From the NCBI GenBank assembly GCA_050176815.1, contig JBFXHR010000009.1, positions 11,673-75,672 on the forward strand: a stretch of 64,000 nucleotides of DNA, given 5' to 3'. The stretch is from Kiritimatiellia bacterium. GTDB lineage: Bacteria > Verrucomicrobiota > Kiritimatiellia > CAIQIC01 > Lenti-01. The notes beneath the pieces were generated by a model. That model worked only from the letters and a program-made list of their open reading frames with translations, was not told where the DNA came from and ran no database searches. Both the position numbers and the translations under genes were made by a program. Every line of letters starts with the position of its first letter. Within the stretch, counting starts at the first letter, position 1. Shown here in pieces: positions 1 to 64,000 of this stretch.

Positions 1-1
1 C

Positions 2-640
2 CTCGCGCAAGATGAAATCCGCCTCCCCGGCGACCGCTGGCGCATCGCCGCGTGGGACCCCGACGGCGGCATCAAAATCCGCCACCTCCCCGACCACCGC
101 GATCTCTGGATCCTTGCCGGACGCCAAATCGTTTCCGCCGAACGCATCGAAGTCTGCTCCCTCTTTTCCGACGAGCCCATCGCCGACGGTCCGCCCGCGC
201 GCGAAATCGTCCGCGCCATCCTCGCCGCCGGCGGATGGCCCGCGCTCGACTGGGCCCCCGGCAAATGGCTGTTCGCCCGCGGCCAACTCGTCCGCCGACT
301 CGTGCGGGAATTCCCTCCCGCGCAGCTGCTCCTCGTCGATACCTCCCTGCGACCCCTCGGCTGGCCCGCCCCGCGCCTCTATGCCCAGGCCCGCAAGCAA
401 GGCCGCGCCGTCCTCGCCGGCTCCGACCCCCTGCCCGTGGCGGGCGAAGAACGCGTCGCGGGATCCTACCATTGCGTTTTTTCCATTCCCGCCCCGGAAG
501 ACCCGGCCCGCCTCGTCGCGCCCCTGAAGGCCGCCCTCGCGGCCGGCATCGCGCCCATCGCTTTCGGCGGGCGCCGCGGCTCTCCGCTTTCCGTGTTCCG
601 CCGCCTCCGCCTCAACGCGCGGGAGAAGCAGACGCCATGA
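2..640 (+). CDS. 5'-truncated hypothetical protein, possibly PHP-like
   Basis: Frame of ORF 302..640 is open from the window edge (LAQDEIRLPGDRW...AGRQIVSAERIEV...WAPGKW...AGSDPLP); its stop overlaps the next ATG (ATGA). Confidence 0.6.
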   Translation, partial: LAQDEIRLPGDRWRIAAWDPDGGIKIRHLPDHRDLWILAGRQIVSAERIEVCSLFSDEPIADGPPAREIVRAILAAGGWPALDWAPGKWLFARGQLVRRLVREFPPAQLLLVDTSLRPLGWPAPRLYAQARKQGRAVLAGSDPLPVAGEERVAGSYHCVFSIPAPEDPARLVAPLKAALAAGIAPIAFGGRRGSPLSVFRRLRLNAREKQTP

Positions 641-1815
641 CCGCCGGAAAAACGCGCGTCCTGTTGATTTCCCCCCAGCCCTTTTTCCAGTGGCGCGGCT
701 CGCCCCTGCGCGTCCGCTTCAATGCCCAGGCCCTCGCCGAACTCGGCTACGAGGTCGATCTCCTCGTCATGCCCGTCGGCGAAGACAAGCCGATTCCCGG
801 CGTGGTCCTCCACCGCGCGCCCAACGTCATCCGCGCGAAAAACCTCGCCATCGGCCCCTCCGCCCCCAAGGCCATCCTCGACGTCGCGCTCTACTGCAAA
901 GCCTCGTCCCTCGCGCGCCGCCACCGCTACGCCGTCATCCACGGCATCGAGGATGCCGGCCCCATCGCCGCCGTCCTCGCCCGCCGCCACGGCGCCAAGA
1001 TGGTCTTCGAAAAGCACTCCGACCCCGCGTCCTACAAAAAGGGTTTCGTCCGCAATCTCGTCATGGCCGCCTACCGCCGCGTCGAGCGCTTCTCGATCCT
1101 CCGCGCCGACGCCGTCATCGGCACCGGCCCCGCGCTCGTCGCGCAAGCCCGGCAGATCGCCCCCGGCAAACCCGTGCACCACGTCTTCGACATCCCCTCC
1201 TCGCTCGTCGAACCCGACCCGGCGAAAACCCGGGAAGCCCGCGAGCGCCTTGGGCTTCCGCCCCACGCCGTCCTCGCCCTCTACGTCGGTTCCTTCGCCG
1301 TCTACCAAGGCATCGACCTCCTTTTCCGCGCCATTCCCCTTGCCCTGCGTCCAAACCCCAACCTGCATTTCGCCGTCATCGGCGGCAGCCCCGAACAGGT
1401 TTCCCTGCGCCAAACCGAGCTGATGGACCTCGGCCTGGCCGACCGCGTCTTTTTCCCCGGCCACATCCACCCCGACGAACTTCCGCACGTCCTCGCCGGC
1501 GCCGACCTCCTCCTCTCCCCCCGCATCGCCGGCGGCAACACCCCCCTCAAGCTGCTCGACTACCTCAAGGCCGGCCGCGCCATCGTCGCCTGCGACAACC
1601 CCGCCAACCGCCTCATCCTCGACGATTCCAACGCCCGCCTCGTCGCCCCGACTCCGGAAGCCTTCGCCGCCGGCATCGTCGCCCTGGCGACCGACGCCCC
1701 GCTGCGCGAACGCCTCGGCGACGCCGGGCACCGGCTGTATCTCTCCACCTACAACTACGCCCAATACAAGCAGCGCCTCGCCGACGCCTACCGCCAACTG
1801 CTGGGAAAGCCCTGA
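637..1815 (+). CDS. Glycosyltransferase family 4 (GT-B)
   Basis: MTAGKTRVLLISPQPFF..., YVGSFAVYQGIDLL, NTPLKLLDYLKAGRAIVA; ATG 637 overlaps the upstream stop. Confidence 0.9.
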   Translation: MTAGKTRVLLISPQPFFQWRGSPLRVRFNAQALAELGYEVDLLVMPVGEDKPIPGVVLHRAPNVIRAKNLAIGPSAPKAILDVALYCKASSLARRHRYAVIHGIEDAGPIAAVLARRHGAKMVFEKHSDPASYKKGFVRNLVMAAYRRVERFSILRADAVIGTGPALVAQARQIAPGKPVHHVFDIPSSLVEPDPAKTREARERLGLPPHAVLALYVGSFAVYQGIDLLFRAIPLALRPNPNLHFAVIGGSPEQVSLRQTELMDLGLADRVFFPGHIHPDELPHVLAGADLLLSPRIAGGNTPLKLLDYLKAGRAIVACDNPANRLILDDSNARLVAPTPEAFAAGIVALATDAPLRERLGDAGHRLYLSTYNYAQYKQRLADAYRQLLGKP

Positions 1816-1820
1816 ACGGC

Positions 1821-2456
1821 TTATTCGAACTCGTCTTCCAAGTCGACCAGCCGATATCCCCCCGCGAGGGCCAAGGCCCGGATCTTGTTGTTCAGGTCTT
1901 TGATTTTCGCGTTGTTTCCCGCGTAGGCTCCGGACATCGGCGTCAACGTGGCCAGAATCGGGCACGTAAAGGCATGCTCGGCGGAATCGCAAATGAACTT
2001 CAGGTTTTCGATCGTATAGTAGGCCGGTTTGCCCGTGATGACGTCGTTGGCGCCGTACAGGACGCAGAGGTAGGCCGGCCGGTATTGGTACAGCAGGCTG
2101 CGCACGCGGGTGGCGCCGCGAATGCTTTGGCTGCCGCTTATGCCGGCATTGACGCAGGTCTTGTCCGTCATCGTTTCGAGATAGGCCGGATAGCCGGTCG
2201 CCCCGTAGCCCTCCGTGATGCTGTCGCCGAGGCACACCACCACGTCCGAATGGTTGCTGCTGCCGTTCGAAACGGAGTCGATTTCGTCGGTGAACGCCAT
2301 CGCCACGACCTGGCTGCCCCATTCGCTCGGATGCAGCCCGTCGGACTGCATCAGCGAGGAGTCGGCCGCCAGGGCTTTCGGAGCGGAGCCCACGACCAAA
2401 CACGACGCGGCAACAAACGCAACGGCACGAAACGACTTCCAACACGCCATGCTCAT
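1821..2456 (-). CDS. Secreted SGNH/GDSL hydrolase
   Basis: Signal peptide; blocks GDSITEG, NAGISG, GAND; AAGGAGA RBS upstream of ATG 2456. The terminal DxxH block is not evident. Confidence 0.8.
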   Translation of the reverse strand: MSMACWKSFRAVAFVAASCLVVGSAPKALAADSSLMQSDGLHPSEWGSQVVAMAFTDEIDSVSNGSSNHSDVVVCLGDSITEGYGATGYPAYLETMTDKTCVNAGISGSQSIRGATRVRSLLYQYRPAYLCVLYGANDVITGKPAYYTIENLKFICDSAEHAFTCPILATLTPMSGAYAGNNAKIKDLNNKIRALALAGGYRLVDLEDEFE

Positions 2457-2476
2457 TCCATCTCCTTTACAAAAAA

Positions 2477-2551
<75 letters not shown>

Positions 2552-2606
2552 AATCAGCATGCCGTGTTCTACTCCAGCCCCGGGGGCGTTGTCCATAGCG
2601 ATTTTG

Positions 2607-2635
2607 TTGAAAGCGCCCGTCCGGGCGGGTATAGT
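2607..2635 (+). promoter_or_regulatory. Sigma70-type promoter, probably leaderless
   Basis: TTGAAA(2607)-N17-TATAGT(2630), 6 nt before ATG 2642. Confidence 0.6.
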
Positions 2636-2641
2636 GCGCCC

Positions 2642-3451
2642 ATGAGTTGCTCCATCCGGTCTGCCGCGCTGGCATGGCTTCTGCCCTGCCTGCTTTTGCC
2701 TGCCCGCGGCGCGTCCGAAGAACTCGTTTTTTCCGGCGGCCAGATCGTCTGCGAAATCTCCACCGCCCAAAAAGCCTTGCCGGAACGGGTTCTCTCCACG
2801 CTGCCCATCGCGATGAACGCCGCGCTGGAGCACGTCGGCGCCCCCGCCGGGAAGGCCCGCCTCGCCATCCGCCTGCAAACACCCCCGCCTTTCTACAAGC
2901 GCGCCAAGGCCCTCTTCCGCGCCGAGGCGTTTGCCGTCCAGGAAGGCGACGAAATCCGGCTGCATGCGGGCCACGATCCGCTCAAGCTCGCTTTCCGCCT
3001 GGGCCACGAGCTGTCGCACTGGCTGGCGTACAAACGGCATCCCGTCCGCCCCCCCCTCTGGCTGGACGAAGGGCTGGCCCAGCTCGTCGGAGCCGCCGCC
3101 GCCGACACCTGCGCGCGTACCCGCAAGCAAACGCTGGATCGGCCCGTTTCCCCCGACCTTGCCGACCATCTATTTGGCCTCGGCGAGTTGACGGCGCTGA
3201 CGGCTTATCCCCGCAACGCCGACGCCGCCGCCGCCTTCTACTGGCAGGCCGAAGCGCTCGTCGGCGCCATCCGGAAAAAACTGGGGCCCGCGGATTTCGC
3301 CGTCTATCTGGGCCTCCTGTCCGTGCCCGACGCGCCCGACTGGCAACGGCCCCTGCGCGAACGCTGGTATTTCTCCGACTGGGACGTGAACTGGCTCGCG
3401 GAGCGGATCCGGCCGGATCCACAAAACCCCGATGTCCCATTTCCAAGATAA
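2642..3451 (+). CDS. Secreted zincin-like (HExxH...E) metallopeptidase
   Basis: Signal peptide; LGHELSHW...PLWLDEGLAQ motif. Confidence 0.7.
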   Translation: MSCSIRSAALAWLLPCLLLPARGASEELVFSGGQIVCEISTAQKALPERVLSTLPIAMNAALEHVGAPAGKARLAIRLQTPPPFYKRAKALFRAEAFAVQEGDEIRLHAGHDPLKLAFRLGHELSHWLAYKRHPVRPPLWLDEGLAQLVGAAAADTCARTRKQTLDRPVSPDLADHLFGLGELTALTAYPRNADAAAAFYWQAEALVGAIRKKLGPADFAVYLGLLSVPDAPDWQRPLRERWYFSDWDVNWLAERIRPDPQNPDVPFPR

Positions 3452-3469
3452 GGCCGTTCCCTTGTTCGG

Positions 3470-3504
3470 TTGGACATTGAATATTGGACATTGGATATTG
3501 AATC
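3470..3504. repeat. Heptamer tandem array (TTGRAYA family), 5 units
   Basis: TTGGACA TTGAATA TTGGACA TTGGATA TTGAATC. Confidence 0.85.
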
Positions 3505-3535
3505 CTTCTCCCGACAAGGAGGTCGGGTCATCACC

Positions 3536-4816
3536 ATGACCGAGATGCACAACCTTTCGTCTGGCGCTCCCGAACAGGCCTGGCTCGTCGCCACCACCCT
3601 GGGCGACCAGCCCCGCGCCGAAGTGGAAGATTCCCTCCGCGAATTGCGCGCGCTGGCCGATACGGCCCGTGCCGAGGTCCTCGGCGAAACCCTCTGCCGC
3701 CTGCGCGCCATCCAGCCGGCCACCTATATCGGCCGGGGCAAGGCCGGGCAAATCGCCGCCGAAGCCAAAGCCGCCGGGGCCGGCGTCGTGATTTTCGACG
3801 ACGATCTTTCCCCCGCGCAGGGCCGCGCCCTCGAGGAAATCTTCGGCGTGCGCATCGTGGACCGCACCCAGCTCATCCTCGACATCTTCGCCCAGCGCGC
3901 CCGCACGCTCGAGGGCGGCCTCCAGATCGAACTGGCCCAGCTCCACTATCTGCTTCCCCGCCTGCGCGGCCTGTGGACGCATCTGGAACGGCAAAAGGGC
4001 GGCATCGGGCTCAAGGGCCCCGGCGAAAAGCAGCTCGAACTCGACCGCCGCCGCATCGAACAGCGCATCGGCCGCATCCGCGAACAGCTCCAGATCGTCC
4101 GCCAGCGCCGCGCCGAATTGCGCCGCGGACGCCGCCGCCACGGCTGGGCCCTGCTGACGCTCGTCGGCTATACCAATGCCGGCAAGTCCACCCTCCTCAA
4201 CCGTCTCACGGACGCCGGCGTGTTGGCCGACGACCAGCTGTTCGCCACGCTCGATCCCACCACCCGCCAGCTCCGCCTGCCCAACCACCAGCTTTGCCTG
4301 TTGACCGACACCGTCGGATTCATCCGCAAGCTGCCCCACCACCTCGTCGAGGCCTTCAAGGCCACGCTGGAGGAAGTCAACGAAGCCGATCTGCTCTTGC
4401 ACGTGATCGATGCCGCCCAGCCGCGCGTGGACGAGCAAATCGACGCCGTCGAGGCCGTGCTGCGGGAACTGGACGCGCAGGACAAGCCCGTCCTCGCCGT
4501 GTTCAACAAGACCGACCTGGATCGCGGCCGCAACCAAGCCATCCGCCTCGCCGACCGGTTCCGCCAGTCCGTATCCATCTCCGCCGCCACCGGCGAAGGC
4601 ACGCCAACCCTCTGCCAAACCGTTGCCGACCTGCTGCGCGAACGCGTCAAACACCTGCATCTGGTCATCCCCGCCGGCGAAGGCCGGTTGGTCGCCGCCC
4701 TCCATGCCAACGGGAAAGTGCTGGAACAAAAGGTCCGCGGGAAAAACCTGCACGTCGAGGCCATCGTTTCGGCGGCCTTCGCCGCCACGGTCGACCCCAA
4801 GTGGATCTCGGCGTGA
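3536..4816 (+). CDS. hflX: GTPase HflX
   Basis: DRTQLILDIFAQRART, GPGEKQLELDRR, GYTNAGKST, LFATLD, DTVGFI, NKTD; AGGAGG upstream. Confidence 0.95.
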   Translation: MTEMHNLSSGAPEQAWLVATTLGDQPRAEVEDSLRELRALADTARAEVLGETLCRLRAIQPATYIGRGKAGQIAAEAKAAGAGVVIFDDDLSPAQGRALEEIFGVRIVDRTQLILDIFAQRARTLEGGLQIELAQLHYLLPRLRGLWTHLERQKGGIGLKGPGEKQLELDRRRIEQRIGRIREQLQIVRQRRAELRRGRRRHGWALLTLVGYTNAGKSTLLNRLTDAGVLADDQLFATLDPTTRQLRLPNHQLCLLTDTVGFIRKLPHHLVEAFKATLEEVNEADLLLHVIDAAQPRVDEQIDAVEAVLRELDAQDKPVLAVFNKTDLDRGRNQAIRLADRFRQSVSISAATGEGTPTLCQTVADLLRERVKHLHLVIPAGEGRLVAALHANGKVLEQKVRGKNLHVEAIVSAAFAATVDPKWISA

Positions 4817-4819
4817 GCG

Positions 4820-6166
4820 TCAATCCCGGCCGGCCAAGGCTTGGGCCACAACGGCCGCCACGGTACCGGTCACGATGCCGGAACCGAACAACTGCCGGGC
4901 CCAGTCGGGAAATTGCGAGAGCATGCGCGGCTCCAAAGTGACGGCCAACCCGGCGCCCAGGCTGGTGGCGACCACCAGAAGGCTTTTGCGGCCGAATCCG
5001 CCCGACGCCATGAGCCGGATGCCGGAGGCCGCCACCGTGCCGAACATCACCAGCGTGGCCCCGCCCAGGACGCAGGTCGGCACCAGCGTGAAAATCCACG
5101 CCACGCCCGGCACCAGCCCCATGACCACGAGGAACAGCGCAATCCACATTCCGACCCGGCGGCTCGCGATGCCCGTCAATTGGATCACGCCGTTGTTCTG
5201 GCTGAACGACGTCGTCGGAAACGCCCCGAACATCGTCGCCACCATGGAATTCAATCCGTCGGCCAGAATGCCGCCGCTGAGCCGCCGCTCGTAGAGGGGC
5301 CCTGAGGTCGGCTCGCCGGAGACCATGCTGGTCGCCGTGATGTCGCCGATGGTCTCGACGGTCGAGGCCAGGTACATCAGCGCCATGGGCAAAATCCACT
5401 CCCAGCGGAACTGGAGGGCGATCTTGAAAGGCACGGGCACCGCGATCCAGGGGCCCGTCCATGCGGGAACCTCGACGGCGCCGGCCCCGGCCGCGGCCAG
5501 CGTGCCCGCCACGATGCCGCCCATCAGCGCCCCCATGCGGAACCCGGGAATGCGCGACCGGTTCATGGCCAGCACGACGCCCGCCGAAAACACGGCCAGG
5601 GCCACGTCGCGCGGAGCGCCGAACGTCCCCGCCTCCAGCGCCGCCGATCCGCCCCCGATTTGCATCGCGGAGACCTTGACGAGCGTCAGGCCGATCAGCG
5701 TGATCACGATGCCGGCCACCAGCGGCGTGATGACCGCGCGGATCGTGGGCAGGATCTGGCTGATCGCCACTTCCACGAGCGCGCAGACCAGCCCCATGCC
5801 GAGCATCAGCCCCAGCATCTGTTCCGGCGCGTCGCCCCGCGCCAGCCCGGCCGTCGCCATGCCGGCGAAAACCGCGATGAAACTCGAACTGGTGCCTTGG
5901 ATGCTCAGCAAACCCGAACCGACGGCGCCGAACCGGTGGATCTGGATGAACGTCGATGCGCCCGAAATGAACAGCGACATGCCCGCCACGTGGCGCGTCA
6001 GTTCCGGCGACGCCCCGCACAGGCCGCAGACGATCAGCGCCGGCGTCACGATGCCCGCGAAAATCGCGAGCAGATGCTGGATCGCGGCCCCCATCGCCAC
6101 GCGCAGCGGCGGCGTCGATTCCAGCCCGAACAGGATGTCCGATCCCCCCGCGCTCTTCTCATTCAT
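4820..6166 (-). CDS. Xanthine/uracil permease (NCS2/NAT family)
   Basis: Polytopic membrane protein; QHLLAIF, ETIGDITAT, NAT signature SFSQNNGVIQLTG. Confidence 0.92.
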   Translation of the reverse strand: MNEKSAGGSDILFGLESTPPLRVAMGAAIQHLLAIFAGIVTPALIVCGLCGASPELTRHVAGMSLFISGASTFIQIHRFGAVGSGLLSIQGTSSSFIAVFAGMATAGLARGDAPEQMLGLMLGMGLVCALVEVAISQILPTIRAVITPLVAGIVITLIGLTLVKVSAMQIGGGSAALEAGTFGAPRDVALAVFSAGVVLAMNRSRIPGFRMGALMGGIVAGTLAAAGAGAVEVPAWTGPWIAVPVPFKIALQFRWEWILPMALMYLASTVETIGDITATSMVSGEPTSGPLYERRLSGGILADGLNSMVATMFGAFPTTSFSQNNGVIQLTGIASRRVGMWIALFLVVMGLVPGVAWIFTLVPTCVLGGATLVMFGTVAASGIRLMASGGFGRKSLLVVATSLGAGLAVTLEPRMLSQFPDWARQLFGSGIVTGTVAAVVAQALAGRD

Positions 6167-6286
6167 GCGCCACCTCCGCCAATAAATCCAGCTGTCTCGC
6201 CGGAACCCTTTGCTGCGTCGCGCGTCCGACCCGCAAGGCCCATCTCGCATCCGCCACCCGCATGGGACAACCCCGGTCGCGACTGA

Positions 6287-7033
6287 CTACGCGCCGTCCC
6301 GCGCGGCGGCGAGCAGCTCGGCCAGGGTCGTGCGCCCCTCGTAGAGCGCCTTGCCCACGATGGCCCCCGCCAGGTTCGCCTTGCCCAGCGCCCGCAGGCG
6401 GCGCACGTCGTTCGCCGTCGTGATGCCGCCGGAGGCGACGACGCGGCACGCCGGGCCCACCGCGTCGCACAGGTGCGCGTTGCCCGCGAAATTCGGCCCC
6501 CGCAGCATGCCGTCGGTGGCCGTGTCGGTGTAGATGATCGTCCGGACGCCGGCGTCCGCCGCGCGCCGGCCCAGCTCGACGGCCGTGACGCGCGACGTTT
6601 CCGTCCAGCCCTTCGTCTGCACGAAGCCGTCGCGCGCGTCGATGCCCACCGCCAGCCGATCGCCGTACTTCGCCGCCAGCGCCGCCAGTTCGTCCACGCG
6701 TTCCAGCGCGCGCGTGCCCAGAATGGCCCGGCGCACCCCGCGCGCCAGCAGCGCATCGAGGTCCGCATCCGTCCGCAGCCCCCCGCCGCATTCCACCGGA
6801 ATGCCCGCCGCCGCCGCCATGTGCCCGACCACGTCCAGATGCGCGGGCTTTCCCTGGAACGCGCCGTCCAGATCCACCACGTGCAGCCACGCCGCGCCCT
6901 GCCGCGCCCACTCGCGCGCCTGCGCGACCGGATCGTCCCCGTACACCGTCTCGTCGTCCGCGCGCCCCTGGCGCAGCCGCACGCACTTGCCGCCCTTGAG
7001 ATCCACCGCCGGCAAAATCGCGAAATCGCCCAT
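6287..7033 (-). CDS. hisA: ProFAR isomerase HisA
   Basis: ILPAVDLKGGKCVRLRQG, LHVVDLDGA, GGGLR, DGMLRGPN, ASGG, IVGKALYEG. Confidence 0.95.
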   Translation of the reverse strand: MGDFAILPAVDLKGGKCVRLRQGRADDETVYGDDPVAQAREWARQGAAWLHVVDLDGAFQGKPAHLDVVGHMAAAAGIPVECGGGLRTDADLDALLARGVRRAILGTRALERVDELAALAAKYGDRLAVGIDARDGFVQTKGWTETSRVTAVELGRRAADAGVRTIIYTDTATDGMLRGPNFAGNAHLCDAVGPACRVVASGGITTANDVRRLRALGKANLAGAIVGKALYEGRTTLAELLAAARDGA

Positions 7034-7037
7034 GCCC

Positions 7038-7655
7038 CTACTCCTTGCTCCATTCAATGAAATTGCCCAGCAGCCGCAGGCCCGCCTGCTGGCTTTTTTC
7101 CGGATGGAACTGCACCGCCGCCGTCCGCCCGCGCCACACCGCCGAAGCGTATTCCGCGCCGTAGGTCGTCCAGCCTGCGTCCCAGCCTTCCGCGCCGGGC
7201 AGATAGTACGAATGCACGAAGTAGAAATACGTCCCGTCGGGAATCCCCCGGAACAGCGGGCAATCCCGCCCCGGCGCCCGCCTCACGCGGTTCCAGCCGA
7301 TTTGCGGAACCTTCAGCCCCGGCGCCGCGGCGAATTTCACCACCGGCGACGGCACGACGCCGAACCCATCGACTCCGGGCGATTCCTCGCTCGATTCCGC
7401 CAGCACCTGCAGGCCCAGGCAAATGCCCAGCAGCGGCCGGTCCGCCGCCATCCATTCCCGCAACGGCTCCACGTAGCCGTGCCGTCCCAGGTTCGCCATG
7501 CAATCCGCGAACGCCCCCACGCCCGGCAAAATCAGCGCATGGCACCCGGCCATTTCCTCCGGCCCCGCCAGGACGCGCGCCGGCGCCTTCAGGTACGCCA
7601 GCGCATTGGCCACGCTCCCGAGGTTCCCCATCCCGTAGTCGACCACGCCGATCAT
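7038..7655 (-). CDS. hisH: Imidazole glycerol phosphate synthase glutaminase subunit
   Basis: VDYGMGNLGSV, LPGVGAF, GICLGLQ, YFVHSY, QFHPEKS. Confidence 0.96.
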   Translation of the reverse strand: MIGVVDYGMGNLGSVANALAYLKAPARVLAGPEEMAGCHALILPGVGAFADCMANLGRHGYVEPLREWMAADRPLLGICLGLQVLAESSEESPGVDGFGVVPSPVVKFAAAPGLKVPQIGWNRVRRAPGRDCPLFRGIPDGTYFYFVHSYYLPGAEGWDAGWTTYGAEYASAVWRGRTAAVQFHPEKSQQAGLRLLGNFIEWSKE

Positions 7656-7659
7656 GGGA

Positions 7660-8250
7660 TCAGAGAACGCCCTTGCTCGACGGCACGCCCTGCACCCGGG
7701 GATCGCGGCGGCAGGCCGCCTTCAGCGCCCGCGCCAGGCCCTTGAACACCGACTCCCACGCGTGGTGCGCATCCGTCCCGTAGAACTGGCGGACGTGCAG
7801 GTTCATCCGCGCCTGCGTCGCGAACGCCCGCAGGAATTCCCCCAGCAGACTCAGCTCGAAATCGAGGATTTTCTTTTTCCGGTTCGCCATCTCCAGCACG
7901 AGATACGGCCGCCCGCCGAGATCCAGCGCCACGCGCGACAGCGTCTCGTCCATCGGCATCAGGCTGAACCCGTAGCGTTCGATGCCCTTGCGGGCGCCCA
8001 GCGCCTGATTCAGCGCGTCGCCCAGCGCGAGGCCCACGTCTTCCACCGTGTGGTGGTGGTCCACCGCGAGATCGCCCGTCGCCTTCAGCTGCAGGTCGAT
8101 CAAGGAATGCTTCGCGAACAGCTCCAGCATGTGGTTGAAGAACGGCAGGCCGGTGTCGATCTCGTACCGCCCGTTGCCGTCCACGTCCAGTGCCAGCCGA
8201 ATCTGCGTCTCGCGCGTGTTCCGCGCCACGATGGCCTTGCGTTTCTTCAT
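7660..8250 (-). CDS. hisB: Imidazoleglycerol-phosphate dehydratase
   Basis: RNTRETQI, FFNHML, DHHHTVEDVG, PMDE, HHAWESVFK, PSSKGVL. Confidence 0.96.
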   Translation of the reverse strand: MKKRKAIVARNTRETQIRLALDVDGNGRYEIDTGLPFFNHMLELFAKHSLIDLQLKATGDLAVDHHHTVEDVGLALGDALNQALGARKGIERYGFSLMPMDETLSRVALDLGGRPYLVLEMANRKKKILDFELSLLGEFLRAFATQARMNLHVRQFYGTDAHHAWESVFKGLARALKAACRRDPRVQGVPSSKGVL

Positions 8251-8384
8251 GATGCCCCGCAGGATACCCGCCCGCATCCCGCCGCGCAACGGATTTCCGC
8301 CCCCGCCAAATCGCTTGCGGCGCAAGCGGCCCTCCCGTATATTCCCCCTTGCAGGGTATCCCCTTGCGAGGAAGGAAGTCGACC

Positions 8385-9269
8385 ATGGCTCTGATCAATT
8401 TCGATTGCCCCGAATGCGGGCACAACCTCGAAGTGGACGAAGGCGGCGCCGGATTCATCGTCAAATGCCCCGAATGCGGCAATCCCCTGCAGATTCCCCA
8501 ACTGCCCAAATCCCGCCGCCTCCGCAAACTCGCCGTGGCCGTCGGCACCCTGCTGGCCATCGTCCTGCTCGTCGCGGCCAACCTCTTTCTCTGGTCCCGC
8601 GCGCGCAATCTCGGCCGGGAATTGAACGATACCCGCCAGGCGCTGGCCGAAACCGTCCGGGACAACCAGGCCCTGATCGCGACGCAGGACGGAGCCCTCC
8701 AAAAACTGTCCAAGGACCTGGCCGCCGCCCAAACGCATATCCGCGGCCAAGAGGCCTTGGCCCAGGCCGCGCTCGCCGCCGTCGAGACCGCCGAGTCCCT
8801 GGCCGGCGAACTGGAAACCGCCACCCGCAAGCTCCTGGAAAAGAGCCCCGACGACCGCGGCGAACTCCTGCGCAAACACATGCGCCAGCGCGTCGAGGCC
8901 TCCCGCAACAGCCTGCCCGCCGCCCCCTCCATCACCGACACCGCTCCCGGCCGCGGCATCCAGGGCCGCCTGATCGTCTTCCCCGTCCTGCCCGGCCCCG
9001 ACGGGCAAGCCCTCCGCGAAAACGCCGAAATCACCGGCGTCGACGGCGAACAGGTCTCCGTCAAGTTCCTCGGCGGCACCGCCTCCTACAAGCTCACCGA
9101 GCTCCACCCCGGCGTCGCCGCCTTCCTGCCCGTGGATCCCCTGCTCGTCCTGCCCCGTTCGCAATGGAATGCCGAAGTCGTGCGCATCCAGCAGACCGCC
9201 AACGCCCAGCGCGACGAAAAGCTCAAGCAACTCCGCGACGCCATCCAAGCCCAGCTCCCCGCCGAATGA
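8385..9269 (+). CDS. Zinc-ribbon membrane protein with coiled coil (hypothetical)
   Basis: CPECG...CPECG N-terminus, one TM helix, helical coiled-coil region; AAGGA RBS. Confidence 0.75.
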   Translation: MALINFDCPECGHNLEVDEGGAGFIVKCPECGNPLQIPQLPKSRRLRKLAVAVGTLLAIVLLVAANLFLWSRARNLGRELNDTRQALAETVRDNQALIATQDGALQKLSKDLAAAQTHIRGQEALAQAALAAVETAESLAGELETATRKLLEKSPDDRGELLRKHMRQRVEASRNSLPAAPSITDTAPGRGIQGRLIVFPVLPGPDGQALRENAEITGVDGEQVSVKFLGGTASYKLTELHPGVAAFLPVDPLLVLPRSQWNAEVVRIQQTANAQRDEKLKQLRDAIQAQLPAE

Positions 9270-10708
9270 CCGGCGTTCCGCGGCGCATGAAACCCGATCC
9301 GACCGAAGCCGGCATCCGCGACCGAATGGCCGCCGACGGCGCCCCGCCGCTGGTGATCGAGGCCTTCCTGAAAAACCTGCGCCGCTGGAACGCCGGCGAT
9401 CTCGGCTCCATCTCCGGCTCCACCCTCGCCCCGCTCGGCCCCCTCCCCCGGCTCGAGGAACTCGACGCGTTCGATCCCGCCGCCGAAGCGGCCATCGCCC
9501 GCACGGTCCTCGTCAAGCTCAACGGCGGCCTCGGCACCAGCATGGGCCTCGAACGCGCCAAGTCGCTCATCGTCGCCAAAAACGGACTGACCTTCCTCGA
9601 CGTCATCGTCCGCCAAGTGGAATTCCTCCGCCGCCGCTGCCGCGCCCCGCTGCCGCTCCTGCTGATGAACAGCTTCTCCACCGAGGCCGACTCCCTCGCC
9701 GCCCTCGCGCAGACCCACCCCGGATTCGCCAACGCCGGCGACTTGCCCCTTTCCTTCTGCCAGCATCGCGTGCCGAAACTCGACCTCGCCACCCGCGCCC
9801 CCGTCCGCTGGCCCGACCATCCCGCCCTCGAGTGGTGCCCGCCCGGCCACGCCGACATCTACCACGCCCTCCAGACCACCGGGCTCCTCGACCGGCTCCT
9901 CGCCGGCGGCTTCCGCTACGCCTTCGTCTCCAACGCCGACAACCTCGGCGCCCTCCTGCACATGGGCATCCTCGGCCACGTCGCCCGCCACGCCGTCCCG
10001 TTCCTGATGGAAGTCACCGCCCGCACCGAATGCGACCGCAAGGGCGGCCACCTCGCCCGCGACCAGGCCACCGGACGCCTCCTCCTGCGCGAATCCGCCC
10101 AATGCCCGCCCGAAGAAACCGCCGATTTCCAGGATGTCCGGAAATACGCGCTCTTCAACACCAACAACCTCTGGATCGACCTCGAAGCCCTGCGCGACGT
10201 GCTGCGCGCCTGCGGAGGTCTGCCCGAACTGCCGCTCATCGTCAACCGAAAGACCGTCGATCCCGCGCGCGCCGATTCCCCCGCCGTTGTCCAGCTCGAA
10301 TCCGCCATGGGCTCCGCCATCGCCTGCTTCGAAAACGCCGCCGCCCTCGTCGTCCCCCGCTTCCGCTTCGCCCCCGTCAAGACCACCAACGATCTCCTCG
10401 CCATCCGCTCCGACCTCTATACCCTCGGCGAAGAACACCAGGTCGCGCTCCACCCCCGGCGCTTCGCCCCGCCCCCCGACGTCCGCCTCGACCCCCGCTT
10501 CTACAAGAACATCGCCGACTTCGAGGTCCGCTTCGCCCAGGGCGCGCCGTCCCTCCTCGAATGCGATTCCCTGCAGATCGACGGCGACATCCATTTCGGC
10601 GCGGGCGTGCGCATCGAAGGCGCCGTCCATCTGCGCAACCCCACCGCGACCCCCGCGCGCATCGCCGACGGCTCCCGCATCCACACCCCGGTTTTACGTA
10701 CTACGTAA
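9266..10708 (+). CDS. UTP--glucose-1-phosphate uridylyltransferase, eukaryote-like UDPGP family
   Basis: KLNGGLGTSMG, LMNSF, WCPPGHADIY, FVSNADNLGA, KGGHL, FNTNNLW, QLESAMG, RFAPVKT; start 9266 or 9287. Confidence 0.92.
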   Translation: MTGVPRRMKPDPTEAGIRDRMAADGAPPLVIEAFLKNLRRWNAGDLGSISGSTLAPLGPLPRLEELDAFDPAAEAAIARTVLVKLNGGLGTSMGLERAKSLIVAKNGLTFLDVIVRQVEFLRRRCRAPLPLLLMNSFSTEADSLAALAQTHPGFANAGDLPLSFCQHRVPKLDLATRAPVRWPDHPALEWCPPGHADIYHALQTTGLLDRLLAGGFRYAFVSNADNLGALLHMGILGHVARHAVPFLMEVTARTECDRKGGHLARDQATGRLLLRESAQCPPEETADFQDVRKYALFNTNNLWIDLEALRDVLRACGGLPELPLIVNRKTVDPARADSPAVVQLESAMGSAIACFENAAALVVPRFRFAPVKTTNDLLAIRSDLYTLGEEHQVALHPRRFAPPPDVRLDPRFYKNIADFEVRFAQGAPSLLECDSLQIDGDIHFGAGVRIEGAVHLRNPTATPARIADGSRIHTPVLRTT

Positions 10709-10764
10709 AACTTTTTTCCGATTTTTACGTACTACGTAAAAAAAGTTTACGTGCTACGTAAAAC
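10691..10764. repeat. Three AT-rich palindromes TTTTACGTA-C-TACGTAAAA between convergent genes
   Basis: Copies at 10691-10711, 10722-10742 and 10745-10764 (third imperfect). Confidence 0.85.
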
Positions 10765-10770
10765 TCCGGC

Positions 10771-12522
10771 TCACTCCGCGACGCGCCAGTATTTTTCCAT
10801 GCCCCACGGAAAGTCGTGGCGCCGGTAGTTGCGCAGGCGCGCGTGGCGCACGACATAGGCCATCGGGTGGGCCGTCAGGATCCACGGGCAGTCCTCCAGC
10901 ACCACGGCCTGCGCCGCGCGGCAGAGCGCTTCGCGCTCCGGAGACTCGGGCAGCGCGACCAGCTCGCGGTACAGCCGGTCGAATTCCCCGCTGCGGTAGT
11001 TGGCGCGGTTCGGGCCGGGCGAGACGTTTTCGCCCGCAAACAGCTGCAGAAAGTTCTGCGCGTCGGGATAGTCGCCGATCCACGTCACCATGAACGTCTG
11101 CGCCTGGCGCCGCTCGACTTTCTGCAGGAAGGCCGGCCAATGGTTGTAGTTCGGCTCCAGCACCACCCCGATGCGCTCCATGAAGCTCGCCAGCAGTTCC
11201 GCGGACTGCCTCGTTTCCGGATTGTCCGCCGCGCCGAGTTCGAGCGCCAGCTTCAGGCGCCGCCCCGTGGCCGGATCCTTGCCCTCGGGATAGCCGGCCT
11301 CGGCCAGCAGGCGCTTCGCGCGCGCCAGGTCGAACCCGTAGGGCGGCGGTTCGGCCCGCGCCCCCGCCACGCCGGGCGGCACCGGCCCGTTGGGCGTCGC
11401 CATCCGCCCGTTCTGGAATTCCATCCACTGGGCGGAGTCGAACGCGCAGGCCATGGCCTGCCGCAGCTTCCGGTTCGGCCCCACGACGGGATCGTCCAGG
11501 TTGAACGCCACGTAGGTGACCGACATCTGCGGCGACTTGGCCAGCTCGATGCCCTGCGCGGCGAGCTCCGGGCGCAGCTCCTTTTCCGGCGTGATGATGC
11601 TGTCCCACTGGTCGCGGCTCACGTCCACCAGGTCGAGCGTGCCCGACAAAAACATCAGCCACGCCGTCGACGGATCGCCCACCACCGAATCCACGATCCG
11701 CGGCGTCCGCGGCAGGGGTTTCCCCGCATCGGGCGTGGGCGCATCCGCAGGCATGGTTTCCACGCGCCCGGTTTCCGCCCATTTGGGATTCGCGCGGTAT
11801 TCGTAGCGGTAGTTTTGCCGCGCCGACGCCAGCACGTAGGGTCCCGTGCCGACGGGATGGTTCACGAATTCGTCGCCGTAGAATTCCACGGCCTCGCGCG
11901 GCACCGCGAAGGCGTACGGCATCGCCAGCACCCACGGCAATTGCGGATACGGCTCCGTCAGGCGGATTTCCAGTTCGTGCGGGCCGACGGCCCGCAAGCC
12001 CTCGACCGCGCGCCCGTAGTCGGTCGGCGCGTCGCCCCCGCTGGCCGCGCGGAATTCGTCCAGCCCCGCGATCTTGCCGCGGAACGCCCAGTAGCCGCCC
12101 GAACCGACCTGGAGATCCGCGACGCGCAGGATGGAATACACGACGTCCTGCGCGACCAGCTCCCGGCCCTTGCCGCCCGTCGCGGCAAAACAGGGATCGT
12201 CGGAGAAGAAAATGCCGGGGCGCAGTTGAATTCGCCAAATCTTGCGGTCCTCCGAAACCTCCGGCATCGCGGCGGCCAACAGCGGCTCCACGCGGTACGG
12301 CCGATCCCAATAGGCGTATTGCAGAAGCCCCTCGTAGATCCGGCCCGTGGCCAGGATCGAGGCCTGGTCCGAAGCGTGGGCCGGATCGAATCCGCGAATG
12401 CGCGCCGTCGTCGCGCGCAGCGTCGGGACCTCGTCGCGGACGGCGTCCGGCGCGGGGCCGCAGCCGGCCAGCAGCGCGGCCAGCGCCGCGCCCCGCGCCG
12501 CGCCGCGCAGGAGGGAGTTCAA
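10771..12522 (-). CDS. ABC peptide/nickel family-5 substrate-binding lipoprotein
   Basis: Lipobox LAGC; FDPA, IYEGLLQY, PLLAAAMPEVS, PVGTGPY, WIGDYPDAQNF; TTG start inferred. Confidence 0.88.
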   Translation of the reverse strand: MNSLLRGAARGAALAALLAGCGPAPDAVRDEVPTLRATTARIRGFDPAHASDQASILATGRIYEGLLQYAYWDRPYRVEPLLAAAMPEVSEDRKIWRIQLRPGIFFSDDPCFAATGGKGRELVAQDVVYSILRVADLQVGSGGYWAFRGKIAGLDEFRAASGGDAPTDYGRAVEGLRAVGPHELEIRLTEPYPQLPWVLAMPYAFAVPREAVEFYGDEFVNHPVGTGPYVLASARQNYRYEYRANPKWAETGRVETMPADAPTPDAGKPLPRTPRIVDSVVGDPSTAWLMFLSGTLDLVDVSRDQWDSIITPEKELRPELAAQGIELAKSPQMSVTYVAFNLDDPVVGPNRKLRQAMACAFDSAQWMEFQNGRMATPNGPVPPGVAGARAEPPPYGFDLARAKRLLAEAGYPEGKDPATGRRLKLALELGAADNPETRQSAELLASFMERIGVVLEPNYNHWPAFLQKVERRQAQTFMVTWIGDYPDAQNFLQLFAGENVSPGPNRANYRSGEFDRLYRELVALPESPEREALCRAAQAVVLEDCPWILTAHPMAYVVRHARLRNYRRHDFPWGMEKYWRVAE

Positions 12523-12546
12523 CTTCGATTCGCCATTCTTCGCGTC

Positions 12547-12575
12547 TTTGGAGCCCCCGACGCCCCCGTCGGGGG
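12547..12575 (+). repeat. REP-like hairpin (TTTGGAG foot)
   Basis: TTTGGAG-CCCCCGACG-cccc-CGTCGGGGG; related copy at 20801-20829. Confidence 0.7.
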
Positions 12576-12622
12576 ATGGAAAACGATGCCGGCTCTCCGC
12601 CCCAGCCCCATATCCCGGAAAC

Positions 12623-12649
12623 AAAAAACCCGCGCAGAACTTGCGCGGG
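12623..12649 (-). terminator. Intrinsic terminator after secG
   Basis: Minus strand CCCGCGCA-agttc-TGCGCGGG-TTTTTT. Confidence 0.8.
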
Positions 12650-12674
12650 GAGACGTTCGACCCGACGGGGCTCA

Positions 12675-13169
12675 TCACTCCTGCGGAGCGGGCGCGCTTT
12701 CTTCCGCCGCCGGTTCGGCCGCGGGGGCTTCTTCGGCGGCCGGGGCTTCCGCCGCGGACGCTTCCGCCGGGGCCAGATCGCCGCCCTCGCCCATTTGCAG
12801 CTCCAGCGGCGCGGAAGGCATCTCGGCGGGCATCGTCGGCGCGGCGGATGGAGCTGCGGCCAGAGGGGCCGCGGCCGGGGCGACCGGCTGGCGGTCCGCC
12901 TGTTCCATGATCGAACCCGCGCCGCCCGTCTTGCCCTTGGCGAACAGGATGCCCAACGCGATGGTCGTCAGCATGAACACCGCCGCCAGCGTGATGGTCA
13001 TGCGCGTCAGCACGTTCCCCGCCCGGCTCCCGAACAGGCTCTCGCCCATGCCGCTGCCGAAGGCCATGCCGAGGCCCTGGTCCTTGGACTTCTGCGCCAG
13101 GATCACCACGACCAGCAGGAACGCGGAAAGGACTTCGACGATCAAGAGAAGGCTGATGAGAATGGACAT
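12675..13169 (-). CDS. secG: Preprotein translocase subunit SecG with acidic Ala/Pro tail
   Basis: VILAQKSKDQGLGMAFG...LFGSRAGNVLTRMT; two TM helices; follows tpiA. Confidence 0.92.
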   Translation of the reverse strand: MSILISLLLIVEVLSAFLLVVVILAQKSKDQGLGMAFGSGMGESLFGSRAGNVLTRMTITLAAVFMLTTIALGILFAKGKTGGAGSIMEQADRQPVAPAAAPLAAAPSAAPTMPAEMPSAPLELQMGEGGDLAPAEASAAEAPAAEEAPAAEPAAEESAPAPQE

Positions 13170-13206
13170 ATGGTTTGGCTCCTAAACGACCTAAAGGGCC
13201 CCTCTT

Positions 13207-13962
13207 TTAGACCGCGGCGCGCACAATGTCAATGAACGACTTGGCGTCCAGCGCCGCGCCGCCGATCAGGCCGCCGTCGATGTCCGGCATGCCGAAGAGC
13301 TCCTTGGCGTTGCCGGGCTTGACGCTGCCGCCGTACTGGATGCGAACGCCCTGCGCGACCGGAGCGTCGTAGAGGCTCGCCAGCACCTTGCGGATCAGGG
13401 CGTGCACGTCCTGCGCCTGCTGGCTGGTGGCCGTCTTGCCCGTGCCGATGGCCCAGACCGGCTCGTAGGCGATCACCGAATCCAGCAGTTCCTTCGCGGA
13501 GAGTCCGGCCAAACTGCCTTTGACCTGGGTCGTGATGACGGCTTCCACCTGGCCCGCTTCGCGTTCCTGCAGGGTCTCGCCCACGCAGACGATCGGGTGC
13601 AGGCTCGAGGACAGCGCGGCCTTGGTCTTGCGGTTGACGATCGCGTCCGTCTCGCCGAAGTACTGCCGGCGCTCGCTGTGCCCCAAAATCACGTAGTGGC
13701 AATACAGCTCGCGCAGCATGCCCGCGGAAATTTCGCCCGTGTAGGCCCCGTTCTTTTCCCAGTGCATGTTCTGCGCGCCCAAATCGATGTGCGTGCCCTG
13801 CACAAGCTCGCTCACCGTGGAGAGCGCGGTAAACGGCGGACACACCACCGTTTCCACCTCGCGGAAATTCGCCAGGCTTTCCTTCAGGGCGTTCACCAAG
13901 GCCGCCGCTTCCGCGGTGGTCATGTTCATCTTCCAGTTGCCGGCCACGATCTTCTTGCGCAT
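13207..13962 (-). CDS. tpiA: Triosephosphate isomerase
   Basis: [36 protein letters not shown]. Confidence 0.98.
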
Positions 13963-14004
13963 GTTCAGTCCTTTGCTTTCTTCAGGTCGTTGGGGAATCG
14001 CAGA

Positions 14005-15249
14005 TCACTTGTCGTTCAGAGCCGCCACGCCGGGCAGCTCCTTGCCTTCGAGGAATTCGAGGCTCGCGCCGCCGCCGGTGCTGACGTGGGTCATCTTCGC
14101 CGCCAGGCCGCTCCGGTTCACGGCGCTGACGCTGTCGCCGCCGCCGATGATGCTCGTCGCGCCGCTGGCCGCCACCGCCTCGCAAACGCCGAACGTGCCC
14201 GCCGCGAACGGCTTCATCTCGAAGCAGCCCATCGGGCCGTTCCAAACCACCGTCTTGGCGCCCTGGATCGCCGCCGCGTAGAGCGCCGTGGTCTTCGGGC
14301 CGATGTCCAGCGCCATCCAGCCGGCCGGGATGTCGTTGCCGACGACCTGGGTCTGGGCCGCCGCGTCGAACTGGTCCGCCGCCACGTTGTCCACCGGCAG
14401 CAGAAACTGCTTGCCGTTGGCCTTCGCCTTTTCAATCATTTGGCGCGCGTAGTCGAGCTGGTCGAGCTCGCACAGCGATTTGCCGACGTCGTGGCCCTGC
14501 GCCTTCAGGAAGGTGTAGGCCATGCCGCCGCCGATGATCAGGACATCCACCTTGTCCAGCAGGTGGTTCACGACCGCCAGCTTGTCGCTGACCTTCGCGC
14601 CGCCCAAAATCGCCACGAACGGGCGCACCGGATTGTTTACCGCGTTGCCCAAATATTGGATTTCCTTCTCCATCAGGAATCCGGCCACGCTGGCGCCGAC
14701 GTACTTGCAGATGACGGCGGTCGAAGCGTGCGCGCGGTGCGCCGACCCAAAGGCGTCGTTGACGAAGACCTCGCCGTAGGACGCCAGCTTCTTCGCCATG
14801 GCCTTCTGCTTTTCCTTCAACTCGGCCTTCTTGGCCTTGTACTGCTCGTCGGTCAGGTCGTCGGTCTTCTTGACTTTGGCTTCTTCCTCTTTATAGAAGC
14901 GGGTGTTTTCCAGCAGCAGGACCTGGCCGGGTTGCAGCGCGGCGACTTCGGCGTCGGCCGCCTGGCAGTCCGCCGCGAACGCCACCGGCTTGCCCAAAAC
15001 CTTGGCCAAATGGTCGGCCACGGGCCGGAGGCTGAATTCGGCCTCGTAGCCCTTGCCTTTCGGACGGCCCAGGTGGCTCATCAGCGTCAGGCTCGCGCCC
15101 TGCTCCAGGACGTAGCGGATCGACGGCAGCGCCGCTCGCACGCGGGTGTCGTCGCCGATGACCCCGCCCTTGATCGGCACGTTGAAATCCACGCGCATGA
15201 TCACGCGCTTGCCCTTCAAATCCACGTCTTTCAAGGTCTTCTTGTCCAT
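14005..15249 (-). CDS. pgk: Phosphoglycerate kinase
   Basis: [54 protein letters not shown]. Confidence 0.98.
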
Positions 15250-15285
15250 GTCCGGTCTCTCCTGTGCCTGCCTGCGATTGCGAAA

Positions 15286-15316
15286 CATTCCGCCGGGGCG
15301 CGGCCCCGGCGGAATG
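15286..15316. terminator. Strong hairpin between gap and pgk (partial terminator or mRNA stabiliser)
   Basis: CATTCCGCCGGGGC-gcg-GCCCCGGCGGAATG, 14-bp stem; only a short U-run on the minus strand. Confidence 0.6.
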
Positions 15317-15336
15317 GATATGGAACCGTCTCCGGC

Positions 15337-16476
<1,140 letters not shown>

Positions 16477-17247
16477 TTACCTTCGGAGGAGGGCCGCCAG
16501 CCGCGTCAACGCCGCCCCCGCCGGCAACGGCAGAAACGCGTCGACGATCCGGTCCGTGTAGTCCGACGGTTCCGGATTCACCTCGACGATCCGCGCCCCG
16601 TTGCGCTTCGCCCAGACCGGCAGCGCCGCCGCGGGATAGACCCCCCCCGAGGTCCCGACCAGCAGCATGCAATCCGTCCGTTCGGCGGCCTCTTGCGCGG
16701 CCGCGGCGGCCGCCGGCGGAATGTCTTCGCCGAAGAAAATGAAATCGGGCTTGAGCAGGCCCCCGCAAACGCAACGCGGGATTTCCGCGCGGGTCGTTTC
16801 CGCGTCCAGCGGGACGCCCTGCCCGCAGTCCAGGCAGGTCAGGCTGCGGCAGTGCCCGTGGTATTCGACCAAATTCCGGCTGCCGGCCGCCGCATGCAGG
16901 CCATCGATGTTCTGCGTGATCGTCGTTTGGAGCCGCCCTTCCGCTTCCCATGCCGCCAGCGTCCGGTGCGCCGCGTTGGGCTTCGCCGGCGGCCGCCCGT
17001 CGGCGCCCAGAAAACAGGTGAACATCTCCCGGATCGCCGGCCACGACCGCTCCGGATGCCGCCGGAACACGTCCAGATCCAAGCACGCCGGATCGTACCG
17101 GTTCCAGATGCCGCCGGGACCGCGGAACGGCGGAATCCCGCTTTCCACGGAAATGCCCGCCCCGCTGAACGCCGTCAGGTCCCGCGCGCTCCGGATCAGT
17201 TCCGCTGCCCGTTTAACCGTTTCTTCGATTCCAGCCATCGATTCCAT
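16477..17247 (-). CDS. cobB: NAD-dependent deacylase (sirtuin)
   Basis: GAGISVESGIPPFR, TQNIDGLH, YHG with CxxC...CxC, GTSGGVYPAA, VNPE. Confidence 0.93.
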   Translation of the reverse strand: MESMAGIEETVKRAAELIRSARDLTAFSGAGISVESGIPPFRGPGGIWNRYDPACLDLDVFRRHPERSWPAIREMFTCFLGADGRPPAKPNAAHRTLAAWEAEGRLQTTITQNIDGLHAAAGSRNLVEYHGHCRSLTCLDCGQGVPLDAETTRAEIPRCVCGGLLKPDFIFFGEDIPPAAAAAAQEAAERTDCMLLVGTSGGVYPAAALPVWAKRNGARIVEVNPEPSDYTDRIVDAFLPLPAGAALTRLAALLRR

Positions 17248-17364
17248 CGCAAAAACCTAGATGATGCCAGAAGCCTCCAGAATTGGCCCGCCTTTTCGCT
17301 CCTGCACCGCCCCCGCGGGCGCATCTTCTATTCAACCCTTCCACCCCCTTCCAAATACCTTATA

Positions 17365-17409
17365 TCTAGTAGTTGCAATCACTATAGTATAGTAGTTGCA
17401 ACTACTAGA
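17365..17409. promoter_or_regulatory. Tandem 18-bp palindromic sites in the divergent cobB/ileS intergenic region
   Basis: Perfect TAGTAGTTGCAACTACTA at 17390-17407 and TAGTAGTTGCAATCACTA at 17367-17384. Confidence 0.6.
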
Positions 17410-17474
17410 CCGCCCCGGATATCTGCCGCACCGAATCGCAGAGACCCCCATCCGTTTTCCATTCCGCCCCACCC

Positions 17475-17503
17475 TTGACAAACGCCCCCCGCCGCCGTTG
17501 AAT
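17475..17503 (+). promoter_or_regulatory. Putative ileS promoter
   Basis: TTGACA-N17-TTGAAT; AAGGA RBS before ATG 17535. Confidence 0.5.
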
Positions 17504-17534
17504 GTGCCGCTGATTCGCCCAACAAGGAAAACCC

Positions 17535-20738
<3,204 letters not shown>

Positions 20739-20756
20739 CGCGTTGTTGAACAAGCC

Positions 20757-20829
20757 CGGCACGAGTCGTGCCGACTCCAAACAGCCAACGGATCCATGTC
20801 TTTGGAGCCCCCAACGACCTCGTCGGGGG
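20757..20829. repeat. Inverted doublet of TTTGGAG-footed REP-like hairpins
   Basis: CGGCACGA-g-TCGTGCCG-ACTCCAAA ... TTTGGAG-CCCCCAACGA-cc-TCGTCGGGGG. Confidence 0.7.
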
Positions 20830-20864
20830 AAAGAGTGGCCACGCTTGTTTGAAATTCGCTCTGG

Positions 20865-21016
20865 CCCCGCACATTCCCATCCGCCAGGTCGACGCCCTGG
20901 CCTACAACCGATCCCGGCTGCCCCCTTGATGATTGGACATTGGTTATTGGACATTGGATGTTGAATCTCCCGGCTTTCCTGTAGCCCGGGGCGCCGACCC
21001 GGGGGGCTGTCTGCCT
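20865..21016. repeat. Composite repeat copy A (GTAG-REP / heptamer array / GTAG-REP)
   Basis: 152-nt direct repeat of 21678-21829; REPs at 20883-20905 (-) and 20981-21003 (+); six TTGGAYA-type units at 20926-20967. Confidence 0.9.
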
Positions 21017-21103
21017 TGAACGCTGGATGTTGGAAATCCCCCGTCCCGTTTGTGAAGTCAAAAATTGATTCGCAGGCCACTGGGCATAGGCTATAGTGCC
21101 CAC

Positions 21104-21637
21104 ATGACTGGACGACAATTTTTCGACTGGCAAACGGCGGGTGGCGCAGACGACGTCATGCGACTGGTCGATGCCTTGGAACGCGCCGAGGTGCCTTGGT
21201 GCGCCATTGGCGGCGTGGCCGTCAACCATTGGGCCAAGGAACCCATGGTCACCCGCGACGTCGATTTGGTCGTGGCTGCCGCGGAAATCGAGCGCGCCAA
21301 ATCCCTGCTGTGCGCGGCGGGGTTCAAGGCCGAAGTCCACGAGTGGTCGATCAACTTCACCGGCAAATCTCAGGTCAGCATCCAGCTCAGCACGGAGGAC
21401 TTCTACCGGGAGTTCCCTTCCCGATCCATTCCCGCCGACGTCCACGGCATTCTGCTCCGCGTCGCCTCGCTGCCGGATACCCTGTCCGGCAAGATCCAGG
21501 CTTGGCGCGATCCCCATCGCCGCCAGAGCAAGCGCATCAAGGACCTCGGCGACATCGCGCGTCTGGTGGAAGCCCATCCCCAGCTATGGGCCCAACTCCC
21601 AGCCGAACTGCAGCAACAGCTCGACAAACCTTCCTGA
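21104..21637 (+). CDS. Nucleotidyltransferase (AbiEii/MenT-like fold)
   Basis: IGGVAV...TRDVDLVV and C-terminal K...KDLGDI motifs. Confidence 0.75.
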   Translation: MTGRQFFDWQTAGGADDVMRLVDALERAEVPWCAIGGVAVNHWAKEPMVTRDVDLVVAAAEIERAKSLLCAAGFKAEVHEWSINFTGKSQVSIQLSTEDFYREFPSRSIPADVHGILLRVASLPDTLSGKIQAWRDPHRRQSKRIKDLGDIARLVEAHPQLWAQLPAELQQQLDKPS

Positions 21638-21677
21638 TGGCTTGGTTTCCCCTCCCGGGACCCCCGCGGGGAACCAC

Positions 21678-21829
21678 CCCCGCACATTCCCATCCGCCAG
21701 GTCGCCGCCCTATCTACAACCGATCCCATCCGCCCCCTTGATAATTGGACATTGGATGTTGGACATTGGATATTGATTCCCCCGTATTTCCTGTAGCCCG
21801 GGGCGCCGACCCGGGGGGGCTGTCTGCCT
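21678..21829. repeat. Composite repeat copy B
   Basis: Same layout as 20865-21016; heptamers at 21738-21779; left REP degenerate. Confidence 0.9.
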
Positions 21830-22007
21830 GTCCCTTGAAAATTAGAATTTCAGACTGACGCCCCCCCCCCCCCGCCCGTCTTGCCACGTCCCCGCGTGGG
21901 GACTTGCGATTCGTACGATTCCTCGCCCCTAAGCCAGTAAGAAATCTCTCCGGAGCTCCGACGAACAACTCCACAAGCCGGCTTGCCGCTGCGTCGTTTC
22001 AATCCAG

Positions 22008-22040
22008 CGAGATCACACTCATCGTGTGTGGAATCTCGAT
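22008..22040 (+). promoter_or_regulatory. Candidate C-box-like operator
   Basis: CGAGAT-CACAC-TCATC-GTGTG-TGGA-ATCTCG dyad just upstream of a C-protein-like gene. Confidence 0.4.
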
Positions 22041-22065
22041 CGGGCCGGGGCTACCCTGGCCGCAA

Positions 22066-22320
22066 ATGCAAAAATCGATTTTGAAAAGCTTTGGCGTCAA
22101 TGTCAGGCGCATCCACCTCAAGCGCGGCCTTACTCAAGAACAGCTTGCGGAATCCTCTGGCCTCCATACCAACTATATTGGCGGCATTGAACGAGGTGAG
22201 CGAAATCTCTCTCTCGTTAATGTCATTCGCTTACTCAACGCATTGCACTGCCGCAGCTCCGATCTTATTCCAAGAACATCTGTTAGTAGCGGTCCAAAAG
22301 CTAAAAGCCCCAAATATTGA
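22066..22320 (+). CDS. XRE-family HTH regulator resembling R-M controller (C) proteins
   Basis: FGVNVRRIHLKRGLTQEQLAESSGLHTNYIGGIERGERNLSLVNV. Confidence 0.85.
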   Translation: MQKSILKSFGVNVRRIHLKRGLTQEQLAESSGLHTNYIGGIERGERNLSLVNVIRLLNALHCRSSDLIPRTSVSSGPKAKSPKY

Positions 22321-22329
22321 GGAAACGCC

Positions 22330-22887
22330 ATGGCGGTTCATAATACCGATGCTGACAGCGCAAACACGGCTGTCCGGGCATTTCTCACAAAAGTCGGCGA
22401 GTTCTACCTTGATCGCGGATTTAACACGGGGCACGGCTGGGGCAAAACCGTATGGTGCAAAATCCGAGACGATGTATTTGGAGGAGCATGTGCCTACTGC
22501 GGCGCCAAAGGGGTGAAACTCTCCATTGAGCACCTCATTATGTTCAACCGAGCTGAATATGGCCTCCACCATCCGGGCAATGTTGTGCCCGTATGCGAGC
22601 CTTGTAACAAGCGGAGCAAACGGCCAGATGGTTCCTACGCGACATGGGAACAACATCTTCGTCATGTGTGCGAACAGAGAGGCGAACATAAAAATTACGC
22701 CGACCGCCTGGCTTGTATCCGGCATCATCATCTCAAAGGTGAGTTTAAGTACCCGGACTTGTCCCACACCGAAAACGAGGCCATTCGAGTTATCGCTTCA
22801 TCGCTCTACGAGAACATTCAGGCCGAAGTTGAAAAATCGTTGGCCCTGTATAAAGAACTGGACAAGGCGTTTGTGAAAAAACGCTAG
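22330..22887 (+). CDS. HNH endonuclease (zinc-finger type)
   Basis: CAYCG...IEHLI...HHPGNVVPVCEPCNKRS; GAGGA RBS; lower GC than flanks. Confidence 0.85.
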   Translation: MAVHNTDADSANTAVRAFLTKVGEFYLDRGFNTGHGWGKTVWCKIRDDVFGGACAYCGAKGVKLSIEHLIMFNRAEYGLHHPGNVVPVCEPCNKRSKRPDGSYATWEQHLRHVCEQRGEHKNYADRLACIRHHHLKGEFKYPDLSHTENEAIRVIASSLYENIQAEVEKSLALYKELDKAFVKKR

Positions 22888-22904
22888 CGGTTTAAACGTC
22901 AGCG

Positions 22905-23165
22905 CTACAGCAGGATCCAATTATTCCCGCCAAAGCCGGGCGAGTATACGCTCGGCCCTGTTTGCTTTTCGATGTCGCTGATTATTTCCCGATATTCTCG
23001 AGCGAGCTTTCGCGCCGCTTCAACTTTCTTTCGTTTCGTTTCCATGCCTTTTCCCTCGCCTGCGACATTGGCATGTGCCGCCGATTCAAACAGCGCGGAC
23101 CAGCTGAGAATGCCATCCATTAGTTGCCACCACTCGCGTTCATCCAAGATTACCAATTTCTTCAT
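22905..23165 (-). CDS. Small hypothetical protein
   Basis: 86-aa ORF with protein-like composition in the low-GC patch, convergent with the HNH gene. Confidence 0.45.
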   Translation of the reverse strand: MKKLVILDEREWWQLMDGILSWSALFESAAHANVAGEGKGMETKRKKVEAARKLAREYREIISDIEKQTGPSVYSPGFGGNNWILL

Positions 23166-23270
23166 GAGCACATCGTAGTAGGTCGATGCCCATAGCTCTA
23201 CAGACTATCGTATTCATTGGCGATCCGTCCTCGGCCGGTGAGTCTACCACCCCGCCTGAACGGTTTCGTT

Positions 23271-23373
23271 TTAACCACAGAAAAACCGAAAGGAAAACCT
23301 TGCGGGCCGGGAAAAACGGGACTTTTCCCTCCGCCCCCCCTTCTCTGTGTATCTCTGTGCCCTCTGTGGTAAA
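23271..23373. repeat. 9-mer (CTCTGTG) array with inverted partner
   Basis: TTAACCACAGA ... TCTCTGTGTA TCTCTGTGC CCTCTGTGGTAAA. Confidence 0.6.
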
Positions 23374-23483
23374 CCGTCCCTGTCCCCGCCTCGTCCAGCC
23401 CTCAGACGCGATTGTCATAATTTCCGCCCATGCCCGGACATCTCCGCGTTGAGTTTCCGCCGTGCCTTCGGCATACTGCGCGC

Positions 23484-23708
23484 ATGACAACCGGATCCAG
23501 TTTCCTCCCGCCCGCGGCCGGCCCGGCCCGTTTCAAGGTCGTCCGTTTCCACCTATCCAAGGGCGACGTCGCGTTCGAGGAAACCGTCGGAGCATTCGCC
23601 ACCGAGGCCGAGGCGCAGGCTTTCCGCGAGGAGAAGAACAAGGATTCCTCGACCACGCCCCGCTGGCCCGATTTCGACCAGTACGAGGTATTTCCCATCC
23701 AGCCATGA
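23484..23708 (+). CDS. Small hypothetical protein
   Basis: 74 aa, GC-typical codons, CATACT 6 nt upstream of ATG, ATGA coupling to the next gene. Confidence 0.55.
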   Translation: MTTGSSFLPPAAGPARFKVVRFHLSKGDVAFEETVGAFATEAEAQAFREEKNKDSSTTPRWPDFDQYEVFPIQP

Positions 23709-24007
23709 CGCCCTGCCCCGTCTGTTCCGCACTCGCCGACCTCGAAGAGGGCTACCAGAAATTCGGCTGGCCCGAGCACGACGTGGATTTGCCGCCGGCC
23801 GTCCGGCAATTGGAAGTGGCAAAGGATTTCCGTCCGGGCGCCGAACGCAAAAGGCAACTTCTGCGCTGCCCCCGGTGCGGCACGCACTACCTCTTCGAGA
23901 CGGACTACGAATATTTAACCAACGGGACGGAAGACGAACAGCGCCTCGTGCGCCTCTCCCCCGCACGGGCCGCCGAACTTCTCGACGAACCGTTGCCCGA
24001 GCCATAG
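23705..24007 (+). CDS. Small zinc-binding hypothetical protein
   Basis: CPVC and CPRCG motifs; translationally coupled to the upstream ORF. Confidence 0.65.
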   Translation: MTPCPVCSALADLEEGYQKFGWPEHDVDLPPAVRQLEVAKDFRPGAERKRQLLRCPRCGTHYLFETDYEYLTNGTEDEQRLVRLSPARAAELLDEPLPEP

Positions 24008-24026
24008 GCCGCAACGGTCGGCGCGC

Positions 24027-24052
24027 CGGACGACACGGAGGTCGTCCCTCCA
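24027..24052 (-). repeat. GGAG-footed REP-like hairpin
   Basis: Minus strand GGAG-GGACGAC-ctccgt-GTCGTCC; sister copy at 26749-26774. Confidence 0.7.
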
Positions 24053-24126
24053 TCGCCCGCCGTGGCCGTTTGGATGGCCACCCTCTGCGTCATTCGTTCT
24101 ATTCGCGCAACCCGCAACAGGCTCCC

Positions 24127-24164
24127 CTTTGCGGTCTCTGCGTCCTCTGCGGCAAACCCGGCTG
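24127..24164. repeat. 9-mer array, direct repeat of 26186-26223
   Basis: CTTTGCGGT CTCTGCGTC CTCTGCGGC AAACCCGGCTG vs CTTGGCGAT CTCTGCGTT CTCTGCGGC AAAACCGGCTG. Confidence 0.75.
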
Positions 24165-24169
24165 ATTTT

Positions 24170-25432
24170 TCAATGCGCCCACACCGTCGGCAGGCCGTTC
24201 CAGTCGGTGGTATAGGCGGGCGATTTGCGGCGCTGGCGCATGCGCCACTTGTCGCTGAGCAGTTCGCTGGCGTAGCGGACGGCGCGACGGGCGGGTTCGC
24301 GGTTCAGGGCGTCGAGGCGGTCCATCAGGCGGTCGGTGCGCGCGTCGTCGGCGGGCTGCGAAGAAAACAGCAGGCCCTGCTCGGCGCCGTCGGGCTCGAG
24401 ATCGGGCAGCAGGACGCCGGCCTTCTGGTAGGCCAGTCCCGGGCGGAAAATCCGCGCCAGTCCCTCCTGCGCGGCGCGCGCCAGCTTGCCCGTGTCGCGC
24501 GTGGGCCGATCCAGGACCATCGTGACGACGGCGGTGCGAAACGGCTCCGTTGGGTCGAACGGGTTGGTCTGCAGAAACGTCGTCGCGGCCCGCGCCCGCA
24601 GCTTCTGCCGCCGCAGCTTTTCGCCCGCGCGCGCGGCGAACGCCGCCACCGCGCCCTGCAGGTCCTCCAGGCGCGCCAGCCGCTCGCCGAAGCTGCGCGA
24701 GACGAGGATCTGCTTCCGCGGCGGCGGAACGAGTTCCAACGGTAGGCACGAAACGCCCGCCAGTTCGCGCCCGACGCGTTCCAGCACGACGCCGCCCGTC
24801 TGGCGCAGGACGCGCGGATCGGCCTCGGCCAGCGCGCGGGCGGTGCCGATCCCCAGCGCCCGCAGGCGCGCCCCCCAGCGGGCCGCCACGCCCCAGACGT
24901 CTTCCACCGCCAGCCCCGCGAGGGTCGCGCGCGGATCGGGCAGCCGCTCCCACTCCAGCACCGGAACCGCGCCCCGCTTCGCCAGGCGGTTCGCCGCCTT
25001 CGCCAGCGTTTTCGTCGGCCCGATCCCCACCGACACAGGAATGCCGGTCCATTGCTTCACGGTGCGCGCGAGCTCCCGCCCGAGCGCGGTCCGGTCGCCG
25101 CGCATGCCGGAGAGGTCGAGAAAGCTTTCGTCGATGGAATAGACTTCGAGGCGCGGGCAGAAGTCGGCCAGGACCTGCATGACGCGCCGGGACAGGTCGC
25201 CGTAGAGCGCGTAGTTGGACGAGAACACCGCGACGCCCGCCCCGCGCAGTCCGGCCTCCAGCTTGAACCACGGCTTGGCCATGGGAATGCCCAGGGCCTT
25301 CGCCTCGGCGCTGCGGGCGACGACGCAGCCGTCGTTGTTCGACAGCACGACGACGGGCTTGCCCTCCAGCGCGGGGCGGAACACGCGCTCGCAGGAGGCG
25401 TAGAAGTTGTTGCAGTCCACGAGCGCGAACAC
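24170..25432 (-). CDS. umuC: Y-family DNA polymerase V subunit UmuC
   Basis: [54 protein letters not shown]. Confidence 0.95.
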
Positions 25433-25444
25433 GGCGCCCTCCCG

Positions 25445-25897
25445 TCAGTACGAGCGGATGGCGTGCGCCACGACGCCCCAGACCGTCAGCTCGGCGCCCT
25501 CGCGCACCACGATGGGCGGATAGGCCGGGTTCTCCGCCTCCAGCCGCACCCCCTGCCGGCCGATGCGCAGGCGCTTCACCGTCAGCGCCCCGTCCACCAC
25601 CGCGACGACGATGGACCCCGTCCGCGCTTCCCGCGCGCGGTCCACCACCAGCAAGTCGCCGTCGTGGATGCCCGCGCCAGCCATCGAGTCGCCTTCCACC
25701 CGCACGACGAACGTCGCCGCCGGGTGCGCCACCAGATGCGCGTTGAGATCGAGAGGCCCTTCCAAATGGTCGTCCGCCGGCGACGGAAATCCCGCCGCCA
25801 CCCGGCAGGCGTACTGCCGCAGGGGGCACGGCGGCGCGGACGCGGCCACGGGGCGCAAACCCCGGACGGAACCAACAAGCTGAACGGCGGTGCGCAT
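25445..25897 (-). CDS. umuD: UmuD (S24 peptidase)
   Basis: VAAGFPSPA cleavage site, GDSM catalytic Ser, TVKRL catalytic Lys; upstream of umuC. Confidence 0.93.
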   Translation of the reverse strand: MRTAVQLVGSVRGLRPVAASAPPCPLRQYACRVAAGFPSPADDHLEGPLDLNAHLVAHPAATFVVRVEGDSMAGAGIHDGDLLVVDRAREARTGSIVVAVVDGALTVKRLRIGRQGVRLEAENPAYPPIVVREGAELTVWGVVAHAIRSY

Positions 25898-25900
25898 AAC

Positions 25901-25945
25901 TGAACTTTCGTTCACCAACATACGCCCCGCGACGGGCGGCGGCAA
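25901..25945 (-). promoter_or_regulatory. umuDC promoter with LexA-type operator
   Basis: TTGCCG-N17-TATGTT (25945..25917) followed by palindrome TGAAC-N4-GTTCA (25901-25914). Confidence 0.7.
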
Positions 25946-26012
25946 GTGCCGCGAAAACGCGATTTTATCCAATTGGCGTGCAAGGTGTTGCGAAACCGGC
26001 AGCCCGAAGAAC

Positions 26013-26078
26013 GGCGCGCTGGGCCAGCGCGCCCTACCTTTGGGGATCCATGGGTAGGGCGGTTTCGCCGAAACCGCC
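26013..26078. repeat. Inverted doublet of GTAG-family REPs
   Basis: GGCGCGCTG-ggc-CAGCGCGCC-CTAC ... GTAG-GGCGGTTTC-gcc-GAAACCGCC. Confidence 0.8.
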
Positions 26079-26090
26079 GCCGGTTCGACG

Positions 26091-26157
26091 TTGGATATTG
26101 GGATTCCCGTTCCCCTGCCAGGTCACCGCCCGGGCCTACCGAAATTCATCCGCCCGG
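26091..26157. repeat. Heptamer+REP repeat copy C
   Basis: Direct repeat of 26820-26885; REP core GCCAGGTCA-CGCCC-GGCCTAC is also shared with copies A/B. Confidence 0.8.
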
Positions 26158-26234
26158 ACGCCGCCCGGCGCGGCGCCCCACCCCGCTTGGCGATCTCTGC
26201 GTTCTCTGCGGCAAAACCGGCTGTTTCCCGGCCG

Positions 26235-26591
26235 CTACAGCTCGGTGTACTTCTTGGCGCTGCCTTTGGATTTGCGGACGGGATATTTGCGGGCGTTGAC
26301 CCGGATTTTCTTGCGGATTTCCGTCGGCAGGTCGAGATCCATGCGGTCGGCCAGCAGGAGGGCGTAGTTGACGACGTCGGCCAGTTCCTGGGCGATGGCC
26401 TTGCGGCGCTTCCGGTCGCGGATGCGCGCTTCGCATTCGGCGTCGGTGCACCACAGGAATTGCTCCTGCAGCTCGGCGGCCTCGATGGCCAGGCCGGCCA
26501 CGAGATTCTTCGGCGTGTGGAACTGCTTCCAGTCCCGGGCGTCGCGGAACTTCACCACTTCGTCCCGCAGGCTTTTCCAGTCGTTGTTCAT
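26235..26591 (-). CDS. MazG-like nucleotide pyrophosphohydrolase (dCTPase-like)
   Basis: FRDARDWKQFHTPKNL, EAAELQE, ELADV, KI..NARKYP. Confidence 0.92.
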   Translation of the reverse strand: MNNDWKSLRDEVVKFRDARDWKQFHTPKNLVAGLAIEAAELQEQFLWCTDAECEARIRDRKRRKAIAQELADVVNYALLLADRMDLDLPTEIRKKIRVNARKYPVRKSKGSAKKYTEL

Positions 26592-26643
26592 GGGGCGGGA
26601 ATCTACCAGTCGTCCGCGCGCGCGGCCAGTCCAAAGCCGTTGG

Positions 26644-26774
26644 GTCCGAGGTCCGATGAGAGTCGAGGGCCGAGATCCGAGGTCTGAAAGACCGAGAGCC
26701 GAGATCCGCGTAATCCGCGCAATCCGTAGCTGGCGGTTCGTTTTGCATCGGTCGGCACGGAGGCCGCCCCTCCA
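26644..26774. repeat. Mixed heptamer (nnCCGAG) array, 9-mer (ATCCGCGYA) array and GGAG-REP
   Basis: GTCCGAG GTCCGAT ... GGCCGAG ATCCGAG ... AGCCGAG ATCCGCGTA ATCCGCGCA ATCCGTAGC. Confidence 0.7.
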
Positions 26775-26791
26775 GAAAACCGCATGCCACC

Positions 26792-26885
26792 TTTAAAATT
26801 GGATGTTGGACCTTGGTTATTGGACATTGAGATCCCCGTTCCCCGCCAGGTCAGCGCCCTGGCCTACAGAAATCCGTCCGCCCGG
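26792..26885. repeat. Heptamer+REP repeat copy D
   Basis: TTGGATG TTGGACC TTGGTTA TTGGACA TTGAGAT then GCCAGGTCAGCGCCCTGGCCTAC. Confidence 0.8.
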
Positions 26886-26966
26886 TCGGCCGCTGCGGCG
26901 CGGTGTTCGGACTGCGGCGGCAAATTCGGGCTGTTTCTCCGGGCCGTTTTTGGGAGAATGCCCCCG

Positions 26967-27497
26967 ATGAGCGACCCGGGCGAAATCTTCGAACTGTACT
27001 CTCCCGACGAGTACCGCGTGATCGGCCGCGCGACGCGCGGCGAATGCCACGCGGACAAGTCGCTCATCCACGCCGTGGCGCGCATCCACGTCTGGGATGC
27101 GCAGGGCCGCCTGCTGCTGCAGCGGCGCTCGCTGTCCAAGGACATCCAGCCCGGCAAGTGGGACCTGGCCGTCGGCGGGCACCTCCTGCCCGGCGAGGAA
27201 GCCGAGGCCGCCGCGCGCCGCGAGATGCGCGAGGAACTCGGCGTGGAGGCCGGCGATCTGCTCTTCCTGCACCGCTTCCTAATGCGCTCGCCCGTCGAAA
27301 GCGAATGGGTCACCACCTTCGCCACCGTCCATCCCGGGCCGTTTGCGCCCGATCCCGGCGAAATCGACGAGGTGCGGTTCTGGACCTGCGCGGAGATCGA
27401 GGCCGCCCTAGGCTCCGGCCGGTTCTCCCCCGCGCTCGAAGACGAATACCGCCGCTTGCCCCGGACCGAAGGAGGTTTTCCGTGCCCGCCAAAATGA
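26967..27497 (+). CDS. NUDIX hydrolase (Idi/YfcD-like)
   Basis: LLLQRRS..KD..PGKWD.AVGGH...GEEAEAAARREMREELG Nudix box. Confidence 0.9.
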   Translation: MSDPGEIFELYSPDEYRVIGRATRGECHADKSLIHAVARIHVWDAQGRLLLQRRSLSKDIQPGKWDLAVGGHLLPGEEAEAAARREMREELGVEAGDLLFLHRFLMRSPVESEWVTTFATVHPGPFAPDPGEIDEVRFWTCAEIEAALGSGRFSPALEDEYRRLPRTEGGFPCPPK

Positions 27498-28030
27498 CCT
27501 TGGGCGACATGGCCAAGGCGTTGAACCGATCGAACGTCTATTTGACCAGCCTCCAGAAGCGGTTCGAGCTGCCGGTGCTGGAAGGTGCCGCCTATGCCCC
27601 GGCCTATTTCGCGCTCCTGCGCAAGATCGTCCACCTGAGCCTCCTCGGCATCGCCGAAAAAGACCTCGTCGAACTCTGGAAGACGGAAAAGCACCTGCTG
27701 CAACTTCTCCATTTCGACGCCGCGGGCTCGGCGACCTGGTATCTCGACGAATGCGCCCATGCCCGCCATCCCGAACGACGCCTTCTGCTGACGCATCACG
27801 ATCTCGGCCCGGAATTCCTGAAAAAAACGCTGCAACCCCGGCTCGATTTCGCGCCGGCCCCCCGCGGTCTCTTTTCCCACAAGGAAGTGGGCGACGACGT
27901 CCGCCGCGTGTTGGACCGCTATCTCTCGCTCTACGCCGAAATCCAGTCGCAGGCCGTCGCCGAATCCGCGCAGCTCCGCAACGCCCTGCGCTGGTTCCCG
28001 CGCATCCGCCCCCCGCGCAAGCGCCCCTAG
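27494..28030 (+). CDS. Hypothetical protein with N-terminal HTH-like segment
   Basis: MTLGDMAKALNRSNVYL...; ATGA overlap with the NUDIX stop; GC-typical codons. Confidence 0.7.
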   Translation: MTLGDMAKALNRSNVYLTSLQKRFELPVLEGAAYAPAYFALLRKIVHLSLLGIAEKDLVELWKTEKHLLQLLHFDAAGSATWYLDECAHARHPERRLLLTHHDLGPEFLKKTLQPRLDFAPAPRGLFSHKEVGDDVRRVLDRYLSLYAEIQSQAVAESAQLRNALRWFPRIRPPRKRP

Positions 28031-28047
28031 CCATCGACCGCGCCGGC

Positions 28048-31000
28048 CTATTCGTTCAGCACGCGGATCCTGTAGAGACGGAATTCGTAGGAACCCTCCG
28101 GCGGCACGTGGGTGAATTCGTTGGTAAACGCCATGATCGAAGAAACCCCGTAGCCGGCCGGATCGACTTCCTCGGCCAGCGGCCGCACGACGGACTGGAC
28201 GTCCAGCGGAACAAGGCGGTCGCTGTATTCGACGCGGTAGCGCGTGCCCCCCACGGAATTCCACCGCAGGACGGAAACGTCTCCGGTCTCGAACGGCAAC
28301 AGGCGAAGAACCGAATTGCTGTCGCGCGGATCGGTGTTCGCCCAGTATTCGTCGCCGGCGGGAACGCCGTCGCCATCCGAGTCGTCCAAATCCGAGACCA
28401 GGTTGGTGTAGTGCTCGATTTCCCAGTCGTCCGGCAGGCCATTGGCGTTGGCGTCGGCCGGCGGCGGCATCGCAAAGGTCGCGGTGGCGACGGCGCTGGT
28501 GAGCGATCCGTCCGAAACGACGAAATCCACGGCGTCGGTGCCGACGAAGCCGTGCACCGGCGCATAGACCGCCTCGCCGCTGGCCGCCGACAGCAGCGTG
28601 AAGAAGCCATGGGCCGGCTCGCTCTTCGCCTCGAAGGCCAGCGGCTGGCCGTCCGCATCGCTGCCGCCCAGCGTGAAGTTCGTCGGCGCGAAGCCGGACA
28701 GCTGGAGGTTGGTGGTCCACGCCGTCGGCGCGCGGTTGCTGAAGACGGTGCAGTCGCAGCTCTGCTGATCGGTTACGGCGCGGATCGACCAGCACAGGTT
28801 CGTCCCGACGTTCTTGGCGTAGGAATCCTTCATGCGCAGGCGCCAAATCCCGTTCACCGGCTTGCCGTTGAACGTATCCAGCGAGCCTTCCGGACGGTAG
28901 GTTCCCGCGAACGGCGCGCTGCCGTTGGTGATGGAAAGGGCGGCGGACTGGTCCAGCACCGTGTAGACCGCCGATCCGCATTCGCCCGTCCCGAAGTTGT
29001 CGTAGCGGCTGCCGCGCCGGTTCACCAGCAGCACTTCCGAACCATCGGGATGCTGCAGCGCCAGCACCAGGTCCTTGTCGTAGGTGTGGTCGATGCGAAT
29101 CCACACGTCGACGTCGCGGACGGCGTTGCTGCCCGCCAGGTCGATCGCCAGATCGGAATAGGTCGTGGAGGCGTCCGCGATCGCCATCGGCCCGTTCGTG
29201 CTTTCGAACAGGTTGGTGGTCGGCGGCTGGTATACGGACTGCCCGACCACGTGGTCGAAGACGTTGGTCAGCATCTGCCCGTTGACGGCCACGGCCAGTT
29301 GGAAGCGGAGAACGGTTCCGCACGCCAGGGAGGGATCGAGACCGTATTCGAAGACCGTTCCGTTGGTCGCGGCCGCGTCCGGAGCCATCGGGGGATAAGC
29401 CGACGCCCCCTGCACGATCGAAAGGCCCGGCGTCAGGGCCGTCAGCGTGGCGACCACGCCCGTCGCGGCGACGGACGATTTGTTCCAGAGGACGATTTGC
29501 TCGCGGATCGTTTCGCCCGGATCCAGCACGCCGTCGCCGTTGCCGGCGGGCAGGTCGCTGGACGCCGTTTCGCGCAACATCATGCCCGTCCGAGGGGTTT
29601 TCGAGAAAACCAGCGCGCTGTAGGGCCCGATCGTCACCGGTCCCGTCGCCGGCGTCCCCGCCGCCAACACCTCGGCGCTGCCGTAGTCGCCATAGTCGGC
29701 GGCATAGTTCGTCGAATCGCTGTTGAACAGCGCGTACCAGGTTCCCGCCGACGGGAACTGCACCGTGAAATTGCTGCGCACCGTGTTCGCGAAATTCCCC
29801 ACCACCACCGCGACGTCCCCCGTGGCGGCGCTGTCCCAGCGGCTGTAGGCGATCAGCTTGTTGCCGTTGTCCACCTGGTAGGTGCTGACGGAATCGCCCA
29901 TCAGGCCCGCCGAAACCCCGTCCAGGTTGCGCCGCAGGCGGATCAAGTCGCGATAGAGCCGCCAGTTCCCCGCCTGGCTGTTCGTGCGCGTCCAATCCAT
30001 CCGCCGCGTGTCGCTGAACTGGTTCGTCTCCAAGACCTCCTGCCCCTGCCAGATCATGGGCGTTCCGGGCGACGTCATCGCCAACACCTGGCCCAGCTGG
30101 GAACGCTTGCGCGCGTAGTAGCCTTCCGGCTCGGCCTCGTGGATCGCCGTCGGAAGGCGGGCCCCGCCGTTGAGATCGCCCGTCGTGTCGTGCGACTCGG
30201 TAAAGACGATCCGCGCCGCCGTCCCCGCCACGTTTCGCGCCACCGTGGGCATGTCGCGGGCGGAATCCTCCCCCTGGACCAGCACGCTCTTGATCTCCCA
30301 GGCGAACGACAGATCCCAGTAGTAGTCGAAGCCACCGATTTCCTTCGTGTCTTCCGCGATATTCCAGATGCCCGAATAGTTCGTCGCCATCAGGCTCAGC
30401 GCGTTGGTCACCATCAGCAGCCCGTTGGTGATGAAGATCCCGTTGGTCGTGTAGATGATGTGGTTCGGCGCGTCCCAGCGGAACCCGCTGATGTGGTATT
30501 CGTCCAGCCACATCCGGAACGTGTCGTTGATGTACTCCCGCACTTCTTGCCGGGCGTAGTCCGGCCGCGGCCCCCACGGCGTATAGGTGTAGGGATCGCT
30601 GGCGTAGAAATACGGTCCAGGCGCGGTGCCGTCGATCTCCCACAGCGACGAGCCCCCGTCCCAATGGTTGTGCACCACGTCCATCATCGTCACCAGCCCG
30701 CGCCGGTGCGCCTCCTGGACGAGGGACCGCAAGTCGTCCGGCGTCCCGTAGTTCTGTTCCACCGCGAACGGATAGGCCGGGTTGTAGCCCCAGCTCGTCG
30801 CGCTCGGAAATTCGTTGATCGGCATCAGCTCGATCGCCGTCGCCCCCAGCTCCGCCAGATAGTCCAGCCGGCCGGCAAACGCCGAGAACGTGCCGGTCGT
30901 CTCCGGAAAGGTTCCCACGTGCGCCTCGTAGATCACCAGGTCCCGCGCATTGGTGATGCTCGCCAAATCGCCGTTCCAGACGAAGGCGTTGGTCGGCGCG

Positions 31001-31365
31001 ACGATCGAGTTGTCGTTGTCCGCCGAATCGATGATCCGGCTGCGGGGATCGCTGCGCCACAGCGATCCATTCACGACGAACTTATAGGCGTGGTTCGTCC
31101 GCGCCGCCGGCACGTCCGCCGACCACGTTCCCGACGTCGCGCCTTCCTCCACGAGCGGATGCGCCGTCGAACTCCACCCGTTGAACGCACCCGCCACGCT
31201 CACGCCGGTCGCCGCGGGGGCCCACATCCGGAACGTCACCCCCGTCCCCGACGCTTCCGCATACGGGATGGAACCCCATCCCGGCCGACTCGATTGCGCC
31301 AGGGCCGTTCCTGCCCCGCTCAAGGCAAAAACGAAAACGCAACGCCCAATGGCTTGGCGGATCAT
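28048..31365 (-). CDS. Secreted GH13 alpha-glucan enzyme (CBM48-GH13, P-domain, Ig-like, C-terminal domain)
   Basis: Signal peptide; FRMWAPAA, WGYNP, DVVHNH, GFRWDA, IAED, TESHD; IDHTYDKDL P-domain; DSDGDG motif. Confidence 0.88.
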   Translation of the reverse strand: MIRQAIGRCVFVFALSGAGTALAQSSRPGWGSIPYAEASGTGVTFRMWAPAATGVSVAGAFNGWSSTAHPLVEEGATSGTWSADVPAARTNHAYKFVVNGSLWRSDPRSRIIDSADNDNSIVAPTNAFVWNGDLASITNARDLVIYEAHVGTFPETTGTFSAFAGRLDYLAELGATAIELMPINEFPSATSWGYNPAYPFAVEQNYGTPDDLRSLVQEAHRRGLVTMMDVVHNHWDGGSSLWEIDGTAPGPYFYASDPYTYTPWGPRPDYARQEVREYINDTFRMWLDEYHISGFRWDAPNHIIYTTNGIFITNGLLMVTNALSLMATNYSGIWNIAEDTKEIGGFDYYWDLSFAWEIKSVLVQGEDSARDMPTVARNVAGTAARIVFTESHDTTGDLNGGARLPTAIHEAEPEGYYARKRSQLGQVLAMTSPGTPMIWQGQEVLETNQFSDTRRMDWTRTNSQAGNWRLYRDLIRLRRNLDGVSAGLMGDSVSTYQVDNGNKLIAYSRWDSAATGDVAVVVGNFANTVRSNFTVQFPSAGTWYALFNSDSTNYAADYGDYGSAEVLAAGTPATGPVTIGPYSALVFSKTPRTGMMLRETASSDLPAGNGDGVLDPGETIREQIVLWNKSSVAATGVVATLTALTPGLSIVQGASAYPPMAPDAAATNGTVFEYGLDPSLACGTVLRFQLAVAVNGQMLTNVFDHVVGQSVYQPPTTNLFESTNGPMAIADASTTYSDLAIDLAGSNAVRDVDVWIRIDHTYDKDLVLALQHPDGSEVLLVNRRGSRYDNFGTGECGSAVYTVLDQSAALSITNGSAPFAGTYRPEGSLDTFNGKPVNGIWRLRMKDSYAKNVGTNLCWSIRAVTDQQSCDCTVFSNRAPTAWTTNLQLSGFAPTNFTLGGSDADGQPLAFEAKSEPAHGFFTLLSAASGEAVYAPVHGFVGTDAVDFVVSDGSLTSAVATATFAMPPPADANANGLPDDWEIEHYTNLVSDLDDSDGDGVPAGDEYWANTDPRDSNSVLRLLPFETGDVSVLRWNSVGGTRYRVEYSDRLVPLDVQSVVRPLAEEVDPAGYGVSSIMAFTNEFTHVPPEGSYEFRLYRIRVLNE

Positions 31366-31510
31366 CCAACCGCCCTGGGATGATAAAGCGTTTTCATTCC
31401 GCCGAAACCATATCCAACCCCCGGCCAAATGCAAACCCGCGGTGAATGTATTTTTAATATATTATTCCATGTTTTTGCATTTTCCGCGATCAGAAGTAAC
31501 ATACTAGACA

Positions 31511-32656
31511 ATGGATCAGGACATCATCGTCATCGGCGGCGGATTTGCAGGTCTTCAGGCCTGCAAGGCGTTGCGCGGCAGTAAATCGCGGATTCTCCTG
31601 ATCGATCCTAGCCCCGTGGCGACCATGCTCCCCGCCTTGCCCGACATGGCGGGCGGCTGGGTTCCGGAGCGAATCGTCCAGCGTCCCATCGGCGAGATGC
31701 TTCCGCCCAACGCCACCCATCTGCAGGCGGCGGTTTCCGGCATCGATTTGGACGCCGGAACGATTCGGGCCGGCGAGCAAACGATCTCCTTCGAACATCT
31801 GCTGGTCGCGGCCGGATCGGTCCCGAATTTCTACGACTCGCCGTTCCCCCGCGACCGAATGCACCCGCTGGGGAACTTGGACGACGCCCGGCGCATCCGC
31901 ACCGATTTCGAAGACTATCTGCGCGAAACGGAACGCCCCCATTTGCTCCTCGCCGGCACCGGGTATACCGGCTTGGAACTGGCCATGAGCCTGTATTTCC
32001 GCGCCCGGGCCGCCGGCAAATCCTGCGGCGTCACCGTCGTGGATCCCGCGCCGGTCCTGCTGCCTTCCCTGCCGGACAAGCAGCGCCAATTCGTTTTGGA
32101 TTTCCTGGCCGCCCACGGCGCGGACGTGCGCCTCGGCGCGGCCGTCGAATCGTTCGATGGCCGCGACGCCGTGGCCGGCGGCCGCACCTACGAAAACGTC
32201 TTTTTCTGCTGGGCGGCGGGTTCGAAATCCGCGGTGCCGGAAATCAAGGGAAACGTCGAGCGCCTGCGCGACGGCCGCTTGAAAGTCGCGCCGGATCTGT
32301 CCCTGCCCAATTATCCGCACGTCTTCGCGGCGGGCGATGCCGCCGCGATCGAACGCGACGGACAGCCGCTGCGCAAGGCGGTGAATTTCGCCTACTACGG
32401 CGGGCGGCGCGCGGGCCAAAACGTCGCCCGGCGGTTGCGCGGCAAACCGACGCGCCCGTTTCGGGCCGTGGATCTGGGGTGGGTCGTCCCCTTCCGCGAA
32501 ACGAGCATCGGGCGCCTGCCGTTCGGCCTTTGGATCCGGGGGCGCTTCGGCGTGCGCCTGCACCATCTGATGTGCGGCATCCGCAACTATTCCTTCGCCA
32601 ACTTTGCCGGTTGCCTGAAACTGGCGATCAACCCCAACCCAGGAGAAAACGCATGA
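31511..32656 (+). CDS. NAD(P)/FAD-dependent oxidoreductase (NDH-2-like)
   Basis: IGGGFAG, GTGYTGLELA, WAAG, VFAAGDAA. Confidence 0.88.
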   Translation: MDQDIIVIGGGFAGLQACKALRGSKSRILLIDPSPVATMLPALPDMAGGWVPERIVQRPIGEMLPPNATHLQAAVSGIDLDAGTIRAGEQTISFEHLLVAAGSVPNFYDSPFPRDRMHPLGNLDDARRIRTDFEDYLRETERPHLLLAGTGYTGLELAMSLYFRARAAGKSCGVTVVDPAPVLLPSLPDKQRQFVLDFLAAHGADVRLGAAVESFDGRDAVAGGRTYENVFFCWAAGSKSAVPEIKGNVERLRDGRLKVAPDLSLPNYPHVFAAGDAAAIERDGQPLRKAVNFAYYGGRRAGQNVARRLRGKPTRPFRAVDLGWVVPFRETSIGRLPFGLWIRGRFGVRLHHLMCGIRNYSFANFAGCLKLAINPNPGENA

Positions 32657-33072
32657 ACCTCAAGAAACTCGCATTCGGAGACGTCTCGGATTCCAACGCC
32701 GGCCTGCCGATTCTCCGCGTCTTCATCGGCGCGGCGCTGCTGACCCACGGCTGGGGCAAGATGTTCGGCGGCCTCGGCGGCTTCATCGACGGCGTGGCCC
32801 AGATGGGTTTCCCCGCCCCGACGCTGATGGGATTCCTGGCCGCGTTCGCGGAAAGCATTGGCGCCATCCTGCTGGCGGCCGGCCTGTTGACCCGCCCCGC
32901 CGCGTTCCTGATCGCCGCCACGATGGCCGGCGCGGCCCTGAAGGTCCATGCCGGACAAGGCTTCGCCGCCCAGGAAATGGCCTGGCTGTACTTCGTCCCC
33001 GCCCTGTTCTTTCTGCTCAAGGGCGCGGGCAAGTGGTCGCTGGACGCGCTGGCCGCGGACCAACTCGGCTGA
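32653..33072 (+). CDS. DoxX family membrane protein
   Basis: LRVFIG...HGWGK...AESIG...GLLTRPAA...GAGKWSLD; AGGAG RBS. Confidence 0.9.
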   Translation: MNLKKLAFGDVSDSNAGLPILRVFIGAALLTHGWGKMFGGLGGFIDGVAQMGFPAPTLMGFLAAFAESIGAILLAAGLLTRPAAFLIAATMAGAALKVHAGQGFAAQEMAWLYFVPALFFLLKGAGKWSLDALAADQLG

Positions 33073-33084
33073 ACGCCGCGCCGT

Positions 33085-33492
33085 CTAGGGACGAAGGGGA
33101 TTCGGCGCTTCCGCTTTCTCTTCTTCCTTTGGCGGCGGCTTGGGCGTGAAGTGCGGGCAGGTGTCCGTCGCCTCCACTTCGCATTTGTGCAGGCTGCAGC
33201 GCTGCAGGAAGGGATTGACGACGTATTCCGCGCAGTAGCGGCACATCTTCCCTTTTTCGTCCTCGCGGAAGACCTTCACCGGGCGCGGCCGGTCGTTTTC
33301 CGAAAACACCTTTGGCCGGTTGTCCTTGAAGGGGATTTCGGCCTCGGACGCGAACGCGTGCCCGCACAGCGCGCAGGTCAGGGACTCGCCCGTCTTGACG
33401 AAACCCTCGTAGACCGGCACACGCCGCAGCCACGAATCCCGCCCGCAGGCGGGGCAGCGCAGCTCGACCCGGGCCGGTTCCTTCCCCTTCAT
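33085..33492 (-). CDS. Cys-rich metal-binding hypothetical protein
   Basis: CPACG, CALCG, CRYC...CSLH...C motifs; starts 2 nt after the epimerase stop. Confidence 0.7.
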   Translation of the reverse strand: MKGKEPARVELRCPACGRDSWLRRVPVYEGFVKTGESLTCALCGHAFASEAEIPFKDNRPKVFSENDRPRPVKVFREDEKGKMCRYCAEYVVNPFLQRCSLHKCEVEATDTCPHFTPKPPPKEEEKAEAPNPLRP

Positions 33493-33494
33493 GG

Positions 33495-34550
33495 TCAGAA
33501 GAATATTTTGGCCAGGCGCAGGATGCCCTGCTTCCACGGCACGCGGTGCGACACGCCGCTGGCGTTCTTGAACTGGTCCAAGTGATCCACGTACCAATGG
33601 TAGTTGCGCACCAGCGCCTGTCGGTTCGAGTACTTCGGCCGGTAGCCGAGAATCTGCTCCGCCTTCTCGATGCTGACGAAGGAGTCTTCCGCCGCGGTTT
33701 CGTAGACCCACTTGTAGAGCGGCGAGAGCTTGAGCATTTCCAGGAAGCGCAGCGTCCAGATCATCGGCGCCGCCGGGAAGCCGCGGATCTTCTTGCCGTG
33801 GCCGGCTTCGTCCAGCACCGCCTGGTAGTCCTCGCGCATCGTGCGGAACTCCTTGGCGCCGATATTGAAGACGTCGTTGACCTTGGCCTTGTCGAGGGTC
33901 AGCGCCAGCCAGATCGCGTCGCACAGGTCGTCCACGTCCAGCAACTGGTAGCGGTTCTTGCCGTTGCCGATCATCGGGAATCCATGGCCCGTGTAGGCCC
34001 AGTCGTAGAACAGCGCGAACACGCCCAGGCGCTCCGGACCGATGAACGACTTGGGCCGGATGATCGGCACGCACAGGCCCTGTTCGCGGAACTTCAGGCA
34101 CTCGCCCTCGGCTTCGATCTTGGCGCGGCCGTACGGGCCCACGCCGATCAGCCGATCGTTTTCCAGCAGCGGATGGTGGTCCGGAATGCCGTAGACCGCC
34201 GTGCTGGAGATCATCGTGAACCGCTCGACGCCGGCCTTGCGCGCGGCCGCCAGCACGATGCGCGTGCCGACCACGTCGGTCGTGTAGATGTCGTGCTCGG
34301 AATACAGCGGCAGCGCCGCCGCGCAGTGGATGACGTAGTTCACCCCCTCCATGCACTTCGCCACCATCGCTTCGTCGCGAATGTCGCCCAAGACGGCGTC
34401 CACGCGGTCTTTTTCGGGATAGTCGAATTCCACCAGGTCCAGCGACCGGACGTCCGTCATTCCCTTGGCGAACAGATAGCGGATCAAATTGATCCCCAAA
34501 AATCCGCTGCCGCCCGTCACCAGCACCTTTCCCGAAATTTCCGCGCTCAT
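33495..34550 (-). CDS. NAD-dependent epimerase/dehydratase (extended SDR)
   Basis: [20 protein letters not shown]; AGGAG RBS. Confidence 0.92.
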
Positions 34551-34606
34551 CGTGGTCTCCTGAAATTTGTTTTGCTTCTTGTAGCCCTTTGGGGGGAAGC
34601 CGTCAA

Positions 34607-36322
34607 TCAGTCGCCCCGCACCCGGAAATAGCCGCCGGCAGGCTTCAGCGCCGGAAGGTCCACGGTTCGGGTGCTCCACGGCCGGGTTTCGCGCGCCCAG
34701 TTCGTCGCCGCCGTCCACCCGGTCGTCAGATCGTCCGTCCATTCGACGGCATAAGCCGTGCCTTCAAAGACCGGGAACGCGATTTCGCCGGCCGAGACGG
34801 CCGCAACCAATTCCGGCGCCAGCAGCGGGTTCGGTTCCTCGCGCACGTCGAGCAGGAACCGATACGCGTACGGCAGCCGCCGGGACCAAGCGGCTTCGTC
34901 GTGGTTGTCCCCAGAACCGATCATGAACCGCAGATCGACGTTGGGCGCATAGCCGAAGCTTGTCAGATACCAGTACAGGTCGTAGTTGTCGTCGTAGAGG
35001 CTGATGCCGCCGATGTCCAGTTCGAAGCCGACATTCCCGACGTCCATCCAGAACCGCGCGTCGTGCGGCGCGGCCGATTCCAGCCAGGTCCGGAAATTGG
35101 GGCAGAAATCGGCGCTGTACACCCCCGACATCGCCCCGACCAGCCCGAACACGTTCGTCCACGTGCCCAGGTACGTTGCCAGCAGCCCGCCCGAGGACGA
35201 GCCGATGCAGGCCATGTTTGCGCGGTCGTTTTTGGTTCGGAAGCTGTTGTCCACCATCGGGCGCACGTTGTGGATCAGATAATCGGCGTAGAAGTTGGCC
35301 CGGCCGACCGTGCCCGGAAGCTCGCCGGGATCCGTATCCATGTGCGGGAGATATTCGGTTTGCCGATTCTCGGCGCAGGGCACGGCGACGATGATCGCTT
35401 CCCGCATCCGGCCGCCTTGGATTTCCGCGTCTGCATTTGTTTCCGCATGCCAGCAGCCATATCCCGTCCAGGGAACGAACACGTTTTGGCCATCGCTCAT
35501 GTAGACCACGGGATAGCGGCGATCGACGTTCTCGTCGTACCCGCGCGGCAGATAAACCCGCACCCACCGACTCGTCACGTGGTCGACCGTGGATTTGACG
35601 TAGTTGGTGACGATCCGGCTGTCCGACACCCCGTTCGACGGCGGCACGTAGTTGAACACCTGCCGGTCGCAGACAACCAGCGCGTCGAGCGGCGTCCAAA
35701 AATCTTGCCCGTCCAAGGCCTTTTCCCACGAGTCCGTCCCGTTGCGCCACCCATTCAGCGCGAACCGCAGCCATTCGCCTTCGGTCCCGACGCCTTCCGC
35801 CACGTGCCGCCACTCGCCCGCGCGCAGCCCCGGTCCCGTTTGCGTCATCCCGACGGAATGCCACGCGCCCGTTGCGCCGAAGTCGGCCGCCGCCAGCGTG
35901 GAAAAGACCAAGCTCACGTTGGTCATGTCGGAATAGAACTCGATGCGCTTGCCGGAATAGGGCGCGGCCGCGTCCGCCGGCACGTTTGTTTGGAAATTGG
36001 CGCCGTCCGGCCAGTCCGCGTTCGCGGGATCGCAAATCAGCGCGGGATCGGTCGCGCGCCGGATGAACTTGTATTCCAGCGCCGTCCCGGCCTGGATGCC
36101 GACGTCCCCCCACCAGACGTCGCCTGCGGACCAGACCAGCTTGACGGCATTCGTCACCGTCCATGCGCCAATATCCGGATGGCTGCCCACCACGAACATT
36201 TCGTATCCGATTCCGGTGTTGGTGGTAATGGAAAAATGCACCGGCACCCGCAACGGACTGCCGGCCCATGCGGTGCCCGCGCCGAGCGCGGCCCAGCAGC
36301 AAAGGCGAAGGATGGTTTTCAT
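34607..36322 (-). CDS. Secreted CBM20 + alpha/beta-hydrolase (esterase) protein
   Basis: Signal peptide; CBM20-like FVVGS...IGAW...LEYKF; [30 protein letters not shown]. Confidence 0.85.
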
Positions 36323-37296
36323 AATCGTTTCAAGGCGGCTTGGAACACGGTTTCGACGTCCAACTCCCGCAGGCACGCCAAATCCCCCCGCGCGCAGGTG
36401 CGCGCATGGCACGGGCGGCATTCCAAACCGGCTTTCGCCACCACGTGGTTCCGCTGCCGATAGGGCCCCGTCCGGGCCGGATCGGTCGCGCCGAAAATGG
36501 CGACCAGCGGCACGCCCATCGCGTCCGCCCAGTGCATCGGCCCGGAATCCACGGTCACCAGCAGGTCCATCCCTTTCAGCAGCGAGCACAGGCCCGGCAG
36601 ATCGGTTTTCCCGCACAGATTCCGCGCCCCCTCGCCGATCTGGCGCGCCAGCGCTTCGCCCTGGGCCTCGTCGCCGCGTCCGCCCACGATGCGGATCTGG
36701 CAGCCCATTTCCGCGGCCATCCGTTTTCCCAACTCCGCGAAATTCCCGACGGGCCAGTTCTTGGTATCCCAGCGCGAAAACGGCGCAAAGGCCACGTGCG
36801 GGCCCGGACGGCCATCGCTTTCCGCTTCCGGAAAATCCAATCGGGGCTCCGGCGCGGCGCCTTCGCCGGGAACCACCAAGTTCGCCACGTCCATGAGTTC
36901 TTCGACGGCGTGCCGGCGAGGTCCATCGCCTTTCGGCGGCTGCCGGTCGTAGAAGCGAGGGGCCCCTTCCCGCGCCCAAGCGGGTCCAACGCGCGTGTTT
37001 CCCCGCGCCAACCGCGCGGCCAGCGCGCTTTTCATCAACCCCTGCAAATCCGCGACCGCGTCGTATTTCTCGCGGCGCAGCTCCCGCAGGAACGGGAAAA
37101 AGCCGCGCGCGAAATTCCGGCGCGGAAATTCGATCGTGCGGTCGACGTCCGGGCAGCACGCCAGCAGCGACGCGTATTCCGGCTGGACCACCCAGTCGAT
37201 GATCGCACCCGTGCGCTCTTTCAGGGCGCGCACGGCGGGCAAGGCGTGGGCAATATCGCCCAGGGAACTCAGCTTGATGACCAGGATCCGTTTCAT
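36319..37296 (-). CDS. GT9 LPS heptosyltransferase-like
   Basis: ILVIKLSSLGDIAH, DLQGLMKS, KNWP, DSGPMH, FGATDP. Confidence 0.9.
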   Translation of the reverse strand: MKRILVIKLSSLGDIAHALPAVRALKERTGAIIDWVVQPEYASLLACCPDVDRTIEFPRRNFARGFFPFLRELRREKYDAVADLQGLMKSALAARLARGNTRVGPAWAREGAPRFYDRQPPKGDGPRRHAVEELMDVANLVVPGEGAAPEPRLDFPEAESDGRPGPHVAFAPFSRWDTKNWPVGNFAELGKRMAAEMGCQIRIVGGRGDEAQGEALARQIGEGARNLCGKTDLPGLCSLLKGMDLLVTVDSGPMHWADAMGVPLVAIFGATDPARTGPYRQRNHVVAKAGLECRPCHARTCARGDLACLRELDVETVFQAALKRL

Positions 37297-38087
37297 CCGG
37301 AGGGTTTCGACAGGATTTCCTCGACGCGCTTGATCTTCAGCGCCTTGCCCGTGGCCGGATCGACCGTCAGCAGCGCGCCGTGCAGTCGCACGTCGCCGCT
37401 GGCGATTTCGAATTTGGTGGGCATGCCGGTGAGGAAACGCCCCAAAATGGCGTCCGTCGTGCGGCCAATCACCGAATCGCAGGGGCCGGTCATGCCCAGA
37501 TCGGTCATGTAGGCGGTACCTTTGGCCGAAACGGCCTCGTCCGCCGTCTGGATGTGCGTGTGCGTGCCGAGGACGGCCGTCACGCGCCCGTCGAGGAATT
37601 TGCCCATCGCCACCTTTTCGCTGGTGGCCTCCGCATGCATGTCCACGAGGATCAGCTTGTAGCGGGACGCGTTTTTCTTGAGCCACTCGTCGATCGTCCG
37701 GAACGGGCAGTCGGCCGTGACGTTCATGAACGTGCGGCCCATGAGCTGCACGATCGCCAGCGGGCCTTCTTTCGTCGGGACCGCGATGGCCCCCTTGCCC
37801 GGCACGCCGGGAGGCAGATTCAACGCCCGCACGATGCGGTCTTCCTTGTCGAAATAAGCCAACGATTCCTTCTGGTCCCACACGTGGTCGCCCATGGTCA
37901 GCGCATCCGCGCCGCCGGCGAACAGCTCCTCCGCCAGGGTCGACGTGATGCCGCGCCCCGCCGCGCTGTTTTCCGCGTTGGCGACCACGACGTCCGCCCG
38001 GCCTTCCGCCTTGTAGCGCGTGGCGATGCGCGCCATGGCCATTCGCCCCGGACCGCCCACGATGTCTCCGACGACCAATATCTTCAT
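37293..38087 (-). CDS. ymdB: YmdB-family metallophosphoesterase
   Basis: GDIVG, NAEN, DMHAEATSEK, GTHTH, TDLGMTG; follows rny. Confidence 0.92.
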   Translation of the reverse strand: MKILVVGDIVGGPGRMAMARIATRYKAEGRADVVVANAENSAAGRGITSTLAEELFAGGADALTMGDHVWDQKESLAYFDKEDRIVRALNLPPGVPGKGAIAVPTKEGPLAIVQLMGRTFMNVTADCPFRTIDEWLKKNASRYKLILVDMHAEATSEKVAMGKFLDGRVTAVLGTHTHIQTADEAVSAKGTAYMTDLGMTGPCDSVIGRTTDAILGRFLTGMPTKFEIASGDVRLHGALLTVDPATGKALKIKRVEEILSKPSG

Positions 38088-38108
38088 GCGCCCCTCGTTT
38101 CTCGCCCG

Positions 38109-39668
38109 TCAGCGGGCATACTCCACGCAACGGGTCTCGCGGATCACCGTCACCTTGATCTGGCCCGGATAATCCAGCGCCTGCTCGACGTTCCGCGAGA
38201 TGCGGCGCGCGAGCTGGATCGCCGCGCCGTCGTCGATCGCCGTCGGTTCCACGAACACGCGCAATTCGCGGCCCGCCTGCATCGCCAGGCTGCGGATCAC
38301 GCCGGGTTCCGCCTTGGCGATGGCTTCGAGATTCTCCATCCGGCGCAGGAAATGCTCCGTCGTGTCCGACCGGGCGCCCGGCCTCGCTGCCGTAATGGCG
38401 TCGGCCGCCGCCGCCAGCGCGGCATAGGCTCCGCCGGCCGCCTCTCCGTGGTGCCCGCGCACGGCATTCACGACCGTCTCGCTCTCGCCCGCCTTTTGCA
38501 GCAAGTCCGCGCCGATGTCCGCATGGCGGCCCTCCACGTCGTGGTCCACGGCCTTGCCCACGTCGTGGAACAGCGCGGATCGTTTGGCGATTTCCGGGTC
38601 GAGTCCGATTTCCGGGGCCATCAGGCCCGCCAGCCGGGCCGCCTCCACCGAGTGGCGCAGCACGTTCTGGGAATAGCTCGTCCGGAACTTCAGCTTGCCG
38701 AGCAGGCGCAGCAGCTCCAGCGGGACCCGGGCCAGGCCCAACGATTCCACCGCCTCTTCCCCGGCCTTCAGGATCAGGTCGTCCATCTCCGCCGTCACCT
38801 TGTCCGCCATCTCTTCGATCAGCGCCGGATTGATCCGCCCATCCACCATCAGCCGTTCCAGCGTGACCTTGGCGATTTCGCGCCGGATGGGGTCGAACGA
38901 CGACAGCACCACGAGCTCCGGCGAATCGTCGATGATGAGGGTGACGCCCGTCGCCATTTCAAGGGCGCGGATGTTGCGTCCCTCGCGCCCGATGATGCGG
39001 CCCTTCATCGCTTCGTCCGGCAAGCGCACCGCCACCGTCGTTACCTCCGACGTCTGGTCGGCGGCCACCCGCTGGATGGCGTCCGCGACGATCCGGCGGG
39101 CCTGCGCCTCGGCCGTCGCCCGGGCATCCTCCTGCGCCTTGCGAATCAACGCCGTCGTCTCGGCCGACAACTCGCTTTCCAGGCGCGACAGCAGCGCCGC
39201 CCGGGCCTGTTCCGCCGACAAATTCGACAAGGATTCGAGGCGGCCCCGTTCTTCGGCGGCCAGCCGCTCGACGTTTTCCCGCTCTGCCTGCAGCGCGGCG
39301 CGATCGCTTTCCAGCTGCCGGGCGCGGAGATCCAGCGCCTGCGCCCGTTCTTCGAGCCGATGTTCTTCGCGTTCCAGCCGCTCGTCCTGCCGCGACAGCC
39401 GGTCCGCCGCCGCCGACAGCACCAGTTGGCGCTGCTGCAGTTCGGTTTCCGCCTTCTCGCGGTTGCGCATCAGTTCGTCGCGCACGGCCAACTGGGCTTC
39501 CTTGCGCAGGACTTCCGCGTCGCGCTGCGCATCCCGCAGGATATCCCCTGCCGCGCGGTTCGCCGCCGCGTCGCGGACGCGCACGAACAGCGCATGGCCG
39601 AAGAATCCGATCAGCGCGAAGCCCGCCGCCGTCAGCGTGGGCCATAGCCATTCCCAAAACAAACTCAT
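38109..39668 (-). CDS. rny: Ribonuclease Y
   Basis: N-terminal TM, coiled coil, KH (MKGRIIGREGRNIR), HD (FHDVGK), YPGQIKVTVIRE. Confidence 0.96.
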   Translation of the reverse strand: MSLFWEWLWPTLTAAGFALIGFFGHALFVRVRDAAANRAAGDILRDAQRDAEVLRKEAQLAVRDELMRNREKAETELQQRQLVLSAAADRLSRQDERLEREEHRLEERAQALDLRARQLESDRAALQAERENVERLAAEERGRLESLSNLSAEQARAALLSRLESELSAETTALIRKAQEDARATAEAQARRIVADAIQRVAADQTSEVTTVAVRLPDEAMKGRIIGREGRNIRALEMATGVTLIIDDSPELVVLSSFDPIRREIAKVTLERLMVDGRINPALIEEMADKVTAEMDDLILKAGEEAVESLGLARVPLELLRLLGKLKFRTSYSQNVLRHSVEAARLAGLMAPEIGLDPEIAKRSALFHDVGKAVDHDVEGRHADIGADLLQKAGESETVVNAVRGHHGEAAGGAYAALAAAADAITAARPGARSDTTEHFLRRMENLEAIAKAEPGVIRSLAMQAGRELRVFVEPTAIDDGAAIQLARRISRNVEQALDYPGQIKVTVIRETRCVEYAR

Positions 39669-40232
39669 CTATCCCATCAACCGTTCCAGTTTCGCCGCCG
39701 CCGTCGGGGCGAAGAGCATTCGTTTTTCCGTCGCCACCGCGTCCATGCGGACGTCGTGGGATTCCATGGGAACCGCCTCCACGAGGCGGTTCTCGAAGCA
39801 AAGTCCTACCAAAAAGGCCCCGCTTTGCGCCAGCAAGCGATCGTAATGCCCTTTTCCATGTCCCAACCGCCCCCCTTGGGCGTCGAACGCCACTCCCGGC
39901 ACCACGATTACGCGCAAATCGGACGGGGTTGCCGATTTCGCCTGCGCGGGTTCTGGAATCCCGTGCGCGCCCTTTTCCCAGCGCGTATCCGCATCCACCC
40001 AGCCCCATCCATATTCCCCCTCCCGGCGCACCGGCACGGCCACCTGCGCGCCCCGCGCCAGCAGGTCGGCCAGCAAGGCCTCCGTCGCAGGCTCGGTCCC
40101 CGTCGAACGGTAGAGGCCCACCTGAAACGCCCCCGCCCAAAAATCCTCGGCCATCAGCCGCTTCTGAATCGTCTCCGAAGCGTTGGGAGACGCATTTCGG
40201 CCCTGGACCTGTTCGCGCAGTTTCTGTTTCAC
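39669..40232 (-). CDS. ygfA: 5-formyltetrahydrofolate cyclo-ligase
   Basis: GIPEP, VPGVAFD..GGRLGHGKGHYDR, HDVRMD; GTG start overlaps the upstream stop. Confidence 0.9.
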   Translation of the reverse strand: MKQKLREQVQGRNASPNASETIQKRLMAEDFWAGAFQVGLYRSTGTEPATEALLADLLARGAQVAVPVRREGEYGWGWVDADTRWEKGAHGIPEPAQAKSATPSDLRVIVVPGVAFDAQGGRLGHGKGHYDRLLAQSGAFLVGLCFENRLVEAVPMESHDVRMDAVATEKRMLFAPTAAAKLERLMG

Positions 40233-40621
40233 GGCCAGAGCCTCCGCAAATCGTATTTTTCCGGCGGGCGGGCCGGACGGCCTTTTCCGTCGACCACGCA
40301 CCAATGCACGTCGGCTTCGGCGACGACGGTTTCCCCGCGCCGGATCGTCTGGCGGAAGGTCCCGCCGATCCGCCGGGTTTCCGTCGATTCCGTCTCGATC
40401 TCCAGCGCGTCGTCGGCGTAGGCCGGCGACCGGTACGAGATGTCCAGCCGCGCAATGACCGTGAAGAATCCCGCCGCGATCAAGCCCTTGTAGTCGAATC
40501 CCGCCGCGTGCAGGAACTGCATGCGCGCATGCTCGAGATAGTTCACGTAGACGGCATGGTTCACGTGCCCGTACGAGTCGCACTCGTAGGGCCGCACCGT
40601 CAAGCATGTGGCGTGTTTCAT
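40229..40621 (-). CDS. Acyl-CoA thioesterase (YbgC/4HBT hotdog)
   Basis: VRPYECDSYGHVNHAVYVNYLEHAR. Confidence 0.9.
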   Translation of the reverse strand: MKHATCLTVRPYECDSYGHVNHAVYVNYLEHARMQFLHAAGFDYKGLIAAGFFTVIARLDISYRSPAYADDALEIETESTETRRIGGTFRQTIRRGETVVAEADVHWCVVDGKGRPARPPEKYDLRRLWP

Positions 40622-40720
40622 GGCGGGAACCATACACCGCGAAGGGGGCTCCGCAAAGCGCGGAAATCCGCCGCCTCCCGCCTTGCCTTCGGACGTCCAA
40701 TGCCGTAGGTTTTCGGCGCC

Positions 40721-41404
40721 ATGTCCCCGTCTCCGAAAGAATTCGATTTCTGGTACGCGGTCAACAACACCGAAGTCCTGGAACTGCCCCGCAGCCGGCT
40801 GGAAACGTTCGGCTCCACGCTGATCAACTACCGTCTCGTGACGGAGTTGATGGATGCCGTCGGGCAAGTCCGCATCCGCGAAGGCCGCATCCAGGCCTTC
40901 CGCCCCGAAATCCTCACCCCGCAGTCGCTTCTGGAATCTCCGCTGGAAGACGGTTTCCGCACCGGCCCCTCCCAGGATTTCATCCGCTGGCTCCGCGAGC
41001 ACGAATCGGAACTGGTCCTCCTCAAGTACGGCTTCAAAATCCGCCAGGAAACCACCACCGAGTCCATCGTCCACGACTCCGTCGACAACGTGCTGGACCG
41101 CGTGCGCGCCGATCTGAAATCCAAGGAAGACCCGCTGGCCGCCCTGGTGCGCGGGGTCGACGAGCCGTGGGAAGTTTGCCTGCTCAAATTGCTGTTCGAA
41201 GTGGTCCGTCTTTCCGCCCCCGGAAATGCGCGCGACTTGCGCGCCGATCCGGACGGCTCGCGGCACGAGATCGACCGCGCTTTCCGGCGGGCATCGGGCG
41301 ACCGGGCCCACCTGGCCCCGCTGGCCGCCCTCCTGACCCGCCTCGGCAAGTTCAAGGACTACGAGGACCGTTTTTTCGCCCTCGTCCGCTTCCATTCGCG
41401 TTGA
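40721..41404 (+). CDS. Hypothetical protein
   Basis: 227-aa ORF with GC-typical codons; TTGCCT-N17-TAGGTT upstream. Confidence 0.75.
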   Translation: MSPSPKEFDFWYAVNNTEVLELPRSRLETFGSTLINYRLVTELMDAVGQVRIREGRIQAFRPEILTPQSLLESPLEDGFRTGPSQDFIRWLREHESELVLLKYGFKIRQETTTESIVHDSVDNVLDRVRADLKSKEDPLAALVRGVDEPWEVCLLKLLFEVVRLSAPGNARDLRADPDGSRHEIDRAFRRASGDRAHLAPLAALLTRLGKFKDYEDRFFALVRFHSR

Positions 41405-42577
41405 TCAGCGCGCGGCGATCCACGGGATCGCCACGAACGTGCCCACGCTGGCGCCGACGTTCGTCGTCGCCACCACCAGGAGAATCCGCACGACCGGGTT
41501 CCGGACGAATTTCCGCAGGCTTTCCATGGCTTCCGGCAGGGCTTCGAAATCCGCCACCGACGGCGGCCGGATCCATGCCTCCACCAGCCCCGCCACCCAT
41601 CCGGCCGCCAGCGCCGGATGCAGCGTCGTGAGCGGCGCCGCCAGGAAGGCCGACAGCACCGTCAGCGGATGCGGCCACGCCAGCAGGGCTCCCAGCGCGG
41701 CCAGCGCGCCGGTCACGCCCACCCAGATGGCGATGGAGTCGATGCCGCGCTCCGCCCCGCCCTGGAAAAATCCCCATGCGATCAACGCCAGCACGCCGGC
41801 GGGAATCAACCACGGCCAGATTTTCGACCACCGGGAAGGCGGCGGCAGGCTTTCCAGTTCGGCCACCGGAACGTCCGACTGGATCGCCTTCAGCATCCCC
41901 GGCACGTGCCCGGCGCCCACCACCGCGACGATGCATTGGCCCGTCGATGCCCGCAGCTTCTGCGCCAGATAGACGTCGCGCTCGTCGATCAGGCGCTTCT
42001 TGATTTCCGGAAAGGCCTTCCCCATCTGCCCCATCAGCGCTTCGAGCTGGTCCTGGTTCTTCAGCGCTTCGACGTCTTCGCCCGCGATCTCTTCCGAGGA
42101 AAACATCGCCTCGACCATCACTCCGAACAATTTCACCCGGTGCCAAAAACCCAGATGCCGCCACACGCGCTTGAGGGTAACGTCGATCCGGCGATCGATC
42201 AGTTCGAGCTTCGCCCCGGTTTCCTCCGCGCAAGCCGCGCCGGCCATCATCTCCGCGCCCGGCTCCACCTCCAGATGCTTGCCGAGACGCCGGTAAAAGG
42301 ACTGCATCACCAGCTGGGCCAGGAGGAACATCGCCTTCCCCTGCCGGATCACCTGGAAGACGTTCGTATGCCGCCAGGCCTCCTTCTTCGCCAGGCCCTG
42401 GTAGCGCGGCTCGCACAGCTCGATGGCCACGACGTCGGGCCGGACGGCGGCCACGGCGTCGCGGACGTCCTGCACGCTTTTCGCCGACACGTGGGCCGTG
42501 CCGACGATATAGACGATTTTGCCCTCCAGCTCCACTCGCGTGGCGCCGGAGGGCAAAGGAGAACCCGATCCCTGCAT
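41405..42577 (-). CDS. TraB/PrgY/GumN family protein
   Basis: VGTAHVS, IELCEPR, PGAEM, LIDERD, VVGAGH, C-terminal TM helices. Confidence 0.92.
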   Translation of the reverse strand: MQGSGSPLPSGATRVELEGKIVYIVGTAHVSAKSVQDVRDAVAAVRPDVVAIELCEPRYQGLAKKEAWRHTNVFQVIRQGKAMFLLAQLVMQSFYRRLGKHLEVEPGAEMMAGAACAEETGAKLELIDRRIDVTLKRVWRHLGFWHRVKLFGVMVEAMFSSEEIAGEDVEALKNQDQLEALMGQMGKAFPEIKKRLIDERDVYLAQKLRASTGQCIVAVVGAGHVPGMLKAIQSDVPVAELESLPPPSRWSKIWPWLIPAGVLALIAWGFFQGGAERGIDSIAIWVGVTGALAALGALLAWPHPLTVLSAFLAAPLTTLHPALAAGWVAGLVEAWIRPPSVADFEALPEAMESLRKFVRNPVVRILLVVATTNVGASVGTFVAIPWIAAR

Positions 42578-42589
42578 GGGAACGGCGGG

Positions 42590-43858
42590 TTACTCGCCGC
42601 CCTTGCGGATATAGATGTCCGTGCGGCGGTTGCGCTGCATGTTTTCTTCGGTGTCGTTCGGCGCGAGCGGACGGTCGAAACCGAAGCCCACTGCCTTCAC
42701 GTTGGCCGGACTGATGCCGCTGTTTTCGACCAGATAGTCCTTGACCGCGTTGGCGCGCCGTTCGCTCAGCCGCTGGTTGTATTCGCGGGTGGATTTCGCG
42801 CGCTTGTCCGCATGGCCTTCCACGGTTACCGTGGCGTTCGGATCCCGGCGCAGCACCTTCACCACCGGCTCCAGATCCTTGAAGTACTGCGGGCGGATGA
42901 AGGACTTGTCGTAGTCGAACTCGATCAGCAGCGAGAACTTCTGCAAGTCGTCCGCGGGATCCAGCGGATTGGTGCTGTCCTCGATGACTTCGTGCCCGTC
43001 GCTCACGCCGCCCTTGTCCGTGTCGGGATCCAAGGCGTTGGTCTTGTAGGTCAGCACTTCCGCGCCGTCCTTCAGGCCGTCGAAATCGCTGTCGGGATTG
43101 AGGGGGTCGGTCTTCTGCTTGAAATACTCGTCGCCGTCCGACAGCCCGTCGCCGTCCGTGTCCGGATTGTAGGGATCGGTGCCGATGGCCGCCTCGTCCT
43201 TGTCGAACAGGCCGTCGCCGTCGCTGTCCACGTCGCCGGGGCCCGCGCCCACGGCGAATTCCGGAGCGACGTATTTTTCGGCGCCGAACCGATAGCTCAC
43301 GCCCACTTCCGCCAAGGCGGTGAATTCCCAGTCGTCGCCTTGCGCGCCCGCCACCACGTCGCCGCGCAGCGCCCAGGAGTCGTTGAAATGGTAGAACAGG
43401 CCCGCGCCCGCGAACATGCCGAATTGCGTCTTGCCGTTGGCCATCTCGTCGCCGAAGAAAGTGACGGCCGGGCCCGCGCGCAGGAACGGATCGATGCGGC
43501 GGTTTTCCAGCGCGCGCAGATGCAAGAGGGCATCCAAGCTCAGCCGCAGGGCCGTCGTGTCGTCGTCCAACGCGTAATCGTCGTTGTTGAGCTCGCTGGC
43601 ATCCCGCGCGGAAAGCGCCGGCATGTAGTTCAGGGAGCCCTCGACGTCCCACCAGGAATTGAGGCTGTAGCCCGCCTTGCCGAAAAAGCCGATGCCCGGC
43701 TCGACCTCGACGTCGCCTTCCAGATGGTAATAGTCCAGGCCCAGCGTGCCGAACCACGGCGCGCGCTCGAACAAATCCTCGTCCGCCGCCACCGCCGGCC
43801 CCGCCGCGAAGGACACGGACGCCAAGACCGCCAATACGCATTTCATTGTTTTCATCAT
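42590..43858 (-). CDS. OmpA-family outer membrane protein with Ca-binding repeats
   Basis: Signal peptide, beta-barrel region, four D(S/T)DxxG-type repeats, EGHAD...YNQRLSERRA...NRRTD. Confidence 0.9.
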   Translation of the reverse strand: MMKTMKCVLAVLASVSFAAGPAVAADEDLFERAPWFGTLGLDYYHLEGDVEVEPGIGFFGKAGYSLNSWWDVEGSLNYMPALSARDASELNNDDYALDDDTTALRLSLDALLHLRALENRRIDPFLRAGPAVTFFGDEMANGKTQFGMFAGAGLFYHFNDSWALRGDVVAGAQGDDWEFTALAEVGVSYRFGAEKYVAPEFAVGAGPGDVDSDGDGLFDKDEAAIGTDPYNPDTDGDGLSDGDEYFKQKTDPLNPDSDFDGLKDGAEVLTYKTNALDPDTDKGGVSDGHEVIEDSTNPLDPADDLQKFSLLIEFDYDKSFIRPQYFKDLEPVVKVLRRDPNATVTVEGHADKRAKSTREYNQRLSERRANAVKDYLVENSGISPANVKAVGFGFDRPLAPNDTEENMQRNRRTDIYIRKGGE

Positions 43859-43950
43859 CTGCAGAACTCCCTGTTCAAAGATTGCCGGGGAACCATACCG
43901 ACCCGGCCCCCCCCCGCGCAATCAAAAACGAGGGAAAAGGAATCGCGCGC

Positions 43951-45939
43951 CTAATCCATTCGTTCCAGGCGGAAGTCCCGGACCAGCAGCGCTCCCCCCC
44001 GGCTCAGGTTCTTCCATTCGATCGAGCGAACGCCCGGCGGCAAATCCAGTTCGAAGTTCTTCTCGGTCAACTGCCCCGCCGGAAACGCCAGAGGCGATCG
44101 CTCGCCGATCCGGACCGTCTGGGTTTCCCCCATGGCAGCCGCAACGACCATTCCCCGCATCTTCAGGGGGGCGCCGCGCAAATTGTGGACCTCCATGGTG
44201 GCCCCGCCCTCCAACACGCGGTAGTCCGAAAAATCGCCCTGTTGCCACGGCTTGAAGAGCTGCCAACCTTTGCCGAAAAACCACGCGGCGTCCTTCCCGG
44301 CGACTTGGGCCCGCGCCGCGACGTCTTCATGGGTATCGTAGAAAATCTCCGTCTCCACCCGGTTGGTTTCCGAATAGTACTCTTCCATCGGGGCAAAACC
44401 CGTGTCGCGCAGCCAAAGGCCCGCCGCGTTGGCGACGATGGCGCGGCGCTTGAACCAGGTCTCCGGCCACGTCCAAAGGCCCATCCGTTTTTCGTGGTTG
44501 CGGGCGAGCCGGATGAACGCCTGCGCGCCGTTCCGCTCGAACAGATCCTTGGTCACCTGGCGCCAGTTGCCCTTCACGTAGTTTTGATAAGGCTCGTCCG
44601 GCACCGTGAACGACACAAACACGTTGGTGGCGGGATAAAACCCCATCTCGCACCACGGCTCGAACCACCGATCCACGATGGCGACGTCTCCCGGCGACAG
44701 ATTTTCGTCCAGCCACTGCTGGATGTGGCGATAGGCCGCCGGCTTTCCATCCAGCCTCGTCACTTGCAGCGCCGGATAAAACAGCGCCCCGGCGACCGCC
44801 AGGACACATCCCGCCATGCCCCACTTCCGCGTTTTCTCCCTCCAAAGCGCCCAGAAGCGATCCACGATCAACGCCGCCCAGACAATCAGCGCGGGAGCAG
44901 GCGCCGACAAATAGACCCATTTCCCCTTGCCTCCGCCGACCAATCCCACGTACGCCAAGGCCGCCGCCAGTCCCATCCAAACGGTCCAGCCCAGGAGGGC
45001 AACGGCATCCCTGTCTTTCGTGTCCGCTTTTCGGCGGCGCCACCAGACGAACAGGCCCGCCGCGAGCGTCGCGCCGACCAATCCCCACCCGATCCAATTC
45101 GCGCCCCCGACAAAGATCGCCAGCGTCCGCGAAACGATCCAGTTCAGCGAAAATCCGACGTGTGTCAGTTCGGGATCGCGGGCCGAGTTGGCGGCTTCCA
45201 GCCTCATCTCCTGAACGGCGCGGAAAATCCAGCGGCTCATGGCCAGCAGCAGCAGCGCGCCCGTGCCGCTCCACCAGGCGAAGAAAGTTTTCCGACGTTG
45301 TCCGGACAGCCCCTGCCAACCCGCCCACGCCAGCATACAGGCCATCATGCCCGCCACCGCCCAGGCCGACATGTGCGACAAGCAGGTTCCCATCACGAGA
45401 AGAAACCAGGCCGTCCAAGCCCGGCCTTTCGGGATGTCGCCCGCCCGCAAGCGCTGGGCCATATCCACCGTATGCAGGATCATCCCAGTCGCGAAAAACA
45501 TCATCAGGCCATAGTAATAGGCGCTTCGCGCGTGGAAGACGTGGAACGGCGCCAACCCCAGCCAAATGGCCGCCAGCAAGGCCGCCCATCTACTCCCTCT
45601 TTTCCATGCCCAGCCCGCGCCGAGCGCGACCGTGAACCAGCCCAGCCAGGCGAAAGGCTCCCGGACCAGGCCTTCGTCCACCGTTCGCCACGGCTGGGCC
45701 TTGGTCCAAACAACCGGAATGGAATCCGCCAAGGGAATCTGGTTGCGGAAGGGCGGATGCCTCCACAATTCCACCACGGACATGCCTTCCTTCGCGTAAC
45801 GCATCAGGTTCAGCTCATCCGCCCGGGTAGCCGCCCGTGCCAGATCCGCAAACCGGACCCACCCCGCCAGCGCCAGCGCCGCCAGCAGGACCAGCGCCCA
45901 AGGCCAGCCCAAACGCTTATTCATCCGATCCGTTTTCAT
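43951..45939 (-). CDS. Polytopic membrane glycosyltransferase (GT-C/PMT-like)
   Basis: Acidic DE pair in the first loop (RADE), LAPFHVFHARSAYYY, many TM helices, soluble C-terminal domain. Confidence 0.6.
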   Translation of the reverse strand: MKTDRMNKRLGWPWALVLLAALALAGWVRFADLARAATRADELNLMRYAKEGMSVVELWRHPPFRNQIPLADSIPVVWTKAQPWRTVDEGLVREPFAWLGWFTVALGAGWAWKRGSRWAALLAAIWLGLAPFHVFHARSAYYYGLMMFFATGMILHTVDMAQRLRAGDIPKGRAWTAWFLLVMGTCLSHMSAWAVAGMMACMLAWAGWQGLSGQRRKTFFAWWSGTGALLLLAMSRWIFRAVQEMRLEAANSARDPELTHVGFSLNWIVSRTLAIFVGGANWIGWGLVGATLAAGLFVWWRRRKADTKDRDAVALLGWTVWMGLAAALAYVGLVGGGKGKWVYLSAPAPALIVWAALIVDRFWALWREKTRKWGMAGCVLAVAGALFYPALQVTRLDGKPAAYRHIQQWLDENLSPGDVAIVDRWFEPWCEMGFYPATNVFVSFTVPDEPYQNYVKGNWRQVTKDLFERNGAQAFIRLARNHEKRMGLWTWPETWFKRRAIVANAAGLWLRDTGFAPMEEYYSETNRVETEIFYDTHEDVAARAQVAGKDAAWFFGKGWQLFKPWQQGDFSDYRVLEGGATMEVHNLRGAPLKMRGMVVAAAMGETQTVRIGERSPLAFPAGQLTEKNFELDLPPGVRSIEWKNLSRGGALLVRDFRLERMD

Positions 45940-45972
45940 GGGGAAGGAACCACGGCCCGCATGTCCGCCGCC

Positions 45973-47103
45973 TCAACGGCACTCGCGGAAAATCCGGCAG
46001 TTCTTGCAGCACGCGGGGAATTTGCCCGACCGCAGGGTTTTGACGAAATTGCGGTAGCGGTCCGAATACCAGATGTCGTGGAAATCTTCCTCGAACAAGT
46101 TGCCGAAGCTGGTTTGGACCTGGTAGTCGCGCTCGTTGGCCTCGTTGATCGCGCAGCAGCATTGGACGTGGCCGCTGGACAGGACGAACGGTTGCGTCCA
46201 GCGCATGCACTCCACGACCGGACGATCCCGGGTGACATTGTCGTTCCAGACGGAATAGATGCCGAGCTCCTTGCAGCGGCGATCGATCTCCTCCCGCGTC
46301 TCGGGCGCAACCGCAACCTCCATGTCCCGGGTTTTGTCGAAGGCCATGAGGGCGGTCCAGTAGATCATGGTGCCGTTGCGCTGCGTGTCGCCCGCCAGGT
46401 CCTTGACCAGGTCGACGTACGGCAGCATTTCCCCCGCGTTCAATTTGCTGATGATGAAGTGGAACCAGACCTCCGGGATCGGACGGCCCGACTCCTTCTT
46501 CAGCCGCATCAAGAGCCGGATGTTGTTCTTCACCCGGTCGAAATCGGCGCCGACGCGGATCTGCTCGTAGGTCGCCTTGGTCGCCGCTTCCATGGAAATC
46601 CAGATCTTGTCCATCTGGTAGCTGAGCAAGGTGCGCAGATCCTCTTCCTTGACGCGGTCGAACGAGTCGAACATCTCCGTGTAGACGTCGCGCGACTTGA
46701 CGTATTGGATCATGCGGAGGAAATCCTTGTTGAGAAAACTCCCGCCGATTCCGGTGGTCCCGATCCATTTGAGCTTGGGGAATTGATCCACCACCCGCTT
46801 GAACTCGTCGAACGTCATGTCGCGCGGCGGCAGCTTCCAGTACGTATGTTCGCACATGGGACAGCGCAGGTGGCAGCGCGTGGTGTTTTCCACTTCGATC
46901 TGCCACGGATAGGGATTGAGCTTCGGGAATCGGCGCCAGATCGGATCCAGCAGGGCCAAGCCGGAATCCCGCGAAAAGGCGCAGACGAACAGGAAATGGC
47001 ACAGCATCCGCCACTGCCCCGTCCGCAGATAGTACCCGATGGTCCGCAGGCGGAATTTCACATACCCCAGCACGCGCAATCGACCGCTTCTCAATAAACT
47101 CAT
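45973..47103 (-). CDS. Radical SAM/SPASM-twitch protein
   Basis: CHLRCPMC; C-terminal C..W...GHVQCCC...FGN...CKNC. Confidence 0.9.
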   Translation of the reverse strand: MSLLRSGRLRVLGYVKFRLRTIGYYLRTGQWRMLCHFLFVCAFSRDSGLALLDPIWRRFPKLNPYPWQIEVENTTRCHLRCPMCEHTYWKLPPRDMTFDEFKRVVDQFPKLKWIGTTGIGGSFLNKDFLRMIQYVKSRDVYTEMFDSFDRVKEEDLRTLLSYQMDKIWISMEAATKATYEQIRVGADFDRVKNNIRLLMRLKKESGRPIPEVWFHFIISKLNAGEMLPYVDLVKDLAGDTQRNGTMIYWTALMAFDKTRDMEVAVAPETREEIDRRCKELGIYSVWNDNVTRDRPVVECMRWTQPFVLSSGHVQCCCAINEANERDYQVQTSFGNLFEEDFHDIWYSDRYRNFVKTLRSGKFPACCKNCRIFRECR

Positions 47104-48401
47104 GTTCGCTCCATTTGGTTCGCCGGGGCTTCCCCTGGCATTCCGAAATCATAAACCTCCAGCGATTCCCGCGCAATGCGCCGGGAATCGCACGTTTCCT
47201 CGACTTTGCGGCGGGCCGCCTGCGCCACGCCCGCCAAATCCACCTGTCCCTTCAGCACGGGGATCAGCTTGCCGGCCAAGGCGACGGCATCCGTCGGCGG
47301 AAACAGCCAGCCGGTTTTCCCGTCTTCGACGTATTCGGGAATCCCGCCGATCCGGCTGGCGACGACGGGCCGGCCCAGCATCATGGCCTCGATCATCAGC
47401 AGCGGCGACATGTTTTCGAACTGTTCGGGAATCACGACCGCGGAGGCGGCAAGCAGTTCCCGCTGGACCGCCTCGGGCGGCAGGTGTCCCAGAAAGGTCA
47501 CGCAATCGTCCAGTCCGTTGGCGCGAACGTATTTCTTCAAGTCGGCCCGGTAATCGGCGTCGAATTTGGTTTCCGCCCCCGCCACCCGCAGATGGACGCC
47601 GGGAACCGCCGCCCGCAGGGCCGGCAGGGCGCGCAGCAAGACGTGCAGGCCCTTGCGCTTCTGGAGCCACCCGGCGAAAAAAATGCGCCCCGGCACCGGC
47701 GGGACCGCCGTGCCGGACGTCTCCGCTTCGAATTCCAGCGGCAGCGTCAGCCGCACCACCCGGATCCGGTCCGGGGAAATGCCGTAATCCACCAACACCG
47801 AACGGGAATGCTCGGAAAGCGCCACCCAGCGGTCCACCATTTGCAGGTAGCGGTCGAAAACCCGCTTGCGATTCTTGAGCAACAGCCGCTGCACGCCCCG
47901 CCATTCCGGCGGCAGGCAATCCAGGCAGTGCGGGCCGTGGAAGCGGCGGCACGTCTCGTCCCGGCCGGTCAACAGCATCACGTTGGGGCAAAACATCCAG
48001 TAGTCGTAGACCGTATAGCAGATCCGCGCGCCCGCTTCCTTCGCCAGGCGGATGAGATCGAGACCCAGGAACTGGAAGTTGTGGAAGTGGACCGTCTCCG
48101 GGCGCACCTGGGCGAGAACGCGGCGGAAATCGGCGGCCACCAGGGGATCCGTTTGCCAGCGGTACCATTTGACCGGCTCCAGATAGCGCGCCATTCGCCG
48201 GGGAAGGAAATCCTCGACCCGCCGCAGGAAATAATGGGGATATTCCGCTTGCGGACGGGGCAGGTCGCTCCGGAGCGTGGCCAGCGCGTTCTGGACCCCT
48301 TGCTCCTGCAGCATCCGCACAGTGCGGAACAGCGCGTTTTCCGCCCCGCCCAGATGCGCATGCAATCCGCGGAAATAATTGGCGACGTGCAGCACCCGCA
48401 T
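47100..48401 (-). CDS. Glycosyltransferase family 4
   Basis: GGAE, HFHN, DYWMFCP, KRKG, ENMSPLLMIEAM, SRIGGIPE. Confidence 0.9.
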   Translation of the reverse strand: MRVLHVANYFRGLHAHLGGAENALFRTVRMLQEQGVQNALATLRSDLPRPQAEYPHYFLRRVEDFLPRRMARYLEPVKWYRWQTDPLVAADFRRVLAQVRPETVHFHNFQFLGLDLIRLAKEAGARICYTVYDYWMFCPNVMLLTGRDETCRRFHGPHCLDCLPPEWRGVQRLLLKNRKRVFDRYLQMVDRWVALSEHSRSVLVDYGISPDRIRVVRLTLPLEFEAETSGTAVPPVPGRIFFAGWLQKRKGLHVLLRALPALRAAVPGVHLRVAGAETKFDADYRADLKKYVRANGLDDCVTFLGHLPPEAVQRELLAASAVVIPEQFENMSPLLMIEAMMLGRPVVASRIGGIPEYVEDGKTGWLFPPTDAVALAGKLIPVLKGQVDLAGVAQAARRKVEETCDSRRIARESLEVYDFGMPGEAPANQMERT

Positions 48402-49823
48402 CTAGACCCGCCCGCGAAAAAGGCGCTTGAAGAAGTTCAGCACGTAGCGCCGATGGTAGGCGCCGAAGAAAATGCGGCGCACGTGTACCGGAAACCGCCA
48501 GGGGTCGTAGCGCAGCAAATAGCCGACCAACACCAGGACGTGGTACCATCGAGGCCGGCTCGGGAACAGGCAGGCGTACGAGAACCCCTGGATGTTTCCC
48601 AAATAGAACATCTTTACGCGTTGCGCCCGGGGATAGTCCGGGGTCTCGATCAACGGCGTAGGCCGGACGAAAAACGAGGTGTTGCGATAGTCCCCCAGCC
48701 ACTGCGCATGCGCCTGGGCCCAGTCCCAAAACGGGGTGTGGGGGAACGGACTGGCTAGGCTCCACAAGGCCTCGTCCAGGCCCAGCCGCCGCGCGCGGCG
48801 CAAGGTTTCGCGATCCTTGGCGTAGGTGCTGCCGGGCAGTCCCGCGATGAAAAAACCGCACACGCGCAATCCAGCGCCCCGAGCCCAGGACACAGCGTTT
48901 AAAACGGATTGGAGCTCCTCCCCCTTCTGGATGGCGTGAAACAGCTCCGGATCCAGGGTCTCGATCCCGAACCAGATCACGTCGCATCCGGCTTGCTTCA
49001 TGAGCCCCAGCAGTTCCGGATCCACCCGGTCGGCGCGGATGCCGTTGATGCAGCTCCAAATCAAATCCAGCTTTTGCGCAGCCATCTGCCGGCAGATGTC
49101 CTTGGCCCGGTTCATCCACAGAGTGAAGTTGTCGTCCGCGATCACGAAGCGGGTCACCCCGTACTCGGTCCGGGCGTTGCGCAGCTCTGCCAAAATGTTC
49201 GCCGGAGAGCGGTAGCGCCAGGCCCGGCCGCTGACCTTGTTGACGGAACAATAAATGCAGTCGTAGGGACAGCCCCGGCTGGTCACCAGGGGATAGCGGT
49301 CGGCGATGAGCCCCCGGGTGTCGAAAACCGTAAAGTCGGGCGGCGGCAATTCATCCAGCTTTTTGGCATAGGACAGCGGATTGCAGCGGACCTTCCCGTC
49401 CCGCCGATAGCACAAGCCCGGAATCCCTTCGAAATCCACCTCGGGAAAGCGGCTGCAAAACGCCACCAGAGACCATTCGGCTTCGCCCATGATCGCATAG
49501 TCGTACTCGGCGTTTTGTTCGAGAAACGAAGATTTTTCCAGCGTAACTTCCGGCCCCCCGCCCACCACCGGAATTCCCGCCCGCTGGAGCTGCGCGGCGA
49601 TCTCGCCGGCCGCCACCAGCGTGCGCGTCTTGATGGAAAGCCCCGCCAACGCCGGGCGCCAGGCGATCGCCTGTTCGATCCGCTCCTGCCGGGCATTGGA
49701 ATCGTTGTTCAGATCGCAGACGCGAACCTCATGTCCGGCATGCCGCAAGGCGCCGGCCAGATAGGCCAGCCCGGCATTGAAGCCGGAAACGTCTCCCGGA
49801 GGATCGAAAAGCGCGATTTTCAT
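48402..49823 (-). CDS. Cobalamin-binding radical SAM protein
   Basis: GLAYLAG, GGPE, GEAE, TSRGCPYDCIYC, DDNFT, FGIE, FIAGLP. Confidence 0.92.
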   Translation of the reverse strand: MKIALFDPPGDVSGFNAGLAYLAGALRHAGHEVRVCDLNNDSNARQERIEQAIAWRPALAGLSIKTRTLVAAGEIAAQLQRAGIPVVGGGPEVTLEKSSFLEQNAEYDYAIMGEAEWSLVAFCSRFPEVDFEGIPGLCYRRDGKVRCNPLSYAKKLDELPPPDFTVFDTRGLIADRYPLVTSRGCPYDCIYCSVNKVSGRAWRYRSPANILAELRNARTEYGVTRFVIADDNFTLWMNRAKDICRQMAAQKLDLIWSCINGIRADRVDPELLGLMKQAGCDVIWFGIETLDPELFHAIQKGEELQSVLNAVSWARGAGLRVCGFFIAGLPGSTYAKDRETLRRARRLGLDEALWSLASPFPHTPFWDWAQAHAQWLGDYRNTSFFVRPTPLIETPDYPRAQRVKMFYLGNIQGFSYACLFPSRPRWYHVLVLVGYLLRYDPWRFPVHVRRIFFGAYHRRYVLNFFKRLFRGRV

Positions 49824-49872
49824 GCGAAAACAGATTGAGTTCCAATGAGAAAGGACTTTTAATGGGCGCGGT

Positions 49873-50649
49873 ATGCAAAAAGCAATCACAAAAGCGCTGA
49901 TTCCCGCCGCCGGTGCCGGCAAACGGATGGGATATTTAAGCGGCATCCTGCCCAAGTGCCTGTTTCCCCTCGCCGAAAAACCCATCCTCCACCATGCCGT
50001 CGAAAACGCCATGCGGCTGGGCGCCCGCGACTTCGTGATCGTCACCCACTTCAAAGAAGACCTTCTTCGCGACTACTGCACCGAAACCCTGGTCCCGGAA
50101 TTGGGCATCCAGGTCGAGTTCGTGCACCAGGAGAAATTGACTGGCCTGGCGGACGCCATCCTCCTCGGCCGGCCATTTATCCAGGAGCCCTTCGTCGTCG
50201 TCCTTGGAGACGACTACACCGCCGCCACGGATTTCGACAATCTGCTCGAGTCCTTTTTCGCGCACAAGGACGCCATCGTGCTCGAAGGCATCGTTCCGGA
50301 ACCCAGCCGCGCGCAATTGTCGGGGACCTGTTGCGTCGAACGGGCGCCCGACGGGCGCATGCTGCGTATCCAGGAAAAGCCCCGCGAACCCTTCTCCGAA
50401 TTCCGCGGAACCGGCTTCTATCTATTCCGGCCGGACGTTTTCGACGCGATCGAAAACACGCCCGTCACGCCCCAGCGCCACGAGCGGGAAATCACGGAGA
50501 CCATCCGCCTGCTGGCGGAGTCCGGCCACGCCTACGCGGAATTCCTCCGCGGGATCAACCTGAACATCAACACCTTCGACGACCTGCTCAACGCCTGGAA
50601 CACCCATGCGCGCATCGCCGATTTCCTCCGGGCCTTCCAATGCCGATAG
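49873..50649 (+). CDS. Sugar-phosphate nucleotidyltransferase
   Basis: IPAAGAGKR...PKCL, GLADAI, LGDD, EKP, EITE. Confidence 0.9.
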   Translation: MQKAITKALIPAAGAGKRMGYLSGILPKCLFPLAEKPILHHAVENAMRLGARDFVIVTHFKEDLLRDYCTETLVPELGIQVEFVHQEKLTGLADAILLGRPFIQEPFVVVLGDDYTAATDFDNLLESFFAHKDAIVLEGIVPEPSRAQLSGTCCVERAPDGRMLRIQEKPREPFSEFRGTGFYLFRPDVFDAIENTPVTPQRHEREITETIRLLAESGHAYAEFLRGINLNINTFDDLLNAWNTHARIADFLRAFQCR

Positions 50650-50734
50650 CTCGCCTCCCCGCGCCCGGGGATTGATCCCCCCCCCCGCTCTCGCGAAATA
50701 GGCGGCGACGGAACGGCGACAACGCGTCCCGGCG

Positions 50735-53700
50735 CTATTCCTGCACCTGGATCATGTAGAAACCGGAAACGGCGCCGATCCGTTGATTGGTATAGGCGCA
50801 TTCCGGTCCCGTGGCCAGAATGCCGGAGACCAGGGGCCTGAATCCCGAGATCAGATCGGACGTCCAGAGGATCTGGTAGGCCACGCCGGGCACGCTGGTC
50901 CACCGCAGAACGACGGCGTCGTAATCCTCCATCAAGGCGACCGAGGACTGGACCACCAGCATGTCGCCGTCATCCAAGGGATTGGTGCCGGCCTTCCGTT
51001 CCGCGAGATTGGAGAACCCGTCCTGGTCCGCGTCCTGCGAATCCAGCGTTCCGGCGACGATCCCCTGCTCCACGAGCGCGGCGATTTCCTGCCCGCCCAG
51101 CGCCCGCCGGTACATGCGCACGTCGTCGAGCATTCCGTGCGCAAACGAAGCCATGGGCAAGACCGCGTGGTCGCTGGCCCCGATGAGCAGACCGGTCGCC
51201 GGGTTGTGGGCCAGCGGGTAATCGTGGGCCGCCGTTCCGACCAGCGCGCCGTCCACGTAGATTTTCATCTCCGGCCGCGCGAAGGTCGCCGCCACGTGGT
51301 GCCACTCGCCCACCCCCAGCGGCGCGGAATCCAGAAGGGTCTGGAGATCGCCGTTGCCCAGCGTGAAGCGCAGGCTGCCGCCGGATTGGATTTGCAGGGC
51401 GTAGGACTCGTTGTCGTTCACGGCCGCGTTCCGCTTGAAGAAGAGTTCCATCACCCCCGTCGGCAGGGAATCGAACCGCACCCAGGCGGAAAGGGTCACC
51501 GCTTCCGGCATCAGCGACTCGGAAGAAGCCGCGCGGATATAGTCGTCCGTCCCGTCGAAAAAGACGCCGTTGGCCACCATCCCGTTTTCGGCGATCTGGG
51601 CGCCGACGAGCTGCCCGTCGTTTCCGTACCCGCTCGAATCGGCGGCGGTTTCGCCCACGTCCGCATCGAAGACGTAGCGCAGGACCAGGTCGCCGCTTCC
51701 CGCCGAACCCGCCTGTTCCGCGATTTCGGCTTCGGACAGGACGCGCTTGTAGAAGCGCACCTCGTCCATTTGGCAACGGGCAAACGAACCGACCGCGCCG
51801 CCGGCGGCGTCTTCGGCGCCGATGAACAAGTCGGTGGCCGCGTTCTTGGTCAGGCGATCGAAATGCCGCGCCGAACCGACCAGCAGCCCGTCCAGATAGA
51901 GATTCATGTCCGGCCGCGAGAAGGTCGCGGACACGTGGTGCCACGTTCCGGCTTTCAGCGGCGGCGTGTCCAGCCAAGTCTGCCACTTCTTGGCCAGCAC
52001 CCACCGCACGGCGCCCTCCGGCGTCAGTTGCAAGGCGTAGTCCACCCCGTTGGCGAGACCGGGAACCCGCTTGAAGACCAGCGTCTGGAGTCCGCCCGGA
52101 GCGCCTTCGATCTTCACCCACGCGGTGATGGTCAGATCGTCGGCATCCAGCGTGGGGCTCCACGGCACCCGGATATGGTCGTCTTCCCCGTCGAAGGCGA
52201 TCGCCAAGCCCTCCGCGCCGTCCGTCGCGGTTTGCGCGCCGCCCAGCCGGACGCCGTCGTTCCCGTATTCGCTGGAATCCGTCGCCGTCGTTTCATCGTC
52301 CGCGTCGAAGGCCAAGTGCAAGATGAGATCTCCGCCGCTCGCCGGAGGCTCCTCTTCGCCCGGATCGACGTAGGCCAAGGCCGCGATTTCGTCCGCCGCC
52401 AGGGAGCGGTTGTAGATCCGCACGTCGTCCAGCGCCCCGTGCGCGAACGAGGCCATCGGGTAGACGGCGTGGTCGCTGGCGCCGATGAAAAGATCGGCGC
52501 CCGGATTATGGGCCAGCGGATAGTCGTGCGTGGCCGTGCCGGCCAGCGCGCCGTCCACGTAGACTTTCATTTCCGGCCGCGCGAAGGTCGCCGCCACGTG
52601 GTGCCACGCTCCCGCGCCCAACGTCGCCGACGAATCCAGGCGGGTCTGGGCGCCATTGCCCAGCACGAAGCGCACGCCGCCGCAAGAATTGACCTGGAGG
52701 GCATAGTCTTCGTTGTTGTGCATGTCCAGGTTCCGCTTGAAGACCAGTTCGGCGATTCCCTCGGGCAGGGAATCGAGGCGGACCCAGGCCGCGACCGTGA
52801 CGGCTTCGGGCATCAAGGAGGCGCTGGACGGGGTTTGGATGCAATCGTTCGTCCCGTCGAACGCCGCGATCTGGCCGCCGGCTTCGCCCGGCGCAACTCC
52901 GGCGCCGACGAACCGGCCGTCGTTGCCGTATTCGCTCGCATCGGTCGCCGTGGTTCCGTCGTCCGCGTCGAACGGGTAATGCAGAACCAAATCGCCGCCG
53001 GCCGGCGGCGCTTCTCCGCCCGGATCGGCCACCGCCAATTCCGCGATTTCTTCCGCCGCCAGAACCCGGTCGTAGATCCGCACGTCGTCCACGTATCCGC
53101 CGTCCGGACCGGGGTTGTCCGGATGTCCGCCCAGCAGGAGCAGTCCCGACAAGGTGGTATCCACCGGTCCTCCCAACTCGCTCATCCCGTCGCTGGCGAC
53201 GCCGTTATAGTACAGGTGGTGGTCGCCGTTGCCCCCGTAGGTGTACGCCACGTGGATCCACGTGCCTGGCGCGGGCACCTGGCGCGCGGTCAGGAAGCAC
53301 GTGCCCCCCGGCGAGAAATAGACCCGGTCGCGGTCCAGGCGCCAATCGAAGCCGATCCCGTTGAACCGGCCGTCGAATCCCTGCGTGCCGTAGCCCAGCA
53401 TCCCCGTGCAGCCTTCGAGATAGTTCGTGTCGATCTTCATCCACAGCGCGAGGCTCCGCGGCGCGTCCCCGCTCGGCAGGCCCGCATCCGTCGCCGTGAT
53501 CGTCTGGGCGTTGCTGTCGAAGCGGTAGGCCCCGCCCCGCGCCCCGTCCGCCACCCACGTCGCCCCGTTCACCGTTCCGGTCCGCCCGTTTCCGCTGTCG
53601 TCCGTCACCACGCCGCCTTCGTCCGCGTCGAAGGTGTAGTGCAGGATCGGCGCCGTCCGTTCTTCCGACACCGCCAGTTCCGCGATTTCTTCCGGGAAAA

Positions 53701-55639
53701 GAACCCGGTCGTAGATCCTTACGTCGTCCACGTATCCGCCGTCCGGCCCGATCGATCCCGGATGTCCGCCCAGCAGCAGAAGGCCCGACAACACGGTATT
53801 GACCGGCCCCCACAGCTCGCTCATCCCGTCGCTGGCGACGCCGTTGAAGTACAGATGGTGGTCGCCGTTGCCGCCGTAGGTGTACGCCACGTGGATCCAC
53901 GTGCCCGGAGCCGGCACCCGGCGCGCGGTCAGGAAGCACGCGCCGTTTTGAGAGAAGTAGATCCGGTCGCGGTCCAGGCGCCAATCGAAGCCAATCCCCG
54001 TCTGCTGGTTGTACAACCACGTGCCGTAGGACAGCATCCCCATGCAGCCTTCGGGATAGTCCCGGTCGAGCTTCATCCACAGCGCGAGGCTCCGCGGCGC
54101 GTCGCCGCTCGGCAGGCCCGCATCCGTCGCGGAGATGCTCTGGCTGTTGTTGTCGAAGCGGTAGGCCCCGCCCCGCGCCCCGTCCGCCACCCACGTCGCC
54201 CCGTTCACCGTGCCGGTCCGCCCGTTCCCGCTATCGTCCGTCACCACCCCGCCTTCGTCCGCGTCGAACGTGTAGTGCACGATGGGCCCGGCCAGGCCCG
54301 CCAATCCCGCGACTTCTTCCGGCGCCAAGACCCGGTCGTAGATCCGCACGTCGTCCAGATATCCGCCGTCCGGCCCGGGATTGTCCGGATGGCCGCCCAG
54401 CAGGAGCAGTCCCGACAAGGTGGTATCCACCGGCCCTCCCAACTCGCTCATCCCGTCGCTGGCGACGCCGTTATAGTACAGGTGGTGGTCGCCGTTGCCC
54501 CCGTAGGTGTACGCCACGTGGATCCACGTGCCCGGCGCGGGCAATTTGCGCGCGGTCAGGAAGCACGTGCCGCCCGGCGAGAAATAGACCCGGTCGCGGT
54601 CCAGGCGCCAATCGAAGCCGATCCCGTTGAACCGGCTGTCGAATCCCTGTGTGCCGTAGCCCAGCATCCCCGTGCAACCATTGGGATAGTTCGTGTCGAT
54701 CTTCATCCACAGCGCAATGCTCCGCGGCGCGTCGCCGCTCGGAAGCCCCGCATCCGTCGCCGCGATGGTTTGGGCATTGCTGTCGAAGCGGTAGGCCCCG
54801 CCCCGCGCCCCGTCCGCCACCCACGTCGCCCCGTTCACCGTTCCGGTCCGCCCGTTCCCGCTGTCGTCGGTCACGATGCCGCCTTCGTCGGCGTCGAACG
54901 TATAGTGCAGGATGGGACCCGTCCGTTCCAGCGGGGCGCCGGCCAACGCGGCGATTTCCTCCGCCGCCAGGGCCCGGTTGTAGATCCGGACGTCGTCCAG
55001 GTCGCCGCGCGTGAACGAGCCCATCGGATAGAAGGCGTGGTCGGACGCCCCGAGAAAGAAATCCGCCGACGCGTTGTGGTACAGCGCGTAATTGTGGTTG
55101 GCCGACCCCGCCCATGCGCCGTCCACGTAGATGTTCATGGCCGGCCGCGAGAAGGTCGCCGCCACGTGATGCCATTCGCCCATGCCCATCGGCGCGGAAT
55201 CCAGCCGCGTCTGGGATCCGTTGGCCAGCACGAACCGCGCGCTTCCGGACGGCAGGACCTGCAGCGAGTACGCCTCGTTGTTGTAGCTGCTGGGATTCCG
55301 CTTGAAAACCAGCTCGACCACGTCCGTCGGCAGGGAATCGAAACGAACCCAGACGGCGATCGTCACCTCCGCCGGCATCAGGGATGCGCTGGACGGCGCC
55401 CGGACATAGTCGTCGATGCCGTCGAAGGCCGCGATCTGGCCGCCCTCTCCGTCTGAAACGATTTGCGCCCCGACCAACTGGCCGTCGTTCCCGTACGCGC
55501 TCGCATCGAGAACCGCGCTCCCCGCATCCGCGTCGAACGTGTAATGCAGCACCAGATTGGCGCCGGCCGTTCCGAACGCCGCGCAGGCGCTTCCCATCCA
55601 CAGGGCCAACCCCATCGACAACCGACTCGAGATTTTCAT
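50735..55639 (-). CDS. Large secreted protein with seven LamG-like jelly-roll domains
   Basis: Signal peptide; 7x LHYxFD...WxHVA...DDVRIYxRxL; DADQDG motif and C-terminal domain. Confidence 0.92.
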   Translation of the reverse strand: MKISSRLSMGLALWMGSACAAFGTAGANLVLHYTFDADAGSAVLDASAYGNDGQLVGAQIVSDGEGGQIAAFDGIDDYVRAPSSASLMPAEVTIAVWVRFDSLPTDVVELVFKRNPSSYNNEAYSLQVLPSGSARFVLANGSQTRLDSAPMGMGEWHHVAATFSRPAMNIYVDGAWAGSANHNYALYHNASADFFLGASDHAFYPMGSFTRGDLDDVRIYNRALAAEEIAALAGAPLERTGPILHYTFDADEGGIVTDDSGNGRTGTVNGATWVADGARGGAYRFDSNAQTIAATDAGLPSGDAPRSIALWMKIDTNYPNGCTGMLGYGTQGFDSRFNGIGFDWRLDRDRVYFSPGGTCFLTARKLPAPGTWIHVAYTYGGNGDHHLYYNGVASDGMSELGGPVDTTLSGLLLLGGHPDNPGPDGGYLDDVRIYDRVLAPEEVAGLAGLAGPIVHYTFDADEGGVVTDDSGNGRTGTVNGATWVADGARGGAYRFDNNSQSISATDAGLPSGDAPRSLALWMKLDRDYPEGCMGMLSYGTWLYNQQTGIGFDWRLDRDRIYFSQNGACFLTARRVPAPGTWIHVAYTYGGNGDHHLYFNGVASDGMSELWGPVNTVLSGLLLLGGHPGSIGPDGGYVDDVRIYDRVLFPEEIAELAVSEERTAPILHYTFDADEGGVVTDDSGNGRTGTVNGATWVADGARGGAYRFDSNAQTITATDAGLPSGDAPRSLALWMKIDTNYLEGCTGMLGYGTQGFDGRFNGIGFDWRLDRDRVYFSPGGTCFLTARQVPAPGTWIHVAYTYGGNGDHHLYYNGVASDGMSELGGPVDTTLSGLLLLGGHPDNPGPDGGYVDDVRIYDRVLAAEEIAELAVADPGGEAPPAGGDLVLHYPFDADDGTTATDASEYGNDGRFVGAGVAPGEAGGQIAAFDGTNDCIQTPSSASLMPEAVTVAAWVRLDSLPEGIAELVFKRNLDMHNNEDYALQVNSCGGVRFVLGNGAQTRLDSSATLGAGAWHHVAATFARPEMKVYVDGALAGTATHDYPLAHNPGADLFIGASDHAVYPMASFAHGALDDVRIYNRSLAADEIAALAYVDPGEEEPPASGGDLILHLAFDADDETTATDSSEYGNDGVRLGGAQTATDGAEGLAIAFDGEDDHIRVPWSPTLDADDLTITAWVKIEGAPGGLQTLVFKRVPGLANGVDYALQLTPEGAVRWVLAKKWQTWLDTPPLKAGTWHHVSATFSRPDMNLYLDGLLVGSARHFDRLTKNAATDLFIGAEDAAGGAVGSFARCQMDEVRFYKRVLSEAEIAEQAGSAGSGDLVLRYVFDADVGETAADSSGYGNDGQLVGAQIAENGMVANGVFFDGTDDYIRAASSESLMPEAVTLSAWVRFDSLPTGVMELFFKRNAAVNDNESYALQIQSGGSLRFTLGNGDLQTLLDSAPLGVGEWHHVAATFARPEMKIYVDGALVGTAAHDYPLAHNPATGLLIGASDHAVLPMASFAHGMLDDVRMYRRALGGQEIAALVEQGIVAGTLDSQDADQDGFSNLAERKAGTNPLDDGDMLVVQSSVALMEDYDAVVLRWTSVPGVAYQILWTSDLISGFRPLVSGILATGPECAYTNQRIGAVSGFYMIQVQE
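53040..54917 (-). repeat. Three near-identical ~630-nt internal domain repeats
   Basis: Units begin near 54917, 54286 and 53650; long identical DNA stretches, unit 1 closest to unit 3. Confidence 0.9.
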
Positions 55640-55756
55640 GTCGCCACCCTTTGTCCGGCCGAATAAAACGCATCGACCGCACTTAAAGTGTATAGAAAAT
55701 TAATAGGGAAACGAAACCTTTTTTGTTAAAATCGCATAAAGGCGCGCCGTGGCGGC

Positions 55757-56374
55757 TCATTCCCTTTTGCGCCGAAGGGCTAGTAGCAGGCCCCCCGCCG
55801 CCAGCAGGGCGGAGGTGGCAGGTTCAGGAATGACTCCCGCTCCCGCGAGGATGCCGACTCCAGGCTCGGTTTCATAGGCAAAGTCCATGATGATGCCGCC
55901 CGTGCCGTTGACGGGATTGCTGATGCGAACCCAGCCATAATGAACGGTATCCTCGATGTTGAACATGACGCCCATATAGGCCGTGATCATCAGAAATTCC
56001 CCGGTATTGACCACGACGCCCGGCGGCACAGTTGCGCTGGAATTGATGTTTAATTGGCCAAGGTAGCCTTGCAGCCAGTCTTCTTGCGGAGTGTCTGGCC
56101 CGATAGAAGTTCCTTCCGCGAGCGCATGGACACTGTTCCCCCCCGCAATGATGCGGCCATCCCCTTGAACGAAGGCGCCAAACCACATTCCCGTGCTCAT
56201 GAACAGAATGTCGTTGATCAAGTCTCCATTGAAGTCCAAATCATATTCAATGGTTTCCCCAGATGTATACATCCCTTGGTTGACCCAGGTGTAGGCGACA
56301 AAAGCCTGGCAGGTGCGAGGGGTGAAAAGCAGGCTTCCAACAAACAGGGCCAGAGTTAATCTCATTGCTTGCAT
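55757..56374 (-). CDS. PEP-CTERM sorting-domain protein
   Basis: Signal peptide; C-terminus IPEPATSALLAAGGLLLALRRKRE; HYGWVRI motif. Confidence 0.92.
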   Translation of the reverse strand: MQAMRLTLALFVGSLLFTPRTCQAFVAYTWVNQGMYTSGETIEYDLDFNGDLINDILFMSTGMWFGAFVQGDGRIIAGGNSVHALAEGTSIGPDTPQEDWLQGYLGQLNINSSATVPPGVVVNTGEFLMITAYMGVMFNIEDTVHYGWVRISNPVNGTGGIIMDFAYETEPGVGILAGAGVIPEPATSALLAAGGLLLALRRKRE

Positions 56375-56389
56375 GTTGGGCAGCCGCGT

Positions 56390-58650
56390 TTATGGTACTT
56401 CTTTGACGCGGAAGAACAAGACATCGGGTTCGGGCACGGCCTCTACGCCCAGAACCATATTCGTGCGAAGCGCGCTGATGTCGCCGGTTAAGTCGGCCCA
56501 GGCACTATCGATCAGGTTTGAGTTGGATTGCACGCGGTAGTATTGGCCGACCACGCCGGCCCATTCCAGTGTGTTGGTTGGGGCGTAGGTCCTGTTGACC
56601 TCGACGATATCCAACTGCGGCCCGGACATCGGCAGATTGCCCGATATCAAAATGGAAACGTCTTGCCAATCGTTGGAGAGCGTGCCTTTGTGGGTCACCC
56701 GAACGAGATAGATTCCGTTCGTGGGCGCGGCGACATACAGTTGCTCCACATTGTCTCGGAAGTTGTCACCCGTCGTGGCGGCGCTCGACGGGCTGGCGGG
56801 GTCCAACACCCACGGCATATTCGTTGCGCCGGATGGACTGATGACTCGCAAGTCCAGATCGTTTACCAAGACAAGATTTGTCGGATCCACGGAAGGGGCC
56901 ATAATGGGACCCGGCGGATCGGTCCAAACCACGGTAACTTTCAAGGGCTGGCTGTTCGTTGCGAGAATCGGGAAGACGATGCTTTCGCCATTTGGAAGGA
57001 CAACTTCCTTGATGTGCGCATGGCCATCTCCGGCAACGTCATTCGTGATCAAATGGGCAGCGGCGGGCGTGTTCATCAGGCCCCAGCCAAAAGAATAGTC
57101 TGGCCCAGCATTGCCGCAGTCGTCCGCCGTGTGGATGGCAAGGCCTTTCAACGTGGACGCGAGCAACGCTCGATTGGTTCCGCGAACAATCCCGTAGAGT
57201 TGCTGAAGAAGACTCAGGGATCCCGCAACGCTTGGGGCGGCGAAACTCGTACCTGATAGCGTGGTATAGGTGGCGTCAGTCGCATTGGATGTTGTGAACA
57301 AATCGACGCCTTGTGCAACCACATCGGGCTTTATGCGCCCGTCATCCGTCGGCCCGACACTGCTGAATGAAGCCAAAAAGACATATGATGGCGAGGTATA
57401 TCCCCCCAGAACATTGCTAACAGCCCCCACGGTCAGCACATTTTTTGCGGCACCCTGCGGCGGGATCAAATCATATCCATTGGGATATCCATCGCTTTGA
57501 TGAACCAGGGATGTGGTCCACCAATAAGATCCATTAATATATAGCCAGTGAAAAAACGGCTGCGTTTCCGGGCCCATATTAATGCCACCGCACTCATTGC
57601 CCGAAGCCCATACGGGCAGATAAGTGCTCGCATCATACACAGTCTGGTCGATGCGGTACGATTCATTCGAGCTGTAGAAACCGAACTTATAGTCCTCATC
57701 CGGGTGAACATTGGGATCGCCCCACCATATCCAGTTCCACGTTCCCCCGTTGTCGATGACGTTCCACCCGGAATTGCGCACATAGGAGTGATTGGAAATC
57801 CGCAAATCACTTACCGCAACCGCAGCCATTTCGGCAAAATCATAATACCAGTCATGGGAAAGCAGACGGCTGGAAAACGCCATGCCCTTGGCGCTTGTGT
57901 TTATCCCGGCCGCCACCAAAGTTCCAGCAACGGCGGTTGAATGGGGATCGACCAGATAGTTGGTAGCACCATCCAATTGCGTGATCCGGCAATCTCCGCC
58001 GGATACAAACTCAACATGGGTAGTCCGTACTGCACAACCATCCCACATTCCAAGAACCGTATTTGTGCCGGAAAGAGAAAAGCCAAGCTCTCCGCCAGGC
58101 CATACTTCGTCCGTCCCAATGGAATCCGCTGACCGCGCATTACATGTGACATAAAAGACGGGATGGCCATCATGCATCGCCATCAATTCGCAGGTCGAAC
58201 CATCCTTCTGAAGAAAACGAGTCGGAAAATTCTGCGTCTTGGCAATCCGTTCTGCCTCCTGTTTTTCGTAGCGTTGCAGTTCAAATAGGTCCGGGATACG
58301 GGCGGCGATTTTTCGCGCTTGGCTTGCCGAAATTGCTCAACCGTGGCCGGAATACCATTAGCACTCAGGCTGCGATGCCAGATTTTTTCAGTAGAGTTGG
58401 TTTTGGTGTTTACGAATTCGCCCGGGGTCCCTTCTGTTTCCGAACGGCCACTTGATACGAACGACTTAATTGCAGGAGCGCTTTCGCCCGTCTTCTGTTC
58501 ATATGCCGCCTGGGTGATAAGACCGCCTTCATACATTTTGCGGTACAGTTCCCTAACGCCGTCTTGTGCATTGGCGGGCTTTGGCAACCAATAGATAGCA
58601 GCGTCAGCAGATAAAAGAAGTCCAAGCCATTTTGCTTTTCCCGTTTTCAT
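56390..58650 (-). pseudogene. S8 subtilisin-like protease split by one frameshift (pseudogene or sequencing error)
   Basis: Triad MWDG, PHSTAVAG, SGTSFAAP in ORF 56390..58186; signal/propeptide in ORF 58183..58650; frames join at the A5 run 58309-58313. Confidence 0.75.
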
Positions 58651-58831
58651 CGGATAATCCTTCGCCGACATCAAACGCTTCGAGACGCTGGGTAGCATCA
58701 TTTTTTCTGAAACCTTTGGCGAGTGAAATTTATGGCACGCCTTGGCGAACGACTGGACTGCGGCCTTTGCCTACCCTTTCCTCCTGCCGCCCCGACGGCG
58801 GGGAGAAATCATTCCACTAACCCAAAAGGAG

Positions 58832-60301
58832 TTAAGAACTTATTGTCGATCGTTCGACGATACCCGCCCCCTTGCGCAAATAGCGCAGCAGCATGACGAA
58901 TCCCGTCCAATAGCTCGACAGCAGCGACGGGCGCCGCCACGACTGACGCAGCAGCCGCGCGATCACATGCGGCTGGAAATAGAATCCCTTCAGCAAGCGA
59001 TTCACGGCCGCGTTCATCTCGGCCTGGGACAGGTCGGGATATTCCATCACCGCCGTCTGTTCGCCTTGCATCGCGTAGTCGGCCCAGTCCTTCATCCGGA
59101 GATAGCCCTTCTCCACCGCCAGCGCATACAGTTCCGTTCCCACCTGCGGCATCACCGCCGAGGCCTGGATCGTGTCGGTGTCCAGTTCCTTCACGAAGCG
59201 AAGCGTGCGCTCCATGCTCTCTCTCGTCTCGCCCGGCAGGCCGACGACCCAGCACGAATGCGTGTTGAGCTTCGCCTTGCGCGCCGTCGCCACGAATTCG
59301 CGCGTCTGCTCCACGCGGATGCCCTTGCGCACGTTGTCGAGGATCTGCTGGTCGCCGCTTTCCGGGCCGATCAACAGCATGCGGCAGCCGGCTTCCTTCA
59401 TCAGCTTCATCAGGTCGAGGTCCGCCCAGTCCACGCGCGAATTGCACGACCACGCCATGCGGCGCTTCTGCCGCAAAATCAGCTCGCAGATCTTGCGCAG
59501 CCGAGCCCGGTCCGTCGTCAGCGTGTCGTCCTCGAAGAAAATCTCCCGGATCGGATACCGCTCGAAATCCTCGGCCATTTCCCGCACCACGCGCTCCGGC
59601 GAGCAATAGCGGTAGCGCCGCCCGTGCATCACCTGCGGCCACTGGCAGAACGTGCAGCGGTTCGGGCAGCCGCGCCCGCTGATCTGGTCCAGGAACGGAT
59701 AGAGATAGGTGTTGTTGCGATATTTCTTCACGTCGAAGAAATGCCACGGCGGCACCGGGATTTCGTCCAGGTTTTCGATCGGGGCGCGCGCCCGGTTCTC
59801 GACGATCTCCCCCGCCGCCGTCCGAAAGCTGAGGCCCTCCACCGTTTCCAAGCCGCCGCCGCCCGCCAGCGCCGCCGCCAGGTCGCGGATCGTAAAATCG
59901 TATTCCCCGCGCGCGATGGAATCCACCGCGCCTTTGCCTTCCATCAGCGTCTCGCGCGGATACACGCTGACGTGCGGCCCCACCAGCGCCACGTGGGTTT
60001 CGGGACTCGCCGCCTTGCACAGGCGCGCGCACTCGACGTCGTTGTAGATCGACGGCGTCGTCGCGTCCAAGACCAGCAACTGCGGCTTCCATTCGCCGCA
60101 CCACTTCGCCACGTCCGCCAGCGAGGCTTCTTCGGCGATGAAATCGCGCAGGTCGACCTCGAATCCCGCCTGGATCGCCACGCCGGCCGCATAGGCCAGC
60201 CAATCGGGATAGCGCATCGCGCGCGTGCGGTTCACCACCGGCCAGCGCTGGCTGCGGCAGAAATTCGGCAAAAACGGCGGACTAATCAGCGCGACACGCA
60301 T
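58832..60301 (-). CDS. Cobalamin-binding radical SAM protein, HpnJ-like
   Basis: SQRWP...YPDWLAYAAG, GPHVS, RGEYD, GRGCPNRCTFCQWPQ, EDDT, GLPGET. Confidence 0.9.
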   Translation of the reverse strand: MRVALISPPFLPNFCRSQRWPVVNRTRAMRYPDWLAYAAGVAIQAGFEVDLRDFIAEEASLADVAKWCGEWKPQLLVLDATTPSIYNDVECARLCKAASPETHVALVGPHVSVYPRETLMEGKGAVDSIARGEYDFTIRDLAAALAGGGGLETVEGLSFRTAAGEIVENRARAPIENLDEIPVPPWHFFDVKKYRNNTYLYPFLDQISGRGCPNRCTFCQWPQVMHGRRYRYCSPERVVREMAEDFERYPIREIFFEDDTLTTDRARLRKICELILRQKRRMAWSCNSRVDWADLDLMKLMKEAGCRMLLIGPESGDQQILDNVRKGIRVEQTREFVATARKAKLNTHSCWVVGLPGETRESMERTLRFVKELDTDTIQASAVMPQVGTELYALAVEKGYLRMKDWADYAMQGEQTAVMEYPDLSQAEMNAAVNRLLKGFYFQPHVIARLLRQSWRRPSLLSSYWTGFVMLLRYLRKGAGIVERSTISS

Positions 60302-60315
60302 TTTTTACTCCAAAA

Positions 60316-61266
60316 TCATGATTTTCCGCCTTTTTGCGCGAAAAATTCAATAAAACCCATTCCCATTCCCCATAATATCGAAAAATTCCGCAAAAAGACC
60401 ATTCCGATGGCCTTGGCAGCGAATTTTGGGCCTCTTTTTCGCGAAATTTCGGTCCAAAAGCCCAAATTTGCGAAAAAAACGCCCAAAAACAGCGGAAAAC
60501 ACAAAATTCCGAGCCCCGTGAAGGCGATTTCGACGTACAACTGCTTGCCGTGATGGGTTTGGCGCCCGCCGACCAACGCCCGGTTGCCCAGCAGCATCGG
60601 CACCGCGTCCTTCGAGAACCGGATCTGCTGCCGCAAATAACCCTTCACCGTGTCCGCGAAGTCGTGGAACACGCCGTTGTCCGGGTCCCACCACAAACGG
60701 TGTTCGCGCGACATCGCCCAGGAAAATTCCATGTCCTCGCTGCTGGCCGCCCGATACGCCTCGGGAAAGCCCCCTTTGGCGAGGAACAGCCCGCGCTCGC
60801 ACCAGAGGTTGTTCGACACCAGCGTTTCGACGTAGCCGCGGTGATGCCGCCGCCGCCAAAGCAGCTCCTCGTGCGCGAACTGCTGGATGAAAATTTCCTT
60901 CACCGGCCCCGCATAGCCCCCGCCGCCGCACGGCACGCCGTTCTCTTCGCGGGCCTTCAACGCCTTCGCGATCCACTCCGGCGGCGCCACCACGTCCGCA
61001 TCCGTGAAAAACAGCACCTCGCCCGCCGCCGCCCGCGCGCCGAGGTTCCGCGCCGCGCCCGCCCCCTTGCGCCCGCCGGTCGACAGCAGCCGGACCGGCG
61101 CCTTCACCAGTTCCGGCGTGCCGTCCGTCGAGCCGTCGTCCACGACGAGGATCTCCACGCGCGGATGCGTCTGTTTTTGGAGACTATCGAGGCAGCGCGG
61201 CAGGCAATGCGCGCCGTTGTAGACCGGCACCACCACCGAAACCAGAATGGGCTCGGCCTCGGCCAT
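60316..61266 (-). CDS. Glycosyltransferase family 2
   Basis: SVVVPVYNG, VDDGSTD, ARNLG, FTDAD, SED; C-terminal TM segments. Confidence 0.9.
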   Translation of the reverse strand: MAEAEPILVSVVVPVYNGAHCLPRCLDSLQKQTHPRVEILVVDDGSTDGTPELVKAPVRLLSTGGRKGAGAARNLGARAAAGEVLFFTDADVVAPPEWIAKALKAREENGVPCGGGGYAGPVKEIFIQQFAHEELLWRRRHHRGYVETLVSNNLWCERGLFLAKGGFPEAYRAASSEDMEFSWAMSREHRLWWDPDNGVFHDFADTVKGYLRQQIRFSKDAVPMLLGNRALVGGRQTHHGKQLYVEIAFTGLGILCFPLFLGVFFANLGFWTEISRKRGPKFAAKAIGMVFLRNFSILWGMGMGFIEFFAQKGGKS

Positions 61267-62216
61267 CAGGAGGCTTTTTCGTCCTTCGTGTCGACCCGCA
61301 CGAGATACAGCGGGCGCCGCTTGCCTTCCTCGAAGATGCGGCTCACGTATTGCCCCAGCATGCCGATGCTCACCAGCTGCACCCCGCCCAAAAAAACCAT
61401 CACCGTAATGGTGGACGCCCATCCCTTTTCCACGCCTTCCGGATGCGCGACGGCCTGGACGATCACGTAGATCCCCCACGCCACGGCCAGCAGGCAGATC
61501 CCGACGCCCAATCCGGCGATCCACCGCAGGGGCGAGGCCGAAAACGACGTGATCGCGTCGAACGCCAGCCGCGCGCTCTTCCACACGGGATATTTCGTCT
61601 CGCCCGCGTAGCGCGCCGCGCGGTCGTATTCCACCGCCGCCTGCCGGTATCCCACCCAGCACGTCAGCCCGCGCATGAACCGATGCAGCTCGCGCATGTC
61701 CCGCAGCGCGTCCACCACGCAGCGGTCCACCAGCCGGAAATCGCCGGCATCCATCGGCACGTTCACCTTCGCCAGCCGCCGAAACATGCGGTAGAACCCC
61801 GCCGCCAGAAACCGCTTCATCCAGGTTTCGCCGGCGCGGCTGCGCCGGACGGCGCAGACCACCTCGAAGCCTTCGCGCCACTTGTCGATCATCGCGGGAA
61901 TCGTCTCCGGCGGATCCTGCAGGTCGGCGTCCATCACCACCACCGCGTCGCCGTCCGCGCGGTCCAGCCCCGCCGTAATGGCCAGCTGGTGCCCGAAATT
62001 GCGCGACAGCCGCAACACCCGCACGTGGCCGTTCGCGTGGGCCTGTTCCACCGCCCACTCGGCCGACCCGTCCGTGCTGCCGTCGTCCACCAGCAGCAGC
62101 TCCCAGTCCTCTTCCCGCCCCGCGAACGTCCCCGCCACCCGTTCCAGCAGGACCGGGAGGTTTTCCTTCTCGTTCAGGAACGGCACCACGATCGTGATTT
62201 TTTTCGGATGGCTCAT
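61266..62216 (-). CDS. GT2 polyprenol-phosphate glycosyltransferase (GtrB/YkcC-like)
   Basis: LSRNFGHQLAITAG, MDADLQDPP, AGDFRL, RFMRGL, two C-terminal TMs, RPLY. Confidence 0.93.
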   Translation of the reverse strand: MSHPKKITIVVPFLNEKENLPVLLERVAGTFAGREEDWELLLVDDGSTDGSAEWAVEQAHANGHVRVLRLSRNFGHQLAITAGLDRADGDAVVVMDADLQDPPETIPAMIDKWREGFEVVCAVRRSRAGETWMKRFLAAGFYRMFRRLAKVNVPMDAGDFRLVDRCVVDALRDMRELHRFMRGLTCWVGYRQAAVEYDRAARYAGETKYPVWKSARLAFDAITSFSASPLRWIAGLGVGICLLAVAWGIYVIVQAVAHPEGVEKGWASTITVMVFLGGVQLVSIGMLGQYVSRIFEEGKRRPLYLVRVDTKDEKAS

Positions 62217-62384
62217 GATCGGGCATCCTACCCGACCCGCCCCCCGCAAGCAACCGGCAAGAATGGATTGGACGGAGAAGGCCCGGATGCCGCAGCCCCG
62301 CGTCGATTCCCGTTGCGGCGCCGTATCCCTTGGGATAGGATGGGCGAAAATCTAGGCATCCCTTATCCCCCCCGGAGGTCCGTT

Positions 62385-63611
62385 ATGGCCGTCAAGATCA
62401 CGCGCGAATTCCTCGAGAAAATCCCCAAGACCGACCTGCACCTGCATTTGGACGGATCGCTGCGGATTTCCACCCTCATCGAATTGGCCAAGGCCGCCAA
62501 GGTGTCCCTCCCCTCCGAGACGGAAGCGGGTCTGCAGGAGCTGGTCTTCAAGGAAAAATACAAGGATCTGCCCGACTATCTCCAGGGCTTCGGCCTGACC
62601 TGCGCCGTGCTGCAAACGCCCGAGAATCTCGAGCGCGTGGCCTACGAACTGGCGCAGGACAACATCGCCGAAAACGTCCGCTACGTCGAGGTGCGCTACG
62701 CCCCGCAACTGCACGTCCGCCCGGGATTCCCCGTGGAGGAAGTGATCGAATGCGTCAACCGAGGCCTCGAACGCGCCCAGAAGGAGCACAACGCCTCCGC
62801 CGCCGTCCGGCAGGGCGCCGACATTCCCTTCCACTACGGCATCATCACCTGCGCCATGCGCTTCTTCAACCGCCACATGTCCGCCTACTACGCGCAGCTT
62901 TTCGACGTGATGCCCCATGCGCCGGCCAAGGAAATCATGGCGGTCGCCTCCCTCGAAATGGCGCGCGCCGCCGCCGCGCTGGCCCACCAGAAGGGCATTC
63001 CCGTCGTCGGCTTCGACCTGGCCGGCGCCGAAGCCGGCTTCCCGGCCATCGACCACAAGGAGGCCTACCAGTACGCCCACGTGCACTTCCTGAAGAAGAC
63101 CGTGCACGCCGGCGAAGCCTACGGCCCCGAATCCATCTTCCAGGCCATCACCGAATGCCACGCCGACCGTCTCGGCCACGGCACCTGGCTGTTTGCGGCC
63201 GACCACATCCAGGATCCCGCCATCAAGGATCGGGACTACTACGTGAAATGCATCGTGGACTACGTCGCGACGCGCCGCATCACCCTCGAAGTCTGCCCCA
63301 CCAGCAATCTCCAGACCATTCCCGCCATCGCGTCCGTGGCCGACCACCCCTTGCGGAAAATGCTCGACGCCAATCTGTCGGTTTCCATCAACACGGACAA
63401 CCGCCTGGTCTCCCGCACCAGCGTCACGCGCGAACTCGAATTGGTCTGCAACAGCCTCCCGGTCACGCCCGCCAAGCTGCGCAACATCATCCTCGCCGGA
63501 TTCAAGGGATCGTTTTTCGGCCCCTACAACGAAAAACGCGCCCTGGTCCGCCAGGTCATCAACCGCTACGATGCGCTCGAAAAACAATATCTCGGAACCG
63601 CGGCGAGCTGA
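62385..63611 (+). CDS. add: Adenosine deaminase family protein
   Basis: PKTDLHLHLDGS, GFDLAGAE, TVHAGE, RLGHG, EVCPTSN, NTDN; GGAGG RBS. Confidence 0.92.
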   Translation: MAVKITREFLEKIPKTDLHLHLDGSLRISTLIELAKAAKVSLPSETEAGLQELVFKEKYKDLPDYLQGFGLTCAVLQTPENLERVAYELAQDNIAENVRYVEVRYAPQLHVRPGFPVEEVIECVNRGLERAQKEHNASAAVRQGADIPFHYGIITCAMRFFNRHMSAYYAQLFDVMPHAPAKEIMAVASLEMARAAAALAHQKGIPVVGFDLAGAEAGFPAIDHKEAYQYAHVHFLKKTVHAGEAYGPESIFQAITECHADRLGHGTWLFAADHIQDPAIKDRDYYVKCIVDYVATRRITLEVCPTSNLQTIPAIASVADHPLRKMLDANLSVSINTDNRLVSRTSVTRELELVCNSLPVTPAKLRNIILAGFKGSFFGPYNEKRALVRQVINRYDALEKQYLGTAAS

Positions 63612-64000
63612 TCGCCCCGCGCGCCGCCGCGGCTTCGGCCTCCTCGGTCCCGCGGGGGGCCTGCTGCTGGCCCTGGCGCTGGCCTGCGGATGCCGTTCCG
63701 CCGCGCTGGATCGGCGCGAAGCCTTGCGCATCGGCACGCTCGCCGATGCGCCGCCGATCGCCTTCCGCCAAGACGGGAAATGGCGCGGGTGGGAAGTGGA
63801 GTTGGGCCGCGCCCTCGCCAAACGCCTCGGCATGAAACCCGTCTTCGTCGCCTGCCCCGCCGGCCAGCTTTCCGACGCCCTGCTGGCCGGCAAGGTCGAC
63901 GTGCTCATGGCCGGAGTGGCCATCGACGAAACCCTGCGGACCCAAATGGACTTTTCGACGCCGTACCTCGTCGTCGGCCAGACGGCGATCGTGCGCGCCG
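63571..64000 (+). CDS. 3'-truncated amino-acid ABC substrate-binding lipoprotein (family 3)
   Basis: Own translation: LLLALALACGC...LRIGTLADAPPIAF...GWEVELGRALAKRLG...GKVDVLMAG...DFSTPY; start uncertain. Confidence 0.8.
   Translation, partial: MRSKNNISEPRRADRPARRRGFGLLGPAGGLLLALALACGCRSAALDRREALRIGTLADAPPIAFRQDGKWRGWEVELGRALAKRLGMKPVFVACPAGQLSDALLAGKVDVLMAGVAIDETLRTQMDFSTPYLVVGQTAIVRA

Follow-up and report, generated by a model that had tools for sequence, protein, structure and literature searches.

Four unrelated secreted proteins encoded in the window, the whole stretch of 64,000 nucleotides analysed here, end in a common module that almost certainly belongs to a single genuine family of terminal domains on exported proteins. 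Across Verrucomicrobiota, the copies are homologous, belong to the same fold class, occupy a terminal position and are borne by signal-peptide proteins (their parents). The reading of this tail that we favour, with a probability of about 0.4, is that it would work as a docking or retention module for the cell envelope. Verrucomicrobiota, Kiritimatiellia among them, play a major part in breaking down complex polysaccharides in oceans, sediments and guts, and the tail, with about 45 exported proteins per genome and no curated model to describe it, provides an obvious handle on how these bacteria place enzymes outside the cell. A model of the family would also improve the annotation of thousands of "hypothetical" protein ends.

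Four proteins of the window share a C-terminal module

Translations and HMM matches show the module at the end of four genes, all on the minus strand, which encode a GH13 amylase-like protein, a CBM20-esterase, a protein with seven LamG domains and an S8 protease. As described preliminarily, the four translations share an aromatic-x4-G-x2-Y motif and a terminal aromatic/basic strand that lies two to four residues before the stop codon. The DxDxDG...E...TxP stretch that had been noticed ahead of two of the tails corresponds to the bacterial TSP3 repeat (PF18884), which is present ahead of the GH13 and LamG tails and absent from those of the esterase and the S8 protease.

The GH13-type gene (28048..31365, minus strand), whose signal-peptide-like start was picked by our own heuristic, encodes a signal peptide, CBM48, the alpha-amylase catalytic and C domains, P_proprotein, Big_9 and the tail, according to Pfam and the translation. 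Its tail module (HMM envelope 28048..28383, minus strand, stop codon included) comprises a TSP3-like calcium loop and a beta domain with an insertion. The gene for the CBM20 and esterase protein, identified by Pfam, occupies 34607..36322 (minus strand); its open frame extends upstream to 37159, and the same type of heuristic places the most likely start at the signal-peptide-like Met at about 36322 rather than at the first start codon. The esterase tail is a beta domain with no TSP3 repeat (34607..34804, minus strand; HMM, E 6e-7) and is the most divergent of the four, its AF2 model (m46d30171f008) having a pLDDT of 81-92 across the beta part. The LamG gene (50735..55639, minus strand; Pfam and translation) encodes seven Laminin_G_3 domains followed by a tail module at 50735..51034 (minus strand), detected by the HMM, in which a TSP3 repeat precedes a predicted six-stranded beta-sandwich. 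Comparison with the 757-residue orthologue P0167 indicates that, in this assembly, a frameshift divides the S8 subtilase gene in two: an upstream frame (58183..58701, minus strand; 58% identity to P0167 residues 1-117) carries the signal peptide and the first 117 residues or so, while the main frame (56390..58186, minus strand; Pfam), which lacks the N-terminus, is 74% identical to residues 159-757. Its tail, again without a TSP3 repeat, is found at 56390..56608 (minus strand; HMM, E 3.4e-12).

When the four window tails were excluded from the building of a beta-only HMM, the resulting model recovered all four at the C-termini, with E-values of 8e-10 for LamG, 1.8e-5 for S8, 4.3e-3 for the esterase and 8.4e-3 for GH13. 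Given their weaker values, the esterase and GH13 tails are to be regarded as divergent members of the family, the latter with its insertion.

The tail in its own genome

An HMM built from the four tails alone matched further C-termini throughout the 3.0 Mb genome and, after iteration, retrieved 47 ORFs with the full module, one copy each, amounting to about 45 exported proteins. The beta-only HMM gave 43 matches, all of them single copies and 42 of them at the very end of the protein, the remaining one being internal (C68); in a control with reversed ORFs at E<0.01, a single match was obtained with this model, against 43 real ones, and none with the full-module HMM. Between the domain and the stop codon lie 0-6 residues, and the last position is non-random: proline closes 25 of 44 copies, and proline, glutamate, glutamine or aspartate 43 of 44. 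A TSP3 repeat precedes the beta domain in about 33 of the 47 copies.

The parents span more than 20 unrelated families. Pfam annotation of 40 parents genome-wide and the four in the window returned GH13, GH31, GH57, polysaccharide deacetylase, GDSL lipase and FGE-sulfatase, peptidases of the C1, C13, C14, C25, C39-like and S8 families, and Exo_endo_phos nucleases, a periplasmic binding protein, LamG, Calx-beta, MBG and LTD, a variety that makes a single substrate-specific role unlikely. A signal-peptide-like or signal-anchor N-terminus was recognised in 34 of the 36 parents with a complete 5' end, by a heuristic of our own applied without SignalP or a control set. A 129-residue ORF of this genome (G000 C42:6604-6990) consists of a lipoprotein signal and the beta domain alone.

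Distribution across Verrucomicrobiota

A profile search found the domain in 46,660 protein clusters. Under the GTDB definition, every strong named relative belongs to Verrucomicrobiota (Kiritimatiellia, Lentisphaerales, Pedosphaera and others), and the relatives named include the cultivable Pontiella, Luteolibacter and Fontisphaera. A locus scan with a single protein gave six loci, four of them full-length and all from Verrucomicrobiota, and in the ESM Atlas the matches were confined to "hypothetical protein" clusters of the same phylum. The distribution of the tail tracks whole clades.

The terminal position is maintained outside the genome of origin. Indeed, in 26 other genomes the stop codon falls 0-5 codons past the domain in 39 of 40 sampled matches, and proline is the last residue of 25 of the 39 terminal copies. 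Among the 150 best global matches, the architecture is more varied: tandem arrays of up to nine copies occur, some proteins are made of module repeats alone, clearly non-terminal copies are present in 16 of 126 domain-bearing proteins, and pectate-lyase-like, DUF1800 and LamG proteins carry two copies at the N-terminus.

Predicted fold and TSP3 linker

The domain, of about 70 residues, is predicted to be a six-stranded fibronectin-III-like beta-sandwich that lacks the last (G) strand. In particular, the AF2 model of the LamG tail (m43ac069f6bc6, mean pLDDT 89.7) contains six strands, plus one helix in the TSP3 part, and in structural comparison it scores highest with Fn3 domains (5g56_A, Z 7.0, rmsd 2.4 over 69 residues; 3mpc_B, Z 6.6), the matches as a whole having Z-scores of 5.4-7.0, which on the scale of the tool is the range of common arrangements and below the level treated as specific. 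These Fn3 domains are 90-101 residues long, and the alignments run no further than about residue 75-83, consistent with a missing G strand. The conserved W, Y, L, W and Y/F occupy the usual Fn3 core positions, and their conservation thus reveals no binding site. Foldseek found no PDB entry similar to the tail model at E<=0.001, and nothing significant emerged from a profile search of the PDB, where the best values were E 0.043 for a discoidin domain and E 0.062 for a cohesin-containing protein. A complex prediction with two copies of the tail gave no answer (score 0.08, mark 0.42) and speaks neither for nor against their pairing.

The first 22 residues or so of the module match PF18884, while the beta domain lies outside it. 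The curated cut-off of this family (25 bits) is exceeded in parents L003, L009, L020 and L032; the LamG tail, at 22 bits, is just below it, and at E<=1 the family is detected in 11 of 38 tails. The NCBIfam model Amuc_1099_fam matches 26 of 38 tails, confined to the TSP3 stretch. For the beta part, no curated Pfam or NCBIfam family was found in the four window tails or in the 38 tails scanned, which bears out the expectation of an uncharacterised domain. No description of it was retrieved from the full-text literature searched, a coverage that excludes most subscription journals, and neither PMC9957290 nor the preprint 10.1101/2023.06.07.544157 deals with it.

Relation to known terminal domains

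The tail and the C-terminal domains (CTDs) of the T9SS (type A, Por_Secre_tail, TIGR04183/PF18962; type B, TIGR04131/PF13585) are alike in being small Ig-like beta-sandwiches, by prediction in the case of the tail, in which dozens of signal-peptide proteins per genome end; in both, the cargo is of unrelated folds and includes C25 peptidases, glycosidases and giant adhesins. However, none of 38 tails, nor the four of the window, matches the NCBIfam and Pfam models of these CTDs at E<=1, the tail has a preceding TSP3 calcium loop, and the wider family includes arrays of up to nine copies and N-terminal pairs, so that the single terminal copy typical of the T9SS holds in the genome studied here and fails beyond it. 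With Fn3 domains (PF00041), such as those of CtXyl5A of C. thermocellum (5g56) and 3mpc, the modelled tail shares the strand order, with W in strand B, Y in strand C and aromatic-x-V in strand F. It differs in having six strands rather than seven, ending where G would begin, and in being tied to the C-terminus and to the TSP3 repeat; PF00041 matches 0 of 38 tails at E<=1, although it does match other regions of some parents.

Dockerins (PF00404) provide the working analogy for docking, as they depend on calcium, like the tail in all probability, and are likewise usually single and C-terminal on varied secreted enzymes, occasionally elsewhere, but they consist of a duplicated helical calcium motif with no beta-sandwich, and none of the 38 tails matches their model at E<=1. 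We know of no cohesin-like partner for the tail. PEP-CTERM sequences are likewise C-terminal tags on exported proteins of this phylum and coexist with the tail in the genome, whereas they are made of a short motif and a transmembrane helix and the tail is predicted to be a folded soluble domain. As previously noted for the window, no PEP-CTERM protein carries the tail, PF07589 matching five other ORFs and no tail-bearing one. An identity of the tail with a T9SS, PEP-CTERM or sortase signal was rejected.

Possible roles of the tail

If the tail is a docking or retention module, the proteins that carry it would be exported by Sec, the tail would fold after export, probably with calcium, and the outer membrane would most plausibly be crossed via one of four secretin-based systems. 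The tail would then bind a component of the envelope and serve as a handle, shared by all the cargo, by which the proteins are retained or positioned there; in this it would resemble dockerins, SLH domains or the half of a T9SS CTD responsible for anchoring, and not a translocation signal. Such a role fits the tandem arrays, the repeat-only proteins and the N-terminal double copies seen elsewhere, together with the ORF of this genome that joins a lipoprotein signal to the beta domain. The flush C-terminal position and the proline end, by contrast, have no obvious need in docking and fit the recognition of a free end or protection from tail-specific proteases, and no gene recurs beside the tail-bearing genes. 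Were the tail a sorting or docking tag, it would reveal a new surface-display system and a tool for enzyme display in these bacteria.

Docking or retention fits better than a secretion signal that, as in the T9SS, is strictly C-terminal. The preliminary description had proposed an export or surface-anchoring tag; the terminal position, the signal-peptide parents and the lack of a curated family partly support such a tag, while the tandem arrays, the N-terminal copies and the internal copy in C68 are hard to square with a strict secretion signal. A true signal is seen as rather unlikely; it would be recognised by a translocon of the outer membrane, or by an attachment apparatus, peculiar to Verrucomicrobiota and not yet known, and would be a functional analogue of the T9SS CTD, possibly cleaved after export. 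It would explain the strictly terminal position (42/43 in this genome, 39/40 in others), the non-random last residue (proline in 25/44 and 25/39), the one copy per protein in this genome and a cargo of about 47 proteins in 3.0 Mb, including C25 gingipain-like peptidases, glycosidases, nucleases and giant adhesin-like proteins. This list resembles T9SS cargo lists, and the size and Ig-like fold of the tail are near those of T9SS CTDs, with a Z of 5.4 for the PorZ CTD (5m11_A), a likeness no better than that to hundreds of Ig-like domains. Against such a signal stand the arrays and the 16/126 proteins with clearly non-terminal copies, the two-N-terminal-copy family among them, and the lack of candidate machinery, with no recurrent neighbour and 0/47 tail genes having a prepilin-type gene within 5 kb. 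We are similarly doubtful of its fuller version, in which the tail would mark cargo for a still undiscovered pathway of outer-membrane export or surface attachment, peculiar to Verrucomicrobiota (Kiritimatiellia, Lentisphaeria, Verrucomicrobiae). Recognition would depend on the free end, usually a proline, of an Fn3-like sandwich without its G strand, whose exposed edge strand could be completed by a partner; if true, this pathway would handle about 2% of the proteome, like the T9SS in Bacteroidota.

The absence of machinery in the neighbour and prepilin searches would be expected if the tail were a passive Fn3-like end cap or spacer, stiffened by calcium and with no part in sorting or docking, which would stabilise exported multidomain proteins or shield their C-termini from tail-specific proteases of the periplasm. 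The terminal bias would then stem from such protection or from past domain shuffling. The generic sandwich with conservation limited to core positions, the frequency of Fn3 spacers in bacterial extracellular enzymes, with the Fn3 domains of CtXyl5A and 3mpc as top matches, and the existence of tandem arrays all point in this direction, as do the 43/44 copies ending in Pro, Glu, Gln or Asp, a sign that apolar C-termini, the ends which tail-specific proteases prefer, are avoided. A spacer would be expected anywhere, yet the tail is the last domain in 42/43 cases, once per protein and in more than 20 unrelated parent families, and the same position across the phylum, in 46,660 clusters, suggests a shared function beyond stability, so that we give the passive cap only limited credence. 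Less probable still is a carbohydrate-binding module that would hold enzymes on a polysaccharide, be it their substrate or the capsule of the cell itself. Many parents are glycoside hydrolases, and beta-sandwich modules of this kind are often terminal; the weak profile matches to discoidin/CBM32 domains of glucanase/chitosanase (4zy9_A, E 0.043; 2rv9_A and 4zxe_A; range 0.043-0.047) are, however, above any significance threshold, F5_F8_type_C (PF00754) is found in 0/38 tails, the protease, nuclease, lipase and solute-binding parents share no glycan substrate, and the prediction is of an Fn3-like fold half as large as a discoidin domain.

Genomic surroundings

The search within 5 kb of the 47 tail genes identified no recurrent neighbouring gene, hence any machinery would lie elsewhere in the genome, as originally supposed. 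No match to the T9SS core models TIGR04189 and TIGR03519 (SprA, PorP) was obtained in this 90%-complete genome, nor in the control genomes, which leaves the sensitivity of this search unvalidated. The genome encodes four secretins, 24 prepilin-type N-termini and one exosortase. In the same 5 kb neighbourhoods, giant Rhs/YD-like ORFs adjoin three small tail proteins.

A common C-terminal domain

The four tail genes of the window all lie on the minus strand and, by translation and Pfam/NCBIfam scanning, encode a GH13-type protein (CBM48, alpha-amylase catalytic and C domains, a P_proprotein domain and Big_9), a protein joining CBM20 to an esterase, a protein with seven Laminin_G_3 (LamG) domains, and an S8 subtilase. 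The last 65-110 residues of each have no Pfam or NCBIfam match, the four tails scanned alone at E<=10 returned nothing beyond one chance-level match, and searches of the literature turned up no account of the domain; as the preliminary description had supposed, the beta part of the tail is without a curated family match.

The claim that these proteins share a C-terminal domain is supported by an HMM of the four tails, by its iteration and by a leave-out model, searched against all stop-to-stop frames of at least 50 aa (n=26,996) in the genome holding the window (2.99 Mb, 103 contigs, 90% complete). With the HMM from the four tails alone, further weak matches already cluster at the ends of long ORFs, and repeated rounds at a domain E-value <0.01 settled on 46 sequences. 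The full model that resulted (linker plus beta part, 99 positions) matches 47 ORFs at E<1e-3, while a beta-only model (71 positions) matches 43, with one copy per ORF; reversed ORFs at E<0.01 gave no match and one match, respectively. A beta model from which the window tails were withheld still detects each of them at the end of its protein (LamG 8e-10, S8 1.8e-5, esterase 4.3e-3, GH13 8.4e-3); the divergent members are those of the esterase and GH13. The expected C-terminal placement holds for 42 of the 43 beta-domain matches: 39 reach to within 12 residues of the stop, and three (GH13, C7:89783 and C22:4337) are terminal but, owing to insertions, align only in part. The only truly internal copy in this genome belongs to a C25 (gingipain-family) peptidase (contig C68:436-2814, plus strand), in which ~175 aa without a Pfam match follow the beta domain. 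Large repetitive tail genes appear to break the assembly, so that 47 is a lower bound. Many tail genes run off the ends of contigs C41, C19, C99, C62, C85, C92, C27 and C20, and near-identical C25 peptidase genes are present on C62 and C85.

Anatomy and predicted fold

The module consists of a linker (the first ~25 residues) followed by the beta part. The motif described ahead of the tail was found again, as DxDxDG...E...TDP, in ~33 of the 47 modules, as judged by eye from the HMM alignment, and its sequence is that of a bacterial TSP3 repeat. PF18884 is above cut-off in four of the tail-bearing proteins (parents) and reaches E<=1 in 11 of 38 tails, and NCBIfam Amuc_1099_fam covers the same 22 residues in 26 of 38. 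The beta part, which is mildly acidic (median pI 5.0), conserves W, G-R-x-Y, L, W and a last strand of the form aromatic-aromatic-R-x-x-V; the final residue of 44 copies is P in 25, E in 12, Q in 4, D in 2 and R in 1.

An AlphaFold2 model of the LamG tail, with the 38 in-genome tails as input alignment, folds into six strands, with a short helix in the TSP3 linker (mean pLDDT 89.7). The esterase tail, modelled from the same alignment, has the same strand order (beta part pLDDT 81-92), with its first 19 residues disordered and no TSP3 repeat there. Foldseek returned no match to the tail model at E<=0.001, and a wide VIA-align structure search placed Fn3 domains on top (5g56_A, Z 7.0, rmsd 2.4 over 69 residues; 3mpc_B, Z 6.6), ahead of the type IX secretion domain (T9SS CTD) of PorZ (rank 49, Z 5.4). 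The Fn3 alignments end at about residue 75-83, and the matched Fn3 domains themselves span 90-101 residues; the beta part is read as a predicted Fn3-like sandwich ending at strand F.

Parent proteins and export

Among the 40 genome-wide parents and the four window proteins, Pfam distinguishes more than 20 unrelated families. These include the glycosidases GH13, GH31 and GH57, polysaccharide deacetylase, peptidases (C1, C13, C14, C25, C39-like, S8), GDSL lipase, FGE-sulfatase, Exo_endo_phos and Peripla_BP_6, together with LamG, Calx-beta, MBG, LTD, Kelch and PKD. Eleven of the 47 tail ORFs are truncated at a contig end or a gap; among the remaining 36, 34 carry a signal-peptide-like or signal-anchor N-terminus by a hydrophobicity heuristic applied by eye, with neither SignalP nor a control set, in line with the signal peptides first described. 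The signal peptide of the S8 protease sits in a separate upstream frame, and none was found in the ORF at C7:86356. A 129-aa ORF (C42:6604-6990, minus strand) consists of a lipoprotein-type signal (lipobox with Cys) directly followed by the beta domain, nothing else, and may represent a tail copy anchored in the membrane.

Distribution and position in other genomes

Among 1.84 billion representative proteins, a profile search identified 46,660 matches at E<=1e-3, of which 17,612 reach E<=1e-10. All strong relatives with an organism name are Verrucomicrobiota in the GTDB sense (Kiritimatiellia, Pontiella, Pedosphaera, Luteolibacter, Fontisphaera, Spartobacteria, Chthoniobacterales, Lentisphaerales), named after other domains of the protein or as hypothetical; two weaker, partial matches fall outside the phylum, in Nocardioides and a Pseudomonadota MAG. 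Of 151 genomes sampled from the phylum, 76 contain a match at E<=1e-5; by the family tallies, 46 of the 49 others in the class of the window's genome do so, versus 29 of 101 from the rest. Because scoring stopped at 32 candidates per genome, per-genome figures are not copy numbers.

For position, 40 matches were picked from the best 150 of 966 so as to spread over 26 other genomes, each taken with 120 bases downstream. The terminal placement extends to these genomes: a stop lies 0-5 codons past the match in 39 of 40 (in one of these, 2 codons before the match end), and proline is last in 25 of the 39. Collectively, these data demonstrate one family of homologous domains, uncurated and with a predicted Fn3-like fold, that is bound to the C-terminal position of exported proteins phylum-wide.

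In the best 150 global matches, a set biased to multi-copy proteins, the beta domain was located in 126, with up to 9 copies per protein. Ninety-four of these end within 10 residues of the C-terminus (HMM coordinates), 14 more have the typical final strand at the end (by eye), 2 are borderline and 16 are clearly non-terminal. About ten non-terminal cases have two copies straight after the N-terminus, then a pectate-lyase-like domain; DUF1800 and LamG proteins also belong to this group.

Possible roles of the tail

The tail would be a common handle that keeps or places proteins on the envelope. Docking or retention is tentatively favoured (probability roughly 0.4) over a true translocation signal, as elsewhere the module also occurs in arrays and N-terminally, arrangements that suit a binding module but not a terminal signal. 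The non-terminal copies would count against a strict C-terminal signal; nevertheless, the way the tail sits flush with the protein end and closes with proline keeps that reading alive, albeit as an unlikely one. A passive cap is about as improbable as a signal, and a carbohydrate-binding module appears a distinctly poorer candidate than either.

Genomic surroundings

The genome has five PEP-CTERM matches, none of which is on a tail protein, consistent with the earlier separation of the two groups. It also encodes one exosortase (C2:72910-73647), four secretins and 24 prepilin-type N-termini; none of the 47 tail genes has a prepilin-type gene within 5 kb. No sortase was found in it, and SprA and PorP-family searches gave 0 matches there, but as they also gave none in any control genome these two negatives are unvalidated. 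The sole recurrent neighbourhood is formed by related Rhs/YD-like giant ORFs (~1,600-2,000 aa) beside three small tail proteins, each with a signal peptide, a YD/RHS-like repeat and the tail (C5:60508-66049, C45:3395-11044, C14:17196-29708); no other gene family was found to recur near tail genes.

Within the GC-rich window (~0.57-0.69 in 4-kb windows), the four tail genes are separated by YmdB, RNase Y, 5-FTHF cyclo-ligase, thioesterase, glycosyltransferase and two B12-binding radical SAM genes, and form no operon since these are housekeeping or cell-envelope genes. A small ORF between the LamG and S8 genes (55757-56374, minus strand) has a PF07589 match of 22.7 bits at 55766-55831. The S8 gene (56390-58701, minus strand) is split by a frameshift near 58186-58310, which leaves the signal peptide and first ~117 residues in a separate upstream frame (orthologues are 754-762 aa); the split reflects either loss of the gene's function as a pseudogene or a mistake in the assembly. 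GC falls to its window minimum (0.567) in the 56-60 kb block around this gene. The radical SAM genes (48402-50054 and 58832-60301, minus strand) lie beside glycosyltransferase genes (47100-48401 and 60316-62253) and a nucleotidyl transferase gene (49873-50649), and together may form an envelope glycan or lipid modification set. Finally, the frame of the esterase ORF (34607-37159, minus strand) stays open for ~280 codons upstream of the likely start, with an Arg/Gly/Ala-rich translation that is probably non-coding read-through in GC-rich DNA.
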